Shown: positions 1 to 64,000 of the stretch, piece after piece
Position numbering within the stretch: the stretch's first letter is position 1
Layout: each line of letters opens with the position of its first letter
Source: Candidatus Bathyarchaeota archaeon
GTDB lineage: Archaea > Thermoproteota > Bathyarchaeia > Bathyarchaeales > Bathycorpusculaceae
Direction: 5' to 3'
DNA length: 64,000 nt
Assembly: GCA_963770935.1 (NCBI GenBank)
Contig: CAVYRJ010000001.1
Span: 183,393 to 247,392 of the forward strand
The notes under the pieces: generated by a model
Database searches by the model: none
Told to the model about the DNA's origin: nothing
What the model saw: the letters and a program-made list of their open reading frames with translations, nothing else
Position numbers and translations under genes: made by a program

Positions 1-1029
1 AACCATCGTTAAAGAGTTTTCAGAAATAATTGCAAAGAAAATAGGTCTTCCAGTTACTGACAAGAAAGTTGACTCTATAACAAAGAGACTATTTAGAGAT
101 TTCAATTTCTGACAAGGTAGCGGCAACAAAGTTTTTTAGAAAAAGAAGGCCGCTTTAGCTAAAAGGGGAAACCAAACCGATAGCTTTTCTGTTTAATAAA
201 AGAATACAAAAATTTCATTTATCAATTCCAAGTTCTAGCATCTATATGAGTTTTGATGAACCATTTGAAATGCTGAGCAAACATCGCGAAAAAGTCAGTT
301 TCAAAAAATCATATGCCTCTTGATATGTCGGACTGCTCTTACATCAGATAGGTGGCGGGTGTCTAAGTCTAGGAACTTACTAATATGTTATTTTTTTTTA
401 TAAGTTTATGCACAGGTTTGAAGCTTAGAAGGCAACACGGATAAGGAGCGCAGGATAGTCTAATAGTAAAGGAGGGCAATCAAAATAAAAACAAAAGCGA
501 AAAACAAACCGAAAGATCAGAAAAAAATAAATCAAACAAAAAACAAAGGAAAAAAGGAATGGAAACAGAGATAAAAAGCAGATAAAATCAAAAACAAGCT
601 TTAACCATTTGCTTATGAACATTTCTTGCTCTATTGTCTAGCAGATATTTCATTAAGAAATACTTAATGTCGTTAACGCGTTTATTTTTATTTTCGTTTT
701 TTAGTTTTTTTCTTTGTGTGGGTGTGGCGTCCTAAAATTGCACACCACACTCGAGGCTTTAGAAACGTTTGCTTTCCCGGTTAGGTTGCTTCCATTTGTA
801 TTTTGAGTTTACAAAGAGGATTTGTTCAACACATTCAACATGGAATTTATGTTGAACAGTGTGAATGTGAGTGTGCAAGCATGTTAACAACTCCATTCCT
901 ATGTCTTAAATGGGAATTGTTCCTAAAAAATCCGAAAATATTAGTCCCAACTTATGGCAGTGTCATCCGCTGCAGGGTTAAAGCAAAAAGCACTAAATGA
1001 GCGAATCGGTGTTGCTGCTCTTAAAAGGT

Positions 1030-1108
1030 TGGCGGGCCCGCTGGGATTTGAACCCAGGACCTCCGGCTCCGCAGGCCGGTGTCATAATCCGTACTAGACG
1101 ACGAGCCC
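1030..1108 (-). tRNA. tRNA-Arg(GCG), CCA encoded
   Basis: Reverse complement GGGCTCGTCGTCTAGTACGGATTATGACACCGGC-CTGCGGA-GCCGGAGGTCCTGGGTTCAAATCCCAGCGGGCCCGCCA folds as a cloverleaf; anticodon GCG. Confidence 0.95.
1088..1108 (+). repeat. att repeat (left), equals tRNA nt 1-21
   Basis: TCCGTACTAGACGACGAGCCC, identical to 19984-20004. Confidence 0.93.
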
Positions 1109-1803
1109 CCAGCACTGGATTATGCTACAAATACGAAACAGAGATAATAAAAACGTTGCTTACGATGCGGAGCAACGGATTGAAAGAAGGCACACTTAGA
1201 GCAGTCAACTATCAGCTAAAATACTTAGACAGAAATGCAGACCTAAAGAACCGTGATGAAGTGAAAGTGTTTATAGCATCGATGAAGCAAGCAAACAGCT
1301 ACAAGCAATGTGTGGTTAAAGCATACAATTATTTTGCAGACACAAATGGAATTAATCGCATAGAAACTCATTTCAAATACCAAAGAAAAATTCCATTGAT
1401 ACCTTCTAGCGAGAATGTAAATAAAATAATTTCAGCATCAAGCAAAAAATACGAAACCATATTTAGAATATTAGACGAAACCGGTTTAGAAGAACAAGAA
1501 CTAAGAAACGTCACACGAAACGACATAGACACCGAAAAAGGGATAATAAACGCTCAAGGATGCAAAAACCACAAATCACGCTCATTCAAACTAAAACCAG
1601 AAACTGCAGAAATGCTAAGACCTTACCTGTTCAAGTATTCAGATTTTCGACCATTTCCAGAAACGCACTACATGAGCGAAATATGGGCGAGAACAAGAAA
1701 CAAGTTAGCAGATAAACTGCAACAACCAGAACTCAAGAAAATACCGCTGAGAAATCTTAGACACAAATTCGCAACACTTACCTACGATAAAACTAAAGAT
1801 TAG
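1109..1803 (+). pseudogene. Tyrosine recombinase/integrase, C-terminally truncated
   Basis: ILDETGL, KNHKSR and LRNLRHKFAT motifs; stops at YDKTKD* before the LGH...Y catalytic region. True start is uncertain because the ORF-track start 997 runs through the tRNA antisense. Confidence 0.85.
1144..1160 (-). promoter_or_regulatory. Candidate BRE/TATA for tRNA-Arg embedded antisense in the integrase 5' region
   Basis: Minus strand AGCAACGTTTTTATTAT at -52..-36 from the tRNA 5' end; 14/17 identical to the block at the same offset beyond the right att (20040-20056); the tRNA-Glu TATA-like box sits at a similar distance (about -47). Confidence 0.5.
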
Positions 1804-2936
1804 CCTACAGTATCAAACCAGGAGAAGAAGGACGTATAGTATGGATTCAAAATCGAACATCTATGTTTGACGTAGCACAGGGACCACAAATATACAAAGA
1901 CGGAATCTATTGGAAAGGCGACCAAGCAACATTAAAATGGTCATACTACGATGCTACAACAGGCAATTACTTGGGTGATACTGAACCAATCGATAATGGC
2001 TTAGCCATCTATTCAATGTCAGGACGATCCGTTCTAGCCTACAACAACCTCTACAGCACAGGCTACGACGGGTATGTACGTGCGTGGAATCAAACAGGAG
2101 ACAACATATGGCAATGGTACGCTGGAAGCGCTGGATACGATACACCATATGGTTCATGGCCACTGCAGGGATCATACACTGGCCCAAAGGCAGCTGATGG
2201 AAAGATTTTCGTTGCAAACGGCGAACACACCCCAATGAACGAGTTATGACGAGGCGGCAGACTTTACGCAATAAATGCAACAACAGGAGAAGAAGTCTGG
2301 AGCATATCAGGAACACAGGCTGAAGCTTCTCCAATGGGAGTAGCTTGGGGCACTCTAGTTTACCTCAACGGATACGATGGAAAAGTGTATTGTTTTGGAA
2401 AAGGACAAAGCAGCACTACAGTTTCAGCGCCTCAAACAGCCGTAACACTCGGGCAGCAAATAGTGATAACTGGAACAGTTATGGATCAATCGCCAAATCA
2501 AGAAAACACTCCAGCCATATCAGATGAGAGCATGAGTGCTTGGATGGAATACCTACACATTTAACAACCGATTCCCACTAATGCCACAGGAGTTGAAGTA
2601 ACACTAGATGTGATCGATTCCAACGGAAACTTCAGAAACATTGGAAAAGTTACATCCGACATTACAGGTTCTTATGGCTATACATGGCAGCCTGATATTG
2701 CGGGGCAGTATCAGCTCATCGCTACGTTCGCTGGATCAGAATCTTACGGTAGTTCGCGTGCACAGACCTATTTCTCTGCAGTCGATGTCCCGCAGGCGAC
2801 ACCTACTTCTCAGCCAGTGCAAGTTGATATGGCTACTCAAGCTGACCTAATGCTCTATGTCGGCGCTTCTACAATCGCTATAGTTTTAGCAATAGCTGTG
2901 ACCGGAATGCTAATGATCAGAAAAAGAACTAATTAG
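1800..2936 (+). pseudogene. C-terminal half of secreted PQQ-like beta-propeller protein with TM anchor; 5' deleted, two in-frame stops
   Basis: ORFs 1863, 2334 and 2610 are one frame, broken by TGA (2247; W in the intact paralog) and TAA (2562; Q in paralogs); motifs YCFGKG, PAISDESMSAWMEY, DSNGNFRNIG and FAGSESY are shared with 26895-29489. Confidence 0.9.
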
Positions 2937-3221
2937 CAATTAACCGTTCCCTCCTTTTTTTATTTAAACTTACAACATATTCGATAGGCGTTGACATTTC
3001 CATTATCGCCAAATCGGGTATTTTGCTCAAGCACTTATTCACGAAAGTCCGATCAAAAGTAATCAATCGAATTTTCCTCCACACATGGGGCATTGTTTCT
3101 TTATTGTGTTTGAAGGTGTTGGAAGTTGGAAATTAATAATCCTGCTAAGTAAGAAGCGCCTAATTAGTGAATTAGAATAGGGCTTTTATAATCATTAAAT
3201 AAATTATATTGAGAACTGAAT

Positions 3222-3365
3222 TTGCCAATTTACTACACTTGCAGAAAATGCAGAAAAGACTATTCAAAAGAAGAATATTCGCATGACAAATTCTGCAAGG
3301 AATGCGGTTCATTCCTTCTGTTGTACATTCAAGAAAGAGCAGAAGCAAGCAGCAGTTCAAACTAA
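3222..3365 (+). CDS. Zn-ribbon (CRKC...CKECG), probably the frameshifted N-terminus of the downstream YprB-like gene
   Basis: TTG-initiated MPIYYTCRKCRKDYSKEEYSHDKFCKECGSFLL overlapping 3302 in another frame. Confidence 0.6.
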   Translation: MPIYYTCRKCRKDYSKEEYSHDKFCKECGSFLLLYIQERAEASSSSN

Positions 3366-4456
3366 CTCAAACTGCTCCTCCTGAAAGGTTTGCGCTACAA
3401 AGAGCGGCTGAAAGCCTTCGAAGTAGGGTAGGGCGCTCAAGAGATTATGAGGTAGTGCCTGATGCAGAAAAGGAGCAGTCAAAGGGACCTTCGTTTGAGA
3501 GTTGGATGTGGAACTCCGAATTTGATGAAGCATTAAAACTCAAAAGGGTTGTCATGAAAAAATACAAGGGCAAAGACTTGGAAGATGTCATTCCGGGTAA
3601 AGTGGTTTCAAACGAGCAGGGGGAATGCTATGCTGTTTCTGCTTCCTGCACTTCAAACTTCAAGAAAGCCACCTATGAAGATAGTAGACGGATAATAATT
3701 TCTGACCTCAAAGTTCTTTCTGGAATAGGACCTGTTCGAGAGTTGGCACTTCGGGAGCAGGGTTATAACACGATTGAAGACCTTTTGAATCATCCGATTT
3801 GGCAAGATGAAGCTCGCAAATTCATGAAAATCGTGGACAAGAAAGATGTTGATTTAACCCAGAGGTGGCTTTGGCAACGACTGCCTAAATCCCATCCTTT
3901 TCTTCACTATTTGGCTGGGTTTTGTCAGGATCAAGATTTTGCGATAATAGACATTGAGACTTTGGGGCTTTCTGAAAGACCCATAATTCTGTTGGGTATT
4001 GCTAAAATAGATGGAGATAGAATCTGCACAAGCCAGTTTCTTCTCAGGGATATTCCCGATGAGCCTGGAGCTATCTGGGCGCTCGTCTCACAACTTGAAC
4101 CTAAATCGTCACTGATAAGTTACAATGGTAGAAGCTTCGATATTCCATACATAAAACAGAGGCTTGCATACTACGGTTTAGATTCAGCTCTGGACAATAC
4201 CCATTTTGACCTCCTTCATTTCGCCAGAAGAGCACTGCGACCCAAGCTTTCGGATTGCAGGCTTGACACGGTTGAAAAATACATCGGCATAAGAAGAGAC
4301 ATCAACATTCCAGGCGCGTTAGTTCCCCAATTCTACGAAACCTACCTAAAAACCAAAAACGTCGGACCACTGGTTCCCATAGTTGAACACAACAAACAAG
4401 ACTTGCTAACACTCGGTAGCTTATTCTCCAAACTCTATGAGGAATGGAACCTTTGA
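3302..4456 (+). CDS. YprB/MrfB-like RNase H-fold (DEDD) exonuclease with HhH motif
   Basis: LSGIGP HhH; DIETLGL, SYNGRSFDIP, HFDLLH and HNKQDL motifs; overlaps the helicase start. Confidence 0.88.
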   Translation: MRFIPSVVHSRKSRSKQQFKLTQTAPPERFALQRAAESLRSRVGRSRDYEVVPDAEKEQSKGPSFESWMWNSEFDEALKLKRVVMKKYKGKDLEDVIPGKVVSNEQGECYAVSASCTSNFKKATYEDSRRIIISDLKVLSGIGPVRELALREQGYNTIEDLLNHPIWQDEARKFMKIVDKKDVDLTQRWLWQRLPKSHPFLHYLAGFCQDQDFAIIDIETLGLSERPIILLGIAKIDGDRICTSQFLLRDIPDEPGAIWALVSQLEPKSSLISYNGRSFDIPYIKQRLAYYGLDSALDNTHFDLLHFARRALRPKLSDCRLDTVEKYIGIRRDINIPGALVPQFYETYLKTKNVGPLVPIVEHNKQDLLTLGSLFSKLYEEWNL

Positions 4457-6705
4457 TCGACGACTTCATCAAGAACATTAAGCAGATGCAGTCCTACAAG
4501 AAACAAATCGTCCATGTCCAAAAAATTGCTGCTCAAAAAGCAAGCTTTGGCGAATTGGAAAAACCGCTCCCAGAAAACATCCATAACTGCCTACTTAATC
4601 GCGAAATCTCTTTCTACTCGCATCAAGCTGAGGCAATAAACAAAGCACGGCAAGGCAAGAACGTAGTCATAGTTACACCAACTGCATCAGGGAAAACCTT
4701 AGCCTTCAACATCCCAGTCCTTGAAGCTCTAACAGAAGACCCGAAAGCAACTGCACTATACCTCTACCCCACAAAAGCGCTAACAAACGACCAGCTAAAA
4801 GTGCTAAAAGAATTGGAGAAAGAAATAGGAATCAAAGTATCCCCAAACATCTACGACGGGGACACTCCGCAAAGTCAAAGAGCAAGCATCCGCGAAAACT
4901 CAAAAATCATTCTAACCAATCCTTATGGTCTGCATCAGTATTTGCCTTGGCATTATAAATGGCGGACTTTTCTGCAAAACCTAAAATTCATAGTAATAGA
5001 TGAAGCACACGTTTACCGAGGAGTCTTCGGCTCCAACGTAGCCATGCTCCTCAGACGGCTAATGAGAATATGCAGCTATTACCATGCAGAACCCCAAATC
5101 ATACTCTCATCAGCAACTATTGCCAATCCAGAGGAACATGCCAAGAAATTAACTGGAAAAGACTTTGAAATTATCTCCAAAGACGGTGCACCGAAAGGAA
5201 AAAAGACATTCATGTTTTGGAACCCACCATTCATCGATGACAACAATACAATTCGCCGATCCACCCACCAAGAAACCAAAGACCTCTTAACTCTTAGCAT
5301 TCTGAAAAACCTTCAAACTCTATGCTTCACCACATCAAGGCAAATGGCTGAACTCATAACAAGATGGACCAAAGAAGAACTTAGAAAGAGGTCACCAAAA
5401 CTTCAAAACGCAATTACTGCATATAGGGCAGGCTATCTCCCACAAGAGAGAAGACAAATTGAAAACCGACTAAAATACAAAGAATTAATCGGAGTTGTCT
5501 CAACCAATGCTCTTGAACTTGGAATCGACATAGGCTCCTTGGATTCAGTGATAATCTCTGGCTATCCAGGAACAGTCATATCCACTTGGCAACAAGCTGG
5601 ACGTGCAGGCAGAACCGAAGCAGATTCACTGGTTACTCTTGTTGCTTTTCAAAACCCACTTGACCAATACTTCATGAAACATCCAGAAGACTTCTTCGGA
5701 CGACCGCATGAACAAGCTATAATCGATCTGCATAACCAGTACATCTCTCTTGGGCACATAATGTGCGCTGCCAGCGAACTCCCAATAACTGAAGATGACA
5801 AAAGATTCTTCCCAGAACTCTTTTCAGAAAGCATCCAAGCATTGGAAGAGCAGCATCTTGTCAGAAAAACACCCAGAGGATATGTCTACTCAGGAACCGC
5901 AAGACCCGTTGAAGTTGTCAGCCTTGAGAGCATATCCGACAAAACTGTAACTGTCCTTGCCAATGGTAGCGTACTTGAAACGTTAACGCTAAACAAGGCC
6001 TATGAAGAAGTGCATGCGGGCGCAGTTTTGCTGCATCAGGGAGAAACCTTCATTTCCGAAGAACTCAACCTCGAAGATTTAACAGCAAAGGTCAGGCAGG
6101 AAGACGTTAACTACTACACAGAAGCACTGAAAACAGTCGATGTAGCCATAAAGAAGACCTTCGAAGAAAAACAAGACAAGGTCAAGATCGGTCTGGGAGA
6201 ATTAACCATAACCGAAAACTACCACCAATATATCACAAAAACCTACGATGAAATAATCAAGCGACAACCACTCGATTTGCCCCCGTTAACGTTCACAACG
6301 GTCGGCATGTGGTTCTTGATTCCAGACAAACTCAGAGAAGAACTCGACGCCCAAAACCTCGATTTCGACGGCGGACTTCATGCGGTTGAACATGCGATGA
6401 TAGCTATGTCGCCGATATTTGCCATGTGCGACAGATGGGACATAGGCGGATTATCAACGCCCCTTCACCCAGACACCGGAGAACCAACAATCTTTATCTA
6501 TGATGGGTTTGAAGGAGGAATCGGAATATCAGAGAACCTCTACTCAAACATTAAACCACTCTGGGAAAAGACTTTGAAATTGATTGAAAATTGCGAATGC
6601 AAAGACGGATGCCCCTCATGCATTTACTCACCAAAATGCGGCAACGAAAACGAACCACTAGATAAAAAAGCTGCAACTATCATCCTAAGACACTTAACAA
6701 GCTGA
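4444..6705 (+). CDS. YprA/MrfA-like SF2 DEAH helicase with C-terminal DUF1998 (MZB) Zn domain
   Basis: PTASGKT, DEAH, SAT, LELGIDIG, QQAGRAGR and CECKDGCPSCIYSPKC motifs. Confidence 0.95.
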   Translation: MEPLIDDFIKNIKQMQSYKKQIVHVQKIAAQKASFGELEKPLPENIHNCLLNREISFYSHQAEAINKARQGKNVVIVTPTASGKTLAFNIPVLEALTEDPKATALYLYPTKALTNDQLKVLKELEKEIGIKVSPNIYDGDTPQSQRASIRENSKIILTNPYGLHQYLPWHYKWRTFLQNLKFIVIDEAHVYRGVFGSNVAMLLRRLMRICSYYHAEPQIILSSATIANPEEHAKKLTGKDFEIISKDGAPKGKKTFMFWNPPFIDDNNTIRRSTHQETKDLLTLSILKNLQTLCFTTSRQMAELITRWTKEELRKRSPKLQNAITAYRAGYLPQERRQIENRLKYKELIGVVSTNALELGIDIGSLDSVIISGYPGTVISTWQQAGRAGRTEADSLVTLVAFQNPLDQYFMKHPEDFFGRPHEQAIIDLHNQYISLGHIMCAASELPITEDDKRFFPELFSESIQALEEQHLVRKTPRGYVYSGTARPVEVVSLESISDKTVTVLANGSVLETLTLNKAYEEVHAGAVLLHQGETFISEELNLEDLTAKVRQEDVNYYTEALKTVDVAIKKTFEEKQDKVKIGLGELTITENYHQYITKTYDEIIKRQPLDLPPLTFTTVGMWFLIPDKLREELDAQNLDFDGGLHAVEHAMIAMSPIFAMCDRWDIGGLSTPLHPDTGEPTIFIYDGFEGGIGISENLYSNIKPLWEKTLKLIENCECKDGCPSCIYSPKCGNENEPLDKKAATIILRHLTS

Positions 6706-6936
6706 CTTTCATTTACGCTAAAGCAACAAAAAAGAGGGCTATCTCAACCTGAAACGATTTTTCCACTTAGCATAAGAGGTGTCAAAGAGGTTTTTCCAGG
6801 GTTTGCGTTGAGTGATTTTGCAGTTCTGCAGGGTTCGTCTGTTTTGCCTTTGGCATCGTTGTTGTGTGTGAAAGCGCAGCTTCCTCCTCAACTCGGCGGA
6901 TTGCAGAGCAGTATTATTTTTATCGATTGGGGATAA
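6706..6936 (+). pseudogene. N-terminal remnant of an inactive RadA/Rad51-like paralog
   Basis: Frame reads ...IRGVKEVFPGFALSDFAVLQGSSVLPLASLLCVKAQLPPQLGGLQSSIIFIDWG*, resembling Rad51 LCVxxQLPxxxGG..xxxID with a degenerate Walker A. Confidence 0.65.
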
Positions 6937-7086
6937 AATAAAATCTCGAATTTAAAGTCGCTTTTGGGCGAGCCTTCCAGAAGCATTATTGCTTCACTTT
7001 TAACGCTCTTCTACTGTAATTCAAAATCTCTGACTAGTTCATTAGTTCGTCTTACTTAATACAATCCCCGAAGCGGAAGAACAGAT

Positions 7087-7410
7087 ATGAGCACAGCTGA
7101 CACTGAGAAAGACTCTGGGAAAGAGGTTTGTTGTGAATATGCTACAGCTGTGACTGGTTTAGGCGAATTTGAATTATGTATTCGCGAGTGCGGCAATCAA
7201 ACTTGTCCTCAATCTATTTTTTCTAATCCGGCAATCTACGAAAGATGCCCACAGCGGTTGAAGTACAAAAAAGACGGCTTGATTTTGAATCAAAGTGAAC
7301 CGAAAAAGGTTTTTGTTCACGTTCACTCAAAACAAGAGTCTGTACCGAAATTCACCGGTATGAACTGCAACGGCTGCCAATACAAGGCTGGTTCTTATTG
7401 TTGGGGCTAA
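7087..7410 (+). CDS. Small Cys-rich hypothetical protein
   Basis: 107-aa ORF with several Cys clusters. Confidence 0.5.
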   Translation: MSTADTEKDSGKEVCCEYATAVTGLGEFELCIRECGNQTCPQSIFSNPAIYERCPQRLKYKKDGLILNQSEPKKVFVHVHSKQESVPKFTGMNCNGCQYKAGSYCWG

Positions 7411-7455
7411 TGCACAATGAACATTTGGAAAAGAAAACCTGATTGGTGAGGGTTA

Positions 7456-7670
7456 ATGAGTAAGGAAAAAAGCGTATCTTTGCAGTGGATGATGTGAATA
7501 TTTTGAGAATTTTTAGGAGTATTTTGAAAAAGAAGGATACGTAATTGATACGGTTGAGACCGGTAAAGATGCCCTTAAGAAAATCGAAAGGAGAAGTTCA
7601 ACGTGTGCTTAGTTGACGTTAGGCTCCCTGACATGGAAGGAACTGAGCTTCTCCTCGATATGGCAGAGTT
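7456..7670 (+). pseudogene. CheY-like response-regulator receiver domain remnant
   Basis: GGTGAGG RBS + ATG; pieces IFAVDD, EGYVIDTVETGKDALKKI and CLVDVRLPDMEGTELL across several frameshifts. Confidence 0.8.
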
Positions 7671-8184
7671 CTTTTACTTCGGCAATCCAACAAGTATGCG
7701 GCACAAAGCCTAAAGACGAATCAACCATAAAACTCACATGGCTATTTCTCTAATGACTTTAAGAAGCAAGGCGTTGAAACGACTAACACCCGTAATTGAG
7801 AGATAGTTAAAAGTGGAAGGCTGAGGAGCTGACGTTTCTTAGAAATACGTGTTAGCTAACAAGATGACTAATCTAAAAGAAAGCACCATAACGAACAATT
7901 TGAGTTATTGCTCAAATCCTACATGCCTCAATGGGAACAAAGCAAACAAGAACTCAACAACGGCATTCTTAGTTATTCTGAATGGGCAGAGTAGACTTAG
8001 ACTCTTGCTCCACAATGGGGACACTTATCTGCCGTCTCTTTGTAAATATTCTTGCAGTAGGCTCAGCTATTTTTAGTTAAATATTGGCAGTTATTAAATA
8101 AAGCAAAACTCAAAATTACACGTTTCGGGCACTCAATGTAAGACAAATTAAGAACCAAGTGCTATATTATTTAGGTGAATATTT

Positions 8185-8337
8185 TTGCGTAAACAACACA
8201 GACCAGAAGGATCGACAACCTCCTCTCCAAACAGGAGCAGTATAGCAAGAAAAGCAAATGCCGCCAATAGTTCGAGACAGAAGCAAGCCAACGATAATCG
8301 TTCGAGACAGACTCAAGCCGATAATTCAAAGAAGTAA
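8185..8337 (+). CDS. 50-aa polar low-complexity microprotein with an internal 10-aa repeat
   Basis: AGGTGA RBS, TTG start; NSSRQKQAND/NRSRQTQADN encoded by a 30-bp imperfect tandem repeat at 8266-8325. Confidence 0.4.
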   Translation: MRKQHRPEGSTTSSPNRSSIARKANAANSSRQKQANDNRSRQTQADNSKK

Positions 8338-8577
8338 AACAGTATTTTATACTTCTAAATTAAATTTTAATGCGTGGATTGAATATACTGTAATGAAACG
8401 GTTATGCGTTTTCGGCTTAGGCTGTCTACGGTTACTTCAATTCATTTTTTGTGATAGGAAGACTTAAAAAAGCAAGTCAACATAAAACTAAAGGAGAGAA
8501 AGTTTTTGGAAAAAACAGCGACGATTTATTCACTCTTGACTTTTTCGGCGTAGCTTTTTTGATTTTGGTGAAAACAT

Positions 8578-8754
8578 ATGAAAGATTTTAAGTGCCCAAT
8601 ATGTAGTGGGTCAACTGAAAAGATTTGGGAAAATGCAACCAGAACAAGATACGGAATGAGATGTACGAAAGGCCACAATAAAACAGGTGGCAAATCAGAG
8701 GGTTCAAAAGAGTACCCCACATTTCTTGTTCCAAGTGAAGAACTTGGTAAGTAA
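8578..8754 (+). CDS. 58-aa Zn-finger microprotein (CPIC...CxxGH)
   Basis: GGTGA RBS; MKDFKCPICSGS...MRCTKGH; below the ORF-track cutoff. Confidence 0.6.
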   Translation: MKDFKCPICSGSTEKIWENATRTRYGMRCTKGHNKTGGKSEGSKEYPTFLVPSEELGK

Positions 8755-8861
8755 AGAAACTTAGATTCTTTCTTTTTTGTTATGGGTACTAAAATTTAAT
8801 TTGAACCACACCTAAAACTTTTTGAAGGCTAAAGTTGTTTATTTGACAAGGATAAATCTTG

Positions 8862-9026
8862 ATGGATAAAGCTAAAATTAAAGATGAAATGTGCACGTGT
8901 GGGCATCTGAAAAGTGAGCATTCGTATTTTTTAGATAGAGTATGTACTAAACCTAAATGTGAATGTTACAAGTTCGTTTTGAAGGACGAAGAACAAAAGC
9001 CTAATTTTTTAGATTCTGTGTGCTAA
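8862..9026 (+). CDS. 54-aa Zn-finger microprotein (CxCGHxxxxH...CxxxxCxCxxF)
   Basis: MDKAKIKDEMCTCGHLKSEHSYFLDRVCTKPKCECYKF... Confidence 0.6.
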   Translation: MDKAKIKDEMCTCGHLKSEHSYFLDRVCTKPKCECYKFVLKDEEQKPNFLDSVC

Positions 9027-9085
9027 AGCATGAAGATAGATAAACTAATAATCGCTTTGAATGATACTGCTAAGAGGTTCAATAA

Positions 9086-9442
9086 ATGGTAAAAATCAAT
9101 CTGTTGACCTATTTGACTTTCAATTTGAACATGCTCGTTGACAAAGGAAAAGGTATGACGATAAAAGAGACCAGGCAGTTATGCGAAAAAAGAACAATAC
9201 TTCGAGAGTTGCAAGAGCGATTTCCTTTTGCAGAAACACACCTTGACTTATCATTACTGAAACTGCAGCCAGATGCTGAAGAAGAAATTGAGAATATTTT
9301 TTACGATATGGCTACTTCATTAAAAGACAGCGAAATGCTTGTGGGAAACAACGGTTTATGTCTGTTGATTGCATACGCTCAAGAACAGATTCAAAGAGAA
9401 GCAAGAAAACTTGAAGAGAAAAGAGACGACGAAAAAGTCTGA
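9086..9442 (+). CDS. Hypothetical protein (true start probably internal)
   Basis: ORF with natural composition, no recognised motif. Confidence 0.45.
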   Translation: MVKINLLTYLTFNLNMLVDKGKGMTIKETRQLCEKRTILRELQERFPFAETHLDLSLLKLQPDAEEEIENIFYDMATSLKDSEMLVGNNGLCLLIAYAQEQIQREARKLEEKRDDEKV

Positions 9443-9491
9443 TAGCCTAAATCTTTTTCTTCTATAAATCCTATCTTTGGACGATACTAAA

Positions 9492-9626
9492 ATGAACCAA
9501 AAATGCCCCCGATGCGGAACCACAACAACACAAGGCTTGATTTATGATAAGGTACACAAGAACTTACTATGCCAAAAATGCGTGAAAAAACAAAACCCAA
9601 ATTTTAAGGTGCCCCCTCGCAGGTAA
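9492..9626 (+). CDS. 44-aa CPxCG-type Zn-finger microprotein
   Basis: MNQKCPRCGTTTTQGLIYDKVHKNLLCQKCVKK... Confidence 0.6.
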   Translation: MNQKCPRCGTTTTQGLIYDKVHKNLLCQKCVKKQNPNFKVPPRR

Positions 9627-9718
9627 CGTTTGCCGGGTGTTTGTCTGGAGTCAAGAGAGAACTTATTAGCTCACTCACAGAGATAGTGGTTACAACCTCA
9701 ATTGAAAGAGGCTTGTCT

Positions 9719-9844
9719 ATGGCTAAACAAATGGGTTTGAACATGAAAGAAACAAAGAACGGCAACGGTGCTAATCTTGGTTTTGAGGCGAAACTCTGGA
9801 CAGCAGCCGATAAAATGCGCAATAATATGGATGCTCCAGAATGA
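9719..9844 (+). pseudogene. hsdM: N-terminal remnant of type I R-M methyltransferase (HsdM)
   Basis: NGANLGFEAKLWTAADKMRNNMDAPE* is a typical HsdM N-terminus, truncated just before the usual YK. Confidence 0.8.
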
Positions 9845-10290
9845 TGCCTTGAGTGCAAGCAACGTTTTGGAAAAGTAAAAGTCGGCGAAAAAGTATTCTG
9901 TCCGGATGGGACAGCTCATTTAGTCGATATTTAAGATCGTTTTATCTAATCTTAAATGGTTTCAGATTTTCATTTCATTTTTTTTACTCCCAAAACATTT
10001 GCCCTTGCCTTCTATTTGGTCTACGGTGCATTCGCTTGGTTCTTTATCGAAAATAGCGGCTTATTAGTTAAATGAACTCATTTTCTTTAAAAAACTTGGC
10101 ACTTACTTGCTTTAAGATGAATGCGAGCAGTGGCGTCGAATCTAATTGTCTAAACCGCAAAATTATGTATAATAGGTACACCTTTCTTATAGTTAGAGTG
10201 CGAGGATCGCATTATCACTTTTCTAAGCCGCTAAAGCGGGATTTAATGATTCAGTGACGATTCTGGGCAAGTAAATTTTGAGGTGGAAAA

Positions 10291-11271
10291 ATGAGTATAA
10301 CCCAAGTGAGTAGAACAAAAGAAGCCCCAAAAACGCATCATCACTTAGCTGATAAGTGCCCAGAATGCGCAAGCAATAATCTTGTTCACGATTACGACAC
10401 GGGCGAAACCATCTGCGGTGACTGCGGTCTTGTTTTGTATGAGCAGATGTTAGATAAGGGACCTGAATGGCGCGCTTTTACTCAGGAAGAGAAAGCATCA
10501 AGAAGCCGCGTTGGAGTTCCCACTTCATATTCAGTTCATGACAAAGGCTTATCTACAACCATCAGCCAAGTGGACCGCGATGCATTCGGAAGAAAACTTC
10601 CCCTGTCCACTAGATTGCAAATGTGGCGTCTTAGGAAATGGCAAATACGCAGCCGAGTCCACTCATCCAGCGACCGAAACCTTGCACAAGCAATGGCTGA
10701 ACTTGACCGTTTATCAGGCAAAGTTTCCATCTCACCACCAATCAAAGAAAAAGCCGCTGTTATTTACCGCAAAGCATTAGACAAACACTTAGTCCGAGGA
10801 AGATCAATCAACTCCATCGCTGCTGCCGCGCTGTATGCTGCTTGTCGTAAGAGCGGAGCACCAAGAACCCTTCGCGAAATCGCTAAAGCCAGTCTAGTGG
10901 ATAAGAAAGATGTTGCACGCTGCTATAGGCTGCTGCTGCAAGAGCTCGATTTTCACATGCCAACTACTGACCCGTTGACGTACATTTCAAAAATTGCAGA
11001 AGAAAATGGAGTATCTGGCAAAACACAGGGGGCTGCCATAGCTATACTTGGGGAGGCTAGACGAAAACGAGTTGTAGCGGGAAAAGATCCTATGGGCATG
11101 GCTGCAGCTGCACTCTACATAGCTTGTGTCCAGAATAACGAAAAAATAACACAAAAAGAAATCGCAGAAGCCTCTGGAGTCACTGAAGTTACGGTTAGAA
11201 ACAGATACAAGGCACTAAAGAGGCAGCTAAACCTCGAAATACCCGATCAAAGAGAGATGACAGCAAGATGA
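10291..11271 (+). CDS. tfb: Transcription initiation factor IIB paralog
   Basis: CPEC..CGDCG Zn ribbon, GPEWRAF, two cyclin repeats, GVTEVTVRNRYK; GAGGTGG RBS. Confidence 0.97.
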   Translation: MSITQVSRTKEAPKTHHHLADKCPECASNNLVHDYDTGETICGDCGLVLYEQMLDKGPEWRAFTQEEKASRSRVGVPTSYSVHDKGLSTTISQVDRDAFGRKLPLSTRLQMWRLRKWQIRSRVHSSSDRNLAQAMAELDRLSGKVSISPPIKEKAAVIYRKALDKHLVRGRSINSIAAAALYAACRKSGAPRTLREIAKASLVDKKDVARCYRLLLQELDFHMPTTDPLTYISKIAEENGVSGKTQGAAIAILGEARRKRVVAGKDPMGMAAAALYIACVQNNEKITQKEIAEASGVTEVTVRNRYKALKRQLNLEIPDQREMTAR

Positions 11272-11399
11272 GTAAGAAAGGAGAAACAGGTGAGCAGGAT
11301 CGGGGAAAGCCTCAGCCTCGAAAAAAGAAGGACAGGGAAGATGCTCGCAAGAAGAAGAAACTCGACAGAGTTGAAAGACAAAAATCAAGATTGGCTTAA
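11268..11399 (+). CDS. 43-aa highly basic microprotein coupled to tfb
   Basis: ATGA overlap with the tfb stop; MSKKGETGEQDRGKPQPRKKKDREDARKKKKLDRVERQKSRLA. Confidence 0.5.
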   Translation: MSKKGETGEQDRGKPQPRKKKDREDARKKKKLDRVERQKSRLA

Positions 11400-11539
11400 A
11401 TAAATTTAGAGTTAGACATGGAGATTTATTATTGTCTGACGCTGCTCTGTCATTTCTTCGGTTGATTGACTGTTTGTGTGTGGCTAATACTTTTCGGGGT
11501 GTGATGATTAAACTAAAAACATATGATATATTTAGAAAC

Positions 11540-12022
11540 CTATGTAGGTTCAATCCACGATATATCATGTCCACCTTGCAAGTAATTATGTCTCCAAACA
11601 ATTTCTGCAATAGTAAAACTCCAGGTACAATGTCCCTCGGCATCCAAATGATGTATTAGTTGTATAGAAGTTTCATCGATTTTTACAACAGGCATTATGT
11701 GCCAACCCTGACCATTACCCAGAGCTAACGAAATCAGGCAAGGTTTTTGCTCTTCTAAGAGAGATTTGATACGGTTCACTTTGTCTATTCCCTTGGTAAA
11801 ACTCTGTACTTTAATATTGATTTTAGGATACACACTTCTAATCTTCTCTGAAACAGAGTCAAAACCATTATCTTGCCCCAAGTCAAAATCCTCTTGAAAG
11901 GTCTCAAGATGCACTCCTTGAATCTTCAAATATCGAATTAGCCACTCATAGCCTGTTGGAATACAGCCAGATTCATGACGTTGAGGAACCACAGTTTTGG
12001 ACCAGTTTGATAATTGTGCCAT
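11540..12022 (-). CDS. Papain-like (C39-type) peptidase domain protein
   Basis: Q-x4-GC (PQRHESGC), GWHIMPVV and a downstream Asp fit a Cys-His-Asp triad. Confidence 0.6.
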   Translation of the reverse strand: MAQLSNWSKTVVPQRHESGCIPTGYEWLIRYLKIQGVHLETFQEDFDLGQDNGFDSVSEKIRSVYPKINIKVQSFTKGIDKVNRIKSLLEEQKPCLISLALGNGQGWHIMPVVKIDETSIQLIHHLDAEGHCTWSFTIAEIVWRHNYLQGGHDISWIEPT

Positions 12023-12215
12023 TTGTTATCAGAACGGTATAGGAAGTAATAGCAACTTAAGACTTTTTACTATCGTTCTGAATCAGATTTTTCCATTTGT
12101 TTTTTCCTTCTATCGTTATTTCACATGAGTCACGAGGGGTTTTCCATCCTGAGATTGAAGTTAAATTATTGAAAGTTATGAATCCGAGGTCTTGGAACGA
12201 ACTGCATGGAAACGG

Positions 12216-13250
12216 TTATTCGTTTTCTGCTGAGGCTGCCCCTAGGTCATTATTTATTCTTGTGTTGCCCTTTCCTTTGCTGGCATGTCCAAATCGTGTT
12301 ATTTTCCAGTTATTCATGTTTCCGCGTATAATCTGAGGGTTGCTGGTTAAGATGTAGAAGGGAACTTTGGTTTGGGAAGTGTAGAGTTCAGCTATGAAGT
12401 TGAGGAGTCGTTTGCCTACGCCGATTCCTTGATAATCAGGTAGCACGACTAATCGGCTGACTCGATAGTATTTTGCTTTCATTCTCACGCAGGCAACAGC
12501 TATGAATGCCACAGGTTTCTCTTGATAGACTGCAGTATAGCATCTGACTCCTGCACCGAGGGAGCCGTTTAGATAGTGATATTGCCGAAACATCTTCCAA
12601 AGGTTAGCGCCGCACCGATAGACTTTGGAGTTCAACGGGCGGCCGACTTCTTTTTTTCGGTCTAAACTCCATTGTGTCTGTGCAGAAGACCCAGTCTGGA
12701 TCCAGCCAATCCACAACATCATAGTGGCAGGTTACAGCAATGAATTTCTTGGAGACTTCTACGAACTGCTTTGCTGATGGCAAAGGCGCTGACTTTGGCA
12801 ATCTCCCTATCCACGACAGAGGTAAACTCATCGAAAACCACTAAAGGCTTATCTAAGCATAGCGCACGGGCGATGTCAACCCGCATCTTCTCTCCTTGGC
12901 TCAAACAATCATACGCTTTCAGCCAGTCCGGCGGAGAAGCGAAGCCGACACTACAGAGCATTTTTGTAATCGCATTCGTTTCAAGTTCTTGGGGAAAGTC
13001 ATCTAAGACGCATTTGCTTTTGTATTCAAAACCACGTATGTAAGCTTCTGGAAAAAGTTGTTTGGCTATGCTTGTTTTGCCTGAGCCGCTTCGCCCAACT
13101 ATTACGCCTATTTGCCAATCAAAATCCTCCAGAGGCAAAGAGCCTTTAAAACGCTTCTCCAATTTGACATCTGAAAGGGTATAGCTGCCGACCACGCTCT
13201 GTGATCTAAAACTATCAGATTCTTCCCATCGCTTTACAATGTCAAAATCC
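12216..13250 (-). pseudogene. ABC-type ATPase-GNAT acetyltransferase fusion, two frameshifts, start lost
   Basis: GRSGSGKT, LSQGEKMR, VFDEFTSVVDR; then AVTCHYDVVDWLDPDW; then SRLVVLPDYQGIGVG, in three frames. Confidence 0.85.
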
Positions 13251-13254
13251 GTAG

Positions 13255-13791
13255 CTTATATCCCCCTCCAATCTTAGCTTCTCATACTTGGCTTTCTGAT
13301 CGGCTTCGTCTCTGCACTCTACAATTATCTCGTAGGTTCCAGGAATCGAAAAAGAGATGTCACGGTCATCCACCTCGATCGGGAGCCTTCTCACCTACGG
13401 ATTCGAGGAGCGCCTTCAAATCTTCCTTTTCGCCTAGCTCAACTATGCGCAAGTATTCGGCACTGTCCAGCTCTTTGTTGTGTTTTCCTCTTAGCTTGTT
13501 TAGCACCTGCCTTAGCAATCGGCGGTCAACGTCTTTAATGGGCAAGCGGATGACGCTGCACTCGGTCATGCCAAGCTCTTTCATAGCGGTAACACGCTGC
13601 TGTCCATCTGCCACCAAAAGCTCACTGTTAGTGACGACGGGAACGATGTCTCCCCATCTTCTAATTGAAGCTTTCAATCGGTCAAGTTGCGCAAGGCTCA
13701 TTCTGTTGGGATTGTCTTGGTCAAACTTGAGGTCGCTGATTTTCACGCGTTCCGACATAGGAATCGGAATTTCTTTTTCAAGATCACTCAT
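13255..13791 (-). pseudogene. ParB/Srx N-terminal-domain protein, frameshifted near the C-terminus
   Basis: GGAGG RBS before ATG 13791; NPNRM...LKASIRRWGDIVPVV...ADGQQR; continues in another frame as YEIIVECRDEADQKAKYEKL. Confidence 0.78.
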
Positions 13792-14784
13792 TCCGCTTTT
13801 TCTCCTCCATTTTCTTGTTTTAAACCCATTAATGAGCGCCTCCCGCTCCTCCGGATGCGCTTCATAGTACTCCTTAATTTTACGTGAAATAAACTCGTCA
13901 TGGAACCCTTCAAAAATCTCAAAACTCTTCTCAGTAAATACTCCTTCAGGATAGATTGCTTTTATTTTGGCGTCTACTGCGTCCCACCAGGCATAATCAT
14001 CAAACGCGGGGTCATCCTCGTTTCGGTTATTGTTGTATTCATAATCTTCTATCAGGCAATCGTGGTTGAATTTCTGCATCTCATGGAAGAACCACAGAAC
14101 CCTGAGCATAACTCGTGGGTCTTCGCCTTTGGGGTATGCGGCAGCGAACCATTTATAGACTATTCGTTCTAAGCGGTAGCTTAAAAATTCGTGTGATTGT
14201 TCAAGAATGGCGTTTTCCTGGTCTGTTAGTTGGCTTAGAAGCTGTTTGGCTGCCTCGTTTTGCTGTTCCGGACTTGTTGCCGCTGTTTATTATGGCTTGT
14301 GCGTCGTCTTTGAAAGTTGCTCTTATTTTTTGTGCGTGGTCATGCAGGAGTTGTTCGTCTAAGTCGCCTATATGGAGCATTATGTCGTCGTCTTCTGGGG
14401 GAAAGTCTAAAATGTTGTCCTCTAATTGGTGGAGTTTACGGCTTAACACATTCATCAGAAACCCTCTCCTATCCCTTTCCGTTTTTGTTTTTTCGCCATC
14501 AGGTTGCGGTTTGGGAATCAGTATGCTGTTTTTTAGCTTCTCCTCTAAGGCTATCACTCTGAACTCTAACTCCTCGTCTTTGAGTAGGCTGCCGTAGGTT
14601 GAGACGGCTGAAACCATAACCCTTGCCCAGCCTTGTTTTGCTTTGTCGCTGTTTCCAGCGCATGAATTTTTTTGTGGGAGAGGCTTAAAACGCCGTCTAA
14701 AACGCGAAACAACGTATTTCTGCGGTCTTTAGCTGAACGGTTTGATGACGGTTTCTTATCGGTTTTAGCTTCAACTTCACCCAA
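13792..14784 (-). pseudogene. Two or more frameshifted element-specific hypothetical genes
   Basis: Overlapping minus ORFs 14566-14784, 14201-14617 and the N-part of 13366-14109, co-oriented with the ParB module. Confidence 0.45.
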
Positions 14785-14965
14785 GCTTTATTTGCCTTCC
14801 TAAGTTTGGCTCCAACACCAATGGAGAAAAGACACCGCAAAGCGAGTTAGCTCTCAAGACAACACAAAACAAGACAACGATTTCCATATTGTTAATTTGA
14901 AGATAAAAGACTTGCGTTTAAGATCCAAGAGATAATTTTATAGAGTAAGATCAGCTAAAGAGGTA

Positions 14966-15751
14966 TTGGACTGCAGTGTGGAAGATAGAACCTTATCTTT
15001 ATTATGCAACTCGTGTGGTACTTTGATTCAAAAAGATTATTGGGAGTGCCCTCATTGCAAAGCTCACTATTGCTATGGTTGCGGAAAGGACTTTCAGGTT
15101 CTCCTAAGAAATCTCATCCCCTGCTGTCCTGCATGTAACTTAGAATTATTTCACCAAACAACCGCTGAACCCTACAAAATAGCAGAATCCCCATCTTCTA
15201 TGCCACTGTTAAAAAACAAAAGTTCTACGGTATCAATTGCAGAGACCAAGGTCGAAACAGTACTGCAACTGGGTATTAGAAAAGAATCAAAAAAGCATGC
15301 CGAGGCTGAGATAGAAGTTCAGTTCTACCGTCCAATCCCTGATACTCAAAAAGTTCTTAATTACCTTAAAACGGCTAAGATAAGAAATATCAGGAATAAA
15401 CAACATCTATTTCAAACGCTATCAAATATCTTTAAAAAAGACCCAGAGCGCATAGAAGAACTGTGGTATGAACTAGAAAGAACTAATCCGATTTTAATCC
15501 GCCTAATTATCTCAAAATTTAAGGATGAAGTTCTAAAGCAGCAATATAAAAGAGCTAACTATGAGGCTCTTCATCCTAAGCATAGGAATGCCTTGAATGA
15601 TTCTGAAGTCATCTCTCCGCCGCACAGAGAAGAAGTCAACTTGGATTTAAAGAATGTAAAACCGATAGATGGCGTCGAAATTGAATGGAAACAAGGGAAG
15701 ATGTCAGCTGTCGATCAAAAGAACTACAGAAGCAAATTTGATGAACAATAA
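14966..15751 (+). CDS. Hypothetical protein with N-terminal multi-Cys Zn finger
   Basis: CNSC, CPHC, CYGC and CPAC motifs. Confidence 0.65.
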   Translation: MDCSVEDRTLSLLCNSCGTLIQKDYWECPHCKAHYCYGCGKDFQVLLRNLIPCCPACNLELFHQTTAEPYKIAESPSSMPLLKNKSSTVSIAETKVETVLQLGIRKESKKHAEAEIEVQFYRPIPDTQKVLNYLKTAKIRNIRNKQHLFQTLSNIFKKDPERIEELWYELERTNPILIRLIISKFKDEVLKQQYKRANYEALHPKHRNALNDSEVISPPHREEVNLDLKNVKPIDGVEIEWKQGKMSAVDQKNYRSKFDEQ

Positions 15752-16022
15752 AACTCTTATGTGTTTTTCGTCTGTAAGTTCTATATGCCTTTTACACTCA
15801 ATGCAGTTGATTAGTTTCAACAATATCTCTTGAATTAGATGAACCCTCAACGAAATCCATTAAGCACGAAAAGTTTAATCTATTTAGCAACAAACTGTCG
15901 CGCGATTCTTTTTCTTGGACACAATTTGGTATCAGGGCGTTCTTCTTTTGCCAATACACTATAATCTTCTCGATTGGAGCAAAAAAGGGGAAGTGAAGTG
16001 CTATGAGGTTTTTGTTAATGGA

Positions 16023-18639
16023 TTATGGTCGTTTTCGGAGCATCAGAATTATTACTATTCCGATTACTAAGATTGCGATTATCGCTGCTGCGCCCAAGCC
16101 TAAAACGTATGAGTCGGTCATTGATTCCGGTGCTGATGTTGGTGCGGGAGTGGACGAAGGAGCTTCTTCTACGTATATGGCGGTTTCCGCATTGGAAGAC
16201 CAGTAAGACTTAGAACCAGCAAAAGTAGCAATGATAGTGTATTTGCCTGGAACCTCCGGAGTAAAGGCATAGCTGTATGTGCCACTTGCGTCACTAGTAG
16301 TGTTGCCAACCTCGTAGTAATTGTTGTTCGGGTCAAGCACACTTAAAACAACCTCAACTCCTTTCACGTCAGTGGGTTTCGACTGTTGCATGTAAACATA
16401 CTCCATCCACGCACTCATATCTACGTCAGATACAGCAGGAACTCCATTTGGAAAACGTAGGTCTTGTTCAAGTTGCGTCGTGCCAGGAGAAATATCAGTT
16501 ACTCTGCCTTCAATCAGTACTTTGTTGCCATGCGTTGACACCTTGGGAGATGCTGTTACGATAGTGGCGCTTGGTCCCTTGCCGAATGAATATATCTGCG
16601 CGTCAAAGAAGTTGAGTCCTAAGATGAAGCCGTCTGCGATAACTGCGGTAGTCGATGTGAGATGCCCTCCGCCAACTCCGGCTCCGTAGAATAATGTTTT
16701 AAATATTTCCTTTCCTGTTTCCGCGTCTATGCAACGAAGGTTTTGACCGCGAAATAGAGGTTGCGTTGGTGAGTGTTCACCAGTAACTGTGTATATTTTT
16801 CCGTCTGCAACGCAGAATGCGTAGATTGGATAGTCGCCGTAAGGAGATTCATAGCCAACGCCTGTTGCGGTGTAATTCCACAAGACTTCTCCGGTCTTTA
16901 TATCGTAGGCAAACATTACTCCGGAGTAGCCAAAGGTTAAGATTTTGCCTTGGTAGACATAGTTATAGATGCCATAGTATTGAAAATCGGGTTCAGGGTT
17001 AGTTGGACCCCACAGTCTATTACCCGTTTCTAAGTCGAAGCCCCAGAGTTCCTTCGTCAGTGAATTTGTATAGTAGAAAACACCATCTTCTGGTGCTACA
17101 AATGGCCCAAAAACCGCTCCTCTATACATCGATACGTAGGTTTCTATTGGTGCTACATCAAATGGTGGCGTAAAGGTATAGTTCCAAATCAATTGTCCCT
17201 CTTGCCCTGGTTTCAGGCTTAATTTCCACATGTTGCCTAAAACAAGCGGCTGACCTTCTTTGTTTACTCCTGAAGTTCCACCGATTATATACTCGTCCTC
17301 AAGAACCGCGCGGATGCTGCCCTGTACTGCCTTTGTTATCGTCACGTTCAATGAGAATGCCGTGTCCCCGTTATGAACAGGTAGCCTTTCGGGTCTCCAT
17401 TGCCATAAATCAGTTCCTCCTGTTCCTAATAGCATAGTAGGTATTGCAGATGAGTTCCAAACTTGTAAATATTGTATCCCACCTGATGTGACTAGGTTGT
17501 ATCGCAATATGCTTCCGTCTTTACCATAGACAGCTGTACCGCCAGCAGATACGTTAGCTATTAAGGTTACCGTGTTTCCTGTGAATCCGTCAAGCATTTC
17601 CCAAGTTTGAGTACCTGACCTGACTTGTATAACCAGATGGTAAGGTGACGCCGGAGGTTCTCCATAGGTATGAGAAGCCTCCGTGCTGGTTTGGTGACTC
17701 ATAGTTGTATATCGAACCAAATGCCGGCATGGTTTTGTTGTCTAAAGATAGCGTTTCGCCTGTGTAGAGATCAACGGCATAGTAGCCCTGTATTGTTTGT
17801 GCTGTGTTACGTGCTTCGTAGTAAAGTTTTCCTTGGATAATTATAGGGGTGAAACTAAGACCTGCGTAGTGCCCTGTCATGTAGCCTGTATCATTAAAAC
17901 GAGCGTCCATGATTCCTCCGGCAAAATATGGTTTTGTCCAAATTATGTGAGCGCTTTCTGGAGCTTGACCGAAGCTGAAACGAGTAGTTTGACCAGCCAG
18001 TGGAATAGCTCCAGTCCAAGTTTGAGCGGAGCCCCCCAGCCAGTTTCCTGTAATTTGCCACCAAGCTCTGTTGGCACTGTTTATTGGGCGAGTCCAGTAT
18101 TCGGTTGGAAGAGGTGTCTCTTTCCATCCTTCTATGGGGTCAGTTTGTACAGTAATTGTTGTTGGATCGCTTGTGCTGCCAACATAAGTATCGTTGATGT
18201 ATGCAACGCCAGGTTGGGTCACTATATAGGGGTTTAGAGGAAGACCTGTTATTGTGTCATTAACCATTCTTGCCACGAAAGTGTATGTGCCGACTTGATC
18301 AGGTACGTACGTGGTGTACCCAGCGCCCACTGGATCAGATGTGATAGGTCCGAGTGTTTGTGTTGTTTCGTCAGGTTTTGTAACATCTACATAGAAGGTG
18401 AACCTGTCACCGTAAGCGCCCCCAGCTGTGGGGGGAACGGTGTTACTAAACATGACAACCAATAGCTGCTGGCCGATGCCTACAGTGTGTGGACTAACAG
18501 CAATGTAAGTCCAGGTAGGAATCACCCACGGAGGACTATGAGCTGAAACTACCGGCAAATTAAGAAGTGGAAAAGCAATAGTCATAATCAGAAACAACGT
18601 AGTCATGAAGGCAATTGTTTTTTTCTTTGAAAATTTCAT
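16023..18639 (-). pseudogene. Secreted PQQ-like beta-propeller protein with C-terminal TM anchor; single +1 frameshift near 17620
   Basis: Signal peptide in 17590-18639, remainder in 16023-17720; removing one G in AGTCAGGTCAGGT restores SQSGTQTWEML; collinear with 26895-29489. Confidence 0.9.
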
Positions 18640-18663
18640 GTTTTTCTTTTCCTATAATTATAA

Positions 18664-18737
18664 TTGACAAAAGCAAGCTTTTGAGAGGTTGCCTTGCCAA
18701 CAGAAACAGATATTTTTGCTAGATGTATATTAAATTA
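18664..18737 (-). promoter_or_regulatory. Conserved promoter block plus 5' stem-loop of beta-propeller gene
   Basis: TAATTTAATATACATCTAGC then TTGGCAAGGCAA-CCTCTCAAAAGC-TTGCTTTTGTCAA; matches 26800-26872. Confidence 0.75.
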
Positions 18738-19122
18738 ACCATTCTTGAAAAGACGCCATGGGAAAATATGTAATTTTGATATTTAAATGGTTGTCATAGT
18801 GTGGAATATCGTGTAATGCTTAGGGTTTTGAGTTTTTTCTTTCGGTTGCCGTTAAATAAAATAAAAAAATAGAAAGGCGGGAGATTTTGCCACTTTAATC
18901 TTATAGAAGCCAAATAAGACTAATATGCGAGAAGACCAGGGCCTACTTTGTTCACATAAGAAGGCGGGTGTTGCTCACCAAAATTAACAATTTTTCATAG
19001 CAGTGTTCTAAAGGTAAGACTAAACGACCTTCAAAGGTTGAGACCCGCGGTGATAAACTTCATTAACCAAACCTGTTATTGATCCTGTGATCTGTCCTAG
19101 ACAATAAATCCGACGGGTAAAT

Positions 19123-19761
19123 TCAGTTAAACCGATAGTTTTCTAAAATCTTGGCAATCACATCTTCAATTCCTTTAGGAAAAGGGACTCCGTGTACTTT
19201 TTCATCACCCAAATAAACTAGGGAATGTTTCGGATTACCAGGAATCCACTCTTCGTATTTTGCTAACCATAAACTGAGATGGAGATCAAGTTTTTCTAGA
19301 TACATTTCCAGATCATCTTTTTCTTTTTGGTTCGTTTTTAATAAATTAACGTCGATTTTTTGAGCAAGTTTTTGAATCTTCTTGTTCAAAGGGAGAAGAG
19401 CTCCTTTTGTTTGGCTGCGAATTATCAAGTGTGTTTCTTTATGTCTCGGTTTCATTTTGTCATAAAGACTTTCAAATGTTTCTTCAAACCCGACAAATTT
19501 TCGGATTTCTTCAGGAAATTGATCTTTTAAATTCTTGGCAAGTTCGTCCCTATGCTCACATTGAAGATCGAAAACACGTTTTTGAACAGTAATAAGTCTG
19601 TGCAGAGATTTCAAATTTGAAATATTATCTGCGACAATCGCCTGGTTTACTTTTCTGCGCTCAATTAACTCTCTAACAAAATAAGCGACTGTTGCAAAAA
19701 CAGCACCAATTATTGCTGCACCCAGCCAATCTGGAAATTCTGTAAACAAAGACATTTCCAT
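19123..19761 (-). CDS. Hypothetical protein with N-terminal TM helix
   Basis: 212-aa ORF, hydrophobic N-terminal segment followed by a helical domain. Confidence 0.7.
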   Translation of the reverse strand: MEMSLFTEFPDWLGAAIIGAVFATVAYFVRELIERRKVNQAIVADNISNLKSLHRLITVQKRVFDLQCEHRDELAKNLKDQFPEEIRKFVGFEETFESLYDKMKPRHKETHLIIRSQTKGALLPLNKKIQKLAQKIDVNLLKTNQKEKDDLEMYLEKLDLHLSLWLAKYEEWIPGNPKHSLVYLGDEKVHGVPFPKGIEDVIAKILENYRFN

Positions 19762-19983
19762 AATCCATCCTGTCTCGATAATGAGACGAGAACTATCTCT
19801 TAGTATTCTACTGGGAATGAGATCTATTTAGAATTATTGATCCATTCACAGCTAAATGTAATTTTATAAAACATTTCGGGTGTGGAAAGAAGTTGAATGC
19901 GATTCGTTTATTTGACTATTTAAGGAAGCCTATAAGAAAAATAAAAAGGGAGGTTGCGGGTGATGTCTCCAGAAAATGATAGG

Positions 19984-20004
19984 TCCGTACTAGACGACGA
20001 GCCC
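19984..20004 (+). repeat. att repeat (right), 5' stub of tRNA-Arg
   Basis: Identical to 1088-1108. Confidence 0.93.
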
Positions 20005-20090
20005 AACGCTTGTTTATGCCCAGAAATTTAAAGGGCAGAATAGTAAATACTTTGCTTAAACTTAAAAATAGTGGTCTTGAAAGCAACTGT
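20005..20090 (+). pseudogene. Relic 5' end of a second integrase of the same family
   Basis: In the same register through att it reads RTRRRA-QRLFMPRNLKGR-IVNTLLKLKNSGLE, versus RTRRRA-PSTGLCYKYETE-IIKTLLTMRSNGLK for the left integrase. Confidence 0.7.
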
Positions 20091-20196
20091 TATTTAGGAA
20101 AAAGTCGATTTGAACTGGGTTCTTTAGGTGTTTAGCTCTCAAACATTATCGCAGCGCAATGCTCTATCATAAATGGGTGAAGAAAAATGCGCACTG

Positions 20197-21798
20197 TTAA
20201 CTTTTACTCAATACTCTTTGCAACGCAGCGATGACGTTTTGTTTTCCCATAGCAAGTACGTATGGGCCAAGACGTGGACCCTGTGGTGCACCCATCAAAA
20301 CCTGATAGAGCACTTTGAAGAATGCGCCTGGTTTTATGTCGTTATCTTTGGCAGTGTTGAAGATGGCGTTTTGGATTTTGTCTGGTTCGTCCTCGATCTG
20401 CAGTTTGGTGACAAGTTCGGTGAGGGCTTTCTTTTCTTCGACCGTTAGTTCTACGGCGGTTTCTTTGATTTCCTCAAAGTCGCGTGTCCAGTTAAAAGCG
20501 TATTCTATTCGCTGCTTTAATCCATCGTCTAAAGTCTGGTTTTTTTGCAGGTAACCGTAGCTTTGCAGTTTCTCAGTGACATAGTCAAATAGGCATTCTT
20601 TGGGAGCCATTTTTACTAGGAACGCCATGAGGTTGTAGGGTACGTGAATGCTGGATTTGGTCGGGGGTTTCATGACATAGCAGTACAGGTATAAACCCCT
20701 GAGTTTGGCGGCTTCTTTTTCGCCGACCTGCTTTTTGCCAAAATACACATCCTCTAAAGAGTCAAGTTCGTTCATGTACGTTGGAATATCGGAGACATCC
20801 AAGGCGCGTGTGCCTACGAAACGTTTCAGCATAAGCAAAAGCAGCGATTGGGATGAACCATATTTGAACCATACTTGAGGTGTAAACACATTGCCTGCTG
20901 ACTTTGAAATTTTTTTTCCGCCCTTGTCAAGGAACATTTCGTATTTTGCATGTGATGGAGGCTCGAAACAGAGAACTTCGCGGCAAATACGGTCGTTAAT
21001 TCGTACTGAGTCAGCGATATCTTTGCCGTAAGCTTCAAACCTAATGTCAAGAGCCTTCCAGCGAGCAGCGAACTCGCTTTTCCAAGTCAGTTTACCTTCG
21101 CCGCTTTTTATATCTACCTCGCCTTCATGGCCGCAGCCGGCAATCAGTTTGCCTCGGATTTCGAGCCCTTCACATTTGTAGGAGACCTTATCGGTCTTGG
21201 GGTCATACTTGTAGGCTCTCGTCGTGTAGAGATGCCCACATTTCTCGCAAACAGCAAAATAAGGCAAAAACTCGGTGTAGGTTTCTTGGCCAACTTCTTC
21301 TTTAACGATTTCTCCGATTTTTTTGGCGTTGGTGAGTATGGTTCGAATCTCGTTTAGAAGCAGGCCTTTCTCGTAAACTTGCTTAGCAGAAAAATACGTG
21401 TATTCTATGCCGCATTTATCTAAGGCATCCAGAAGCAGTGAACTCATGTGTTTGCCGTAGCTTTCGTGGCACCCATACGGGTCAGGTATACTGGAGACAG
21501 AATACCCAAGATACTTTTCCATCTCCTTTGGGAGCCCTGCGGGAACCTTGCGCAAACCATCTTTATCGTCGCAGAAGGCAACAAGTTCAGAATTATATTT
21601 CATGTTCTTGAGTGCCAATGTAACTGCATAGCTGCGTGATGCATCGCCTAAGCTACCGATGTGGGGAAAACCTGAAGCGCCCAATCCCATTTCGGTGCGG
21701 ATTCGGCTCATGTCTCGGTTTAGAGTTTGCTCTCGTTCGATGACTTTCTTTGCCATCATGTCGTACCATGTGCCATGACCAATAGTCTCTTCACTCAT
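20197..21798 (-). CDS. lysS: Lysine--tRNA ligase, class I
   Basis: SGFPHIGS, DGLRKVP, EAYGKD and KISKSAGN motifs. Confidence 0.96.
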   Translation of the reverse strand: MSEETIGHGTWYDMMAKKVIEREQTLNRDMSRIRTEMGLGASGFPHIGSLGDASRSYAVTLALKNMKYNSELVAFCDDKDGLRKVPAGLPKEMEKYLGYSVSSIPDPYGCHESYGKHMSSLLLDALDKCGIEYTYFSAKQVYEKGLLLNEIRTILTNAKKIGEIVKEEVGQETYTEFLPYFAVCEKCGHLYTTRAYKYDPKTDKVSYKCEGLEIRGKLIAGCGHEGEVDIKSGEGKLTWKSEFAARWKALDIRFEAYGKDIADSVRINDRICREVLCFEPPSHAKYEMFLDKGGKKISKSAGNVFTPQVWFKYGSSQSLLLLMLKRFVGTRALDVSDIPTYMNELDSLEDVYFGKKQVGEKEAAKLRGLYLYCYVMKPPTKSSIHVPYNLMAFLVKMAPKECLFDYVTEKLQSYGYLQKNQTLDDGLKQRIEYAFNWTRDFEEIKETAVELTVEEKKALTELVTKLQIEDEPDKIQNAIFNTAKDNDIKPGAFFKVLYQVLMGAPQGPRLGPYVLAMGKQNVIAALQRVLSKS

Positions 21799-21872
21799 AC
21801 TGCCGCCTTCTGCATCATGACTGTAAGACGGAATAGAAAAATGTTTAGAGCCAAAAAAAGGCTCAGGCGATA

Positions 21873-22211
21873 TTATTTGCGTTTTAGTGCAGCTACGATT
21901 GAGAGAGCTGCCATAGCCAGCAGGATTACAATTAGCGAGTATAGCCAGTTAAACCCGAATAGATACCACGCAGCTCCGATGACTATTAGACCTAATCCTG
22001 CAGCCATTGTGCTGAAGCTTCCGCGTTCATATTTCTGCAGTTTGTCTGCACGCAAGCTACCTAACGCAATTGCCCATAAACCGCAAAGCACCAGTACCAC
22101 TGGAACAAACAAACCCCAGCCGATGACTCCTGCAACCGCCAGCAGTATTCCTACCACAATGATAATTAGGAATACTCCAAAGCTTAGCAGTTGACGGTCG
22201 CTATTGCTCAC
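21873..22211 (-). CDS. Small four-TM membrane protein
   Basis: Hydrophobic helices; last gene of the SPFH cluster. Confidence 0.75.
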   Translation of the reverse strand: MSNSDRQLLSFGVFLIIIVVGILLAVAGVIGWGLFVPVVLVLCGLWAIALGSLRADKLQKYERGSFSTMAAGLGLIVIGAAWYLFGFNWLYSLIVILLAMAALSIVAALKRK

Positions 22212-22221
22212 AGGGTTTCTC

Positions 22222-23199
22222 CTAACCGATTTTAAATCCGCATTCAGGGCAGAACTTGCTGTTGGCTGGGATTGATTTGCCGCAGTTTGGGCATGCCATA
22301 GCTTGTTGGGTTGGTGGTGTTAGGTTGGTTCCACAGTTGGGGCAGAATTTGCTGGTCGCCGGGACTTTTTCTCCGCATTTAGGGCAGATAACTAAAGCTG
22401 CAGCGGGGGCTGCTTGTGGTGCTCCTTGCTGATTCATGATTTGTGGGATAAGTACCATTCCTGCTCCAAGTGCTCCTGCTCCTCCTCCTTGACCAAGACT
22501 TGCTGCTGCGCTCTTGACGGTTTCCATTCGCAGCACGTCTCCTGGCGCTGTTTGTCCAGTTTTAAGCCAGAAGAGGCGTTCGCGGTATTCGGGTGTGGTA
22601 TCGATACCTTCGAAGCGAAGGTCAGTTAATTCGATGCCGACGCGTTTGAAGTAGTCGATGAGTGTGTTTTTGACGATAACTGAGGTTTCATCGAGGCGTG
22701 TGAAGACTGTGATGAGGTCGTAGTGGCTGAGTTCATCGATTATTTTTTCGTTCAGAAAGCCTCGTAGGAAGCTGTTGACTTCGTCAGTTGTATAGGCGTT
22801 TTGTCCCCCGATGACTTCGTTGACAAACAACGATGCGTCTGCGACTTTAAACCAGAATTGTCCGTAGGTTTGAAGTGGTGCGAGTTCGGTTGTTTGTGCT
22901 TTTGTACCCCATTTGCCAGCGAAAACTTTGGTGCTTATGAATAGGACTGTCGCTTTGAAGGGCTTGTTGCCGCCAAAGCCTACAAGACGAGTTAGCAGAC
23001 TTGTCAGAATGGGCAGATTAAGAGTAGTTAGGGTGTGTCTACCGGCACCAAACACGTCGTAGGCTTTGCCATCACGGAAAAACACTGCCATCTCGTATTC
23101 ATGTACGATTAACTGGGCACCCCAGGTTATGTCTTCGTTTGGGTAACGCCATACGATAGCGTCTGGACCAGCGTTTGTCCACTCTATTATTTGCGGCAT
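22222..23199 (-). CDS. SPFH/band-7 domain protein with C-terminal double Zn ribbon (YdjI-like)
   Basis: IVWRYP..QLIVHEYEMAVFFRDG..GRHTLTT; CPKCG..FCPNCG, CPNCG..FCPECG. Confidence 0.88.
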   Translation of the reverse strand: MPQIIEWTNAGPDAIVWRYPNEDITWGAQLIVHEYEMAVFFRDGKAYDVFGAGRHTLTTLNLPILTSLLTRLVGFGGNKPFKATVLFISTKVFAGKWGTKAQTTELAPLQTYGQFWFKVADASLFVNEVIGGQNAYTTDEVNSFLRGFLNEKIIDELSHYDLITVFTRLDETSVIVKNTLIDYFKRVGIELTDLRFEGIDTTPEYRERLFWLKTGQTAPGDVLRMETVKSAAASLGQGGGAGALGAGMVLIPQIMNQQGAPQAAPAAALVICPKCGEKVPATSKFCPNCGTNLTPPTQQAMACPNCGKSIPANSKFCPECGFKIG

Positions 23200-23738
23200 T
23201 ACTGTGTCACTCCCATGATTACTTCTTCTCTTTTATCAAACGTGTCTTCGAGCAACTCAAACTTGTCAGTTATGGCTTGTATTTTGTCTTTGAGATTTGA
23301 GAAGTTATTGCTCAACAACTGCAGCTTTAACTCTTCAATACTGGTTGTTAACGCGTTTACTTCGTCGAGAAGTTGGTTGTCGAAGTTTATCATCTTGTCA
23401 AGGTTGTCTTCCTTGATTTTCACTATGTCATAGAAGCCTGAGTAACCGTATGAGGCATGGTTTACTTTTTCGGTTATGCGATCCATTTTAGCGGTCAACC
23501 TATCGATGTCGGGCAAAACGTCTAGGTAACGTTTATCGGCTATTTTTTGAGCAATGCTTCTGACGTTATCTTTTCCTTTGGAGAGTTTGAGGGTTAGATT
23601 GTTCCTAATCAGTTTGTCTGATTCGCGGCGGAGTTCCTTCTCTTTGTATCCGCGGAACCCTGGAAGCGCCGCAGCTATGCGTTCTGAAAGCCTCATTTGG
23701 CTTTTTGCTTGGGCATATACATCTTTATTTTCGGTCAT
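23199..23738 (-). CDS. Conserved helical hypothetical protein
   Basis: LPGFRGYKEKELRRESDKL, YGYSGFYD; abuts the SPFH gene. Confidence 0.8.
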   Translation of the reverse strand: MTENKDVYAQAKSQMRLSERIAAALPGFRGYKEKELRRESDKLIRNNLTLKLSKGKDNVRSIAQKIADKRYLDVLPDIDRLTAKMDRITEKVNHASYGYSGFYDIVKIKEDNLDKMINFDNQLLDEVNALTTSIEELKLQLLSNNFSNLKDKIQAITDKFELLEDTFDKREEVIMGVTQ

Positions 23739-23807
23739 TTCCTAAATCCTCCAATATTTGTATTCCGTTATAAAAAAGAGCTTGCTTTTAAAGTTTATTA
23801 AAACAAA

Positions 23808-24551
23808 TTAGAACTTGGAAGAGGGGATATCGCCCTTTAAAACTGTACCCGTTGCACCATCAACTATCATCTGGTAAACGTTGCCCTTGTATTCGTACTT
23901 TATGAACCAAATAGGCGCATGTAAGTAAACCATCTGTTCCAAATCAATGGTAGTGGTGGCTTCTACGATTTTATCGATGTCCTGCTGAAGCAGAAACCGA
24001 TGCAGCGCTTCAATTTGCTGCTTAGCAATCTCTAAGGCTTCATCGCGGGTCATTTCACTGTTTAGCAATTTGGCGAAGCCTTCGATTTTCCTGAAATCGT
24101 ACGGGATTTTTCCTGTTAAGGGAACATTGTATTCTCGGGTGGGGAAGCCAGAAGCTTCTCGAGCTAAAACCAGCCAGTTGTATTCTTTCTGGATTTGTCC
24201 TTCTTTCACAATCGCGGGGGATATTCGCTCGAAAATTCCTTTGTACTTGGTTGCAGCTTGGGCGGAAACAATCCAAAAGGGCAAATAAACCAGTTTTTTT
24301 TCGGTTAATTTAGCTTTTTTTGCTAAATCTCCAGGTTTCATGAAACCCGAGCGCATCCAATCGCGCACTACTCCCTCCACTTGCTCTTCCGAATAGCTGT
24401 TTAGCATTAAGGAATGCTCAAAAGTAAAGGCTTGCCCAGTCTCAATTACTGTTGTGAAGCCGCAGTATTTGCAGGTAGCCACCAGCTCACCTGGCTTAAA
24501 CTCGACTGGGGCACCGCAATGTGAACACTTTATGTTCTGAGCTATTGCCAT
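23808..24551 (-). CDS. Zn-ribbon protein (YdjG-like)
   Basis: CSHCGAP..CKYCG, YLPFW and VDGATGTV motifs. Confidence 0.8.
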   Translation of the reverse strand: MAIAQNIKCSHCGAPVEFKPGELVATCKYCGFTTVIETGQAFTFEHSLMLNSYSEEQVEGVVRDWMRSGFMKPGDLAKKAKLTEKKLVYLPFWIVSAQAATKYKGIFERISPAIVKEGQIQKEYNWLVLAREASGFPTREYNVPLTGKIPYDFRKIEGFAKLLNSEMTRDEALEIAKQQIEALHRFLLQQDIDKIVEATTTIDLEQMVYLHAPIWFIKYEYKGNVYQMIVDGATGTVLKGDIPSSKF

Positions 24552-24556
24552 GCTGA

Positions 24557-25942
24557 TTAAGCCTTCAGTAGTTTTTCTCGTTTAAGGATTTCTCTTGCAA
24601 CGATAACTCCTGAAGCTGATGCCTGGATTAGCCCTCGTGTGACTCCTGCGCCATCGCCGATAGTGAACATGTTCTTGATTTTTGATTCTAAAGCGTTGTT
24701 TAGTTGCAGGTGTGAGGAGTAGAATTTGACTTCGACGCCATAGAGTAGTGTTTCAGGTGAAGCAACGCCTGGCGCGATTTTGTCTAATGCTTGAAGCATT
24801 TCCCGTATGTCAGTGAGGTAGCGGTAAGGTAGCACGAAGCTTAAGTCGCCTGGAGTGGCGTTTTTGAGGGTCGGCGTAACCACGCTATGGGATAATCGTT
24901 CAGGTGTGGAACGACGACCATGATTCAAATCGCCAAGCCGCTGAACCATTACACCACCGCTTAGTAGGTTGGAGAGTCTTGCCACGTATTTGCCGTAGGC
25001 GATTGGTTCTTTGAAAGGTTCAGTAAAAGAGGTACTCACGAGGATAGCGAAGTTGGTGTTGTTTGTTCTTGTTTCCGCATGGCTACCCCCGTTGACCGTT
25101 AAGACACCATCGTAGGATTCTGTGGTAACCTCTCCGTAGGGTGAAACACAGAAAGTGCGCACCATATCATCAAAATCCCGTGAATAATAAACCAGTTTTG
25201 GCTCGTAGAGTGCTTTAGTTAGTTTCTCCATAACAGAAGCCAAAAGCTCAACCCGCACACCGATGTCCACTGGGTTATTTACTGTTTTTAACCCGCGGAT
25301 TTGAGCTTCAGTCTGAAGCCATTCTGCTCCGCTTCTTCCAGGAGCAATTATCACGTATTTGCCGTAGAATTTCTCGCCGTTTACGGTTTCGACACCTTGA
25401 ATAGTATGATTTTCTGCGATTAACCCTTTCACGTCGGTTTTTGGTTGGAAAGTGATTTTGCCGTTGAGTGCTCTGCGCATTCGTTGCAGGGTTTCGAGAC
25501 ATTTGTCGGTGCCCATATGGCGGACTTCTTGCTTGATAAGTTTTAATCCCGCAAGTGACGCTTGGCGTTCGATTTCATCTATTTCCGAGTTTTCTCCGCC
25601 AAAAACTTGTTCACTGGCGCCGAATTTGATGTAGATGCTGTCACAGTACTTTACAAGTTCAGCTAATTCTTTAGTTGAAACATACTGGTTTAGCCATCCG
25701 CCAACCTCTGTTGATAAGGTAAGTTTGCCGTCACTGTAGGCACCTGCGCCTCCCCATCCCGAGAGAACGGAGCAAGGTTCACAATGGACACATTCGAAGC
25801 CTCGGCTTGAGGGGCACTTACGTTTATCAATGTCGAGTCCTCGGTCAAGTATTAAGACGTTGAGGTTTGTTTTCTCTGTTAGTTCTAGCGCTGAGAAGAT
25901 GCCTGCTGGACCTGCGCCCACGATTATTACATCATATTTCAA
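24557..25942 (-). CDS. FAD/NAD(P)-dependent oxidoreductase (uncharacterised family)
   Basis: GAGPAG, GGAGAYSDGKL, DIGVRVE and GDGAGVTRG motifs. Confidence 0.9.
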   Translation of the reverse strand: MKYDVIIVGAGPAGIFSALELTEKTNLNVLILDRGLDIDKRKCPSSRGFECVHCEPCSVLSGWGGAGAYSDGKLTLSTEVGGWLNQYVSTKELAELVKYCDSIYIKFGASEQVFGGENSEIDEIERQASLAGLKLIKQEVRHMGTDKCLETLQRMRRALNGKITFQPKTDVKGLIAENHTIQGVETVNGEKFYGKYVIIAPGRSGAEWLQTEAQIRGLKTVNNPVDIGVRVELLASVMEKLTKALYEPKLVYYSRDFDDMVRTFCVSPYGEVTTESYDGVLTVNGGSHAETRTNNTNFAILVSTSFTEPFKEPIAYGKYVARLSNLLSGGVMVQRLGDLNHGRRSTPERLSHSVVTPTLKNATPGDLSFVLPYRYLTDIREMLQALDKIAPGVASPETLLYGVEVKFYSSHLQLNNALESKIKNMFTIGDGAGVTRGLIQASASGVIVAREILKREKLLKA

Positions 25943-26244
25943 GGACCTTTACCCCCTTGGAACCCAAAGTTAGATGCAACAACTAGCATATATTTTTAGC
26001 TGCAGCGCTTCAAACAGCAAGCAAGTTATTCTTCGGCGTGATGTGTTAAGCACAAGGACTTTAGTTTTTTTTGCAAGTGTTTTTGAATTGATGGTGCAGC
26101 ATTCGGCTTTTTCTGTTTGACCGTTTTTTGATTGAATATTTTCACTGTGTCCATATTCTTCTCTAAAGTAATCATGTGTATTTTTAAGATATATCTAATA
26201 AACATTTAATACAGAATACTTCCCATAAACTAAAGCGAACACCA

Positions 26245-26715
26245 ATGCCCAAAGAACCCCAATCCGAAAACATTGATGATTTAATCAGCGACTTCTCACG
26301 TTTCTACATACTCATAATACTCTACGAAAAACCAGTCCACGGCTACAGCATAATCAGCCAATTCAAAAAACGGATCAAAAAAGAAATCAGTCCAAGCCTA
26401 GTCTACCCCTTCCTACAACTACTCGAAGAAAAAGGCTTAGTCACGCACACCAAAAAGTCCATTGGCAAGAAAGAAAGAAAAATCTTCCAACTCACAGAAG
26501 AAGGCAGAGAGTTATGTAAAGGGCTCTTCAAGCGTTTCGCTGAGTTGGTAGCAATTGCCATTGAACCAAGTCTCTATGTCTGCGCCCATTGCGGCTGTAA
26601 AGTCTACGAGGGCGGCTACCGAGAAGTCATCGAGAGCAAAGAAATGGCGTTTTGCTGCATGCACTGCGCCCGCTCGTATAAAGAAGTTAAGAAGTTAGTT
26701 AGACAATCGAAGTAA
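26245..26715 (+). CDS. PadR-family regulator with C-terminal TRASH/YHS-like metal-binding domain
   Basis: HGYSII..VYPFLQLLEEKGLV..LTEEG; CAHCG...FCCMHC. Confidence 0.88.
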   Translation: MPKEPQSENIDDLISDFSRFYILIILYEKPVHGYSIISQFKKRIKKEISPSLVYPFLQLLEEKGLVTHTKKSIGKKERKIFQLTEEGRELCKGLFKRFAELVAIAIEPSLYVCAHCGCKVYEGGYREVIESKEMAFCCMHCARSYKEVKKLVRQSK

Positions 26716-26799
26716 GTCGGTAAAGTGCAGTAAAATCACTATCAACCCTTTTCGCCAATCAAAATTTATTTACAATTTTCAGCCAATTTATCTACGCAA

Positions 26800-26872
26800 T
26801 AATTTAATATACTTCTAGCGAAGATACCGCTTTGGTCAGGCAGGGCAATCACTCAATAGTTATGCCTTGCCT
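26800..26872 (+). promoter_or_regulatory. Conserved promoter block plus 5' stem-loop of beta-propeller gene
   Basis: TAATTTAATATACTTCTAGC then AGGCAGGGCA-ATCACTCAATAGTTA-TGCCTTGCCT. Confidence 0.75.
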
Positions 26873-26894
26873 AAAGAATCAGGAGAAAGGAAAA

Positions 26895-29489
26895 ATGCAA
26901 AATGTAAAAAAATTTTTGACTTCTTTGATTGCTTTAATACTGATGTTATCAATGACGATTCCGCTCGTTGAACTACCGGCTGCTACTGCACATGACCCTC
27001 CATGGGTTTATCCCACATGGTGTTATTGCGTTGTAGTAAATAATGTCATAGGCGTAGGACAAACCGAGAAGATAATTCTTTGGGTTAACAGTATCCCACC
27101 TACAGCTAACGGTCAATACGGTGACAGATGGAAATTTACAATCGATATAATGAAACCAGATGGAACAAACGATACCATAGGACCTATCGAATCGGATCCA
27201 GTAGGAAGTGTATACACTATGTATGTACCTGCTGAACCAGGCAATTACTCAGTTGTAGTAAAGTTTCCTACAACTACATTAACTGGCCTGCCTAAGAAAC
27301 CCGGTGTACCCGATACTCAACAATCTGGTTACGCAAATATCAACGACACATATCTGGCAAGCAAAAGCGACCCCGTTTCTTTCTATGTACAGGAAGAACC
27401 CATAACACTTTGGCCGGAAACCCCTCTTCCGACAGAGTATTGGGCACGTCCTATCAATACTGCAAACATATACTGGTACACGCTCGCAGGTAACTGGTTA
27501 GGAGGAGCAGCTCAAAACGTTGGACCAACAACCAATTTCGGTTACGGCAATGCGCCAGAAAGTCCACACGTAATGTGGACTACACCTGCATTTACAGGTG
27601 GTCTAATGGACGCCCGGTTCGGAGACTATACTTACGTAACATCCCACTATGAAGGTCTTGGTTTCTCGCCATACATACTAGACGGAAAGATTTTCTTCAA
27701 CTCACCTAACCCTCAGATGAGGGAAGGATGGTACTGCCTTGATTTATACACTGGCAATCAACTATATTTCCATAATAACACTGGTCCCGTTTCAGGCTCA
27801 GGCGGCGGATTCGATGCACATGGAAGTATTAGTCAAGGATCGCTGGCGTTTGCACAAATATATGACCCCGAGTTAGCAAACCAAATGGGAGGCTACCCGT
27901 ACCTATGGAGTACCACTGCACCAACCTCAAACACTTGGCTAATGTATGATGCTTATACTGGCAACTACATCTGCAGCATAGCTAATGTATCAGCGAGTGG
28001 CACCGCGGTTTATGCAAAAGATGGAAGTATTTTGCGCTATAACATTGCAGGCACAGGTGCCAATACACGTTTAACGGTGTGGAATACAACACAAGCAATC
28101 TGGTGGAAAGGAACACAACAAATGTACCAAAACGGCGATTACTCTGGCTTCTCAGGCAACAATTATGCAAGTTGGCGACCTTACCTCAACTACACTTTTG
28201 ATGGGAGCCATGGATTTTCATTAAACGTAAGCATACCTGCTATACAAGGTTCAATTCGCGCGGTACGGGAAGATCAATTCGTAATCGGTGGAACAACAGG
28301 AAGTAACAATGAAAACGGCATAACAAAGGGGCACTTATGGGCACTGAATTTGGATCCAACAAAAGGCGCAATGGGTTCATTACTTTGGAACGTATCTTTC
28401 ACCCCGCCCTCTTCGGCTGGCAACAAAACCATAAGCATGGGAACCGTTGACCCAGAAGATAACGTGTTCCTGTTTGCGTGTACACAGACTAGAACAAGGT
28501 GGGGCTTCAGCCTAGAAACTGGAGAACAACTATGGGAAAGTGAGCCAGAAGAACAAATGAAGTACTACGGCATGGGCAACACCAACATTTACCAAGGCAA
28601 ACTAATTTCAGGCACGTATCTCAATGGTGGAATATTGATTTGCTATGACATAAAAACTGGCGAAATCCTCTGGAAATACGAACCAGTCAACATAGGAACA
28701 GAGTCTCCTTTCGGAGATTATCCTGCACAGTTGGCATGCATTGCAGACGGCAAAATTTTCATCTATTCAAGTCCTCTTTGGCGCACTCAGCCGTTATGGC
28801 GTGGCTCATATCTACGTTGCATCAACGCATCAAATGGTGCAGAGCTTTGGAAAGTTTTGCATTATGGGTCTGTCGTCATAGCCGATGGTTTACTTGTAGG
28901 CCTCAATTTTTATGACAACCGAATATACTGCTACGGCAAAGGTCCAAGCGCATTAACTGTCACAGCACCAGATGTTGGAATAGAACTAGGAAAATCATTG
29001 GTAATTCGCGGCACAGTTAAGGATGTTTCAGTGGGCACCAAGCAACATGAGCAGATCTCTCGATTCCCCAACGGCGTTCCAGCGGTTTCAGACGAAAGCC
29101 AACAACCATGGATGGAGTACATATATGAACAGCAATCCCGACCCGCAAACGCGACAGGCGTTCCAGTAACGGTAGACGTTATAGATTCCAACGGAAACTA
29201 CAGAAACATAGGACAAACAAACAGCGATGCAAATGGAATGTTTACTCTAACATGGACGCCGGACATAGAAGGCTCATACACCGTCTATGCAACTTTCGCT
29301 GGCTCAAAATCCTATTGGCCATCATCTGCCGAAACCAGTTTCTCAGTCGACACTGCACCACCAACGCCATCTCCTTACCCCGTAACTACATTGCCCCCAA
29401 CTGAAACGTACATCTTAGGCATAGGAATTGCAATAATCTTAGCCATAGCCATAGCTACCCTAGTAATTATCAGAAGTGTAAAAAAGTAG
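26895..29489 (+). CDS. Secreted PQQ-like beta-propeller repeat protein with Ig-like domains and C-terminal TM anchor (intact)
   Basis: ATG 26895 after a purine-rich RBS, signal peptide, repeated D/N-x-x-TG-x-x-x-W blades, Pro/Thr linker, TM helix and basic tail. Confidence 0.92.
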   Translation: MQNVKKFLTSLIALILMLSMTIPLVELPAATAHDPPWVYPTWCYCVVVNNVIGVGQTEKIILWVNSIPPTANGQYGDRWKFTIDIMKPDGTNDTIGPIESDPVGSVYTMYVPAEPGNYSVVVKFPTTTLTGLPKKPGVPDTQQSGYANINDTYLASKSDPVSFYVQEEPITLWPETPLPTEYWARPINTANIYWYTLAGNWLGGAAQNVGPTTNFGYGNAPESPHVMWTTPAFTGGLMDARFGDYTYVTSHYEGLGFSPYILDGKIFFNSPNPQMREGWYCLDLYTGNQLYFHNNTGPVSGSGGGFDAHGSISQGSLAFAQIYDPELANQMGGYPYLWSTTAPTSNTWLMYDAYTGNYICSIANVSASGTAVYAKDGSILRYNIAGTGANTRLTVWNTTQAIWWKGTQQMYQNGDYSGFSGNNYASWRPYLNYTFDGSHGFSLNVSIPAIQGSIRAVREDQFVIGGTTGSNNENGITKGHLWALNLDPTKGAMGSLLWNVSFTPPSSAGNKTISMGTVDPEDNVFLFACTQTRTRWGFSLETGEQLWESEPEEQMKYYGMGNTNIYQGKLISGTYLNGGILICYDIKTGEILWKYEPVNIGTESPFGDYPAQLACIADGKIFIYSSPLWRTQPLWRGSYLRCINASNGAELWKVLHYGSVVIADGLLVGLNFYDNRIYCYGKGPSALTVTAPDVGIELGKSLVIRGTVKDVSVGTKQHEQISRFPNGVPAVSDESQQPWMEYIYEQQSRPANATGVPVTVDVIDSNGNYRNIGQTNSDANGMFTLTWTPDIEGSYTVYATFAGSKSYWPSSAETSFSVDTAPPTPSPYPVTTLPPTETYILGIGIAIILAIAIATLVIIRSVKK

Positions 29490-29820
29490 TAGCCAAAAAA
29501 CTACAATCAACATTCCCTTTTTTTAAGGTCCCACAATCAACAGATGAGCACTAAGCGGTTTTGGGGGTTCAATTCTTTGCTAAAAGAAGTGGTTTTTTCA
29601 TCCGCATTCTAGTTTTTGATTGCTACTGTATAGTTAAATGGCAAATCGCCGTAAATCTTTTTAATTCACGCTATGTTACCTGATAATATTCATTTCACCG
29701 AAAAATCAAATGGTTAATAAAACAGCTTCTCTTTTTTAAATCCAGAATCAAGAATTATAAGAGACCCTTTTAAAAGCATCCGAAAACTCAATTAAAAAAG
29801 TAGTCTTAAAACACTCTAAA

Positions 29821-30099
29821 TTAGTCTTTTATGGCTTCGATGAAGCTCATTACGTTCCATAGTTTAACCCTTGTGTAGGGCGGCATGTTTGGGTCTTGCA
29901 AAATCTCATCTAGCATTGACACGGCGTTTGAAGCTCTAACTGCAGGAGTATATTCGGCGCTTTGCAGGGCGCTCATTGCGTCTTTTGCGGAACGGCGAAT
30001 GTTTCGTGGAGTCGTACTATCTTCTGAGACCTCGCCAAGAACAACTAATGCTTGCTTAATCTTTGCTTCATACTCTTCAGTTTTTTTCTTGCGCACCAT
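29821..30099 (-). CDS. UPF0147 family protein
   Basis: DSTTPRNIRR...DPNMPPYTR motif. Confidence 0.9.
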   Translation of the reverse strand: MVRKKKTEEYEAKIKQALVVLGEVSEDSTTPRNIRRSAKDAMSALQSAEYTPAVRASNAVSMLDEILQDPNMPPYTRVKLWNVMSFIEAIKD

Positions 30100-30164
30100 A
30101 AATAGTTCCCCTTTAATGCACCTTGGCAGTGACCAAGTTATATAAGCATTGAGACGTATTTACT

Positions 30165-30542
30165 TTGGGGTTCTACATGCAACCAAGACCAGATAACACA
30201 CTTGTTAAGCGAGGGGCAAACCTGCTGCTGCAAGGCGCCGCTTTAACTGACCTCGCATGTCCAGTCTGCTCATCCCCGCTGTTTAGGCTAAAAGATGGCA
30301 CCCTCTGGTGCGCGAAGGATGAAAAGAAAGTAATTGTCGTTAGAGAAGGGCAAGAACCACCCAAACAAACCACGACACCAAACACAGCCTACGACAAACT
30401 AGAAGCAACGTTGATGGCGAAGATACAGGACATTCAAGGAAAGATTGAAAAAACCCAAGACATGGATGAATTACAAAAACTCACCCAATCGCTCGACCAA
30501 TTGCTAAATAGCGTTGAAAAGATTAAAAAAATGAAAGCTTGA
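30165..30542 (+). CDS. UPF0148 / Sjogren-scleroderma autoantigen 1-like Zn-ribbon protein
   Basis: LLLQGA..CPVCSSPLFRL; divergent from UPF0147 as is usual in archaea. Confidence 0.85.
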   Translation: MGFYMQPRPDNTLVKRGANLLLQGAALTDLACPVCSSPLFRLKDGTLWCAKDEKKVIVVREGQEPPKQTTTPNTAYDKLEATLMAKIQDIQGKIEKTQDMDELQKLTQSLDQLLNSVEKIKKMKA

Positions 30543-30554
30543 GCACGAGCAAAT

Positions 30555-31070
30555 TTGACTTTGGGTTTTTACGAAAATTTCCCCACAACTGTTCACAGGA
30601 TCGACAGTTTCAATTCTACAATTTCAAGCAAGCAACTTCAGCTGAAGTTGATTCAAGTTTTTTTTGAGTCAAACCGAAAGGAATTCAGTTTTGAAGAAGT
30701 CACTAACCCAACCGTTCCGCATGGTAAGGTGATTTTTGAGTTTGGACTGGCCGAATCTGAATGCTTCAACTATATCGATGAAGAGGAACTCAAAAAAACA
30801 CTAAAGTTTCTAGCAAAAGAACGGTTGCAGTCGATGGATTTTTTCTGTTCAATACGCTATTACAAGGGTATTGGTGAAAAGAAAACGTCGTTAAAGTTCG
30901 ACTATTATGTGTTAAGAACCATCTTTAGCAGGGATAATTTTGAAGTTCATGTGTTTCATGAACGTGGACCCAGATACATTTCGCCAGAAGAGGTAACCGA
31001 GTTTATTTTTAACGAAATCAATGAATCATCGAATAAACGTAAAAAAATTCTCAAGAAAACAGACATTTAA
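30555..31070 (+). CDS. Conserved hypothetical protein
   Basis: 171-aa ORF in operon context. Confidence 0.7.
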   Translation: MTLGFYENFPTTVHRIDSFNSTISSKQLQLKLIQVFFESNRKEFSFEEVTNPTVPHGKVIFEFGLAESECFNYIDEEELKKTLKFLAKERLQSMDFFCSIRYYKGIGEKKTSLKFDYYVLRTIFSRDNFEVHVFHERGPRYISPEEVTEFIFNEINESSNKRKKILKKTDI

Positions 31071-31179
31071 CATCCGTACAATTGAAAAGTTTTTACCGAA
31101 TTTCAGCCGAAAATTATATTTCAATCAGCATATAGTTAAAAAAAGCAGTATTTGCAAGAGCAAAATAGGAGCAAATCAA

Positions 31180-32136
31180 ATGCCATCGATTGAAGTTACA
31201 TCCCTAAAAAAACACTACGGAGAACTAAAAGCCGTCGACGATATCTCCTTCACAGTTAAAGAAGGTGAAGTCTTCGGTCTACTCGGTCCAAACGGCGCAG
31301 GTAAAACCACCACTATTGAAATCATGGAAGGTCTGCGTGAGAGAGATGGAGGCGACGTGAAAGTTTTGGGTCTTGACCCGTGGAAAAACGGATACGATCT
31401 CCATAAGAAAATTGGGGTAATCCCCCAGGAATTCACGTTCTTTGAAAAAACAACTCCGCGAGAAGCCATCATATATTACTCTGACCTCTTCAACATAAAA
31501 GTCGACCCAGACGAGATTCTAAGAGAAGTTCTGCTAGAAGAATCTGCCAAAGTCAATTTCGACAGTCTTTCAGGCGGGCAGAAGCAGAAGACAGGCCTTG
31601 CCCTTTCACTGGTTAACTCGCCAGAATTACTCTTCTTAGACGAACCAACAACTGGTTTGGATCCTAACGCAAGGCGGGCAATTTGGGAAGTTATTCGTGG
31701 ATTAAAATTCAAAGGAAAAACTATCATCTTAACAACCCATTACCTAGACGAGGCACAGCAACTCGCTGACAGAGTTGCTATTATGGATCATGGAAAAATC
31801 GTTGCCATGGGAACCACTGAAGAAATAATTCAACAACATGGCTCAGGTGAAAAGTTGGAGATTCATGGAAGCGAAAAACTCGCCGAATACATCAAAGCCA
31901 ACACTGAATTGAAAGTTGACTACGATAAAGTCAAAGGCGAAATTATTATACCATTGAAAAAGAAAATCGATGCCCTCGCAGCGCTTGCTGCGGCTGAGCA
32001 GTCAGGAATGGATTGGGGCGAGATTCAGACACGCCAAGATAGTTTGGATGACGTGTTTGTTAAACTCGTCAACGAACCATTTACCATGCAAGCAGAAGTC
32101 TCAGAGGGAAAAACCGATAAAAAGCGGAGGCGCTAA
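31180..32136 (+). CDS. ABC-2 type exporter ATP-binding protein
   Basis: GPNGAGKT, LSGGQ and LDEPTTGLD motifs; start moved to ATG 31180. Confidence 0.95.
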   Translation: MPSIEVTSLKKHYGELKAVDDISFTVKEGEVFGLLGPNGAGKTTTIEIMEGLRERDGGDVKVLGLDPWKNGYDLHKKIGVIPQEFTFFEKTTPREAIIYYSDLFNIKVDPDEILREVLLEESAKVNFDSLSGGQKQKTGLALSLVNSPELLFLDEPTTGLDPNARRAIWEVIRGLKFKGKTIILTTHYLDEAQQLADRVAIMDHGKIVAMGTTEEIIQQHGSGEKLEIHGSEKLAEYIKANTELKVDYDKVKGEIIIPLKKKIDALAALAAAEQSGMDWGEIQTRQDSLDDVFVKLVNEPFTMQAEVSEGKTDKKRRR

Positions 32137-32138
32137 GT

Positions 32139-33251
32139 TTGGTGAGTGTTAAACGTATCTACTCAGACTTCAAAGTTTTCAGCCGCGGATACCTCAGAAA
32201 CAAGTTCGGATTATTCTTCGGCTTAATTTTCCCAGTAATCTTGATCCTGATTTTTGGCGCAATCTTCTCAGGAGGAAACACCGGAAAAGTAAACGTCTAC
32301 GCTCAAAACCTAGACTCAGGACCGTTCCCCACAGGACAAAACCTCGGTGCAGGCTTCCTTGAAGCATTAAACGAATCCAGCACAATTACAGTAATAACGG
32401 TGGATTCTTCAGAGGACTTTCCAAAGTATCTGGCAGATCATTCTGCGTCAGAGGGTATATTGATTCCTCAAAACTTCACCTTAGACTATGCCATGAGTCA
32501 GCAAGTTAACGTAACTGTTTATGGTAACCCTACCTCAAGCACAAGTGGAATAGTAAGTGGCACCGTTAGTGGATATGCCAATTACTTTAACCTACAACGC
32601 TTCAATGGTACGATGGTTATTGGAATATCTTCTGCAACTGTGAATGCTCAACAATCAAAGTACATTGACTTCTTGATTCCAGGCTTAATCGGCTTCTCAA
32701 TACTTACCAGCCCAATGTTCTCGCTAGTCAACATTTCCTCAGAATACAAGAAGACAAAGCTGTTCAAACAACTTTCACTTACACCGCTGACAAAGATGGA
32801 GTGGCTAATGTCTAAAATGATTTGGTACATTGTCTTGACTTTCGCTGGCTTTTTACTAATGGTTGGTGTGGGGATCTTCGCTTTCGGTGCACATGTTATG
32901 TTAACGCCTTGGCTAATACCCTTCCTAGTTTTGGGTCCGATGCTGTTTGCAGCCCTCGGTATGCTGGTTGGCACAGTAACAAAGAACCCTGAAACCGCAG
33001 GCGTCATAGGCAACATCGTGACGTTCCCCATGATGTTCCTCGCAGGCACCTTCTTCCCCATCAGCAGCATGCCAACCTACCTGCAAACCTTCGCTCATGT
33101 ACTACCATTATTCTACGTTATAGAAGGTTTAAACAACGCCATGGTCTACGGAAACATAGACGGCGCAATAATCGACATTGCTGTCCTCGGGATAATAACA
33201 GTGGTTATCTTTGCCTTGGCAGTAAAATTATTCAAGTGGAGAGAAGACTAA
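32139..33251 (+). CDS. ABC-2 type exporter permease
   Basis: Multi-TM, FPMMFLAGTFFP motif. Confidence 0.93.
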   Translation: MVSVKRIYSDFKVFSRGYLRNKFGLFFGLIFPVILILIFGAIFSGGNTGKVNVYAQNLDSGPFPTGQNLGAGFLEALNESSTITVITVDSSEDFPKYLADHSASEGILIPQNFTLDYAMSQQVNVTVYGNPTSSTSGIVSGTVSGYANYFNLQRFNGTMVIGISSATVNAQQSKYIDFLIPGLIGFSILTSPMFSLVNISSEYKKTKLFKQLSLTPLTKMEWLMSKMIWYIVLTFAGFLLMVGVGIFAFGAHVMLTPWLIPFLVLGPMLFAALGMLVGTVTKNPETAGVIGNIVTFPMMFLAGTFFPISSMPTYLQTFAHVLPLFYVIEGLNNAMVYGNIDGAIIDIAVLGIITVVIFALAVKLFKWRED

Positions 33252-33442
33252 ACTTTGTTTTCTTCTTATTTTTTCTTCAGTAATGTTACCTAAGAACTTC
33301 ATTTTGTACACAAGAGCCTTATTTTGCCTTTTACAGATGTGCTATGACTTTCTATGATGCAACCTGCAACCATAGCAAACTCAGAATTAAAAAAAGAACC
33401 GAAAATAGGTTAATAATTTTCTGAAAAAGCACTTGTTTTCAA

Positions 33443-34051
33443 TCAGTTAACTACTTTGCAAGTTTTAAGCAAACCCAAAACAACAGCATACAGCTCATCA
33501 CCTACTGCTTTTTTGGGCTTGTCACCGTCGACCCTAATCAATTCGCCCTTTTCAACAAACTTGAGGTAGACTTCGCGGACTTTCCTTTGTGTTTCCAGAG
33601 TTTCCATCACAGATTTTTTCCTTTGCAAACGCTCCAGAACGCGTTCAGGATCCACATCTATGAATATGCTAAAATCTGGCTGCAACGCGCGGGCATTGAT
33701 TGTTTCTATCCAATCTAAACTAAGTCTAGCGCTACCCTGATAGGCAAGTGAAGAGTAGATATAGCGGTCGCAAATGACCAGTTTTCCTTCATCCAACGCT
33801 GGTTTTACCTCTTTTTGCATATGTTCGATGCGGTCTGCGGCGAAGAGGAGAGCTTCGGCTTCAGTTGGGAGTCGTTTTTCTTCGTAGAGGCATCCTTGGC
33901 GGATAAACGTGCCGATTTTACCTCGGCTTGGCTCAGCTGTAAGCAAAACGTTGTATTTTTGGGAGAGCTTTTTTGCTAAAAGGCCCGCTTGGGTGGTTTT
34001 TCCACTTCCATCTAAACCTTCGATAACTATAAAGATGCCTTTTTTACCCAT
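33443..34051 (-). CDS. tmk: Thymidylate (dTMP) kinase
   Basis: EGLDGSGKTT, LLFAADR and DRYIYSSLAYQ motifs. Confidence 0.96.
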   Translation of the reverse strand: MGKKGIFIVIEGLDGSGKTTQAGLLAKKLSQKYNVLLTAEPSRGKIGTFIRQGCLYEEKRLPTEAEALLFAADRIEHMQKEVKPALDEGKLVICDRYIYSSLAYQGSARLSLDWIETINARALQPDFSIFIDVDPERVLERLQRKKSVMETLETQRKVREVYLKFVEKGELIRVDGDKPKKAVGDELYAVVLGLLKTCKVVN

Positions 34052-34129
34052 ACGTATCAGCTCTGCGATTTAGCGTTACACATTAATGGAAGTTACCTAA
34101 ATATAGCTTACAACTGTGAGGTTGCGCTT

Positions 34130-35410
34130 GTGCCTAAGGCTTACTGGGGAGAAATCAAGGATCCTGTACACGGGTACGTGTACATTACGGAACCAGAAAA
34201 AAACGTAATCGACTCCTATCCCATGCAGCGGCTGCGCAGATTGCGGCAGTTGGCAGGTTCAGAATACGTTTACCCAGGCGCCAACCATACCCGCTTTGAA
34301 CATTGTCTAGGCGTTATGTACCTTGCAGGAAAAGTCTTGGAGAACCCAAACATTTCTCGGGGCGTAAGCGACGAGGAAGTGGATGTCACCCGAATATCCG
34401 CGTTGCTTCATGACGCTGGGCACGGTCCATTCTCTCATGTCTTTGAGCATTTACTAATCAACGACCTTGAGAAAACGCACGAGGACATCACCTCTTGGAT
34501 TATCGAGAAAAGCGAAGTCGGCGATAAACTATCCAAGATGGGCTTCAACCCAAAAGAAGTTGGGGCGCTTGCAGTTGGGAAGCTTCACAAGAAAGACCAC
34601 GCTTTCCTTGACCAAATCATAAGCAGCGCTGTAGACGTTGACAAACAAGACTTCATCGTCCGAGACACATACCACACAGGCGCAGAGTACGGTTTTATCG
34701 ACATCTTCCGTCTTATTCATGCACTCGACGTTTTAGGAGAAAACTTGGCAGTTGAACTTGGCGCACTATCGGCGTTAGAGGCGTTCATGATTGCCCGAAT
34801 TGAATCGTTCAAAAGCATCTATTTCCACCGCGTCGGTAGAGCTGCTCAGATTATGTTAGCGACCGCTATGGAAAAAGCAAACAGCGAGTTGGGGTTAACC
34901 GCATTTAAAACGCCTGAAGAGTATTTGGCGCTGGATGATTATACGGTTTGGTCGGCGCTCAAAAAATGTCAAGCCTCAAAAGGCATAATCGCTGATTTGG
35001 AGCATCGACGCATGCTTAAATGCGCTTACGAGCGGACCTTCTACGAGAAAGATACGATGATTTCAAACTTGTTTGGCAGAGAATCCTACCGTAGCCAGGT
35101 GCAGAATGAGATTGCCAGGGAAGCTGGAGTTAGCTTAGAATCTGTAATTATCGACGTACCTACAGTGCCGTCTGTCCCTTACCATCACGCCGTACTCATG
35201 GAGTCTATGGAAATTCCAGCCTTCACCCGAAACCCAGCAGGGAACAAAATACCACAGCGGCTAAGCGAGATTTCACGGATATTTGAAACACTTAAAGGCT
35301 TCATGAACATCCTTCGCGTATACACTGACGAAGCCGACCGTGCCAAAGTGGAAAGGGCAACCGCTAAGATTTTGGGCAAAATTCCTTCAGCCGCAAAGAT
35401 CTCTTTCTAA
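34130..35410 (+). CDS. HD-domain dNTP triphosphohydrolase-like (SAMHD1/YwfO family)
   Basis: DPVHG, QRLRRLRQL, HTRFEH, LLHDAGHGPFSH and DVDKQD motifs. Confidence 0.92.
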   Translation: MPKAYWGEIKDPVHGYVYITEPEKNVIDSYPMQRLRRLRQLAGSEYVYPGANHTRFEHCLGVMYLAGKVLENPNISRGVSDEEVDVTRISALLHDAGHGPFSHVFEHLLINDLEKTHEDITSWIIEKSEVGDKLSKMGFNPKEVGALAVGKLHKKDHAFLDQIISSAVDVDKQDFIVRDTYHTGAEYGFIDIFRLIHALDVLGENLAVELGALSALEAFMIARIESFKSIYFHRVGRAAQIMLATAMEKANSELGLTAFKTPEEYLALDDYTVWSALKKCQASKGIIADLEHRRMLKCAYERTFYEKDTMISNLFGRESYRSQVQNEIAREAGVSLESVIIDVPTVPSVPYHHAVLMESMEIPAFTRNPAGNKIPQRLSEISRIFETLKGFMNILRVYTDEADRAKVERATAKILGKIPSAAKISF

Positions 35411-35493
35411 TGGAGAAACACTTTTTCTTAAATACTAGGTTATGCTTAACAAAATGATCATAGAAACGCTAGACCGCGTATGAAGGGAACCAC

Positions 35494-36009
35494 ATGTCAA
35501 ATAATGCTGAGGATAAGAAAATTATCAGTGTTAGAATTAAAAGAAAACCTGATCCAAAACCAGAGCCTTCTTTGCTTTACTCGGAAAAAGACATTCGCCG
35601 CTTCGTTTCGGAGTTTGTTTCTTCATGGATAAGAGGAGACATAATCATTCGTTTCCCAACAGCCGCTGAGCTGGCTAAGAAGACGCCGCTTAGTATAGCG
35701 TTCCCGACTGACCCCTCCGTTAACGCTGAACTAAAAATAAAAGAGCATTATGTTGACCTCCTATCTGTAATCGCTGGCACAAAACCCTCATCCGCTGAGG
35801 AACAGAAGAAGGCAATTGATGAAGTGTTCAAGATGCTGCTCATGTTCCGCTCAGCGAATCGCATTGAAGGAAAAATCATCTCAAACGATCTAGAAAAAAG
35901 GATTCAAGAACTGGAAAAAAATGCAATAAACCAAGCCAAACTTGTAGAGCAAATAACTGGCTTTTTGTTTACCCCAAAAAAACCTAAACCCATTAAGCCT
36001 GTTAGCTAA
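35494..36009 (+). CDS. Hypothetical protein
   Basis: 171-aa ORF, no recognised motif. Confidence 0.6.
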   Translation: MSNNAEDKKIISVRIKRKPDPKPEPSLLYSEKDIRRFVSEFVSSWIRGDIIIRFPTAAELAKKTPLSIAFPTDPSVNAELKIKEHYVDLLSVIAGTKPSSAEEQKKAIDEVFKMLLMFRSANRIEGKIISNDLEKRIQELEKNAINQAKLVEQITGFLFTPKKPKPIKPVS

Positions 36010-36079
36010 TATAGGGTTCCGGAAGGGTAAGGTTTATTCGAAGGAAACTGTATTTTGCTTGATGCTTCTAGCAAAAAGC

Positions 36080-36157
36080 GCTCCGGTAGTATAGTCCGGT
36101 CAAGTATACTGGCCTTTCGAGTCGGCGACCCGGGTCCAAATCCCGGCCGGAGCACCA
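36080..36157 (+). tRNA. tRNA-Glu(TTC), CCA encoded
   Basis: GCTCCGG...CTGGC-CTTTCGA-GTCGG...CCGGGTCCAAATCCCGG-CCGGAGC-ACCA cloverleaf. Confidence 0.92.
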
Positions 36158-36414
36158 ACCATCCCTTTAAAACCATTCTTTGCAGGCACCTTATTCAGTT
36201 ATTGAATGAGTACCAACTGAGGTTCTTGTAGAGTCAAAGCTACTCATGTCAATCTTATGCTCCTTAATAGAGCGAATTTACTAGGGGAAGATAAAAGACT
36301 CTGGTGTAAGCCAGGATGCCAGCTTGAGTGCTTCTGGGAGGTTATTTTAACATCCATTTCACGGCAAAACCAAGGAGTGTCTCTCCAACAAACAGTAAAT
36401 AAAGCCCTAAACCA

Positions 36415-37971
36415 ATGAAAACCCTAGGTAGTATCATCTTGACCAACAACATAGATATTGCTTACAAGAAACTTTTATCGAAAACTAAAGATGCAATGGT
36501 GCTTTCGACGACTGAAAGCATAATCCATTGGGATATGGAAATCTACATGCCTCCTAAGGCTGTGGAGCAACGCAGCCAACAACTGGCACTTTTAAGTCGC
36601 ATTCACCATAAACTCGGAACAGACCCCGAAATAGGAAAACTACTAAAGACTATCCAAACAAGCTCAGAGTACCAAGCGCTGGGGCAAGTGGAAAAACGCA
36701 ACCTCTATCTTATCAACAAAACCTATCAAGAACAAACCGCGTTGCCCGAAAAAATCGTTGCAGACCTCGCAATGCAAGAAGCAATAACAGTCAACATGTG
36801 GAAGAAAGCAAAAGCACAGAAAAACTTTGGCATCTATAAAGCGGATCTACAAAAACTTTTAAACCTCAGCAAACAAGCAGCGGAAATTCTCATGAAAGTC
36901 AAGCAGACCAAGACGTCCTATGAAGCGTTACTCGATAATTTTGAGCCGAAAATGCCTGCAGAGACCATAACAAGAACCTTCAATCACTTATTGGCAGGTT
37001 TAAAGCCTTTAATTGCGAAGATTGAAACTTGTAAAACCAAACCATCCATCCAAAGCCTCAATCAGCCAGTTCCAGTGGAGAATCAGCGCAAAATTACCCA
37101 TCTCATAACGGGATTTCTCGGTTTCGATACTGCCTCTTCGGAAGCAGGGGGAAGAGTGGATGAGACGGAACACCCATTTACCTCAGGATATTATGATGAT
37201 GTTCGCATAACTACTCATTATTACCCTAATAATTTTGCAAGTTCAATCTTCTCGGTGCTCCACGAAAGCGGGCATGCACTCTACGAGCAAAACCTCAACC
37301 CAAAGTGGCAATACCAACCGGTGGGCTCTACCTGCTCTTTTGGTATACATGAATCCCAGTCGCGTTTGTTCGAAAACATAATCGGACGTTCTGAAGAGTT
37401 CTGGACAGTTTTTTTGCCTAAAATTAAAAAAGCAGCACCAAACCTCAGTATCCTTAAACTAGATCCCTTCATCCACGCTATAAACAGGGTTGAACGCTCA
37501 AAAATCCGAGTCGAAGCTGACGAAGTCACCTACAACCTCCACATCATAATCCGCTTTGAAATTGAAAGTGCCCTTTTCGCTGACAAAATCTCAGTTGATG
37601 AGCTTCCAGAAATATGGAACCAAAAATACAAGGATTATCTTGGCGTAAAAATCGGGAATGACTCAGAGGGGGTGATGCAAGATACCCATTGGGCAAGTGG
37701 ACTATTCGGTTACTTCCCAAGCTATGCTTTAGGAAACATCTACAGTGGACAACTAACCGCTGCTTTCACTAAAGTCCTGCCCGAGTGGCGCAGCCTACTT
37801 GCACAAGGAAGCATAGAAGTTGTTAACGGTTGGTTGAAGACTAACATTTACGGCAAAGGCAATCTCTATGACTCCGAAGACCTAATCACACGAGCAACGG
37901 GAACAATCATAGATTCAGAACCATACCTTAAGTACCTAAACCAAAAATACAGTACCCTCTACGAGTTTTAA
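36415..37971 (+). CDS. Thermostable carboxypeptidase (M32)
   Basis: HPF, HESGH, HESQS, IRVEAD, QDTHW and GYFPSY motifs. Confidence 0.95.
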   Translation: MKTLGSIILTNNIDIAYKKLLSKTKDAMVLSTTESIIHWDMEIYMPPKAVEQRSQQLALLSRIHHKLGTDPEIGKLLKTIQTSSEYQALGQVEKRNLYLINKTYQEQTALPEKIVADLAMQEAITVNMWKKAKAQKNFGIYKADLQKLLNLSKQAAEILMKVKQTKTSYEALLDNFEPKMPAETITRTFNHLLAGLKPLIAKIETCKTKPSIQSLNQPVPVENQRKITHLITGFLGFDTASSEAGGRVDETEHPFTSGYYDDVRITTHYYPNNFASSIFSVLHESGHALYEQNLNPKWQYQPVGSTCSFGIHESQSRLFENIIGRSEEFWTVFLPKIKKAAPNLSILKLDPFIHAINRVERSKIRVEADEVTYNLHIIIRFEIESALFADKISVDELPEIWNQKYKDYLGVKIGNDSEGVMQDTHWASGLFGYFPSYALGNIYSGQLTAAFTKVLPEWRSLLAQGSIEVVNGWLKTNIYGKGNLYDSEDLITRATGTIIDSEPYLKYLNQKYSTLYEF

Positions 37972-38150
37972 CACGGCTTTTTCTTCGTTAATTCCTTGTA
38001 GATGTAAACGATTAGGTATGCCGCGACTGAACCAATGAACAGGTAAACGCCGCTGTAACCGACAACTGAATTATAATTGTTAGCGCCATATAGAAACAGC
38101 AAAAAACCAAGTATGAATAAACCAAGTAATGTCCAGTCAGTCCAAGACAT
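37968..38150 (-). CDS. Small two-TM membrane protein
   Basis: 60 aa, two hydrophobic helices, basic tail. Confidence 0.6.
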   Translation of the reverse strand: MSWTDWTLLGLFILGFLLFLYGANNYNSVVGYSGVYLFIGSVAAYLIVYIYKELTKKKPC

Positions 38151-38354
38151 CGAATTTCTCCGCTAAATTAGGCATTCAATATCCAGCTTCAGATATAAAG
38201 ATTTAGCGAAGGACAGAAACACTTTCGCCACATTAAAACCTTTTTCAAACAGCAACTTGCAGTTAAAACTAACTCAGCCAGACTTAATCTTTTCCAGTTC
38301 TTCCGACGTTTTTATATATAAGGTAGACCTCAAAGAGCGACCGAGGTAAATTAA

Positions 38355-39794
38355 ATGTCGGGAGTAGACATTAAAAAGCCAGAAACACGCGAAATATTCA
38401 TAAAAATGCTAAGTGATGCCGCAAAAAAAGAGGTTGGTTCTAAGGGAAAGCCGACAAAACCGACAGTTGTCGGAACAGCAAAAGAAATGGACATCCACAG
38501 AGACACACTTTATTCATGGTTAAAGGAGTTCAATGTCGATTTCAAGGAGATTGTTGATCGAATGCCGACAATAGTTGACGATGTTATGGAAGATTCAGGA
38601 CCTACATACTTAATCGGTGAATCGCTATTAGGAGAAGGAAACGAAGTTGCACACATTGACCTTTTGATAGGCGACAAAAACGGACCTATCGGACAAGCAT
38701 TCGCAAATGGCATGTCGCAATTATCAGCCGGACACACACCAGTCCTAGCAGTAATCAGACCTAACTTGCCGCCAAAACCACACACACTAATCGTACCAAA
38801 AGTCACTATCAAAAACATGGAAGACACAGGAAAAATTTTCGGCCCCGCACAAGCAGCAGTTGCAAAAGCCATCGCTGACTCAGCTGAAGAAGGAATCATT
38901 CCTGCAAGCAAACTAGACGAATGGGTTATCATCTGTAGCGTTTTCATTCATCCAAAAGCAACTGATTACCGCAAGATATACCAGTACAACTATGGCGCAA
39001 CAAAAATGGCGCTAAAACGCGCACTAAAGAAGTATCCAACACTTGAAAAGATAATCTATGACAAAGACCGCGCAAAGCACCCAATCATGGGCTTCCGCGT
39101 ACCACGCCTATGGAGACCACCATACCTCCAAATTGCGCTTGATGCACCTTCACTCGAAGGGGCAAAGAAAGTCATCGAAGCGCTTCCAGGCAGCGACAGA
39201 ATCATCCTTGAAGTCGGCACACCACTCATCAAACGGTATGGCACAAGAGGCATTAACGAACTACGACAAATAGCCAAAGACAAATTCATTATAGCAGACC
39301 TAAAAACGCTTGACGTTGGCAAAGTTGAAGTAGACATCGCATACGAAGACACCGCAGATGCAGTTGTTGCAGCAGGCCTAGCACCACCAGAAACATTAGA
39401 TGCAACGGTACAGGAAGCCAAACGCCTAGGAATCTACGCAATCATCGACATGCTTAACGTAGAAAACGTCCTTGGCAAACTCAAATCACTCAAAGATTTC
39501 CCAGACATAGTCATCTTACACCGAGGCATCGACCAAGAAAGCGGCAGAAGCTGCGGGCTTGAACGCATAAAACTCCTTCGCCAAGCATTCCCCAACAAGA
39601 AATTCCTAATCGCAGTGGCAGGCGGAATCGTCCCAGAAACAGCCAAAGAAGCATTAGATCAAGGCGCAGATATACTCATCGTCGGCAGATACGTTACCCA
39701 ATCCAAAGACATTGAAAGGTCAGTACGAGACTTCCTTGAATTGACACCAAGCATGCGCGAAGACGTAGACTTATACAGAGTTCACACAGAATAA
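38355..39794 (+). CDS. fae-hps: Bifunctional formaldehyde-activating enzyme / 3-hexulose-6-phosphate synthase with extra N-terminal HTH-like domain
   Basis: [25 protein letters not shown] (Fae); [25 protein letters not shown] (Hps). Confidence 0.93.
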
Positions 39795-39838
39795 ACCAAA
39801 ACCCGAGCGAAAACTCGCTCACACCTATCTTTTTTATT

Positions 39839-41080
39839 TTAACCTTTAATGGCAAAAATTTTCAGTATTAAGTATGCACAGAAGAATCCAACACCTGCAA
39901 TTATGAAAGTCGGAAGATAATTTAGGTATTCAGCTAGGAAAGGTCCAAGGAAAGAGCCTATTGCCGCGCCCAAGCCTACTAGACCGTCAAAAAAGCCTGA
40001 TTTGCCCTCAGGGATAAGTTCCATGGAAAGAGAAATCATCATAATGTAGTACATGGCGTAAGCGAAGCCTAAGAAAACAAGAAAGATACCAGTCATGATT
40101 GTTGGTGAAAAAGCGAGTTGGATAACTCCAACAAATAGAAAGATTAGAAGGCTGCGGGCGAGAACGAAACGGGGCACTTGTTTTCTAATATTCATCGTTC
40201 TTGCTCGGTTACGAATTAAGAAGTAGCCTACTGTTGCTCCAACAGAATTAAGTATGTAAGCAACATAAACCATGCTTGCTTGTCCCTGAAAAATTTCTTT
40301 TAGATATATTGGCAGAGGTGTAAAAAACAGGCTTGTTGCAAGAGAGAATATTATTATGGCAAAGGCAAACCCGGGGAAACTTTCTTTCTTAAGTGACCCC
40401 TTCCACCGTAAACCATACGATTCTATACCGCGATTAGCGAAGTCCAGCGTTCTCTCCATCCCCACCAACCGGCGCTCAAAAATCAGCATTGGGTCAGCAA
40501 TCAAAAATATTGAAAGAATGAACGCAACCAAGCTTAAGACACTACACAGGAACAGAGTGTAAGTAGCCAAAACAGTTGCGCTAAGAGCAGTGGTAAATGC
40601 AAACGCCCCAATAGCTAATACTAATCCAATCGCTAACCCAATAATGAAGCCGATTTCAGTGAGACCTTCATAAAAACCGTAGGATTTTTCCCAGTCCTCC
40701 CGGCTGTAATGTTCGGCGATGAGGACGTTTTTTGGAGCTTCATGAGAGACATGGAGAACTTGCATCACAACATACAAGATAACAAAGAGGATGATGTTTT
40801 GGGCAAAGGGTAAAGCCATAAGGAAAAGAATGATTGCTGAGGAAAGAAACGACAAAAGTATAAACGCTTTGTAATGCCTCGTGGCATCACAGAGGTATCC
40901 CCATAAAAATGAGGCAGGGATGGAGCAGAATATTGCGATTGATGTCATTACCCCCAAAGCGACAAGCGGTCCACCGAGAATACTGGTGTCTTTGAAGGCG
41001 ACTAGGTAGAGCGGTATGAAAACACTTAGTAGTCCAAATGCTATCTCGTGAAAGAAGAACCCTAGCCGCCACATAGCCAC
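39839..41080 (-). CDS. MFS transporter
   Basis: About 12 TM helices, WGYLCD motif-A-like loop. Confidence 0.88.
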   Translation of the reverse strand: MAMWRLGFFFHEIAFGLLSVFIPLYLVAFKDTSILGGPLVALGVMTSIAIFCSIPASFLWGYLCDATRHYKAFILLSFLSSAIILFLMALPFAQNIILFVILYVVMQVLHVSHEAPKNVLIAEHYSREDWEKSYGFYEGLTEIGFIIGLAIGLVLAIGAFAFTTALSATVLATYTLFLCSVLSLVAFILSIFLIADPMLIFERRLVGMERTLDFANRGIESYGLRWKGSLKKESFPGFAFAIIIFSLATSLFFTPLPIYLKEIFQGQASMVYVAYILNSVGATVGYFLIRNRARTMNIRKQVPRFVLARSLLIFLFVGVIQLAFSPTIMTGIFLVFLGFAYAMYYIMMISLSMELIPEGKSGFFDGLVGLGAAIGSFLGPFLAEYLNYLPTFIIAGVGFFCAYLILKIFAIKG

Positions 41081-41219
41081 AAAACGAACTCGATGTCGAA
41101 TTAAAACTTTTACCCGAAATAATCTTAACTCGCCTAAAAATAGCCTTTGAACCGATAAATTTTCATAAATCCTTAATAGAGAGAGCAGCCAACTTCATAC
41201 TCCGCTGGAGAGAAAATCA

Positions 41220-41621
41220 ATGGCAAAGTTTAAGGTAATAGTTTCCGACCCCGAAGCTGGAACATCCAAAGTAGTTGAGCTTGAAGAAGCACGCGCAGCC
41301 CCCTTTATTGGGAGAAGAGTGGGCGAAACATTAGACGGCTCAGCAGTAGACTTACCAGCACACACAGTGCAAATCTTAGGCGGCTCTGACAAAGATGGAG
41401 TACCCATGAGAGGAAACGTCCATGGCGGTGTACGACGAAGAGTAGTATTAAGCGGAGGAGCGGGTTTTAGCCCAAAGAAAAAGGGAGAGCGAAGACGAAA
41501 AACAGTTCGCGGAAACATAATTACCGATGAAATAGCTCAAATCAACATGAAAATTATTGAGAGACCAGCATCAGCGGTAAAAGCGCCCGAAGCCAAAGCC
41601 GAGCAAGCACCTAAACAGTAA
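41220..41621 (+). CDS. rps6e: 30S ribosomal protein S6e
   Basis: GGSDKDGVPM, GERRRKTVRG. Confidence 0.97.
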   Translation: MAKFKVIVSDPEAGTSKVVELEEARAAPFIGRRVGETLDGSAVDLPAHTVQILGGSDKDGVPMRGNVHGGVRRRVVLSGGAGFSPKKKGERRRKTVRGNIITDEIAQINMKIIERPASAVKAPEAKAEQAPKQ

Positions 41622-41711
41622 TTTTGCTTTTGTTCATGCTTAAACCTTATAAACTTCTATAATTAATTCATCCTTTATTCGTCAGTATTTATTGAAAAGA
41701 AGAAGAACTAT

Positions 41712-42959
41712 ATGAGTAACACTAGTAAAGCCTTGCCTAAGCAGCCAGAAGTAAACATTGGCACTATTGGACATGTAGACCATGGAAAAACCACTTTGGT
41801 TCAATCTTTAACTGGCACTTGGGCATCACGTCACAGTGAAGAACTCAAAAGGGGCATCACCATAAAGCTGGGTTATGCCGACATGCCGATATACAAGTGC
41901 CCCAAATGTGAGCCCCCCAAAAACTTTACCATTAAACCTTATTGTGAAAGCTGCGACTCCGAGGCAGAATTTGTCCGCGCCATAAGCTTTGTCGACGCAC
42001 CTGGACATGAAGCCTTAATGGCTACGATGCTTTCAGGCGCAGCAATAATGGACGGCGCCATTTTAGTCATTGCAGCTGATGAGCCGTGCCCTCAACCGCA
42101 GACACGAGAGCACCTTGCAGCCGCAGAAGTCAGCGGCATAAAGAACCTAATTGTTGTTCAGAACAAAATCGACATCGTGGACGAGAAAAGAGCCGTAGAA
42201 AGTTACAAAGAAATAAAAGCCTTCATCAAAGGTACCGTTGCAGAAAACGCTCCCATTATCCCCATTTCAGCACAACGCGGAATAAACATCGATATACTGC
42301 TCACCGCGATTCAAACACTTATTCCAACTCCAAAGAGGGATCAAACTAAGCCTCCAATGATGTTCATCATACGTTCCTTTGATGTTAACAAGCCTGGAAC
42401 AACTATAGAAGGGTTAGAGGGCGGAATCATCGGAGGAACCATAGCACAAGGCAAATTTATCGTCGGAGAAGAAATAGAAATCCGCCCAGGCGTTATGGCT
42501 GAACGAGAAGGAAAAACCGTCTACGACCCATTAATAAGCGAAATAGTAAGCCTACAAGCTGGCAATCAAGATGTACAAGAAGCCACATGCGGCGGTCTAG
42601 TCGGCGTAGGAACCTGCCTTGACCCATCCTATTCAAAAGCAGACGGCTTAACAGGCAGCATCGCGGGAAAAACCGGCCAACTTCCACCCACACTAACAGA
42701 GTTAACATTGGAAACACATGTTTTGGAACGCGCTGTTGGAACCAAGGAGCTTTTGAAAGTTGAAAAAATCAACCCAGACGAAACCCTGCTACTCCATGTT
42801 GGTTCCGCTGTGAACGTAGGCAAAGTAATTTCGATAAAGCAAAACGTAATTAAGGTAAAGTTGACAAGGCCAATTTGTGCGTTACCAGGTTCAAGAGTTG
42901 CCATAAGCAGAAAGATTACTGCCCGTTGGAGACTTATCGGATACGGACTAGTAAAATAG
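41712..42959 (+). CDS. eif2g: Translation initiation factor 2 gamma subunit
   Basis: GHVDHGKT, RGITIKLGYA, DAPGHE, QTREH and NKID motifs. Confidence 0.97.
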   Translation: MSNTSKALPKQPEVNIGTIGHVDHGKTTLVQSLTGTWASRHSEELKRGITIKLGYADMPIYKCPKCEPPKNFTIKPYCESCDSEAEFVRAISFVDAPGHEALMATMLSGAAIMDGAILVIAADEPCPQPQTREHLAAAEVSGIKNLIVVQNKIDIVDEKRAVESYKEIKAFIKGTVAENAPIIPISAQRGINIDILLTAIQTLIPTPKRDQTKPPMMFIIRSFDVNKPGTTIEGLEGGIIGGTIAQGKFIVGEEIEIRPGVMAEREGKTVYDPLISEIVSLQAGNQDVQEATCGGLVGVGTCLDPSYSKADGLTGSIAGKTGQLPPTLTELTLETHVLERAVGTKELLKVEKINPDETLLLHVGSAVNVGKVISIKQNVIKVKLTRPICALPGSRVAISRKITARWRLIGYGLVK

Positions 42960-42966
42960 CTGAGAT

Positions 42967-43407
42967 TTAGTCTGTTATTATTTTTTGTTTCTTTAAGAAA
43001 TCATGTGCTCTCTGCAGCACGTCTTTAGCATTTTTGAAGTTTAATTTTTCCATGGCATGCTTATAATCCAGCCAAATATAGCCAACGTGCTCGAAAGATA
43101 ACTCGACTTTCTCTGTATGGGTCTCAATTATGAAGAATACGACTTCCTTATGAACCGTTAAACCTTGTCTTCGATAGAAGTAAGCTATTGTTTCTTTGAA
43201 ATTCTCGATGAAAGTAGCGTCCGTTATGGCTGTTTCTTCTTTGAGTTCGCGAAGAACCGTTTCTTTTTCTGTCTCATTGATTTCAACGTTGCCTTTGACG
43301 AAATCCCAGTGTCCAGCTGCATAGTTAAGGAGAAGATATTTTGTCTGCTCTTCTTTTTTAATGAATACGACGGCGCCGCATGATTTCTCGCGAATCACTA
43401 CATTCAC
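42967..43407 (-). CDS. NUDIX hydrolase (Ap4A hydrolase-like)
   Basis: HWDFVKG...ETVLRELKEET Nudix box, LSFEH. Confidence 0.9.
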   Translation of the reverse strand: MNVVIREKSCGAVVFIKKEEQTKYLLLNYAAGHWDFVKGNVEINETEKETVLRELKEETAITDATFIENFKETIAYFYRRQGLTVHKEVVFFIIETHTEKVELSFEHVGYIWLDYKHAMEKLNFKNAKDVLQRAHDFLKKQKIITD

Positions 43408-43531
43408 CAGATTGAGTTCAAATCATTTTGTTCGGTTATTTAAACTAATAGCAACTTTGGGCTAAGATTTGCAAAACAAAATGTTTTAAGCCTGCAAAAA
43501 AATTAACCTTACAAACCAGGAGCCATGTCAA

Positions 43532-43960
43532 GTGTCGGCTTCAACGCCTAAAAAAAAGGATTCATTAAAGGTTATTTTGGATTCCAACGCCTTGTTTGTT
43601 CCGTTGGAGTTTAAGATTGATATTTTTGAGGAGTTGAAGCGATTGTTGAATCGGAATTTAGAGTTTATTTTACTCTCGCCAGTTAAACGTGAGCTTGAAA
43701 TGCTTGCGACTAAGGATTTCCCCAAGATTAGAAAGGAAGCACTTTTCGCTTTGAAGCTTGCTGAAAAATGCAAGTATGTGCCTTTGGAAGATGATGAAAA
43801 ATTGACCACTGACGACGCCATTGTTAAGGTGGCTAAGAACTGGAATTCACCAGTGTTTACGAACGACAGACAGTTAAAGTTGAGGCTAAGAGATATAAGT
43901 GTGCCAGTGATTTATGTGAGACAAAAATCGCGTCTAGACATTGACGGGATGATATCGTAG
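43532..43960 (+). CDS. PIN-domain protein (Fcf1/Utp24-like)
   Basis: ILDSNAL, TDDAI, FTNDRQL; conserved position before rpoE. Confidence 0.9.
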   Translation: MSASTPKKKDSLKVILDSNALFVPLEFKIDIFEELKRLLNRNLEFILLSPVKRELEMLATKDFPKIRKEALFALKLAEKCKYVPLEDDEKLTTDDAIVKVAKNWNSPVFTNDRQLKLRLRDISVPVIYVRQKSRLDIDGMIS

Positions 43961-44548
43961 ATGTTCAAACTAATTACTCTTCAAGATACTATTCGCATTC
44001 CGCCCGAAACCTTCGGCAAGCCACTTGAGAAAGTTGGCCGTGAACAGGTAAAGCAAAAGTACGAGGGGATTGTGGACGAAGAATTGGGATATGTTATTGC
44101 CGTTACAGGTATAGAAGTTAGCCCGATAGGCAAAATAATTCCAGGCGACGGGGCAACATTTCATAAAGTAACATTTTCCCTATTGGCATTCTACCCGATA
44201 ATTCAAGAGGTAGTGGAAGGAGACGTGGTCGAAATCGCAGATTTCGGGGCTTTCGTACGTATCGGACCCGTCGACGCACTACTTCACGTCTCACAACTTA
44301 TGGACGACTACATCTCTTATGATGAAAAACAAGGTGTCCTTTTGGGAAAAGAAAGTAAACGTAAACTAACCACAGGCGACCAAGTTCGCGTCAGAATAAC
44401 AGCAGTATCTTTGGGCAGAATTGGAAGCTCAGGAAAAATCGGCGTTACAGCAAGGCAACCATTCCTTGGAAAACTAGACTGGCTAAAGATGGATCAAAGC
44501 AAAAGTGCCGAAAAGAAAACGGTCGAAAGCCCGGAGAAGGCAGCATAA
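43961..44548 (+). CDS. rpoE1: RNA polymerase subunit Rpo7 (E')
   Basis: IRIPP..FG, GDGA, FGAFVRIGP and RQPFLGK motifs. Confidence 0.97.
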   Translation: MFKLITLQDTIRIPPETFGKPLEKVGREQVKQKYEGIVDEELGYVIAVTGIEVSPIGKIIPGDGATFHKVTFSLLAFYPIIQEVVEGDVVEIADFGAFVRIGPVDALLHVSQLMDDYISYDEKQGVLLGKESKRKLTTGDQVRVRITAVSLGRIGSSGKIGVTARQPFLGKLDWLKMDQSKSAEKKTVESPEKAA

Positions 44549-44563
44549 AGAGGATTGAGTTAA

Positions 44564-44749
44564 ATGAGTGAAAAAGCATGCACAAACTGCCACTATATGA
44601 CCAAAGACAATGTTTGCTCAAGATGCAAAGCGACTAATTTTAGTGAAGACTTCAGCGGCTTAGTCGTAATGTTTGACCCTGAAAACTCAGCAATTGCAAA
44701 AGCAATGAACATTAAAGAGAAAGGCCGATACGCTTTAAAAGTCCGTTAA
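44564..44749 (+). CDS. spt4: Transcription elongation factor Spt4 (RpoE'')
   Basis: ACTNCH..CSRC, DPENSAIAK, GRYALKVR. Confidence 0.96.
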   Translation: MSEKACTNCHYMTKDNVCSRCKATNFSEDFSGLVVMFDPENSAIAKAMNIKEKGRYALKVR

Positions 44750-44815
44750 ACATTTTTGTGAACCACGGTATCTTCATAACCTACCGAGCATTTTCTATTT
44801 TGTAAGGTTCAAGAG

Positions 44816-45343
44816 ATGACAATAGCGTACACTTTAACGCCTGAGCTTCGCATTAAATTAAAAGAACCTTTCGGCAGCCTAATCCAAGGTACACCAGAAG
44901 AAACCATGGGCAAACTGAAAAAAATTGTTAAAGAAGAAAAGCCGCCCAAAATAGTCTCTGTCGGAGACATCGTCTCCCGCAACCTACACAAACATAACAT
45001 CCATCCACAACTAACAATTGTTGATAACATTTCCCTAAGAGACCAACCAATGCCCAAAGAAGAAACTGCAGAAAAAACGGTTCATGCGATTAATCCGCAA
45101 GGAACAATAACCCAGGAAGCAATGTTGGCCGTCAAAGAAGCATTAGAAGGAAATGAGCACATACACATTGTTGTAAAGGGCGAAGAAGACTTGCTAACGC
45201 TTATTGCAGTTTTGTATGCGCCAGAAAACGCTTTTGTGGTCTATGGGCAGCCGTATTCAGGGATTGTTGTCATAAAGGTAACCTCTGAGAAGAAAGCTTT
45301 GGTTCAGGAGTTCCTAAAAACAATGAAATCTTCGAAAAGCTAA
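44816..45343 (+). CDS. GTP-dependent dephospho-CoA kinase (DUF359)
   Basis: LKEPFG, VGDIVS, NPQGTIT, GEEDLL and YGQP motifs. Confidence 0.92.
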   Translation: MTIAYTLTPELRIKLKEPFGSLIQGTPEETMGKLKKIVKEEKPPKIVSVGDIVSRNLHKHNIHPQLTIVDNISLRDQPMPKEETAEKTVHAINPQGTITQEAMLAVKEALEGNEHIHIVVKGEEDLLTLIAVLYAPENAFVVYGQPYSGIVVIKVTSEKKALVQEFLKTMKSSKS

Positions 45344-45386
45344 ATAAGAAGAGTATTGTATGAATTTACGCCTTAAGTGAACATTA

Positions 45387-45695
45387 ATGCAAGTCAAAAT
45401 AGATTCAATCAAGGATAACCCGCTTCTGAAACGGAAAGAAGTAGGCTTCACTATTGTTTCGGGTCCAAAAGAGAAAACCCCCCAAAGGCTAGAGGTAAAG
45501 AAAGCCGTAGCCGTTGCAATGCAGACAGGCGATGATGTAGTTTTCATTAAACGTATGCGAACTAAAACAGGAACCAGCATAACCGTTGGAGTTGCAAACA
45601 TTTACCAGTCCGTTAATCAAGCAAAAATCGTTGAACCTGAATACATCAGAAAACGTAACAGCCCACCTGAAAAAGCCAAAGAGGCGACAGCATAA
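45387..45695 (+). CDS. rps24e: 30S ribosomal protein S24e
   Basis: NPLLKRKE, TPQR, EPEYIRKRN. Confidence 0.95.
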   Translation: MQVKIDSIKDNPLLKRKEVGFTIVSGPKEKTPQRLEVKKAVAVAMQTGDDVVFIKRMRTKTGTSITVGVANIYQSVNQAKIVEPEYIRKRNSPPEKAKEATA

Positions 45696-45991
45696 TGCCA
45701 GTTAAACCAGCACCCAAGAAAGAAGAACCAACAAAGAAAGAAGAGGCAAAGCCAGCAGCTGCGGCAGATGCAGCGTCAACAGCAGCACCGAAAGTTCAGA
45801 AGGCTGAGAAGAAACGCGAGAAAAAACATAAGGAAGAAAAAGGCGTCCGTGCAATGTACAAAGTTGAAGGCGAAAAAGTTTCTAGGGCACGTCCAACTTG
45901 CGAGCGTTGTGGACCAGGATATTTCACTGCAGACCACCATGATAGGTATACATGTGGGCATTGTGGCTTTACACGCTACAAGCCGAAATAA
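45695..45991 (+). CDS. rps27ae: 30S ribosomal protein S27ae with Ala/Lys/Pro-rich N-extension
   Basis: CERCGPGYFTADHHDRYTCGHCG. Confidence 0.95.
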   Translation: MPVKPAPKKEEPTKKEEAKPAAAADAASTAAPKVQKAEKKREKKHKEEKGVRAMYKVEGEKVSRARPTCERCGPGYFTADHHDRYTCGHCGFTRYKPK

Positions 45992-46043
45992 ACAGTAAGC
46001 AGTTTTAAATCTCCCTACAGCAATTATTCTTTTTTGACCTATT

Positions 46044-46472
46044 ATGCTTAAAGTTAACGTAGTAATAACAAGCATTTCTGCCGAACGCTTCTGGGATATT
46101 AGAAAGCCAATCCCGCCGATACAGATTAACACTAACATTAACGTTGTGGGAATGGAAAAAAAACAAGACGAATCCCTAGAAGTGCCATTTGTTTTATCGA
46201 TCGTCTATAATCCATCTATTGCTCAACTTAGCCTTAAGGGGAACGCCTACGTAAACGGCGAAAAAAGTGAGGTTGACAAAATCCTAAAAGATTACGACCA
46301 GAAAAAGCCGCCAGCCCAGATAATTATGCAATCAATATCAAATGTTGTCTTCATCGAGTCTATGCTCATATCAAGAACGTTAAATATTCCGCCGCCGATT
46401 CCTCTACCCCAGATTCCTGAACCTGGAAAGCCCGTAAGTACAAAGCCCGAAGGACGAGACTACAGCGCCTAA
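46044..46472 (+). CDS. Conserved archaeal hypothetical protein
   Basis: YNPSIA..KG, LNIPPPIPLP motif. Confidence 0.8.
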   Translation: MLKVNVVITSISAERFWDIRKPIPPIQINTNINVVGMEKKQDESLEVPFVLSIVYNPSIAQLSLKGNAYVNGEKSEVDKILKDYDQKKPPAQIIMQSISNVVFIESMLISRTLNIPPPIPLPQIPEPGKPVSTKPEGRDYSA

Positions 46473-47983
46473 AGAAACCCCTTAAACTTTTTTGCCACAG
46501 CATCAATGATTTTTAATTCAATTGGAAAACCAAAGTTTCTGTGGCGCCAACGATATTTCTCAAGCCTATTCATTATAGCGTAAGCTGTCTTGAATGCTAA
46601 ATTGCATTCTCTAATTCTTGATTCAGAATAGAATACGAGGCGTGTAACTGCAGAAATCATGTGCAGCTTTTCGATTTGTGCTTTGCTATGCCATGGCGGG
46701 TTGAAATGGAAGACATCTATGCTTCCCCATTCTTCGAGCGATTGTGGCGGCGTAAACTTTGAGGGCAAATACTGCATGACAGTGCTTGGGAATGGAGTGT
46801 AAACAAAAATGTTATAGTGCTGTGTTTTGGAGTTTACCTTCCGCAGACTGTCCATTAAATCAAAAGTTTTCGCCAAATCTTGATCAGTTTCTCCAGGCAA
46901 ACCGATCATCCAAGAAACATAAGGCTCAATTTTAGGAGCCCACCGCTGCAGGTTCTCAACCGATTGCAGCATATCATCCGCCGTGACATCTTTGCAGATT
47001 AGCTGTTGGAGACTATCTGAACCTGATTCGCCGCCAAAATCCAACTCCACACAACCAGCCATCTCTAAAAGTTCAATAAGACTCTTGTCGTAGGTGGCAA
47101 CGTAATCAAAGCGGCAGTTAGCCCTCCATTGAACCACAAGTTTTCTATCTATAATCCCTTGGCATATTTCCTTCATACGGTTCTCGTCAACGAATACGTT
47201 ATCGTCTATTGGATCGATCATTTTGATGTGTGGATAAGTTTTGAGTATGAATTCGATTTCGTCGAGCACACGATTTGCGCTTTTTCCTCTCCATTGGTTT
47301 TTGTTGAAGATTGAGTTATAGCAGAAGCCGCATCTGTGGGGGCATCCTCTGCTGGTTTGGATGTGAAATCGTCCTGCCTTAAAGGATGGATACTTTTCCA
47401 TTTGTAGAAGTTCATAGGGCAAGGCTATGGGTATGTTGTCTAACTCGATTAATTTTCCGTCTGGATTGCTTTTGATTGAGTCATTAACTCTGTAGGTTAT
47501 GCCAGCAACATCATCAAGCGGTCGGTTGAGGCTAAGCGCGACTGCAAGATCCTTAACGATTAATTCGCCTTCCCCGCGAACAACTATGTCAACGAAATCA
47601 TTACTTGCAGTTTGCTCTGGCAGCAGCGTCGGGTGAACTCCACCCCAAACAATCGGGCAAGAAGGATTCTGAATCCGCATAAACTGGGCAAACTCTAAGG
47701 CATACTTTATTTGCAGGCCGCTCATGCAGCTGATTCCTACAAAAACAGGATTGCCTACTTGAAGGTGATGGTAATCTTCAAGGCGCATATCAACTATGCG
47801 TACACTAAAACCTTCCTGTTTGAGGGAAGCTGCAATATACAAAAGGGGAAGCGGAACCTGTGGACCATAAGCCTTGTATTTTCCTGGAAAAACAAGCAAA
47901 ACATCCCGTTGATTGACACCAACTTGTAAATTGCGAGAATCCGAATTATACGATGTAAAAGTAAGCAGAAGAGAAAACCTCAC
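46469..47983 (-). CDS. B12-binding radical SAM protein
   Basis: WGGVHPT, GEGE, SRGCPHRCGFC and GGESGS motifs; real start likely slightly internal. Confidence 0.92.
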   Translation of the reverse strand: MRFSLLLTFTSYNSDSRNLQVGVNQRDVLLVFPGKYKAYGPQVPLPLLYIAASLKQEGFSVRIVDMRLEDYHHLQVGNPVFVGISCMSGLQIKYALEFAQFMRIQNPSCPIVWGGVHPTLLPEQTASNDFVDIVVRGEGELIVKDLAVALSLNRPLDDVAGITYRVNDSIKSNPDGKLIELDNIPIALPYELLQMEKYPSFKAGRFHIQTSRGCPHRCGFCYNSIFNKNQWRGKSANRVLDEIEFILKTYPHIKMIDPIDDNVFVDENRMKEICQGIIDRKLVVQWRANCRFDYVATYDKSLIELLEMAGCVELDFGGESGSDSLQQLICKDVTADDMLQSVENLQRWAPKIEPYVSWMIGLPGETDQDLAKTFDLMDSLRKVNSKTQHYNIFVYTPFPSTVMQYLPSKFTPPQSLEEWGSIDVFHFNPPWHSKAQIEKLHMISAVTRLVFYSESRIRECNLAFKTAYAIMNRLEKYRWRHRNFGFPIELKIIDAVAKKFKGFL

Positions 47984-48152
47984 TGGAAACTATTCAAAAA
48001 GACATTATTAACGGTTTATTGAACGAATAAAACAACTCCAGCTTTTCATCTCAAACACGTTGATTGTTTTTGCCTTATAAAAACGTGGAAGTCAAAAGAC
48101 AAGGTTACCCTCTGTACAGAACACAAGAAAAAGGGAAAGTTGTTGTGTTTTT

Positions 48153-48335
48153 TTATGGCCGTTTTCTAAAAGTTATCACTATTACAATTGTTGCTACAGC
48201 TATTGCCACTATGATTGCTGCTGTGGCTACTTCGATATACATTATTGTCGATGTTTCAGTAGTATTTGTTTTGGTAGGTTCAGTTGTGGGAGATGGTTCG
48301 GCAATTGTGAAGCTGGTTCCTGCGCTGGATGCATA
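48153..48335 (-). pseudogene. C-terminal remnant (linker + TM + RKRP) of a fourth beta-propeller paralog
   Basis: YASSAGTSFTIAEPSPTTEP...AAIIVAIAVATIVIVITFRKRP* matches the ends of the other copies; followed by TTCCCTTTTT. Confidence 0.75.
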
Positions 48336-48394
48336 GCAAATGCAACTTTCGCAGACAAAGCATCAACATAATCAAAAAATAAAGAAAGGCTCGT

Positions 48395-48799
48395 TTATTT
48401 TAGAGGCACGTACATTGATGAACGTGATGCGCCAATACCTGGAGTTCCATGCCTAACTGGCTTATTAGTTATAGCGAATTCCCCGAGGTAGTGACCTATC
48501 ATCTCTGCCCTGATTTCCATGGCGACGAATTCTTTTCCGTTATGAACGGCGATTTTTGCGCCCACCATCTCTGGCAGAATGATTAAATCTCGGACGTGTG
48601 TTTTTAAGCTGACATCTTTGCCTTGTTTTTGCTCCTCTTTAGCTTCACGCAGCTTTTCGAGCAGTATGCGTTGTTCTGGTGTTAGTCCACGTTGTAGGCT
48701 TCTTCGTTGGCGTGAGGGAAGCATATTGATGAATTCATCCATAGACATGGATGTTAAACTGTTGAGGCTGTGTCCACGGTAGCTAAATTCTTTCGGCAT
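48395..48799 (-). CDS. rps19: 30S ribosomal protein S19
   Basis: KTHVRD, HNGKEF, GHYLGEF. Confidence 0.97.
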
Positions 48800-48845
48800 T
48801 TTTCATCTTTCCTAAACTTGATTTTATCCTCTATTATAGTTTCCT

Positions 48846-49586
48846 TTAGCGGATTGCCCGTTTCTTCTTCTGTCCTGGACCTCGTGCAGCGATGAGTCCG
48901 ACTTTCTGTCCTGGTGGCGCACCGTGCGATGTTGTTGTGCATCTGCGAGCGCTACGTTTGCTGCTTCCGAATGGGTGGCAAGCAGGAACCATTTTGCGAC
49001 CGCTAGTTCTTGGGTACGTGTGACCTTTAGCTTTCATCTGGTGGAATTTTGCGCCTGCCTTCAGGAAGGGCTTCTCGATTCTTCCTGATGCAGAAATTAC
49101 ACCGACAGTTGATAAGCAGTAATCGTCAACATATCTTGTTCTTCCGGAGGGTAAGCGAATCATAGTACCTTGTGGAGTGTGACCGACAACGGTAGCGTAT
49201 GCGCCTGATGATTTTGCCATTTTTCCTCCGTCACCTGGGCGAAGCTCAATGTCGCAAACAATGGTTCCTTCAGGAACTTTTCCCAAGGGTATAATGTTGC
49301 CTATTTCAGCTGGAGCTTTTCCGCCATAGCAGATTTGCTGCCCAGTGAAAACGCCTTCAGGAACAACTGAGTAAATGGATAAGCCATTCTCAAATTTTAC
49401 GAGTGACAGAGGTGAACCGCGTCCTGGATCATGAACAAGATCTGTAATTGTGCCCATTATTGAAGCTTCAAAGGATTGTTTGGGTGCTATTGCAGGATAT
49501 TTTGCTGGAGCAACCCGTTTATGAGTATTGGCACGGAAGTTTCGTCCACCGCGACCACGTCTTTGAACACGAATTCGTTTTCCCAT
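48846..49586 (-). CDS. rpl2: 50S ribosomal protein L2
   Basis: MGKRIRVQRRGRG, HDPGR, PPGQKVGLIAAR. Confidence 0.97.
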   Translation of the reverse strand: MGKRIRVQRRGRGGRNFRANTHKRVAPAKYPAIAPKQSFEASIMGTITDLVHDPGRGSPLSLVKFENGLSIYSVVPEGVFTGQQICYGGKAPAEIGNIIPLGKVPEGTIVCDIELRPGDGGKMAKSSGAYATVVGHTPQGTMIRLPSGRTRYVDDYCLSTVGVISASGRIEKPFLKAGAKFHQMKAKGHTYPRTSGRKMVPACHPFGSSKRSARRCTTTSHGAPPGQKVGLIAARGPGQKKKRAIR

Positions 49587-49606
49587 AAGTCATGCCTTCT
49601 ATAAGT

Positions 49607-49882
49607 TTAGAGTATTCCAAGTTTAATTGCAACGTCCGAAGCCCTAAATTCTGGTTTTAGCTTCACGTACGCTTTCTTTTCTCCTTGCGGAGTTATAAGT
49701 AGATTTACTTTGCTGACTTTAACTTCGTATAAAGTTTCTACGGCGCGTTTAACGTCGGTTTTGCCTGCTTTGAGGTTAACTATGAAGATTAGTTTGTTGT
49801 CTCGCTCAACCATTACGCTGGCAGATTCCGTCATCAACGGAAAATTGATTATGTCATTAAGGTCCATTACTTTATTCTCCAT
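49607..49882 (-). CDS. rpl23: 50S ribosomal protein L23
   Basis: NKLIFIV, KKAYVKL. Confidence 0.96.
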   Translation of the reverse strand: MENKVMDLNDIINFPLMTESASVMVERDNKLIFIVNLKAGKTDVKRAVETLYEVKVSKVNLLITPQGEKKAYVKLKPEFRASDVAIKLGIL

Positions 49883-50651
49883 AAAGGTTGGTTAATTTTT
49901 CGATAGCGCCATTAGTCCAAACGGTTAATCGTCCAGGATGGGTCCCTGGTGCAAGTATTTCAGTGTTGAGGTTAGTTACGGTTGTTACTTCTACGCCTGG
50001 AAGGTTGTGTGCGGCATTAACTAAGCTTTTCCCGTCGACAACTACGATGAGTGGACCAACGGCTTGCTTCATTTTTCTGCCTCGACGTTTGCCTTTGCCT
50101 GCGCGGATGTTGCGGCTGTCACGTACTCGGGCTAAGTCTTCGGCTATGCCAAGGCTTGTGAATGCATCTTCGACTTCTTTTGCCTTCGTTAAACTTTCAA
50201 AGGCATCTTCAACTATCAACGGAAACTGTGGAACATTGCCAATCTTGTGTCCGCGGGAAGTCACTGTTTCTTTCTGTGCAGTTGCTGCGATGGCTGAAGT
50301 TAAAGCTAATTTTGCTTCTTTCTTTGGAATCGCACGCAGTATCTTTTTCTCTGCTCTTGGCGGATGAGGTTGTCTGCCTTTAACGGTGCTTGGAGCAAAA
50401 GCTGCTCTGCCACTGCCGCTTTTTATACGTGGAACTCTTGCGGTTGCGCTGCCTGTTCCACGTGATTCTGCAGTGGTTTTCTTTCCAGCCATGGGATCTC
50501 TGCCTTGTGGCTGTCTTCTGTTGGATTGAATGGCTAAAACGGCGCGTTTTATCACGTCTGGTCTTAGTGGTGTAGAGAAAACACTTGGAAGTGCAATTTT
50601 GCCTGTTGCTTTGCCTTGCAAGTCAAAGATTTCTGCTGTTTTTTGTGCCAT
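49872..50651 (-). CDS. rpl4: 50S ribosomal protein L4
   Basis: RPDVIKRA, ARVPR, LAPGTHPGRL. Confidence 0.97.
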   Translation of the reverse strand: MAQKTAEIFDLQGKATGKIALPSVFSTPLRPDVIKRAVLAIQSNRRQPQGRDPMAGKKTTAESRGTGSATARVPRIKSGSGRAAFAPSTVKGRQPHPPRAEKKILRAIPKKEAKLALTSAIAATAQKETVTSRGHKIGNVPQFPLIVEDAFESLTKAKEVEDAFTSLGIAEDLARVRDSRNIRAGKGKRRGRKMKQAVGPLIVVVDGKSLVNAAHNLPGVEVTTVTNLNTEILAPGTHPGRLTVWTNGAIEKLTNLYGE

Positions 50652-50664
50652 GGCTTATTACACC

Positions 50665-51681
50665 TTATTTTCCTTGTGGGGACTCCAGTGAGATATATGT
50701 GACTTGTGGTGCTGCTTCCGGTGTTTCGGTAGGTGGACGGGCAGGAACTCTTAGGCGGATTTGGCGTTTTTCTGTTCCAGGTATGCTGCCTGAAATTAGG
50801 ATGTACGGTCCGGTTACTTCGCCGTATCGGACGAAACCTCCTTTAACAGTGACGTCCTTGCCATTTTTACCGATTTTTAATATTCGTTTGTTGAATTCGA
50901 TTCGTTGGTGATAACCCATCTGTCCTGCTCTCGGAATGGAGTACATTAAGTGGTGCGGATTCCATGGACCTAAAGTGGCGATGCCACGTTTTGTTTTTCT
51001 GCCTTTATGCTGCAGACATGTTACTCCCCAACGTTTAACTGGACCTTGGAAACCTTTGCCAACGGTTATGCCGCCGACGTCGATGTATTGTCCGTCTTTG
51101 AACACTTCTTCAGGGGTTACTGTTTTGCCTAAAAGTTGCTTGGCATATTCGAATTGCTGGGCGATTGTTCCGCCGCCGATTTGGATTTCGCTTGTTTCTG
51201 GTTTCTTCTTTGAGAGACTGGTTTGTGATGGTTGAGTGGCGGCGATGACTCGAACTATGTTTGTTTGTTCGAGGTTTTGAGAGAGCTTCTCGAGCATTGC
51301 TTCTGTGTTAAAGTTGTCTGGTAGAACTAGCGCTCGGTCTAGTATGGCTGGTGGGTCTTTCATCCAAGCTTCTGATATGTTTTGGAGCCCGTATGGTGTT
51401 TTAGTGTAAGTTCTAATGCCACATATTAGGATAGGTGGAGTTTCTAGTATGGTTGCTGCCCTAGCAACTTCTTTACCGTAATGAGGAGAACGTTTACGGT
51501 CCTCGATTGTGAATACATAAGTCATGCCTGCCTTGTAGGCTGCTGAAAAACCTAAGAGTTTAGGAGAGTCAGATTTGATTTCTGGCCAGTACCTTATTCG
51601 TGCTGTCGGTTTCTTTGCACGATGCCTTGGCAGATAGGCTAATGAACCATGTTTTGGAGCATGAGTTTTACGATGTCCCAT
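50665..51681 (-). CDS. rpl3: 50S ribosomal protein L3
   Basis: PKHGSL, YKAGMT, GKGFQGPVKRWG, AGQMGYHQR; start set at ATG 51681. Confidence 0.97.
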   Translation of the reverse strand: MGHRKTHAPKHGSLAYLPRHRAKKPTARIRYWPEIKSDSPKLLGFSAAYKAGMTYVFTIEDRKRSPHYGKEVARAATILETPPILICGIRTYTKTPYGLQNISEAWMKDPPAILDRALVLPDNFNTEAMLEKLSQNLEQTNIVRVIAATQPSQTSLSKKKPETSEIQIGGGTIAQQFEYAKQLLGKTVTPEEVFKDGQYIDVGGITVGKGFQGPVKRWGVTCLQHKGRKTKRGIATLGPWNPHHLMYSIPRAGQMGYHQRIEFNKRILKIGKNGKDVTVKGGFVRYGEVTGPYILISGSIPGTEKRQIRLRVPARPPTETPEAAPQVTYISLESPQGK

Positions 51682-52339
51682 AGTACTTCCGCTTCGCGCC
51701 TCTACCAAATAGTAAAAGGGGTTATAAACATTGCCATTAAAAACGCAAATGCGAGCGCAACCTCTAAAAAATAAAATAGCAACTTTTAGTTGCTTGAGTT
51801 TGTTAAAGTTTTCTTATGTTACTTATCGTTTGAAATGGATAAAGATTTCTGCTCTAATAGAATATTTTTTCTTGTTTTGCTTGGGTTGTCCTCAATCCGC
51901 TACATCTCGGGTTGTATTTTGGGATTTCAGGATAATGGGGATAAAATCGCATTTCTTTGGAGCTAACCGCTATATTTTGTGTTTGCTTCTGAAAGATAAC
52001 ACTGTCGTCCAAAAATGCTGCCTCATCATCATTATCATCATCATCTCTGATACCTTGCGTTAGTCTTGATCCTTTTAGTATCCTGGTTACGTAGAGGATG
52101 TTACTGCTAATTTGAAATTGAAGTGCTAGTAAATCATTTGGAGAAGTCTTGATTTCAATTTTCTATATGAGAGGTTAGGTTGGGCTAGTTGGACGTTTCA
52201 TGTTAAAGAAAGTAGGTTATGGTGAACGGATGAGGTTTCGGAGATTAGCTTTTTTTCGGCGCTGTCAAGAAAACAGAACTAAATTATATTGTATCCAGTG
52301 AAAACTCTTTTAGCCACAACTGCAAATGTTTAGGCTGGA

Positions 52340-52463
52340 GCCGGGGTGGCGGAGTGGTTATCGCGCCAGCCTCGAGAATCATAGAAAAGAGGGCAAGAGC
52401 CGAAAGGCAAGATAGCTGGTGGGCTTCGTGCTCGCAGGGGTTCGAATCCCTTCCCCGGCGCCA
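52340..52463 (+). tRNA. tRNA-Ser(CGA) with 37-nt intron at 37/38 (52377-52413)
   Basis: GCCGGGG acceptor, CCAGC-CTCGAG|intron|A-GCTGG, long variable arm, GGTTCGAATCC, CCA. Confidence 0.92.
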
Positions 52464-52575
52464 ATACTCTTCCATTTTTTGGATTAAGTTTGGATAATCG
52501 CTTCCTGTCTGTCGTGCTACGTCTAATGCAGAACTGTCTTGATTGGACAAAGACAGCCCCTTGTAGAATGTACCA

Positions 52576-53076
52576 TTAGCAGCTGAGAACTAGTGCTCTC
52601 AGAGGCGATTGCAGAGTTTCGCCGGTATCACCGCCGCCACAGGCAAGAATCACGGTGTAAATTCCCCCAAGATCACTAACTCTGTTAATATAATTCACTA
52701 CAGCAGTTCCAGCGGCTCCACCGTACACTGGGTATGCCAATGTCAGCAGCGTGTACTTCGAAAGATCAACTGGTGCTTTTGGACTAGCAGACATTATTTC
52801 TACACGCCAACCGCTCGAAACAAGACCATTTGCAAAGGCATAAGAAGCATCCTTAGGAAAACTACTGAACCCAGGCTGATACACAACTAACGCAGTCTTA
52901 TTTCCACCGTCATTAAGTACGTCGATTTCGCTAACAATCTCTCTGCTGAGTATCCCAGACATCAGCAAACCTGCGAACGCCGCAAAAGCGACAAAAGCTA
53001 CAATAATGATTAAGACAAGCAACAAAACCATTTTTTTCCATAACTTCTGTGGCCAAAACTTCAATTGAACAACCAA
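52576..53076 (-). CDS. Membrane-anchored flavodoxin-like protein, probably C-terminally truncated
   Basis: TM helix, ALVVYQPG, YTLLTLAYPVYGG flavodoxin-like motifs. Confidence 0.65.
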   Translation of the reverse strand: MVVQLKFWPQKLWKKMVLLLVLIIIVAFVAFAAFAGLLMSGILSREIVSEIDVLNDGGNKTALVVYQPGFSSFPKDASYAFANGLVSSGWRVEIMSASPKAPVDLSKYTLLTLAYPVYGGAAGTAVVNYINRVSDLGGIYTVILACGGGDTGETLQSPLRALVLSC

Positions 53077-53156
53077 AATTAACTCTATTTGCTTTTGTTA
53101 TAAAATTTGAGTCTGTAAAAACTGGTAACCCCAGAAACATAAGATTGGTTTGTAGA

Positions 53157-53195
53157 CTTCGTGCTCGCAGACGACCGAATACCTTCCACCGGCGC
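53157..53195 (+). repeat. Degenerate copy of tRNA-Ser 3' end (old att site)
   Basis: CTTCGTGCTCGCAG (14 nt exact) + ACGACCGAATACCTTCCACCGGCGC versus GGGTTCGAATCCCTTCCCCGGCGC in the tRNA. Confidence 0.8.
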
Positions 53196-53508
53196 GCAAC
53201 GTACTTATGTTACACCTATCGTGGCGGTCTATTGAGTTTGAAAAATACTTTTCCGTAGTCACAAGTGCATTGAAAGCTTCCTTCTGAGTATTTTGACATA
53301 TCTCAAACGCATAAAGAACTTTATCAGATGCAATCTTGGTCGGTTTTTTCTTGGTTTTTGTCTTGTTGTGCGTGATTGTTGTAACTGGCTGGGATTGATT
53401 TTGGTTTAATGATATTTAGGGAAAAGATAGTGTCTTTCCCAATAACCTTTTAAATGGTAGATGGTTTTTAGTGGACTGAGAAGGGAGGTTATCTGTTTAG
53501 CTTATAGC

Positions 53509-55072
53509 ATGGGTAACTGGAAACTAGCAGTTATTTTCTTAACATGCGTCCTAGTCGCTGGAGTTATTCTTCCTCTTCTATCTAGTCAAGCCAATAACTC
53601 TGCTACTCTATCTGTATTGTCAGAAAGAAATTTAGAGTATAGCCCAGAGACGGACATTCCAATAAATCAAGAAAGTCTTAACTCATCAAGTAGCAATCTA
53701 TCTACTGCTCTACCTACGCCAGCTCCGATACCTACCGTAACGTTTACAATAACACCAACCCCGCTGAATTTAGTAACTGCAGAGTCACCTCCGGCTAATT
53801 ATAATTCAAATGAAGTTTTTGCTAGTCCCTCGCCAATCCCTATGCCGTCGGATAATAGTCGAGAACTTAAGGCATCAATTGATGCTTTGGGAAAAATGGG
53901 AGGAGAAATTGTTCTTCAATCCGACCTTTTCCTTTCAGATATTGATGTTTCAGTTCCTAGCAATATTGTTTTGCGGGGTGTAGATTCAAGTGTGACCTTG
54001 CATTTGATTTCTAAGCGGTTAAATGTTGCAGTTAATGCATCAAATGTGATTATCAAGAATTTGACCATTGATGCTTCAGATTTGGGGGATCGAAATCTTT
54101 TCGCAATTTATTCGGGATCGAGGAATGTCACGCTCACCGATATAACGTTCCAAAACCATTTTTCAAATAAGACTGCAATTGTTAGCTTAGGTTCTAATGT
54201 TACTTTGAGCAATCTAGTTTTTAGTAATTTAACTGTAGCGTATCCCATTCAAGTGGCAGGTTCTTATTCTATCATTAAGAACTGCAGTTCTAGTGATCCG
54301 TCAACTTATGGTCTTATAACAATGGGAGGGGGGATTTCTAATGTTAAAATTGAGCAATGTGTAGCTGAGAATCGGCCGTTATTTAATGGCGGTTACACTC
54401 CAGTTTCCTCTAGTGATCTTTGGATTGTTAACAATACTTTAATTAATTTTCCTAAATGGACTTATGGTATTCTTATTGAAGGCGGAGCGGGTAATTCTAC
54501 TCAGGCTCCTTATGATAGAGTTTATGTTTTAGGTAATAAGATCGTGTCTGGTGTTTTGACTTATAATGCAATTGCCATTTATGGGTTATCTAGGAATGTT
54601 CTCGTAGCTAATAATACAGTTGATCAACAGTTGTCTAAGCATAATGCTATTGGGATTTCTTCAGGGGTTAATGTCACAGTTACTCAGAATACTGTTTATG
54701 GATGCATTGAGAACACAGAAGGGGGCATTGAAGTAGAAAGTAATCCTGTTCATAATCGATTGATTGGAATAAGTGAGAATGTAACAGTAACTAAGAATCT
54801 TGTTTTTAATTCTACTTGGGGTATCTACGTTAGAATTATGGTGCCTAACCATGAAAATTGGGCGGGCAATCCATTGCCTTCCAAAAATATTCTAAGTAGA
54901 GGGAAATATGGTGTACAATTGTTCAGTTGGGATCAATTTACTTCACGGCGATACCATTGTAGTCAAGGATAATGTTATCGATAATAACACCTTACCTTTT
55001 GCTGTAAATAAGTCAACTGTTTTTAATTATCGTCTAAATGGGAACATAGGTTGGAGTGATTATCCGCCTTGA
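53509..55072 (+). CDS. Secreted/anchored right-handed parallel beta-helix protein; +1 frameshift near 54895
   Basis: N-terminal TM, Pro/Thr linker, N-V-x-I-x-N repeats; alternative frame VEGNMVYNCSVGINL...GNIGW to TGA 55072. Confidence 0.78.
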
Positions 55073-55147
55073 ATTGTATAAAAAGGGAATTATTAGGTGA
55101 TTTTGGATAAACAACCAAAATGAATATTTGTAAGGGGCAAAGTAACC

Positions 55148-56572
55148 TTGCTAACTAAAAAAAATACGCTAAAATGTACGTTATCACCAACTGTGTTGGT
55201 AATCCTGTTCTTATCGTTCTGTGTAATTTCCTCAGCAATTCTATTAAATTCATCCTTAACGGATGTATCACGCCAACCAGACTATCAATCGAGGGCAAAC
55301 AGTTTAGCACCTGCAAACGACATAGTTGATTATGTTAATAACTTAAATTTACAACCCCTTAGTTATCGCATATATACTGATCAAGCGGGCAACGTTTATG
55401 CAAGAAATGAGGCAGACTTCACTATAGAGTATAATTCAACAGACGCAGATTACGTGTTCTCTTCGGTCTGTTCAAAAGGGGGAACAGTTCTTGTTAGTAA
55501 AGGTAACTATTATGGTACGTCATTGTACCTTACTAACCCTGCTGTACGGCTCATCGGCGAAGGAGAAGGATCAGTTCTATTGTTTACTGAAGGCATAAGT
55601 GTTACCAATACATCCGAGAGCTATCATCTAGAGATTAGCAACTTGCAACTTATTGGTACAGGATACCAAAATATTGGTTTAACACTAAACGGAGCATCCC
55701 GAATAGTAAGCTTTAACCTAATTATCCAAAACTATTATGCGGGAGTTTATATTCTATCAGCACCTAATGCAGCAACAATTTTCAACAATTTCTACAGCCT
55801 AATTAGCCACAACAATAATGTCGGAGTTTATATAAGACGCAACCCCGGAGATGACGTGCTCGCCCACAACACGTTCTTTGGAGGATCAATTGTTACAAAT
55901 CACCAATATGGAGTATTAATTGAAGGTTTAGTTACAAACGATGTATTTGAAGGGGTAGAAATTGAAAATAATTATCTTGCGCAAGTCAAACTTGAGACGT
56001 TAGATCCCGGAATGGTGCCAGAAGGCGAAACTTTTATTGAGTGCTACCTTGAACCACATTCTGAAAACCCAACAGCACCATTTATAGAATTTTCTTCAGA
56101 AACATCTACAAACATAATGCCATGGGGCAATATCTTTCGAGAAAATAAGTTTGCTTGTGTTGGGGACTCAACCTTGACCCTTCCCAAAGATACAATATTT
56201 ATTCATAATTACATTACCGGAGGTCCAGTAACCTTCACAATAATCGCAGCTGAGCCAGGATGTAATGTTGATGGAAACATCAATCCAACTGAAGCGGTGA
56301 ATGTTGTTTATGTGGGAACGGGTAATACTGGTCGTATTAAGCAAATTTCTGGAGTGACATTAACTAGTAGCAGTTCTTGGATAGATTTGGGAACTACTTT
56401 TCCAAGCGGACCAGTAATTAGTGTTTCAGTGACGGGAAACGATCAAGTTATTGATGCTTGGGCTTACCAAATAGAACCTTCAAGATTCTATTTAGTAATG
56501 ATTTATAGCAATGGACAAGAGGTCACAACTCCCGTATACGTAACATGGATAGCAACATTGAACCTCCCTTAA
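55148..56572 (+). CDS. Secreted/anchored pectin-lyase-like beta-helix protein with small C-terminal beta domain
   Basis: GGTVLVSKGNY, LIGEG, Asn-rich repeats, VTWIA C-terminus. Confidence 0.78.
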   Translation: MLTKKNTLKCTLSPTVLVILFLSFCVISSAILLNSSLTDVSRQPDYQSRANSLAPANDIVDYVNNLNLQPLSYRIYTDQAGNVYARNEADFTIEYNSTDADYVFSSVCSKGGTVLVSKGNYYGTSLYLTNPAVRLIGEGEGSVLLFTEGISVTNTSESYHLEISNLQLIGTGYQNIGLTLNGASRIVSFNLIIQNYYAGVYILSAPNAATIFNNFYSLISHNNNVGVYIRRNPGDDVLAHNTFFGGSIVTNHQYGVLIEGLVTNDVFEGVEIENNYLAQVKLETLDPGMVPEGETFIECYLEPHSENPTAPFIEFSSETSTNIMPWGNIFRENKFACVGDSTLTLPKDTIFIHNYITGGPVTFTIIAAEPGCNVDGNINPTEAVNVVYVGTGNTGRIKQISGVTLTSSSSWIDLGTTFPSGPVISVSVTGNDQVIDAWAYQIEPSRFYLVMIYSNGQEVTTPVYVTWIATLNLP

Positions 56573-56970
56573 CCAGCATCTTTGCTCCCATCCCACAATT
56601 AAGGTTAATTTCAAAAAATTTAGATTCCGCACAGTAGACTAATTCAAAAATGGAAAAAACCCGTATATTACTTGGAAACAGATGAAAAAAAGTTTTTTTG
56701 AAAGATTGTAGAGGGAAAAAGTTATTCTCTATTTTTATCTTAAAGATAAGACCTTAATCGGCTAGTTTCCGCAAGTTTGTCTTCTTCGGCTACTTTTACT
56801 TCGGCTGGTCTTAGACAATTAATTCGGTAACTCTTTTTGTCAACTGTTTATAAAAGCGGTCTTAGCGGCCTCTACATTTTTGAGCGCCACCCATTTCTCT
56901 GTGTAAGTTCCTTCCCCTAGCCTTTTTCTCAAGAATCTATGGATCGAGAGGTTATTTAGGTTAATTTTAT

Positions 56971-57189
56971 ATGCAATTCAAAGGATATTTTATCATTGAG
57001 CGAATATACAATATGGAAAAGATTGCTGAAGGCATCAGTGACTTTGGTGATTTTAAAGCTATTTTGTTTAGGACAACTAATGGCCGTCATTTTGTGCAGA
57101 TTGTGCCTTTTAAAAGCTCAGAAAAACCTCATGTTGAATGGCTTTCTGGGCATGACCATTTAGAATGGCTCAGACGTTTGGAGATATAG
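56971..57189 (+). CDS. Small hypothetical protein (likely start MEKIAEG)
   Basis: Short ORF with natural composition. Confidence 0.4.
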   Translation: MQFKGYFIIERIYNMEKIAEGISDFGDFKAILFRTTNGRHFVQIVPFKSSEKPHVEWLSGHDHLEWLRRLEI

Positions 57190-57264
57190 CAGATTGAACA
57201 CTCAAAGTCCAGCTGTTTAAGAAAAAGTAGCGGTTAAAACCCGCACTATTTCACTGAGTGATAG

Positions 57265-59118
57265 TTATTCCATCATGTAAGTAATGTCGTCCCATGGGTG
57301 TCTGTAGAGACCCTGCTTAAGACGCTTCTGATCCAGAAAATGTGCCGTCATGCCGATGGTTCTGCCTACTACAAACAACCCGTTTAACGCACCCATCTTG
57401 ACATATTCGTCTGCATCAGTTTTCGCCATCTCGTTTCGAAGCATGTCAACAAAGCAGATTCCGATGCAGCCGTCCACGTTCAAAATGAGGTTGTCTTTCT
57501 TGGCTGTGGTGAGCTTTTCCACTTCGAGGGCGAAGTTCAAGAGAGGGGTGGTTTTGAAGTTTCTTTTAGCATACTCCTTCATTATGGTTACCCGTTTGTC
57601 AGGATTAGTTACGCTCTTTATTAGGTGTCCAATTCCTTGAATGTTCTCACCCTTCTTCTTCATCTCTTCAATGAACTGAGTAGGGGTTAATCCTCTGTCG
57701 TAGGCGTCTGAGAACATCTGGGCTGCACCATCTATCGCTCCTCCAAACCTTGGACCGATAGTCAACATACCGCTTGCAACCGACGAAATCAGGTCTTTTC
57801 CTGCCCTTGCTGCAACTATGGCGTTATGGGCACCTGATACAGCAGGGCCATGGTCGGCAGTAACCATTATTGCCATCTCTATGAACTTTGTAGCATATGA
57901 TGGAAACTGACGTTTGAACCATAAGATGCTCAGTACCCCCCCTATTCCTATATCTTGTTTGAAAACTTCGGAAATAGGCATCTTGCCGTAGAGTAGTTCT
58001 TCTCCTCGATCGTCTGATATTGTACAGATAAAGTTAGATGGTTTTCGGATGAGTCCTTCTTTGAGCGCCTTTGCAAAATCTATTGGGATCTTCGGCACTG
58101 GAGGTTCTGGCTTTGGTTTAATGACGCCTTTCTTAACCAAGCCCTCGTAGGTCTCTCTTATCTTTTTATCATAGTCATCATACGAGTTGGGAACTATGGC
58201 GCCAGCATTTCTGAGAGCAGCGTTCTTTGCGTCAGCGGTTTCCACTTCGCAGCCGGCTTTTGCACCAGCGTGACCAAATTGAACTTCTGTTTTGAATGCC
58301 TTAGAGCATGTTCCAGTAACCCAAATTATCAACGGCTTGGTTATCTTGTTGTTTTTAAGTGCTTCAGCAATTTCATATTCGGCATTTCCGCCTACTTCGC
58401 CCAAGCACACAAGCATCTTGATTTCGGAAATTTGTTCAAACCTTAGAAGGTGGTCAAGCAATGTGGAGCCTGGGTAGGTGTCTCCGCCAATAGCTATGCC
58501 CTCGTATAAGCCGTCAGTGTTTCGAGCGATGATGTTGTATGCTTCGTTGCTTAAGCCTCCAGATTTAGATACAAATCCCACGGAACCCGGTCTGTGAAGT
58601 TTTGAGTCTATGATGTTTTCAATTGTTCCGCCTGCGTTGCCGATTTTAAAGCAGCCTGCTTTTATTCCTCCTACCGTCGCTGGTCCAATGATTATTTTTC
58701 CAAGGGTTTTAGCCTTGGCCGTGACCAATTTCATTCTCCTCTCAGGCACGCCCTCCGCGATTATTACGATAGTCCGTAACTGCGGTATGGTTAGCGCTTC
58801 CTCAGTGGAGGGTGCAGCTGATCTGAAGGATGCGAAGTTTATCATGACATCAACATTAGGATGCATCTTCGCTGCTTTCTCAATATTCTTGTAAATGGGA
58901 ATCAAAATCTCACTTTTTCCAAAGAAAAACTTTGAGAAGCTGTCAGCGCCAGTAGGGTTGATTATTGCCGCAACTGACGGTGTTTTGCGACCCGACGCAT
59001 AATCGAAGTCAAGCATTCGCTGTGTCGCGTTAACTTGGTTATTGTAAATGAATGACTGAGTATTGCAATTAAATAGTTCACTTGGGGAAATCATCTTGGT
59101 TGGCTGTTTCTTAACCAT
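57265..59118 (-). CDS. aclA: ATP citrate lyase alpha subunit
   Basis: NFASFRSA, GPATVGG, QFGHAGA (phospho-His), DHGPAVSGAHN, GPRFGGA and LNVDG motifs. Confidence 0.96.
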   Translation of the reverse strand: MVKKQPTKMISPSELFNCNTQSFIYNNQVNATQRMLDFDYASGRKTPSVAAIINPTGADSFSKFFFGKSEILIPIYKNIEKAAKMHPNVDVMINFASFRSAAPSTEEALTIPQLRTIVIIAEGVPERRMKLVTAKAKTLGKIIIGPATVGGIKAGCFKIGNAGGTIENIIDSKLHRPGSVGFVSKSGGLSNEAYNIIARNTDGLYEGIAIGGDTYPGSTLLDHLLRFEQISEIKMLVCLGEVGGNAEYEIAEALKNNKITKPLIIWVTGTCSKAFKTEVQFGHAGAKAGCEVETADAKNAALRNAGAIVPNSYDDYDKKIRETYEGLVKKGVIKPKPEPPVPKIPIDFAKALKEGLIRKPSNFICTISDDRGEELLYGKMPISEVFKQDIGIGGVLSILWFKRQFPSYATKFIEMAIMVTADHGPAVSGAHNAIVAARAGKDLISSVASGMLTIGPRFGGAIDGAAQMFSDAYDRGLTPTQFIEEMKKKGENIQGIGHLIKSVTNPDKRVTIMKEYAKRNFKTTPLLNFALEVEKLTTAKKDNLILNVDGCIGICFVDMLRNEMAKTDADEYVKMGALNGLFVVGRTIGMTAHFLDQKRLKQGLYRHPWDDITYMME

Positions 59119-59119
59119 A

Positions 59120-60433
59120 TTATTTTCCTCCTTTCAGAGCCATGGAAACAATCGTAGTCATGTGAGTTTCTGGTCCATAAACTTCAATCGGCAAGCCCAG
59201 CTTCTCACCTAATGCCCGCATCTGAGACAGACCTTCCCTGTAATTTGGTCCGCCTCTGCGAACGAATATCTTAACTTTGTTCTCTTGAAGCTTATTCTTG
59301 AACTCATTAAGTGCCTTGATTATACCCTTGAAAGTGTTGGCCACATCAGTGAAGTTCGCTATGCCACCGCCTATGAGCAGAAACTTGCCTTTAGGGTGCG
59401 CCTTCCGAGTCATGACGTCAAGGATCGTTTTGGCATAAAGATACGTAAACTCCTCGCTTGGATCTCCTGAATATTCGCCGTAATTAGCCAGTTCATGCAT
59501 GTAACCAAGGTCAGTGATTGTATCCGCGTAAATGACTGAGGCACCGCCGCCTGCCACCATTGTCCAGACTCTTCCTTCAGGGTTAAGGATGGTGAGTTTA
59601 AGAGAAGCCCCCGTCTGAGAGTCTAATTCCTCAACGTAAGCCTCTTCTTTGGTGAGTGCTCGACCGAAAGGCGCCGGAAACTCAATGTTACCCCATTTGC
59701 TTCCACTCTCGAACTCTGCTGTGCTATCGAGCTTTGCTGCAAGATCCAAAGGAATTACTAAGTCCTTGGTTACTGCAATCGGGTTTATTTCTAGGTATGT
59801 GTAGTTTAAGTCTGCGTAGAATTTGAACAAAGCCTCGATGAAGCCGCCGAGGCGTTTCTTTCGGTCAACGGTTACTTTTCCAAGAAGTTTTTTCTCTATC
59901 TCCGTCGAAGTTGGAAAAGTACCTATTGGTACTTCCAAGCGTGTAGCTTTAGAGTCTACATCCCCGACATTTACTCCTCCTTCATGGTAAAACATGATTG
60001 TATCGCCGTCTTTGGTTGACATTATTGCAAGGTAGCATTCGTCAGAGTCTTTGTGCGCTATCATTGGTTCGATGATAAAGTGTGTTAGTTGCCCAATTGT
60101 TCCTTTATCTTCGGGTTTACCGTCAGCGTCGAATTTCCCATGGATGATTATTGGCTCGTTTGTCTTCTCTTTTATCCATTCTTTAACTTGGTCATAATTT
60201 GCGCCGACAAGGATAAGTTTGTTCTTTCCTCTGCGTTTTATCAGTTGGTCGGGTTTAACTACTAATTTTTCAGTGGTTAGCCATTTGTTTTTAACAGGTA
60301 GCTTGGTCATGTCGGTGTTTGGTCCAACGGTGACAATTTTATCTGAGATTTCATACTTTCCGTCGGAGTAGTCTTTGAATAGACGGGCAAGCATACATTT
60401 GCCGTCAGCTTCCCTAATCGCTTTATGCGCCAT
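59120..60433 (-). CDS. aclB: ATP citrate lyase beta subunit (ATP-grasp)
   Basis: KPDQLIKRRGK, YLEINP, AGGGASV, NYGEYSG, GGIANFT and RRGGPNY motifs. Confidence 0.96.
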   Translation of the reverse strand: MAHKAIREADGKCMLARLFKDYSDGKYEISDKIVTVGPNTDMTKLPVKNKWLTTEKLVVKPDQLIKRRGKNKLILVGANYDQVKEWIKEKTNEPIIIHGKFDADGKPEDKGTIGQLTHFIIEPMIAHKDSDECYLAIMSTKDGDTIMFYHEGGVNVGDVDSKATRLEVPIGTFPTSTEIEKKLLGKVTVDRKKRLGGFIEALFKFYADLNYTYLEINPIAVTKDLVIPLDLAAKLDSTAEFESGSKWGNIEFPAPFGRALTKEEAYVEELDSQTGASLKLTILNPEGRVWTMVAGGGASVIYADTITDLGYMHELANYGEYSGDPSEEFTYLYAKTILDVMTRKAHPKGKFLLIGGGIANFTDVANTFKGIIKALNEFKNKLQENKVKIFVRRGGPNYREGLSQMRALGEKLGLPIEVYGPETHMTTIVSMALKGGK

Positions 60434-60444
60434 TTTTTTGTCCT

Positions 60445-61662
60445 CTAATCAAACTTTTTCTTAAGTTTTTCTGCCACTTCAGCAATGAATTCGTCCGTTG
60501 ATACATTATGGTTATTTGGATTCTGCACAGCGACAACAATCAAATCACCAGTCATGATGCCATCCTCGACTGTTTCAAGAGCTGCCTCTTCGAGCTTTTT
60601 GGCGAATTCTACTACGTCTGGTGTCTGATCAAGCTCACCTCTCTTTTTAAGACAGCCTGTCCAAGCAAATATTAGAGCCATGGAGTTGCTTGAGGTTTTT
60701 TCACCCTTCATGTACTTGTAATAATGTTTCTGGACGGTGCCATGCGAAGCTTCAAACTCGTAATATCCTTGCGGACTTACAAGGACTGAAGTCATCATCG
60801 CTAGGCTACCATAAGCTGAGCCTAACATGTCGCTCATTACATCGCCATCGTAGTTTTTACATGCCCACAGCATGCCTCCCTCAGTCTTCATTATTCTAGC
60901 AACGGCGTCATCGATTAAGGTGAAGAAGTACTTGAGTCCGGATTCCTCGAATTTTGACTTCCAATTTTTCTGGTATTCTTCTTCGAATATCTTGCGGAAC
61001 TGAGCATCGTAGGTTTTGGAAATCGTGTCTTTGGCACCAAACCACAAGTGGAGTTTCATATCGTAGGCATAAGTGAAGCATGCCTTAGCGAAGCTGGATA
61101 TTGATTTGTCGGTGTTGTGTATGCCCTGGATAATGCCGGGACCTTTGAAATCTTGGATAGTTCCTCGCCACAACTCCTTACCTGTGCTGTTGGTGAAGAC
61201 TATCTCTGCTTTTCCAGCCTCTGGGACTCTGAATTCACAGTTCTTATAGACATCCCCGTAGGCGTGTCTTCCAATGTGGATAGGTTTCTTCCAAGAACTG
61301 ACAGCAGGGGGAATGTTCTTGACAAGAATAGGTGCCCTAAAGACTGTACCATCCAGCGCCGCTCTTATCGTGCCGTTTGGGCTTGCCCATTCCTGTTTCA
61401 AGCTGTATTCTTTTACTCGGTCCTTGTTAGGGGTGATAGTGGCGCATTTCACACCCACACCATATTTCTTAATAGCTTCTGCAGCCTCAAGGGTTATTTT
61501 GTCATCAGTCTCGTCTCTTTTTTTAAGTTGGAGATCGTAATATGCAACATTCATATCCAAATAGGGCAAAAGGAGTTTCTCTTTAACCATCTGCCACATT
61601 ACCCGGGTCATTTCGTCTCCATCTATCTCAACAATTGTATTCTTAACTTTGATTTTGTTCAA
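60445..61662 (-). CDS. icd: NADP-dependent isocitrate dehydrogenase
   Basis: [30 protein letters not shown] and EASHGTV motifs. Confidence 0.96.
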
Positions 61663-61675
61663 TCAAATTCCTCCG

Positions 61676-63613
61676 CTAGTTTCCCTTGACCGTGTAAGGA
61701 AGTAATCCGCCTTCAAAGAGAATGTCCTTTTGTCTTTGCGAGAGGCTGTAGATTAATTCTATTTTGAGGTTCTTGGTCTTATTGACCAAAATGACAGGCT
61801 CGTTGTTTTGAAGTCTCTTTTTGAGCTCTGGGATTTCAATCTCGTCGCCCTGCGATAGCTTGTCGTAGTCCGCCATGTCCTTAAAAGATAGCGAGATAAT
61901 GCCAAAGTTCACTAAGTTGGCTGCATGGATTCGCTCAACAGACTTTGCTATGATTGCTTTGACACCCAGATACATCGGACAAAGCGCAGCGTGTTCTCTA
62001 GAGCTTCCCTGCCCATAAGATTCACCGGCTATAATTACTGTAGCCATGCCTCTCGATTTGGCGTCCATTGCTCTTTTTGGGAAGTCCTTGTCAAGTGGTT
62101 CAAATACATACTTGGAGTATTCGGGCACGTTGGAGCGGTATTTTAGTCTGGCTCCAGCGGGCATAATATGGTCAGTTGTGATTTTGTCACCTACTTTTAT
62201 GCCGACAACACCCTTGATTTCATTTGGCATTTTATCGTTAACTGGCGGAGCACCTATGTTTGGTCCTCTTGTAATCTCAACATTTTTATCAGCGTCCTTA
62301 GGGAAGATGAACATGGAATCGTCTACAAGGAACTTGTTTGGCATATCTACTTGCGGGTACTTCATCTCTGTTGTTCGGGGGTCAGTCATCTTGCCTGCGA
62401 TTGCTGACACTGCTGCAACTTCGGGACTTACAAGGTAGACCTGTGCGTCCACTGTGCCGCTTCTTCCCTCAAAATTCCTATTGCTTGTCCTAAGAGAAAC
62501 GCCCATAGATTTTGGGCTTTGGCTGTTGCCGATACAGAAGCCACAGGTTGCTTCAAGCAGTCTAGCGCCGCTATCTATCAGGTCACCGATGTAACCCTCT
62601 TTTGCTGCCATCTGGAGTACTTGTCTTGAGCCTGGCGCTACTCCAAATGATACGTCTGGGTGAACTTTTTTGTCTTTCATGATTTTGGCGGCGGTGGCTA
62701 TTTCTTTGTAGGATGAATTAGTGCATGAGCCCAGCATTACTTGGTCTACTTTTAAGTCTTTTAGATCGCTGACTTTGACGATGGTGCCGGGGCTGTGCGG
62801 TGCCGCTGCCAGAGGCTCCAGTTCACTGAGATCTAGTTCCACAACTTTATCGTATTCCGCATCGTCGTCCGCCTTTAGCTCAACCCAGTCTGACTCTCTG
62901 CCTTGAGCTTTGAGGAACTTTCTGGTTTCTTCATCGGAGGGGAAGAGTGAGGTTGTTACACCCATCTCTGCACCCATGTTGGTGATTGTCGCTCGTTCCG
63001 GAACAGTGAGATTCTTTACTCCTGATCCAGAATACTCCATGACGACTCCGACATTGCCCTTAACCGTGAATATCTCCAACATCTTTAGAACCACGTCTTT
63101 AGCGCTAACCCAAGGCTGGAGAGCTCCTTTCAGGTTTATCTTGTAGACTTTTGGGCAAGTGATATAGAATTCACCCCCGCCCATGGCAACAGCGACGTCT
63201 AATCCGCCAGCTCCGATTGCTATCATGCCGATGCCGCCCCCGGTGGTCGTGTGGCTGTCAGAACCAAGAAGCGTCTTGCCAGGCTTGCCAAACCGTTCCA
63301 GATGGACTTGATGGCATATTCCGTTTCCTGCCTTTGAGTAGATGATGCCGTACTTTGCGGCTACACTTTGAAGGTACTTGTGGTCATCAGCGTTCTCGAA
63401 ACCCACTTGTATTGTATTGTGGTCAACGTAGCTGACAGAAAGCTCGGTCTTAACCTGTTTTAGGCCCATAGCCTCGAACTGCAGATATGCCATCGTTCCT
63501 GTCGCATCCTGAGTAAGCGTTTGGTCAATCTTAATTCCTATCTCTTTTCCTGGTAAATATTCGCCGACTGCCAAGTGTTTTTCAAGTATCTTTCGTGTAA
63601 GGGACTTACCCAT
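61676..63613 (-). CDS. acn: Aconitate hydratase
   Basis: QDATG, GICHQ, DSHT, GSCTN, CGFCIG, NRNFEGR, TTDHI and GSSREHA motifs; GGTGAG RBS before ATG 63613. Confidence 0.95.
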   Translation of the reverse strand: MGKSLTRKILEKHLAVGEYLPGKEIGIKIDQTLTQDATGTMAYLQFEAMGLKQVKTELSVSYVDHNTIQVGFENADDHKYLQSVAAKYGIIYSKAGNGICHQVHLERFGKPGKTLLGSDSHTTTGGGIGMIAIGAGGLDVAVAMGGGEFYITCPKVYKINLKGALQPWVSAKDVVLKMLEIFTVKGNVGVVMEYSGSGVKNLTVPERATITNMGAEMGVTTSLFPSDEETRKFLKAQGRESDWVELKADDDAEYDKVVELDLSELEPLAAAPHSPGTIVKVSDLKDLKVDQVMLGSCTNSSYKEIATAAKIMKDKKVHPDVSFGVAPGSRQVLQMAAKEGYIGDLIDSGARLLEATCGFCIGNSQSPKSMGVSLRTSNRNFEGRSGTVDAQVYLVSPEVAAVSAIAGKMTDPRTTEMKYPQVDMPNKFLVDDSMFIFPKDADKNVEITRGPNIGAPPVNDKMPNEIKGVVGIKVGDKITTDHIMPAGARLKYRSNVPEYSKYVFEPLDKDFPKRAMDAKSRGMATVIIAGESYGQGSSREHAALCPMYLGVKAIIAKSVERIHAANLVNFGIISLSFKDMADYDKLSQGDEIEIPELKKRLQNNEPVILVNKTKNLKIELIYSLSQRQKDILFEGGLLPYTVKGN

Positions 63614-64000
63614 AAATATCTCACCCTTGGAAAGATTTACCTTGCTTAATAGCATATAAACATTGTCAATTTAGATGGAGGCTACATGCTAGTATTTACT
63701 TAAATAATTTTTTTCAAAATTCTGTACATTTGAATAAAAAAAGGGTTTAAAAAATCTAAAATACGGCAAGCTATCGTTCCTAGTATGGAAATTGCGGTGC
63801 TTTAACCAACAAATTTTTAAGACAATGGACTTTTGCCAAAGTTTACTGTGACCTGTAAGATTTATAGGATATTTGATATTAGATATGAATATTAACAAAA
63901 AAGTGGGTTTGGGACCCTTCTCGTCGTAATCCGACATTTTCAGCGTGTCAAAGAAAGATCAAGGCCAAAGGCTTCACAAGGAGAATAGGCAAAGACGTCC

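Follow-up and report, generated by a model that had tools for sequence, protein, structure and literature searches.

A decayed integrative element in a Bathyarchaeia tRNA-Arg gene, with a likely tRNA promoter on the antisense strand of its integrase

The analysed window is a stretch of 64,000 nucleotides from the genome of a Candidatus Bathyarchaeota archaeon. An intact tRNA-Arg(GCG) gene is located on its minus strand at 1030–1108 (ARAGORN call; 59.2 bits against Rfam RF00005 at 1033–1108) and is identical in 79 of 79 nucleotides to the gene of five relatives from the same genus. It is the sole Arg-GCG gene detected by ARAGORN in the assembly, which is 91% complete. Nucleotides 1–21 of the tRNA, TCCGTACTAGACGACGAGCCC, form an exact direct repeat, with the left att copy inside the intact tRNA (1088–1108) and the right att copy at 19984–20004, where it constitutes a displaced tRNA 5′ stub. 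The first-pass annotation had equated the repeat with the first 21 nucleotides of the tRNA, and we confirmed the exact 21-mer at both positions, in exactly two copies spaced by 18,896 bp. No third match was found when up to three mismatches were allowed, and shuffled sequences yielded any match in 0 of 100 cases. The repeat is not expected by chance.

Positions 1109–19983 are an insertion of about 18.9 kb, a decayed integrative element in tRNA-Arg(GCG), since relatives exhibit the empty site composed of the tRNA, 190 nucleotides, and lysK. The host class I lysyl-tRNA synthetase gene lysK, positioned at 20197–21798 on the minus strand of the window, is the neighbor of the tRNA in element-free relatives and adjoins it in 11 of the relatives' 29 tRNA loci. 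In relative L113, the left flank, the tRNA, the fossil sequence described below, and lysK are contiguous in a 3-kb locus. When the interior stretches 1109–3000 and 18000–19983 were searched against the relatives' loci, the integrase end alone matched, in a single relative (L102).

The element begins with a truncated integrase, whose truncation point is abutted by a surface-protein pseudogene with β-propeller and Ig-like features (1863–2936, plus strand; three ORF fragments, with a hint of Big_3_5). Motifs of this pseudogene recur, by eye, at 16023–17720 on the minus strand, within a PQQ-like β-propeller/Ig-like membrane-anchored protein encoded by two overlapping ORFs (16023–18639, minus). The cargo further contains an RNase H-like exonuclease (3302–4456, plus) and a DEAD-box helicase with an MrfA Zn-binding domain (4444–6705, plus). 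Among the 36 further genomes listed for the genus, 21 carry close orthologues of this pair (3302–6705; E = 0), some of these orthologues being broken. A TFB (TFIIB-like) paralogue is encoded at 10291–11271 (plus; phrog_20431), and the genome has five TFB matches. A GNAT protein (12216–12722), an ABC-type ATPase fragment (12719–13195), and a ParB-like nuclease-domain protein (13366–14109) are encoded on the minus strand. The GC content inside the element (0.35–0.46) is similar to that of the flanks, the integrase is broken, and no capsid or conjugation genes were found in the element, all of which would suit an ordinary stretch of chromosome enclosed by a chance or segmental duplicate of 21 bp. 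L113 and ten other lysK-adjacent loci, all with an empty site, refute such a reading. The lack of matches in shuffled sequences, the recurrence of the same layout with longer stubs in nine related loci, and the patchy distribution of the cargo across the genus also speak against it, and we give it practically no credence.

The tyrosine integrase remnant (1117–1803, plus) is an Int(C)-like piece of 228 codons that align to its family. The ORF matches Pfam profile PF00589 with an E-value of 6.6e-7 over profile positions 6–138 of 172, and is 85% identical to a full-length homologue of 317 amino acids. Its frame is open back through the antisense strand of the tRNA to 997. The stop codon at 1801–1803 is positioned about 90 codons short of the end of full-length homologues, and the catalytic tyrosine region is therefore missing. 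The integrase and tRNA genes are divergent, and the DNA upstream of the tRNA on the minus strand is the antisense of the integrase. These features support the original proposal of integration at the tRNA 5′ end that left the integrase 5′ region as the only upstream DNA of the tRNA. In the AlphaFold2 model of homologue P0001, the first helix α1 has the sequence EPEIIKTLLTMKS, and the conserved motif discussed below is embedded in a confidently predicted helix (residues 30–42, with a mean pLDDT of 95 for the block 31–40). At the opposite end of the element, an ATG followed by six codons leading into the stub (19963–19983, plus; now out of frame) is, judging from its sequence and from related elements, a possible remnant of the original first codons of the integrase. 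The assignment of the gene to archaeal XerA, which functions in chromosome dimer resolution, was rejected, as it scores 93.4 bits against NCBIfam NF040815 with a cut-off of 220, is linked to a mobile element, and adjoins a tRNA. Neither of the genome's two further integrase remnants, C15 and C16, adjoins a tRNA.

The integrase belongs to a family of 162 proteins matching at E ≤ 1e-5, which, by sequence, is a large Bathyarchaeia group of Xer-like tyrosine recombinases. The head-to-head arrangement of integrase and tRNA, put forward by the first-pass annotation as a family trait, indeed recurs family-wide, in about 95 Bathyarchaeia loci (15 genome and 80 metagenome loci). The tRNA 5′ end is just upstream in 78 of the 79 loci in which the motif pattern matched. 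The distance from the tRNA to the motif had been expected to be fixed; it is variable, and among 64 loci whose tRNA is complete, 63 have the first base of the motif 17–35 nucleotides from tRNA position +1. The offset of 17 nucleotides in locus L050 would place a start inside the tRNA.

In nine related loci, the far-end stub starts at tRNA nucleotide 1 and reaches the anticodon stem or loop. Stubs without an insert are 36–38 nucleotides long, and that of the closest element is 38. These stub sequences make the anticodon loop the probable crossover site of the family, with duplication of the tRNA 5′ half, and the D-arm crossover initially assigned to the window is probably wrong. The 21-bp stub of the window was probably shortened relative to those of the family, because the three nucleotides that follow it (CCT in the tRNA sense) match tRNA nucleotides 34–36. 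A deletion of 12 bp would fit these three bases, and the comparison with the closest element would require at least one more indel.

In four related loci (L007, L010, L014, and L016), the element-side tRNA 5′ half contains an insert that is absent from the displaced stub, and in L012 and L013 the two tRNA copies have different inserts. The inserts are located in the D-loop and fold as hairpins with z-scores from −2.1 to −4.5; a bulge-helix-bulge motif was not established for them from minimum-free-energy folds. In six of the eight genomes checked, no close copy exists besides the insert-bearing gene. The tRNA of the window has no insert, and no insert-bearing tRNA-Pro(GGG) was found in its genome.

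Reconstruction of the excised junction places an in-frame ATG, a possible start codon, beyond att in both insert-free elements for which the two ends are available. A start codon is present between att and the motif in 13 of 79 loci, and the spacer from tRNA position +1 to the motif has no codon periodicity and therefore gives no indication of the translation start. Among the integrase N-termini deposited in databases for this family, many, for example "WDLNPGSPAPQAG", correspond to translated antisense tRNA.

The candidate BRE/TATA of the tRNA, AGCAACGTTTTTAT, is located at 1147–1160 on the minus strand (−52 to −39). It is the antisense of the I-K-T-L-L codons of the I-I-K-T-L-L motif in the first helix of the integrase. 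We scored it with a 14-nucleotide BRE/TATA matrix trained on the other 32 tRNA upstream regions of the genome. The score of 11.8 bits, with the last base at −39, ties with the best of the 33 tRNA upstream regions and is reached by 0.0008 of random 70-nucleotide windows. Most training sites end between −29 and −42, and no second matrix match was found in the 70 nucleotides upstream of tRNA-Arg(GCG). As judged by the matrix, a BRE with a TATA-like sequence is present at a distance typical of the tRNA genes of this genome, and the resemblance noticed at first pass is borne out in both sequence and position. Of 79 family loci, 77 have their best match at the corresponding motif, and at 68 the match scores higher in the orientation of the tRNA. 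The median family score, computed with the matrix from the genome of the window, is 7.1 bits, below the 95th percentile of random windows (7.6 bits). Many family members have no standout score under this genome's matrix. Contigs assembled from public RNA runs cover only 1867–2000 of the region and none of 1030–1800, and contigs cannot show transcription starts.

Protein conservation offers another explanation for the AT-rich block. Codons for Ile-Ile-Asn/Lys contain only A and T in their first two positions, and the protein sequence thus dictates the TATA-like run. The block could be a mere by-product of the conserved Ile-Ile-Asn/Lys-Thr-Leu, the likeness to a promoter coincidental, and the tRNA transcribed from elsewhere or weakly. 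Consistent with this, the first and second codon positions of the motif are conserved and the third positions vary across the family. The confidently folded helix of the P0001 model and the unremarkable median matrix score of the family fit this explanation as well. Furthermore, the conserved Ile column 134 uses ATA in 50 of 54 sequences, an equal bias that has no promoter to explain it. However, the codon-usage anomaly of the motif is local and directed towards T and A. Motif columns N, T, and L rank first, second, and fourth for atypical codon usage among the scored alignment columns. The motif Asn is encoded by AAT in 25 of 44 sequences (14% gene-wide), Thr by ACT in 34 of 56 (7% gene-wide), and Leu by TTR in 23 of 50 (18% gene-wide). 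ACT is the majority codon in four of seven clusters, as compared with zero to one cluster in each of 13 other Thr columns, and the Asn seven codons further on is encoded by AAC in 33 of 36 sequences. Within the EIIKTLLT codons, the window and L004 differ only at third positions, with the residues unchanged. The synonymous sites of the block are biased and not frozen, contrary to the reduced synonymous variation that had been anticipated. The by-product explanation also leaves aside that AGCAACGTTTTTAT ties with the best tRNA upstream region at a typical distance, with no other matrix match in the 70 nucleotides upstream.

The sequence beyond the right repeat is relevant to the same question. 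The 5′ end of an older integrase gene is preserved there as a fossil (20016–20135, plus), in which an in-frame ATG is followed by ..IVNTLLKLKNSGLES.., and which is homologous to the N-terminus of the family in HMM searches. The E-value for this genome, searched in six frames, is 2.8e-5, and the values for six relatives from the same genus range from 1.4e-5 to 2.2e-4. The 17-mers at 1144–1160 and 20040–20056 are identical in 14 of 17 positions, and each starts 36 nucleotides past the end of the repeat. The first-pass annotation gave the coordinates, identity, and offset of this second block correctly; it is, however, not an isolated block and represents the start of the integrase-like ORF 20016–20135. 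The fossil comprises a BRE/TATA-like 14-mer identified by matrix match (20043–20056, minus) and a conserved block of 34 nucleotides (20042–20075). In the tRNA upstream regions of 14 same-genus relatives, the 34-nucleotide block has a mean pairwise identity of 92% with 21 of 34 columns invariant, compared to 50% in the spacer (1 of 41 columns invariant) and 36% in the 40 columns upstream. The relatives thus keep about 34 nucleotides of the fossil upstream of the tRNA, at a level of conservation similar to that of the tRNA. The block is longer than a BRE/TATA and contains two AT-rich boxes, and something besides a promoter may be conserved in it. In the relatives, lysK is co-oriented upstream of the tRNA, and read-through could also feed the tRNA there.

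The conservation of the fossil suggests that it has been retained as the tRNA promoter in element-free relatives. For this reason, dependence of the host on the left end of the element is plausible. Such dependence had been offered as the reason why the 5′ part of the integrase survives; it could account for about 12 codons, but not for the 228-codon piece. The by-product explanation is at odds with the relatives, which lost the integrase and yet kept the block at 92% identity between flanks of 36–50%, and we regard it as unlikely.

It is also possible that the block serves the element, either as a recombination accessory site next to attP or as the promoter of an antisense RNA over the integrase start, and that expression of the tRNA is a side effect. 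With a single exception, the loci that have a complete tRNA place the block 17–35 nucleotides from att. When two insert-free elements are reconstructed in their excised state, the apparent start codon of the integrase is beyond att, so that a transcript from the block would be antisense to the integrase 5′ end. Nevertheless, the fossil is conserved in genomes that have no integrase to regulate or bind, and the block fits the tRNA promoter matrix of the host. Moreover, an antisense RNA is compatible with a function as tRNA promoter, and both could hold. A role confined to the element appears rather improbable to us.

We consider it likely that the window contains a decayed element of the 5′-half type, in which the antisense of the integrase supplies the tRNA promoter, and a fossil of an older integrase beyond the right repeat. 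This interpretation draws on the insertion and its repeat, the geometry of the family, the promoter-like score and position of the block, the codon bias, and the homology and conservation of the fossil. In the proposed mechanism, the integrase would recombine in the anticodon loop, and the element would carry a copy of the tRNA 5′ half. As a consequence, integration would replace the tRNA's 5′ half together with all upstream DNA, and the old 5′ half and its promoter would end up at the far-end stub. The sole BRE/TATA-like sequence in front of the tRNA would then be the antisense of the first-helix codons I-I-K/N-T-L-L. We infer that transcription starts from the AGCAACGTTTTTAT site, where TBP and TFB would bind, and that the pre-tRNA would begin about 15 nucleotides upstream of 1108. 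The sequence past the right repeat, the remains of an older integrase from this family, would have been kept as a promoter in the relatives.

Integration into tRNA genes is usually deemed harmless, as it duplicates the 3′ end and leaves the promoter where it was. Insertions that target the 5′ half and displace the promoter have already been published for pTN3/TKV4 and for Caldiarchaeum, and the window represents a variant of them. According to the relevant section of PMC8371274, the tRNA 5′ half is the target of pTN3-like integrases, and the integrase promoter drives expression of the reconstituted tRNA. Our comparison with the pTN3-like and TKV4 elements of Thermococcales relies on the accounts of Krupovic & Bamford 2008 and Cossu et al. 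2017 in section 18 of PMC8371274 and in the S2 legend of PMC5495485. As described there, attB is the tRNA 5′ half, and the full tRNA is rebuilt and cut off from its original promoter, as in the window, which leaves its expression to the element. The attP is within the integrase ORF, which our two reconstructions also suggest. In these accounts, the integrase and tRNA of pTN3/TKV4 are co-oriented, whereas every locus examined, the window included, has them in divergent orientation, and the promoter is that of the integrase itself, in contrast to a candidate promoter that is antisense inside the integrase ORF. The best PDB and NCBIfam matches of the window family are XerA-like. The family resides in mesophilic peat and sediment Bathyarchaeia, as opposed to the Thermococcales hosts of pTN3/TKV4.

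Mobile-element insertions are reported for tRNA-Thr(GGU) of Caldiarchaeum subterraneum (Sugahara et al. 2012, PMC3293823) and, as CalSub-E1, for tRNA-Ser (Krupovic et al. 2019, PMC6563490). From the passages on these insertions, Caldiarchaeum shares with the window a 5′ tRNA fragment as the direct repeat and a recombinase gene beside the rebuilt tRNA. The rebuilt tRNA of Caldiarchaeum contains an extra insert (intron) absent from the displaced fragment, as in the four insert-bearing loci named above. In contrast to the window, the recombinase is on the tRNA strand at a single locus, and the promoter question is not raised in the passages of PMC3293823 that concern it. The SSV1-type ("suicidal") integrases of Sulfolobales are described as having att within the integrase ORF, so that integration splits off the start of the gene; in the window family, the part split off would amount to about ten codons and the residues encoded by att. 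In SSV1, it is the 3′ part of tRNA-Arg that is duplicated, and the host promoter is unaffected, whereas in the window the 5′ part is duplicated. In its passage on the subject, PMC6563490 cites a bacterial case as rare recombination with the 5′-distal part of a tRNA gene. The arrangement is not described in the Bathyarchaeia papers PMC11697101 and PMC10848311, and the full-text literature searched yielded no account of a tRNA promoter lying antisense inside an integrase ORF.

Here an essential, single-copy tRNA would owe its promoter to the element, and in relatives its whole 5′ half and an insert as well. If the promoter reading is true, a protein-coding helix and a BRE/TATA share bases on opposite strands, which would be a clear case of its kind. 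Host fitness would then be tied to the end of the element, and integrase stumps would persist as a result; a fragment of a mobile element would have been domesticated as a core promoter across a genus. We tentatively propose, as a wider view that may well be too broad, that this integrase family shapes the tRNA genes of Bathyarchaeia. Each integration would provide a new 5′ half and an antisense-helix promoter, in many members with a D-loop insert that needs splicing. After decay, about 34 nucleotides would be kept as the genus-wide promoter of an essential tRNA-Arg, and in the free element the same sequence may act as an antisense regulator. The related loci supply a number of independent cases in support of the published proposal that integrating elements can deliver introns to archaeal tRNA genes, an idea that can now be tested in a large and widespread family.

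The intact tRNA-Arg(GCG) gene at 1030-1108 (-) was identified by ARAGORN, and Rfam concurs (59.2 bits). Nucleotides 1-21 of the tRNA form a 21-mer that is present exactly twice in the window, at 1088-1108 and 19984-20004; the window contains no looser matches, and shuffled sequences gave none. The 17-mers at 1144-1160 and 20040-20056 are 14/17 identical and share a 36-nt offset from the repeat. The tRNA, the 21-bp repeat, and the paired 17-mers claimed in the first-pass annotation are thus all borne out. Immediately upstream of the tRNA, an ORF on the opposite strand contains a Phage_integrase domain covering profile positions 6-138 of 172. It stops at 1803, approximately 90 codons before the end of full-length homologues, and the catalytic tyrosine region is therefore gone. 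The truncation point abuts pieces of a propeller-protein pseudogene, whose motifs recur, inverted, in an intact propeller/Ig-like gene at 16023-17720. Past the 3' end of the tRNA, positions 420-720 are of low complexity, with an A-rich stretch (~478-600) facing a T-rich one (~660-715) to form an imperfect inverted repeat with arms at 519-547 and 685-713; this region has no notable ORF and no Rfam match.

We searched for the tRNA in 60 relatives and examined the best 30 loci, one of which is the window's own. In 14 of the 29 relatives' loci, the sequence from beyond the window's right repeat sits directly upstream of the tRNA. A full integrase occupies this position solely in locus L102; four loci share a different type of upstream sequence, nine have other sequences, and one is truncated where its contig stops. 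The host lysyl-tRNA synthetase gene lysK adjoins the tRNA in 11 of the 29 loci, and in L113 the left flank, the tRNA, the fossil 5' end of an integrase gene, and lysK are contiguous. When the interior stretches 1109-3000 and 18000-19983 were compared with the relatives' loci, nothing but the integrase end matched, in L102 alone. Judged from these loci, the region between the repeats is an insertion, and we are nearly certain that it represents an integrated element of the 5'-half type. Several metagenome contigs from public DNA runs X1, X2, and X24 follow the tRNA as far as its 5' end (1108/1109) and from precisely that point carry other sequences, one of which resembles another integrase of the same family. 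Related populations evidently carry differing upstream DNA at tRNA-Arg(GCG).

The integrase has 162 relatives in the database at E <= 1e-5, and all organism-named ones are labelled Bathyarchaeota. It is Xer-like by sequence, with a score well under the XerA cut-off. We took 15 genome and 80 metagenome loci, which together with the window make 96 sources. An I-I-[NK]-T motif was matched by pattern in 79 of them, and the script analysis covered these; of the 17 other sources, the integrase/tRNA layout was also recognised by eye in L012, L013, L015, and L017. All but one of the 79 motif loci (78) have, just upstream and oriented divergently, the 5' end of a tRNA of the Arg-GCG or Pro-GGG type. 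Among the 64 loci with a whole tRNA, 63 have 17-35 nt between tRNA +1 and the first Ile codon, and one has 71 nt.

A far-end stub of the tRNA is present in nine genome loci and in the closest element, from genome G026, whose integrase is 85% identical. Each of these stubs begins at nt 1 and reaches into the anticodon stem or loop (an exact 36 nt in L005, 38 nt in G026), and therefore the family duplicates the tRNA's 5' half, with the crossover at the anticodon loop. The crossover had been placed at the D-arm in the first-pass annotation, which is not borne out by the relatives' stubs, nor by the CCT following the window's 21-bp identity, which matches tRNA nt 34-36. The window stub was probably shortened by a small deletion, and a D-arm crossover is not favoured.

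In L005 (9978-9999), as in L021-L023, a degenerate second copy of the tRNA 5' end, about 20 nt long, separates the intact tRNA-Pro from the integrase; it fills the spacer, so that the motif stays 32-35 nt from the real +1. Past the stub divergence, the element ends of L005, L007, L008, L010, L012, L014, and L016 share the motif ..TAGGGCTTAGTA.. and its variants, which may be an integrase core-binding site on the element arm. The window's genome contains further decayed N-terminal remnants of integrases of the same or a related family on contigs C16 (~3150-3567 (-)) and C15 (14264-14413 (+)), neither of which adjoins a tRNA. Contig C10 carries an intact integrase, 30% identical, whose 3' end adjoins that of tRNA-Leu(CAG) in a tail-to-tail arrangement.

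In most related loci, the integrase-side tRNA carries a D-loop insert of 35-72 nt after approximately nt 16 (L007, 9842-9983 and 12276; L010, 9856-9989 and 13671; L014, 9875-9992 and 10839; L016, 9983 and 16113). The displaced stub lacks the insert in these four loci and has a different one in L012 and L013. The insert therefore appears to arrive with the element. The inserts are predicted to fold as hairpins. In 6 of 8 genomes checked, that tRNA body has no close copy besides the gene with the insert.

The DNA upstream of the focal tRNA was scored with a 14-nt BRE/TATA matrix trained on the upstream regions of the genome's other 32 tRNAs, with the focal one excluded (consensus AGAAAAGTTTAAAT). 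The best match, AGCAACGTTTTTAT, is the core of the 1144-1160 block. It scores 11.8 bits, which ties the best training site and was reached by a fraction of 0.0008 of 5000 random 70-nt windows, and its last base, at -39, is within the usual range of the training sites. In archaea, the TATA centre usually lies near -26/-27, which predicts a tRNA start about 15 nt upstream of 1108. In 77 of the 79 family loci, the best matrix match coincides with this motif, with the last base at -24 to -39, implying leaders of ~0-15 nt. The match is directional: in 68 of the 79 loci, the tRNA sense gives the higher score. The proposal that the integrase gene bears the tRNA promoter thus gains from the score and position in the window and loses from the family median of 7.1 bits, which is below the 95th percentile of random windows (7.6 bits). 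On this sequence evidence, the block is probably a working tRNA promoter.

The same nucleotides encode a helix. In an AlphaFold2 model of a 317-aa homologue, residues 1-25, which are translated from antisense tRNA, have pLDDT < 50, and EPEIIKTLLTMKS forms the helix 30-42, with a mean pLDDT of 95 for residues 31-40. The first and second positions of the I-I-N-T-L codons are conserved and the third vary; between the window and locus L004, the EIIKTLLT codons differ only at third positions, leaving the residues unchanged. In the window, the I-I-K-T-L codons read ATA-ATA-AAA-ACG-TTG. The motif is therefore translated. Among 56 sequences below 95% identity, the motif's Asn, Thr, and Leu columns rank first, second, and fourth for atypical codon usage among the scored columns of the alignment. 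AAT encodes Asn in 25/44 sequences at the motif and 14% gene-wide, ACT encodes Thr in 34/56 versus 7%, and TTG or TTA encodes Leu in 23/50 versus 18%. ATA makes up 74% and 89% of the two Ile columns, compared to 55% gene-wide. At the motif, ACT holds the majority in 4 of 7 clusters, versus 0-1 clusters per column in 13 control Thr columns. The bias is local, as the Asn seven codons on is AAC in 33/36; however, one unrelated Ile column is ATA in 50/54. The idea of dual coding is thus supported by biased codons in a translated helix, although the synonymous sites are not frozen, as the third positions vary.

The element also carries genes for an RNase H-like exonuclease, a helicase with an MrfA Zn-binding domain, a full TFB (TFIIB-like) paralogue (10291-11271), a GNAT protein and an ATPase fragment (12216-13195 (-)), a ParB-like protein, and propeller surface proteins. 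No capsid or conjugation genes were seen among them. The helicase is patchily distributed across the genus, and its gene is broken in some genomes. The ATPase fragment and GNAT ORF overlap by 4 nt, and each matches one half of the PHROG family phrog_11143, so a frameshift may have divided one gene into two. The window's genome has five TFB matches, two in tandem on contig C4. The position of an element-borne TFB beside an element-borne candidate promoter is suggestive.

In 78/78 loci, no stop codon interrupts the integrase frame across the antisense tRNA 5' end, and only 13/79 have a canonical start codon in the interval from tRNA to motif. We reconstructed by script the excised junctions of the L005 and G026 elements, which are insert-free and have both ends, and both show an ATG in frame on the far side of att. 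The integrase ORF may thus contain attP, as it does for SSV-type integrases, in which case integration would sever the promoter and first codons of the gene. If so, a first-helix promoter could, in the free element, read antisense across the integrase start. In the window, the frame continues without a stop through all of the antisense tRNA (997-1116); gene callers therefore add N-termini such as 'WDLNPGSPAPQAG..RRRP' to many members, which are antisense-tRNA translations. These residues are disordered in the structure model.

The block beyond the right repeat lies within the fossil integrase 5' end (20016-20135 (+)). Built from the family's first 46 alignment columns with the window's copy left out, a profile was run against all 78,393 six-frame fragments of the genome and matched, in order, the window's integrase (3.6e-18), the C16 remnant (1.7e-7), and the ORF beyond the right repeat (2.8e-5). 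The same fossil was detected in six same-genus relatives (1.4e-5 to 2.2e-4). Across 14 relatives and the window, the 34-nt block 20042-20075 has a mean pairwise identity of 92%, with 21/34 columns invariant, compared to 50% in the spacer to the tRNA (1/41 invariant), 36% in the 40 columns upstream, and 95% in tRNA nt 1-21. The gene beyond the block varies among relatives. We therefore infer that an older element of the same family decayed to about 12 codons, which were kept. Most simply, they would have been retained as the promoter of the tRNA; the block exceeds a BRE/TATA in length and contains two AT boxes, either of which is a candidate. A later element would then have inserted, shifting the fossil 18.9 kb from the tRNA. 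The spacer 20005-20041 (-) and its equivalents in the relatives' loci L100-L119 are predicted to form a short GC hairpin (GCCC..GGGC type) in 15/15 cases, despite the 50% identity; it could belong to the leader or lie near the transcription start.

The first-pass observation thus stands, and its interpretation stands in part: the 5'-half element with great confidence, the promoter as a good probability. The principle is already known from several precedents. According to a review, pTN3-like integrases are the only archaeal integrases that use the tRNA 5' half, with the rebuilt tRNA expressed from the integrase promoter (PMC8371274). Integration at the 5'-distal end is rare according to Krupovic et al. 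2019, who list cases (PMC6563490), and a Caldiarchaeum tRNA intron was proposed by Sugahara et al. 2012 to have been delivered by an integrating element (PMC3293823). Compared by description with the pTN3-like integrases, the present family has a divergent integrase/tRNA layout. This layout, a probable promoter that lies antisense in a conserved coding helix and shows a measurable codon signature, the fossil found across the genus, and the size of the family were not found in a full-text literature search that included papers on Bathyarchaeia, and all four appear to be new.

Follow-up and report, generated by a model that had tools for sequence, protein, structure and literature searches.

She et al. 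(2001/2002) reportedly found integrase fragments beside tRNA genes in Sulfolobus and in other archaeal genomes, where partitioned or decayed pieces of the gene stay by the tRNA as traces of integration. Such fragments lie over the 3′ part of the tRNA, and no role for them in its transcription is known to have been proposed. Another described group, the pTN3/TKV4-like elements of the Thermococcales (SSV-type, ‘suicidal’), has its attB site in the 5′ part of the tRNA; in SSV-type integrases attP stands within the ORF, and integration divides the gene into int(N) and int(C). According to a 2021 review of archaeal tyrosine recombinases, pTN3-like integrases are unique in archaea in using the tRNA 5′ half, the tRNA rebuilt by pTN3 is expressed from the integrase promoter, and tandem integrations at one archaeal locus occur (PMC8371274); another paper describes a rebuilt tRNA-Leu separated from its original promoter, and C-terminal integrase gene remnants at synteny borders (PMC5495485).

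Here we analysed a 64,000-nucleotide stretch of DNA from a Candidatus Bathyarchaeota archaeon, the whole of which we call the window, and in particular the segment that lies just outside an island integrated at a tRNA-Arg(GCG) gene. The locus is a variant of known archaeal biology, that of integrase remnants and of integration into tRNA 5′ ends; it differs in the antisense orientation of the integrase and in the proposed solution to the promoter problem, a box inside the coding sequence that is kept as a stump. As in the pTN3/TKV4-like elements, the target lies in the 5′ part of the tRNA (here a 21-nt repeat equal to tRNA bases 1–21), the full tRNA is rebuilt but parted from its original promoter, and integrase remnants mark old borders. 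Unlike in pTN3, whose integrase is co-directional with the tRNA, here the integrase is on the plus strand and the tRNA on the minus strand; a promoter could therefore only be located within the integrase coding sequence, in antisense to it. The Bathyarchaeia family would thus be a second archaeal group that uses the tRNA 5′ half, set beside pTN3 by arrangement alone.

The locus resembles the other described systems only in part. Like the Sulfolobus fragments, its decayed integrase piece stays by a tRNA as a trace of integration; unlike them, it lies upstream of the tRNA, is conserved in a clade and contains a promoter-like box. As in archaeal tandem integration (PMC8371274), one att site is used again and the newer element displaces the older one outward, whereas here only about 70 bases are left of the older element, and these had become the upstream region of the tRNA. 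The box itself is like archaeal tRNA promoters in having a purine-rich BRE followed by an A/T box, 12–54 nt out in this genome, and unlike ordinary ones in being made of integrase codons, or former codons, read on the other strand. In the open-access literature searched, we found no description of an integrase relic serving as a tRNA promoter.

Results

An 18.9-kb island in the 5′ end of tRNA-Arg(GCG)

The source assembly is archaeal (1.98 Mb, 18 contigs, 91% complete), and the named close relatives of the window integrase are all labelled Bathyarchaeota or Bathyarchaeia. Near the left end of the window, the first bases of an intact tRNA-Arg(GCG) form one copy of a direct repeat (TCCGTACTAGACGACGAGCCC, 21 nt), of which a second, 100% identical copy lies 18,896 nt away (Table 1). 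Because this 21-nt repeat is the first 21 bases of the tRNA, we conclude that an 18.9-kb element integrated into the tRNA 5′ end. A search of the genome with the tRNA found tRNA-Arg(GCG) to be single-copy in the 91% complete assembly; the same search also returned a tRNA-Arg(CCG) on contig C3, 87% identical. On the outer side of the island stands lysS, with its stop codon at 20197–20199 and about 190 bases between the island right end and the lysS 3′ end. It is a conserved chromosomal neighbour upstream of tRNA-Arg(GCG), on the same strand, at 17 of 29 lysS loci of relatives.

Table 1. Features of the integration locus, with positions counted from the first nucleotide of the window.
Feature	Position	Strand	Basis
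tRNA-Arg(GCG), intact, integration target	1030..1108	-	ARAGORN
Left att copy, 21 nt, tRNA bases 1–21	1088..1108	.	direct repeat family D2
Tyrosine integrase of the island, truncated, antisense to the tRNA	1048..1803	+	PF00589, 29.1 bits
BRE/TATA-like motif GCAACGTTTTTATT, candidate present tRNA promoter, antisense of integrase codons I-K-T-L	1146..1159	-	9.0 bits
Integrated island, 18.9 kb	1109..19983	.	bounded by att repeat; Pfam scan of ORFs
Right att copy, tRNA 5′ fragment left behind	19984..20004	.	direct repeat
Small inverted repeat, core GCCC-N11-GGGC at 20017–20037	20010..20043	.	local fold z = -2.68, either strand
Integrase N-terminal stump, reads PRNLKGRIVNTLLKLKNSGLESN in the old integrase frame	20019..20087	+	HMM, shuffles, blastx, codon pattern
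Core block identical to G016, 46/46 bases	20030..20075	.	blastn of the two loci
BRE/TATA-like motif GCAAAGTATTTACT, candidate former tRNA promoter, antisense of codons V-N-T-L	20042..20055	-	8.3 bits
Possible relic, last ~ten codons of a PAS-histidine kinase gene	20094..20128	-	weak
lysS, class I lysyl-tRNA synthetase	20197..21798	-	PF01921, E=6e-104

By Pfam, the cargo of the island includes an RNase H-like protein, a DEAD/MrfA helicase, a TFB, a GNAT protein, a fragment of an ABC-type ATPase and PQQ-like surface proteins. The TFB gene is complete (10291–11271, TFIIB repeats and zinc ribbon), and the RNase H-like protein and the DEAD-MrfA helicase form a pair at 3302–6705. Part of the window is contained in 21 of the 23 public runs listed, in none of them with at least half of its words and in all as assembled contigs (two RNA runs, 5–6%). 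A contig from a sediment metagenome (run X7) joins 18874 to 19983 via 30 other letters and represents a variant of the island right end without 18875–19982, and hence without the ORF at 19123–19761. One contig in each of runs X1 and X2 links position 1096 with 20052; its shorter side spans just 24 letters, and the intervening bases are undefined. These joins look like the island-free site of a relative, not like excision.

The island's integrase is truncated and antisense to the tRNA

An ORF at 997–1803 on the plus strand is open antisense through the tRNA and then runs into a tyrosine integrase. The integrase corresponds to residues 1–251 of a 317-aa relative (P0002, 86% identity) and stops at ...LTYDKTKD; its R..HxxR..Y catalytic domain is incomplete, without the His/Tyr part. 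The remaining 66 residues, which would hold the His and the catalytic Tyr, were not found in window positions 1–22000. Because these residues are missing, we take the island integrase to be dead and self-excision by its own enzyme to be lost. The integrase family to which it belongs occupies the 5′ ends of tRNA-Arg, Pro, Gln, Leu and Gly. Among 18 family loci, nine have an ARAGORN tRNA call, and all nine tRNAs lie on the strand opposite to the integrase.

The annotated ORF start at 997 is mere read-through of the antisense tRNA. Many database proteins among P0002–P0121 likewise open with an antisense-tRNA translation (..DLNPGSPAPQAGIL..RRRP), and the annotated N termini of these family ORFs are artefacts of ORFs that stay open across the tRNA. 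Many family ORFs cross the att-encoded RRRP with a few codons before it, for example P0035 and P0063. Ahead of the right att copy, an ATG at 19966 is out of the integrase frame, and two in-frame stops precede the att. A conserved segment lies just inside the right att at 19963–19983 (GTG/ATG-TCT-CCA-GAA-AA.., with GGGAGG upstream; present also in contigs L068 and L081 and in the X7 contig). It resembles an integrase start from the time before integration, though it is out of the integrase frame, a relation that is the same in L068 and L081 as in the window.

An integrase N-terminal stump outside the right att copy

In the register of the integrase, the DNA that adjoins the right repeat on its outer side reads ...NLKGRIVNTLLKLKNSGLES, and positions 19983–20138 in the register of ORF 997–1803 translate to VRTRRRAQRLFMPRNLKGRIVNTLLKLKNSGLESNCYLGKSRFELGSLGV followed by a stop. 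Reading through the right att copy (VRTRRRAQRLFMPRNLKGRIVNTLLKLKNSGLESN...) matches the left integrase (...IRTRRRAPSTGLCYKYETEIIKTLLTMRSNGLKEG) without gaps. The preliminary description had reported this gapless alignment, with likeness ending about 80 bp out and lysS ending 100 bp later; the translation bears out the alignment, and the positions agree, with likeness to the integrase fading after ~20090, a stop at 20133–20135 and the lysS stop codon farther on. Directly after the att-encoded RRR(A/P), the stump carries the family's N-terminal core-binding segment, (I/V)I(N/K)TLL.(L/M)K..G(L/K). It is a relic and not a gene, without a catalytic domain.

We scored the stump against a profile of the integrase N terminus, the check that the preliminary description had called for. 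The family search yielded 162 proteins at E<=0.001 among 389 candidates; from the best 120 of these 162 we took the 104 integrases of at least 260 aa, none from the window, and built the profile on their N-terminal 64 positions. All stop-to-stop fragments of at least 15 aa in six frames of the genome were scanned (n=78,393). The stump scored 23.5 bits (E=1.5e-4) and ranked fifth of the 78,393 fragments, below only the island integrase, two other integrase relics and one full-length paralogue, with the next unrelated match at E=0.43. None of 3,000 residue shuffles (maximum 7.9 bits) and none of 3,000 dinucleotide-preserving DNA shuffles translated in three frames (maximum 8.8 bits) reached its score. 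Because the peptide lies so far above the shuffled controls, the refutation that had been foreseen, in which a shared promoter consensus alone makes the likeness, fails. Used as a protein query, the 43-aa stump peptide returned only two short ORFs over the same stump and no longer relative.

The genome holds further members of the family in addition to those in the window. Two relics, a 70-aa N-terminal piece (G000:C16:3358-3567, minus strand) and a frameshifted pseudogene (G000:C15:14184-14404, plus strand), do not lie by a detectable tRNA, and a full-length, 30%-identical paralogue (G000:C10:54091-55377, minus strand) stands beside tRNA-Leu(CAG).

The best blastx match of the stump among 125 family proteins was the second integrase of locus L041, a full-length, tRNA-Arg(GCG)-specific enzyme from another Bathyarchaeia MAG (14 of 19 residues, 34.3 bits; maximum of 960 shuffled controls 25.0 bits). 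Over the 19 codons compared, 5 are identical, 9 have synonymous and 5 non-synonymous changes, and 12 of the 17 base differences fall at third codon positions. This third-position bias indicates that the likeness comes from coding ancestry rather than from a promoter consensus at the DNA level.

Repeated integration at one tRNA

Locus L041 carries two integrases at the same tRNA. An intact tRNA-Arg(GCG) abuts the first, and about 2.3 kb on a 35-nt tRNA 5′ fragment abuts the second; this is the architecture of the window before decay. The tandem spans L041 2483–5828. A lone integrase lies between two tRNA parts in L051 (2447–3450), and in P0077, P0083 and P0084 the IINTL segment occurs twice, as a stump fused before a live integrase.

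Stumps were also sought in a second sample of relatives, 30 loci picked solely by likeness of the tRNA. The upstream regions of five loci scored above every shuffled control against the integrase family (L099, which is genome G016, L113, L104, L096 and L097); those of L089, L094, L095 and L098 look block-like by eye, with scores within the control range. A second upstream type at tRNA-Arg(GCG), with the TATA-like sequence AATATAAAT, occurs in L101–L103, L112 and L113. L113 reads STRLLYSRNINADVKG; 15 of its 16 residues are identical to the stretch ahead of the IINTLL motif in the second integrase of L041, and on this match it is a shorter stump of the same integrase type. L101–L103 and L112 resemble L113 at the DNA level, with scores not above controls.

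The stump precedes intact tRNA genes in relatives

The preliminary description had proposed examining the interval between lysS and tRNA-Arg in relatives without the island. With the C-terminal 200 LysS residues as query, we searched 60 other genomes of the family and inspected the loci of 29 relatives. In eight of them the lysS–tRNA interval is 39–58 nt and holds a different BRE/TATA-like sequence; in seven, lysS lies ~0.9–1.06 kb from the tRNA, and four of these seven (L019, L027, L031 and L032) have by the tRNA the BRE/TATA-like sequence of the short-interval loci. The only same-genus genome in this LysS sample, G016, is island-free: its tRNA is followed by 35 nt and then by the block seen in the window, with lysS 120 nt from the tRNA. 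Between the window and G016 the block is identical (46/46 bases), the tRNA nearly so (77/79) and lysS DNA 79% identical (1270/1605), while the 25 nt adjoining the tRNA and the spacer towards lysS are unalignable. The block of the window has thus stayed identical to that of G016 although it is parted from its tRNA.

An exact 30-base piece of the block retrieved 34 metagenome contigs with 31 distinct local sequences, so that the perfect conservation of the block among them is partly by construction. In 26 of the 34, the block lies 30–39 nt from an intact tRNA-Arg(GCG); three end inside the tRNA, one is rearranged and one has no tRNA. The other three (L068, L075 and L081) are in the attR state, with only an att fragment and foreign DNA before the block, as in the window. 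In G016 and in these 26 contigs, the stump lies directly upstream of an intact tRNA.

To the right of the block, tblastn located lysS in 23 of the 34 contigs, as near as 38 nt and as far as 3.5 kb away, and these varying distances indicate that the DNA beyond the block was lost to different extents while the block was kept. In L060 a PAS-histidine kinase gene lies between block and lysS. The window may hold a relic of the end of such a gene: the minus-strand reading of 20094–20128, ..RTQFKSTFS and a stop, resembles the contig ends ..GTQFKITFPKE and a stop, and the only DNA support is a single exact match of 14 nt at a comparable offset. In 13 contigs, no att copy left over between block and lysS was found, even with up to four mismatches allowed. 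In the tRNA-chosen sample the block varies (L089, L097, L098 and L104) or is absent, and within the genus the block or a variant occurs in three of six genomes, with another upstream type in the other three. These comparisons of sequence support the view that the stump is older than the present island and is an old feature common to a clade, not a recent relic of the window genome.

Taken with the profile score and its shuffles, the coding-type divergence and L041, the arrangement in G016 and in 26 of 34 contigs upholds the earlier proposal that the segment is the stump of an older integrase, left by serial integration at one att site.

A promoter-like motif in integrase codons

We trained a 14-nt weight matrix on the regions upstream of the 33 other tRNAs of this genome. 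The consensus, G-A-A-A-T-G-C-T-T-T-A-A-T-A, is a BRE followed by an A/T box, and the tRNA promoter motifs of the genome lie 12–54 nt (median 32) before the mature 5′ end. Both the stump and the island integrase contain an archaeal BRE/TATA match at the usual distance: the gap from motif to tRNA 5′ end is 37 nt for 1146–1159 and was likewise 37 nt for 20042–20055 before the island entered. Their scores of 9.0 and 8.3 bits compare with a median of 9.3 bits for the 33 training upstreams and of 2.7 bits for random 70-nt windows (95th percentile 7.7, 99th 9.6), so that both exceed the 95th but not the 99th percentile of random windows.

The (I/V)-(N/K)-T-L codons on which the motif lies are the most conserved part of the integrase N terminus. 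The best matrix match falls on the IINTL codons, which are AT-rich in any case, for 16 of the 19 live integrases of the family scored, and the second Ile codon is ATA in 14 of 16, against 53% ATA elsewhere in the same genes; because the sequences are related, this pattern is a hint and not an independent test. In the closest live integrase, the second one of L041, the box at the homologous position is poor, with a score of 3.9 bits. Seen by eye, this integrase has another A/T-rich stretch at its N-I-N codons, nearer the tRNA.

The preliminary description had taken the stump for the former promoter of the tRNA. A BRE/TATA-like motif at the right distance was found, and the pattern of conservation agrees with the claim; promoter use itself we infer from these sequences. 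The footprint, in which the block is kept and both leader and spacer are free to change, would fit a promoter with a free leader. That the motif of the stump served as tRNA promoter is plausible, and we lean moderately towards it.

Other features of the flank

The 25–37 bases that adjoin the tRNA are not integrase-like and contain the inverted repeat, which separates the former tRNA position from the block that resembles an integrase. The G-R-I codons of the stump form the right arm of the repeat, which can be extended to ~11 bp. Across the 31 distinct contig sequences, 6.68 of 8 arm positions pair, compared with 4.43 +/- 0.16 in 200 shuffles; a few two-sided, compensatory changes occur (L079, L067, L068 and L086). 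Past the motif, conservation of the block continues for about 25 nt. A plain promoter explains neither this further conservation nor the inverted repeat. An Rfam scan of 19700–20400 at E<=10 gave only four chance-level matches (13.7–16.7 bits, against gathering scores of 50–65).

Discussion

The best explanation, and in our view a likely one given the sequences at hand, is that the stump of an older integrase was reused as a tRNA promoter and then displaced by a newer element of the same family. An early element would have integrated at tRNA-Arg(GCG) beside lysS, leaving the intact tRNA abutting the start of integrase coding sequence and cut from its native promoter. The element would then have been deleted save for ~70 bases adjoining the tRNA, namely the first approximately twenty codons after the att of a tyrosine integrase of the same Bathyarchaeia family as that of the island, and this stump would have been inherited clade-wide as the tRNA upstream region. 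Later, in the window lineage, a newer 18.9-kb element of the same family integrated at this att site. The integrase start of the newcomer, with a box of its own that is likewise 37 nt out, came to lie by the tRNA, and the old stump ended up 18.9 kb away, on the outer side of the right att. The (I/V)-(N/K)-T-L box lies 37 nt from the tRNA, an ordinary spacing for a tRNA promoter, and this is probably why the piece was kept. Whether the (I/V)(I)(N/K)TL codons double, antisense, as a promoter for the target tRNA, and after decay may have been exapted under purifying selection across the clade, we regard as an evenly balanced question.

The likeness to an integrase might owe something to the motif itself, since the top-scoring residues, VNTL, lie over it and masking the four residues lowers the score from 23.5 to 8.3 bits. 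Yet the masked remainder still exceeds all of 2,000 shuffles (maximum 6.3 bits), 0 of 6,000 shuffles reach the full score, and no other tRNA upstream region in the genome matches the integrase profile despite a clear shared BRE/TATA pattern; with 12 of 17 differences from the live integrase at third codon positions in addition, chance or a shared AT-rich promoter consensus is an explanation to which we give hardly any weight. Descent might also have run the other way, with the block as native host DNA that integrases picked up and the integrase N terminus as host-derived. attP sites are copies of host tRNA segments, a precedent for such capture, and the closest live integrase is specific for tRNA-Arg(GCG). 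However, IINTLLK.K..G is conserved at the protein level in members on tRNA-Pro, Gln, Leu and Gly and is recognisable even in the 30%-identical paralogue on C10, the stump and the live integrase differ mostly by synonymous changes, and many relatives have a quite different upstream region at the tRNA, among them those with a 39–58-nt interval and another BRE/TATA-like sequence. We consider this reversal very improbable.

A further reading is that a true integrase relic has some present role other than that of promoter, either as neutral DNA that has yet to decay or as a sequence kept for another reason, such as to terminate transcription from the gene upstream, to form an antisense RNA or structured leader around the inverted repeat, or to serve as a flank that aids site recognition by integrases of the family. 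Several observations would suit such a role: conservation reaches past the 14-nt motif into another AT-rich box (20059–20072), which on the tRNA strand has a T5 run, the inverted repeat between block and tRNA shows some two-sided changes, the block of the window still equals that of G016 though parted from the tRNA, and the family hits the site repeatedly, as the attR state in three of 34 contigs and in the window indicates. Neutrality is opposed by the flanks, which have diverged beyond alignment while the block has not. Also against this reading, no Rfam family matches, the 76-nt region overall is not unusually structured (z = +0.3 to +0.4), the crossover repeat lies wholly inside the tRNA, and the motif matches the tRNA promoter pattern of the genome in both sequence and distance. 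A relic without promoter function therefore seems unlikely to us, though far less so than capture of host DNA or chance. On reuse of the stump as a promoter, which we prefer, supply of the tRNA could have a second source as well: lysS or the histidine kinase gene lies upstream on the same strand, and read-through from it could also provide the tRNA.

Bathyarchaeia are an abundant uncultured group, and the locus described here is a second, unrelated-looking 5′-tRNA arrangement, with an antisense integrase and a promoter-like box in its first codons. It presents a succession at one site from native promoter to integrase, to stump and to new integrase, the stump being kept in many genomes. Discussion of how hosts tolerate the loss of a tRNA promoter through insertion into the 5′ end of the gene has, to our knowledge, been confined to the pTN3-like elements of the Thermococcales. 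If our reading is true, the element carries a hidden replacement promoter, which would explain why integration into the tRNA 5′ end is tolerated. Should the box be a promoter, an integrase-like peptide upstream of a tRNA would be a simple marker of integration history in uncultured archaea, and annotators would be warned that long ORFs antisense through tRNAs in these genomes are partly artefacts. It would then also be a clean case of mobile-element coding sequence turned into a host regulatory element.
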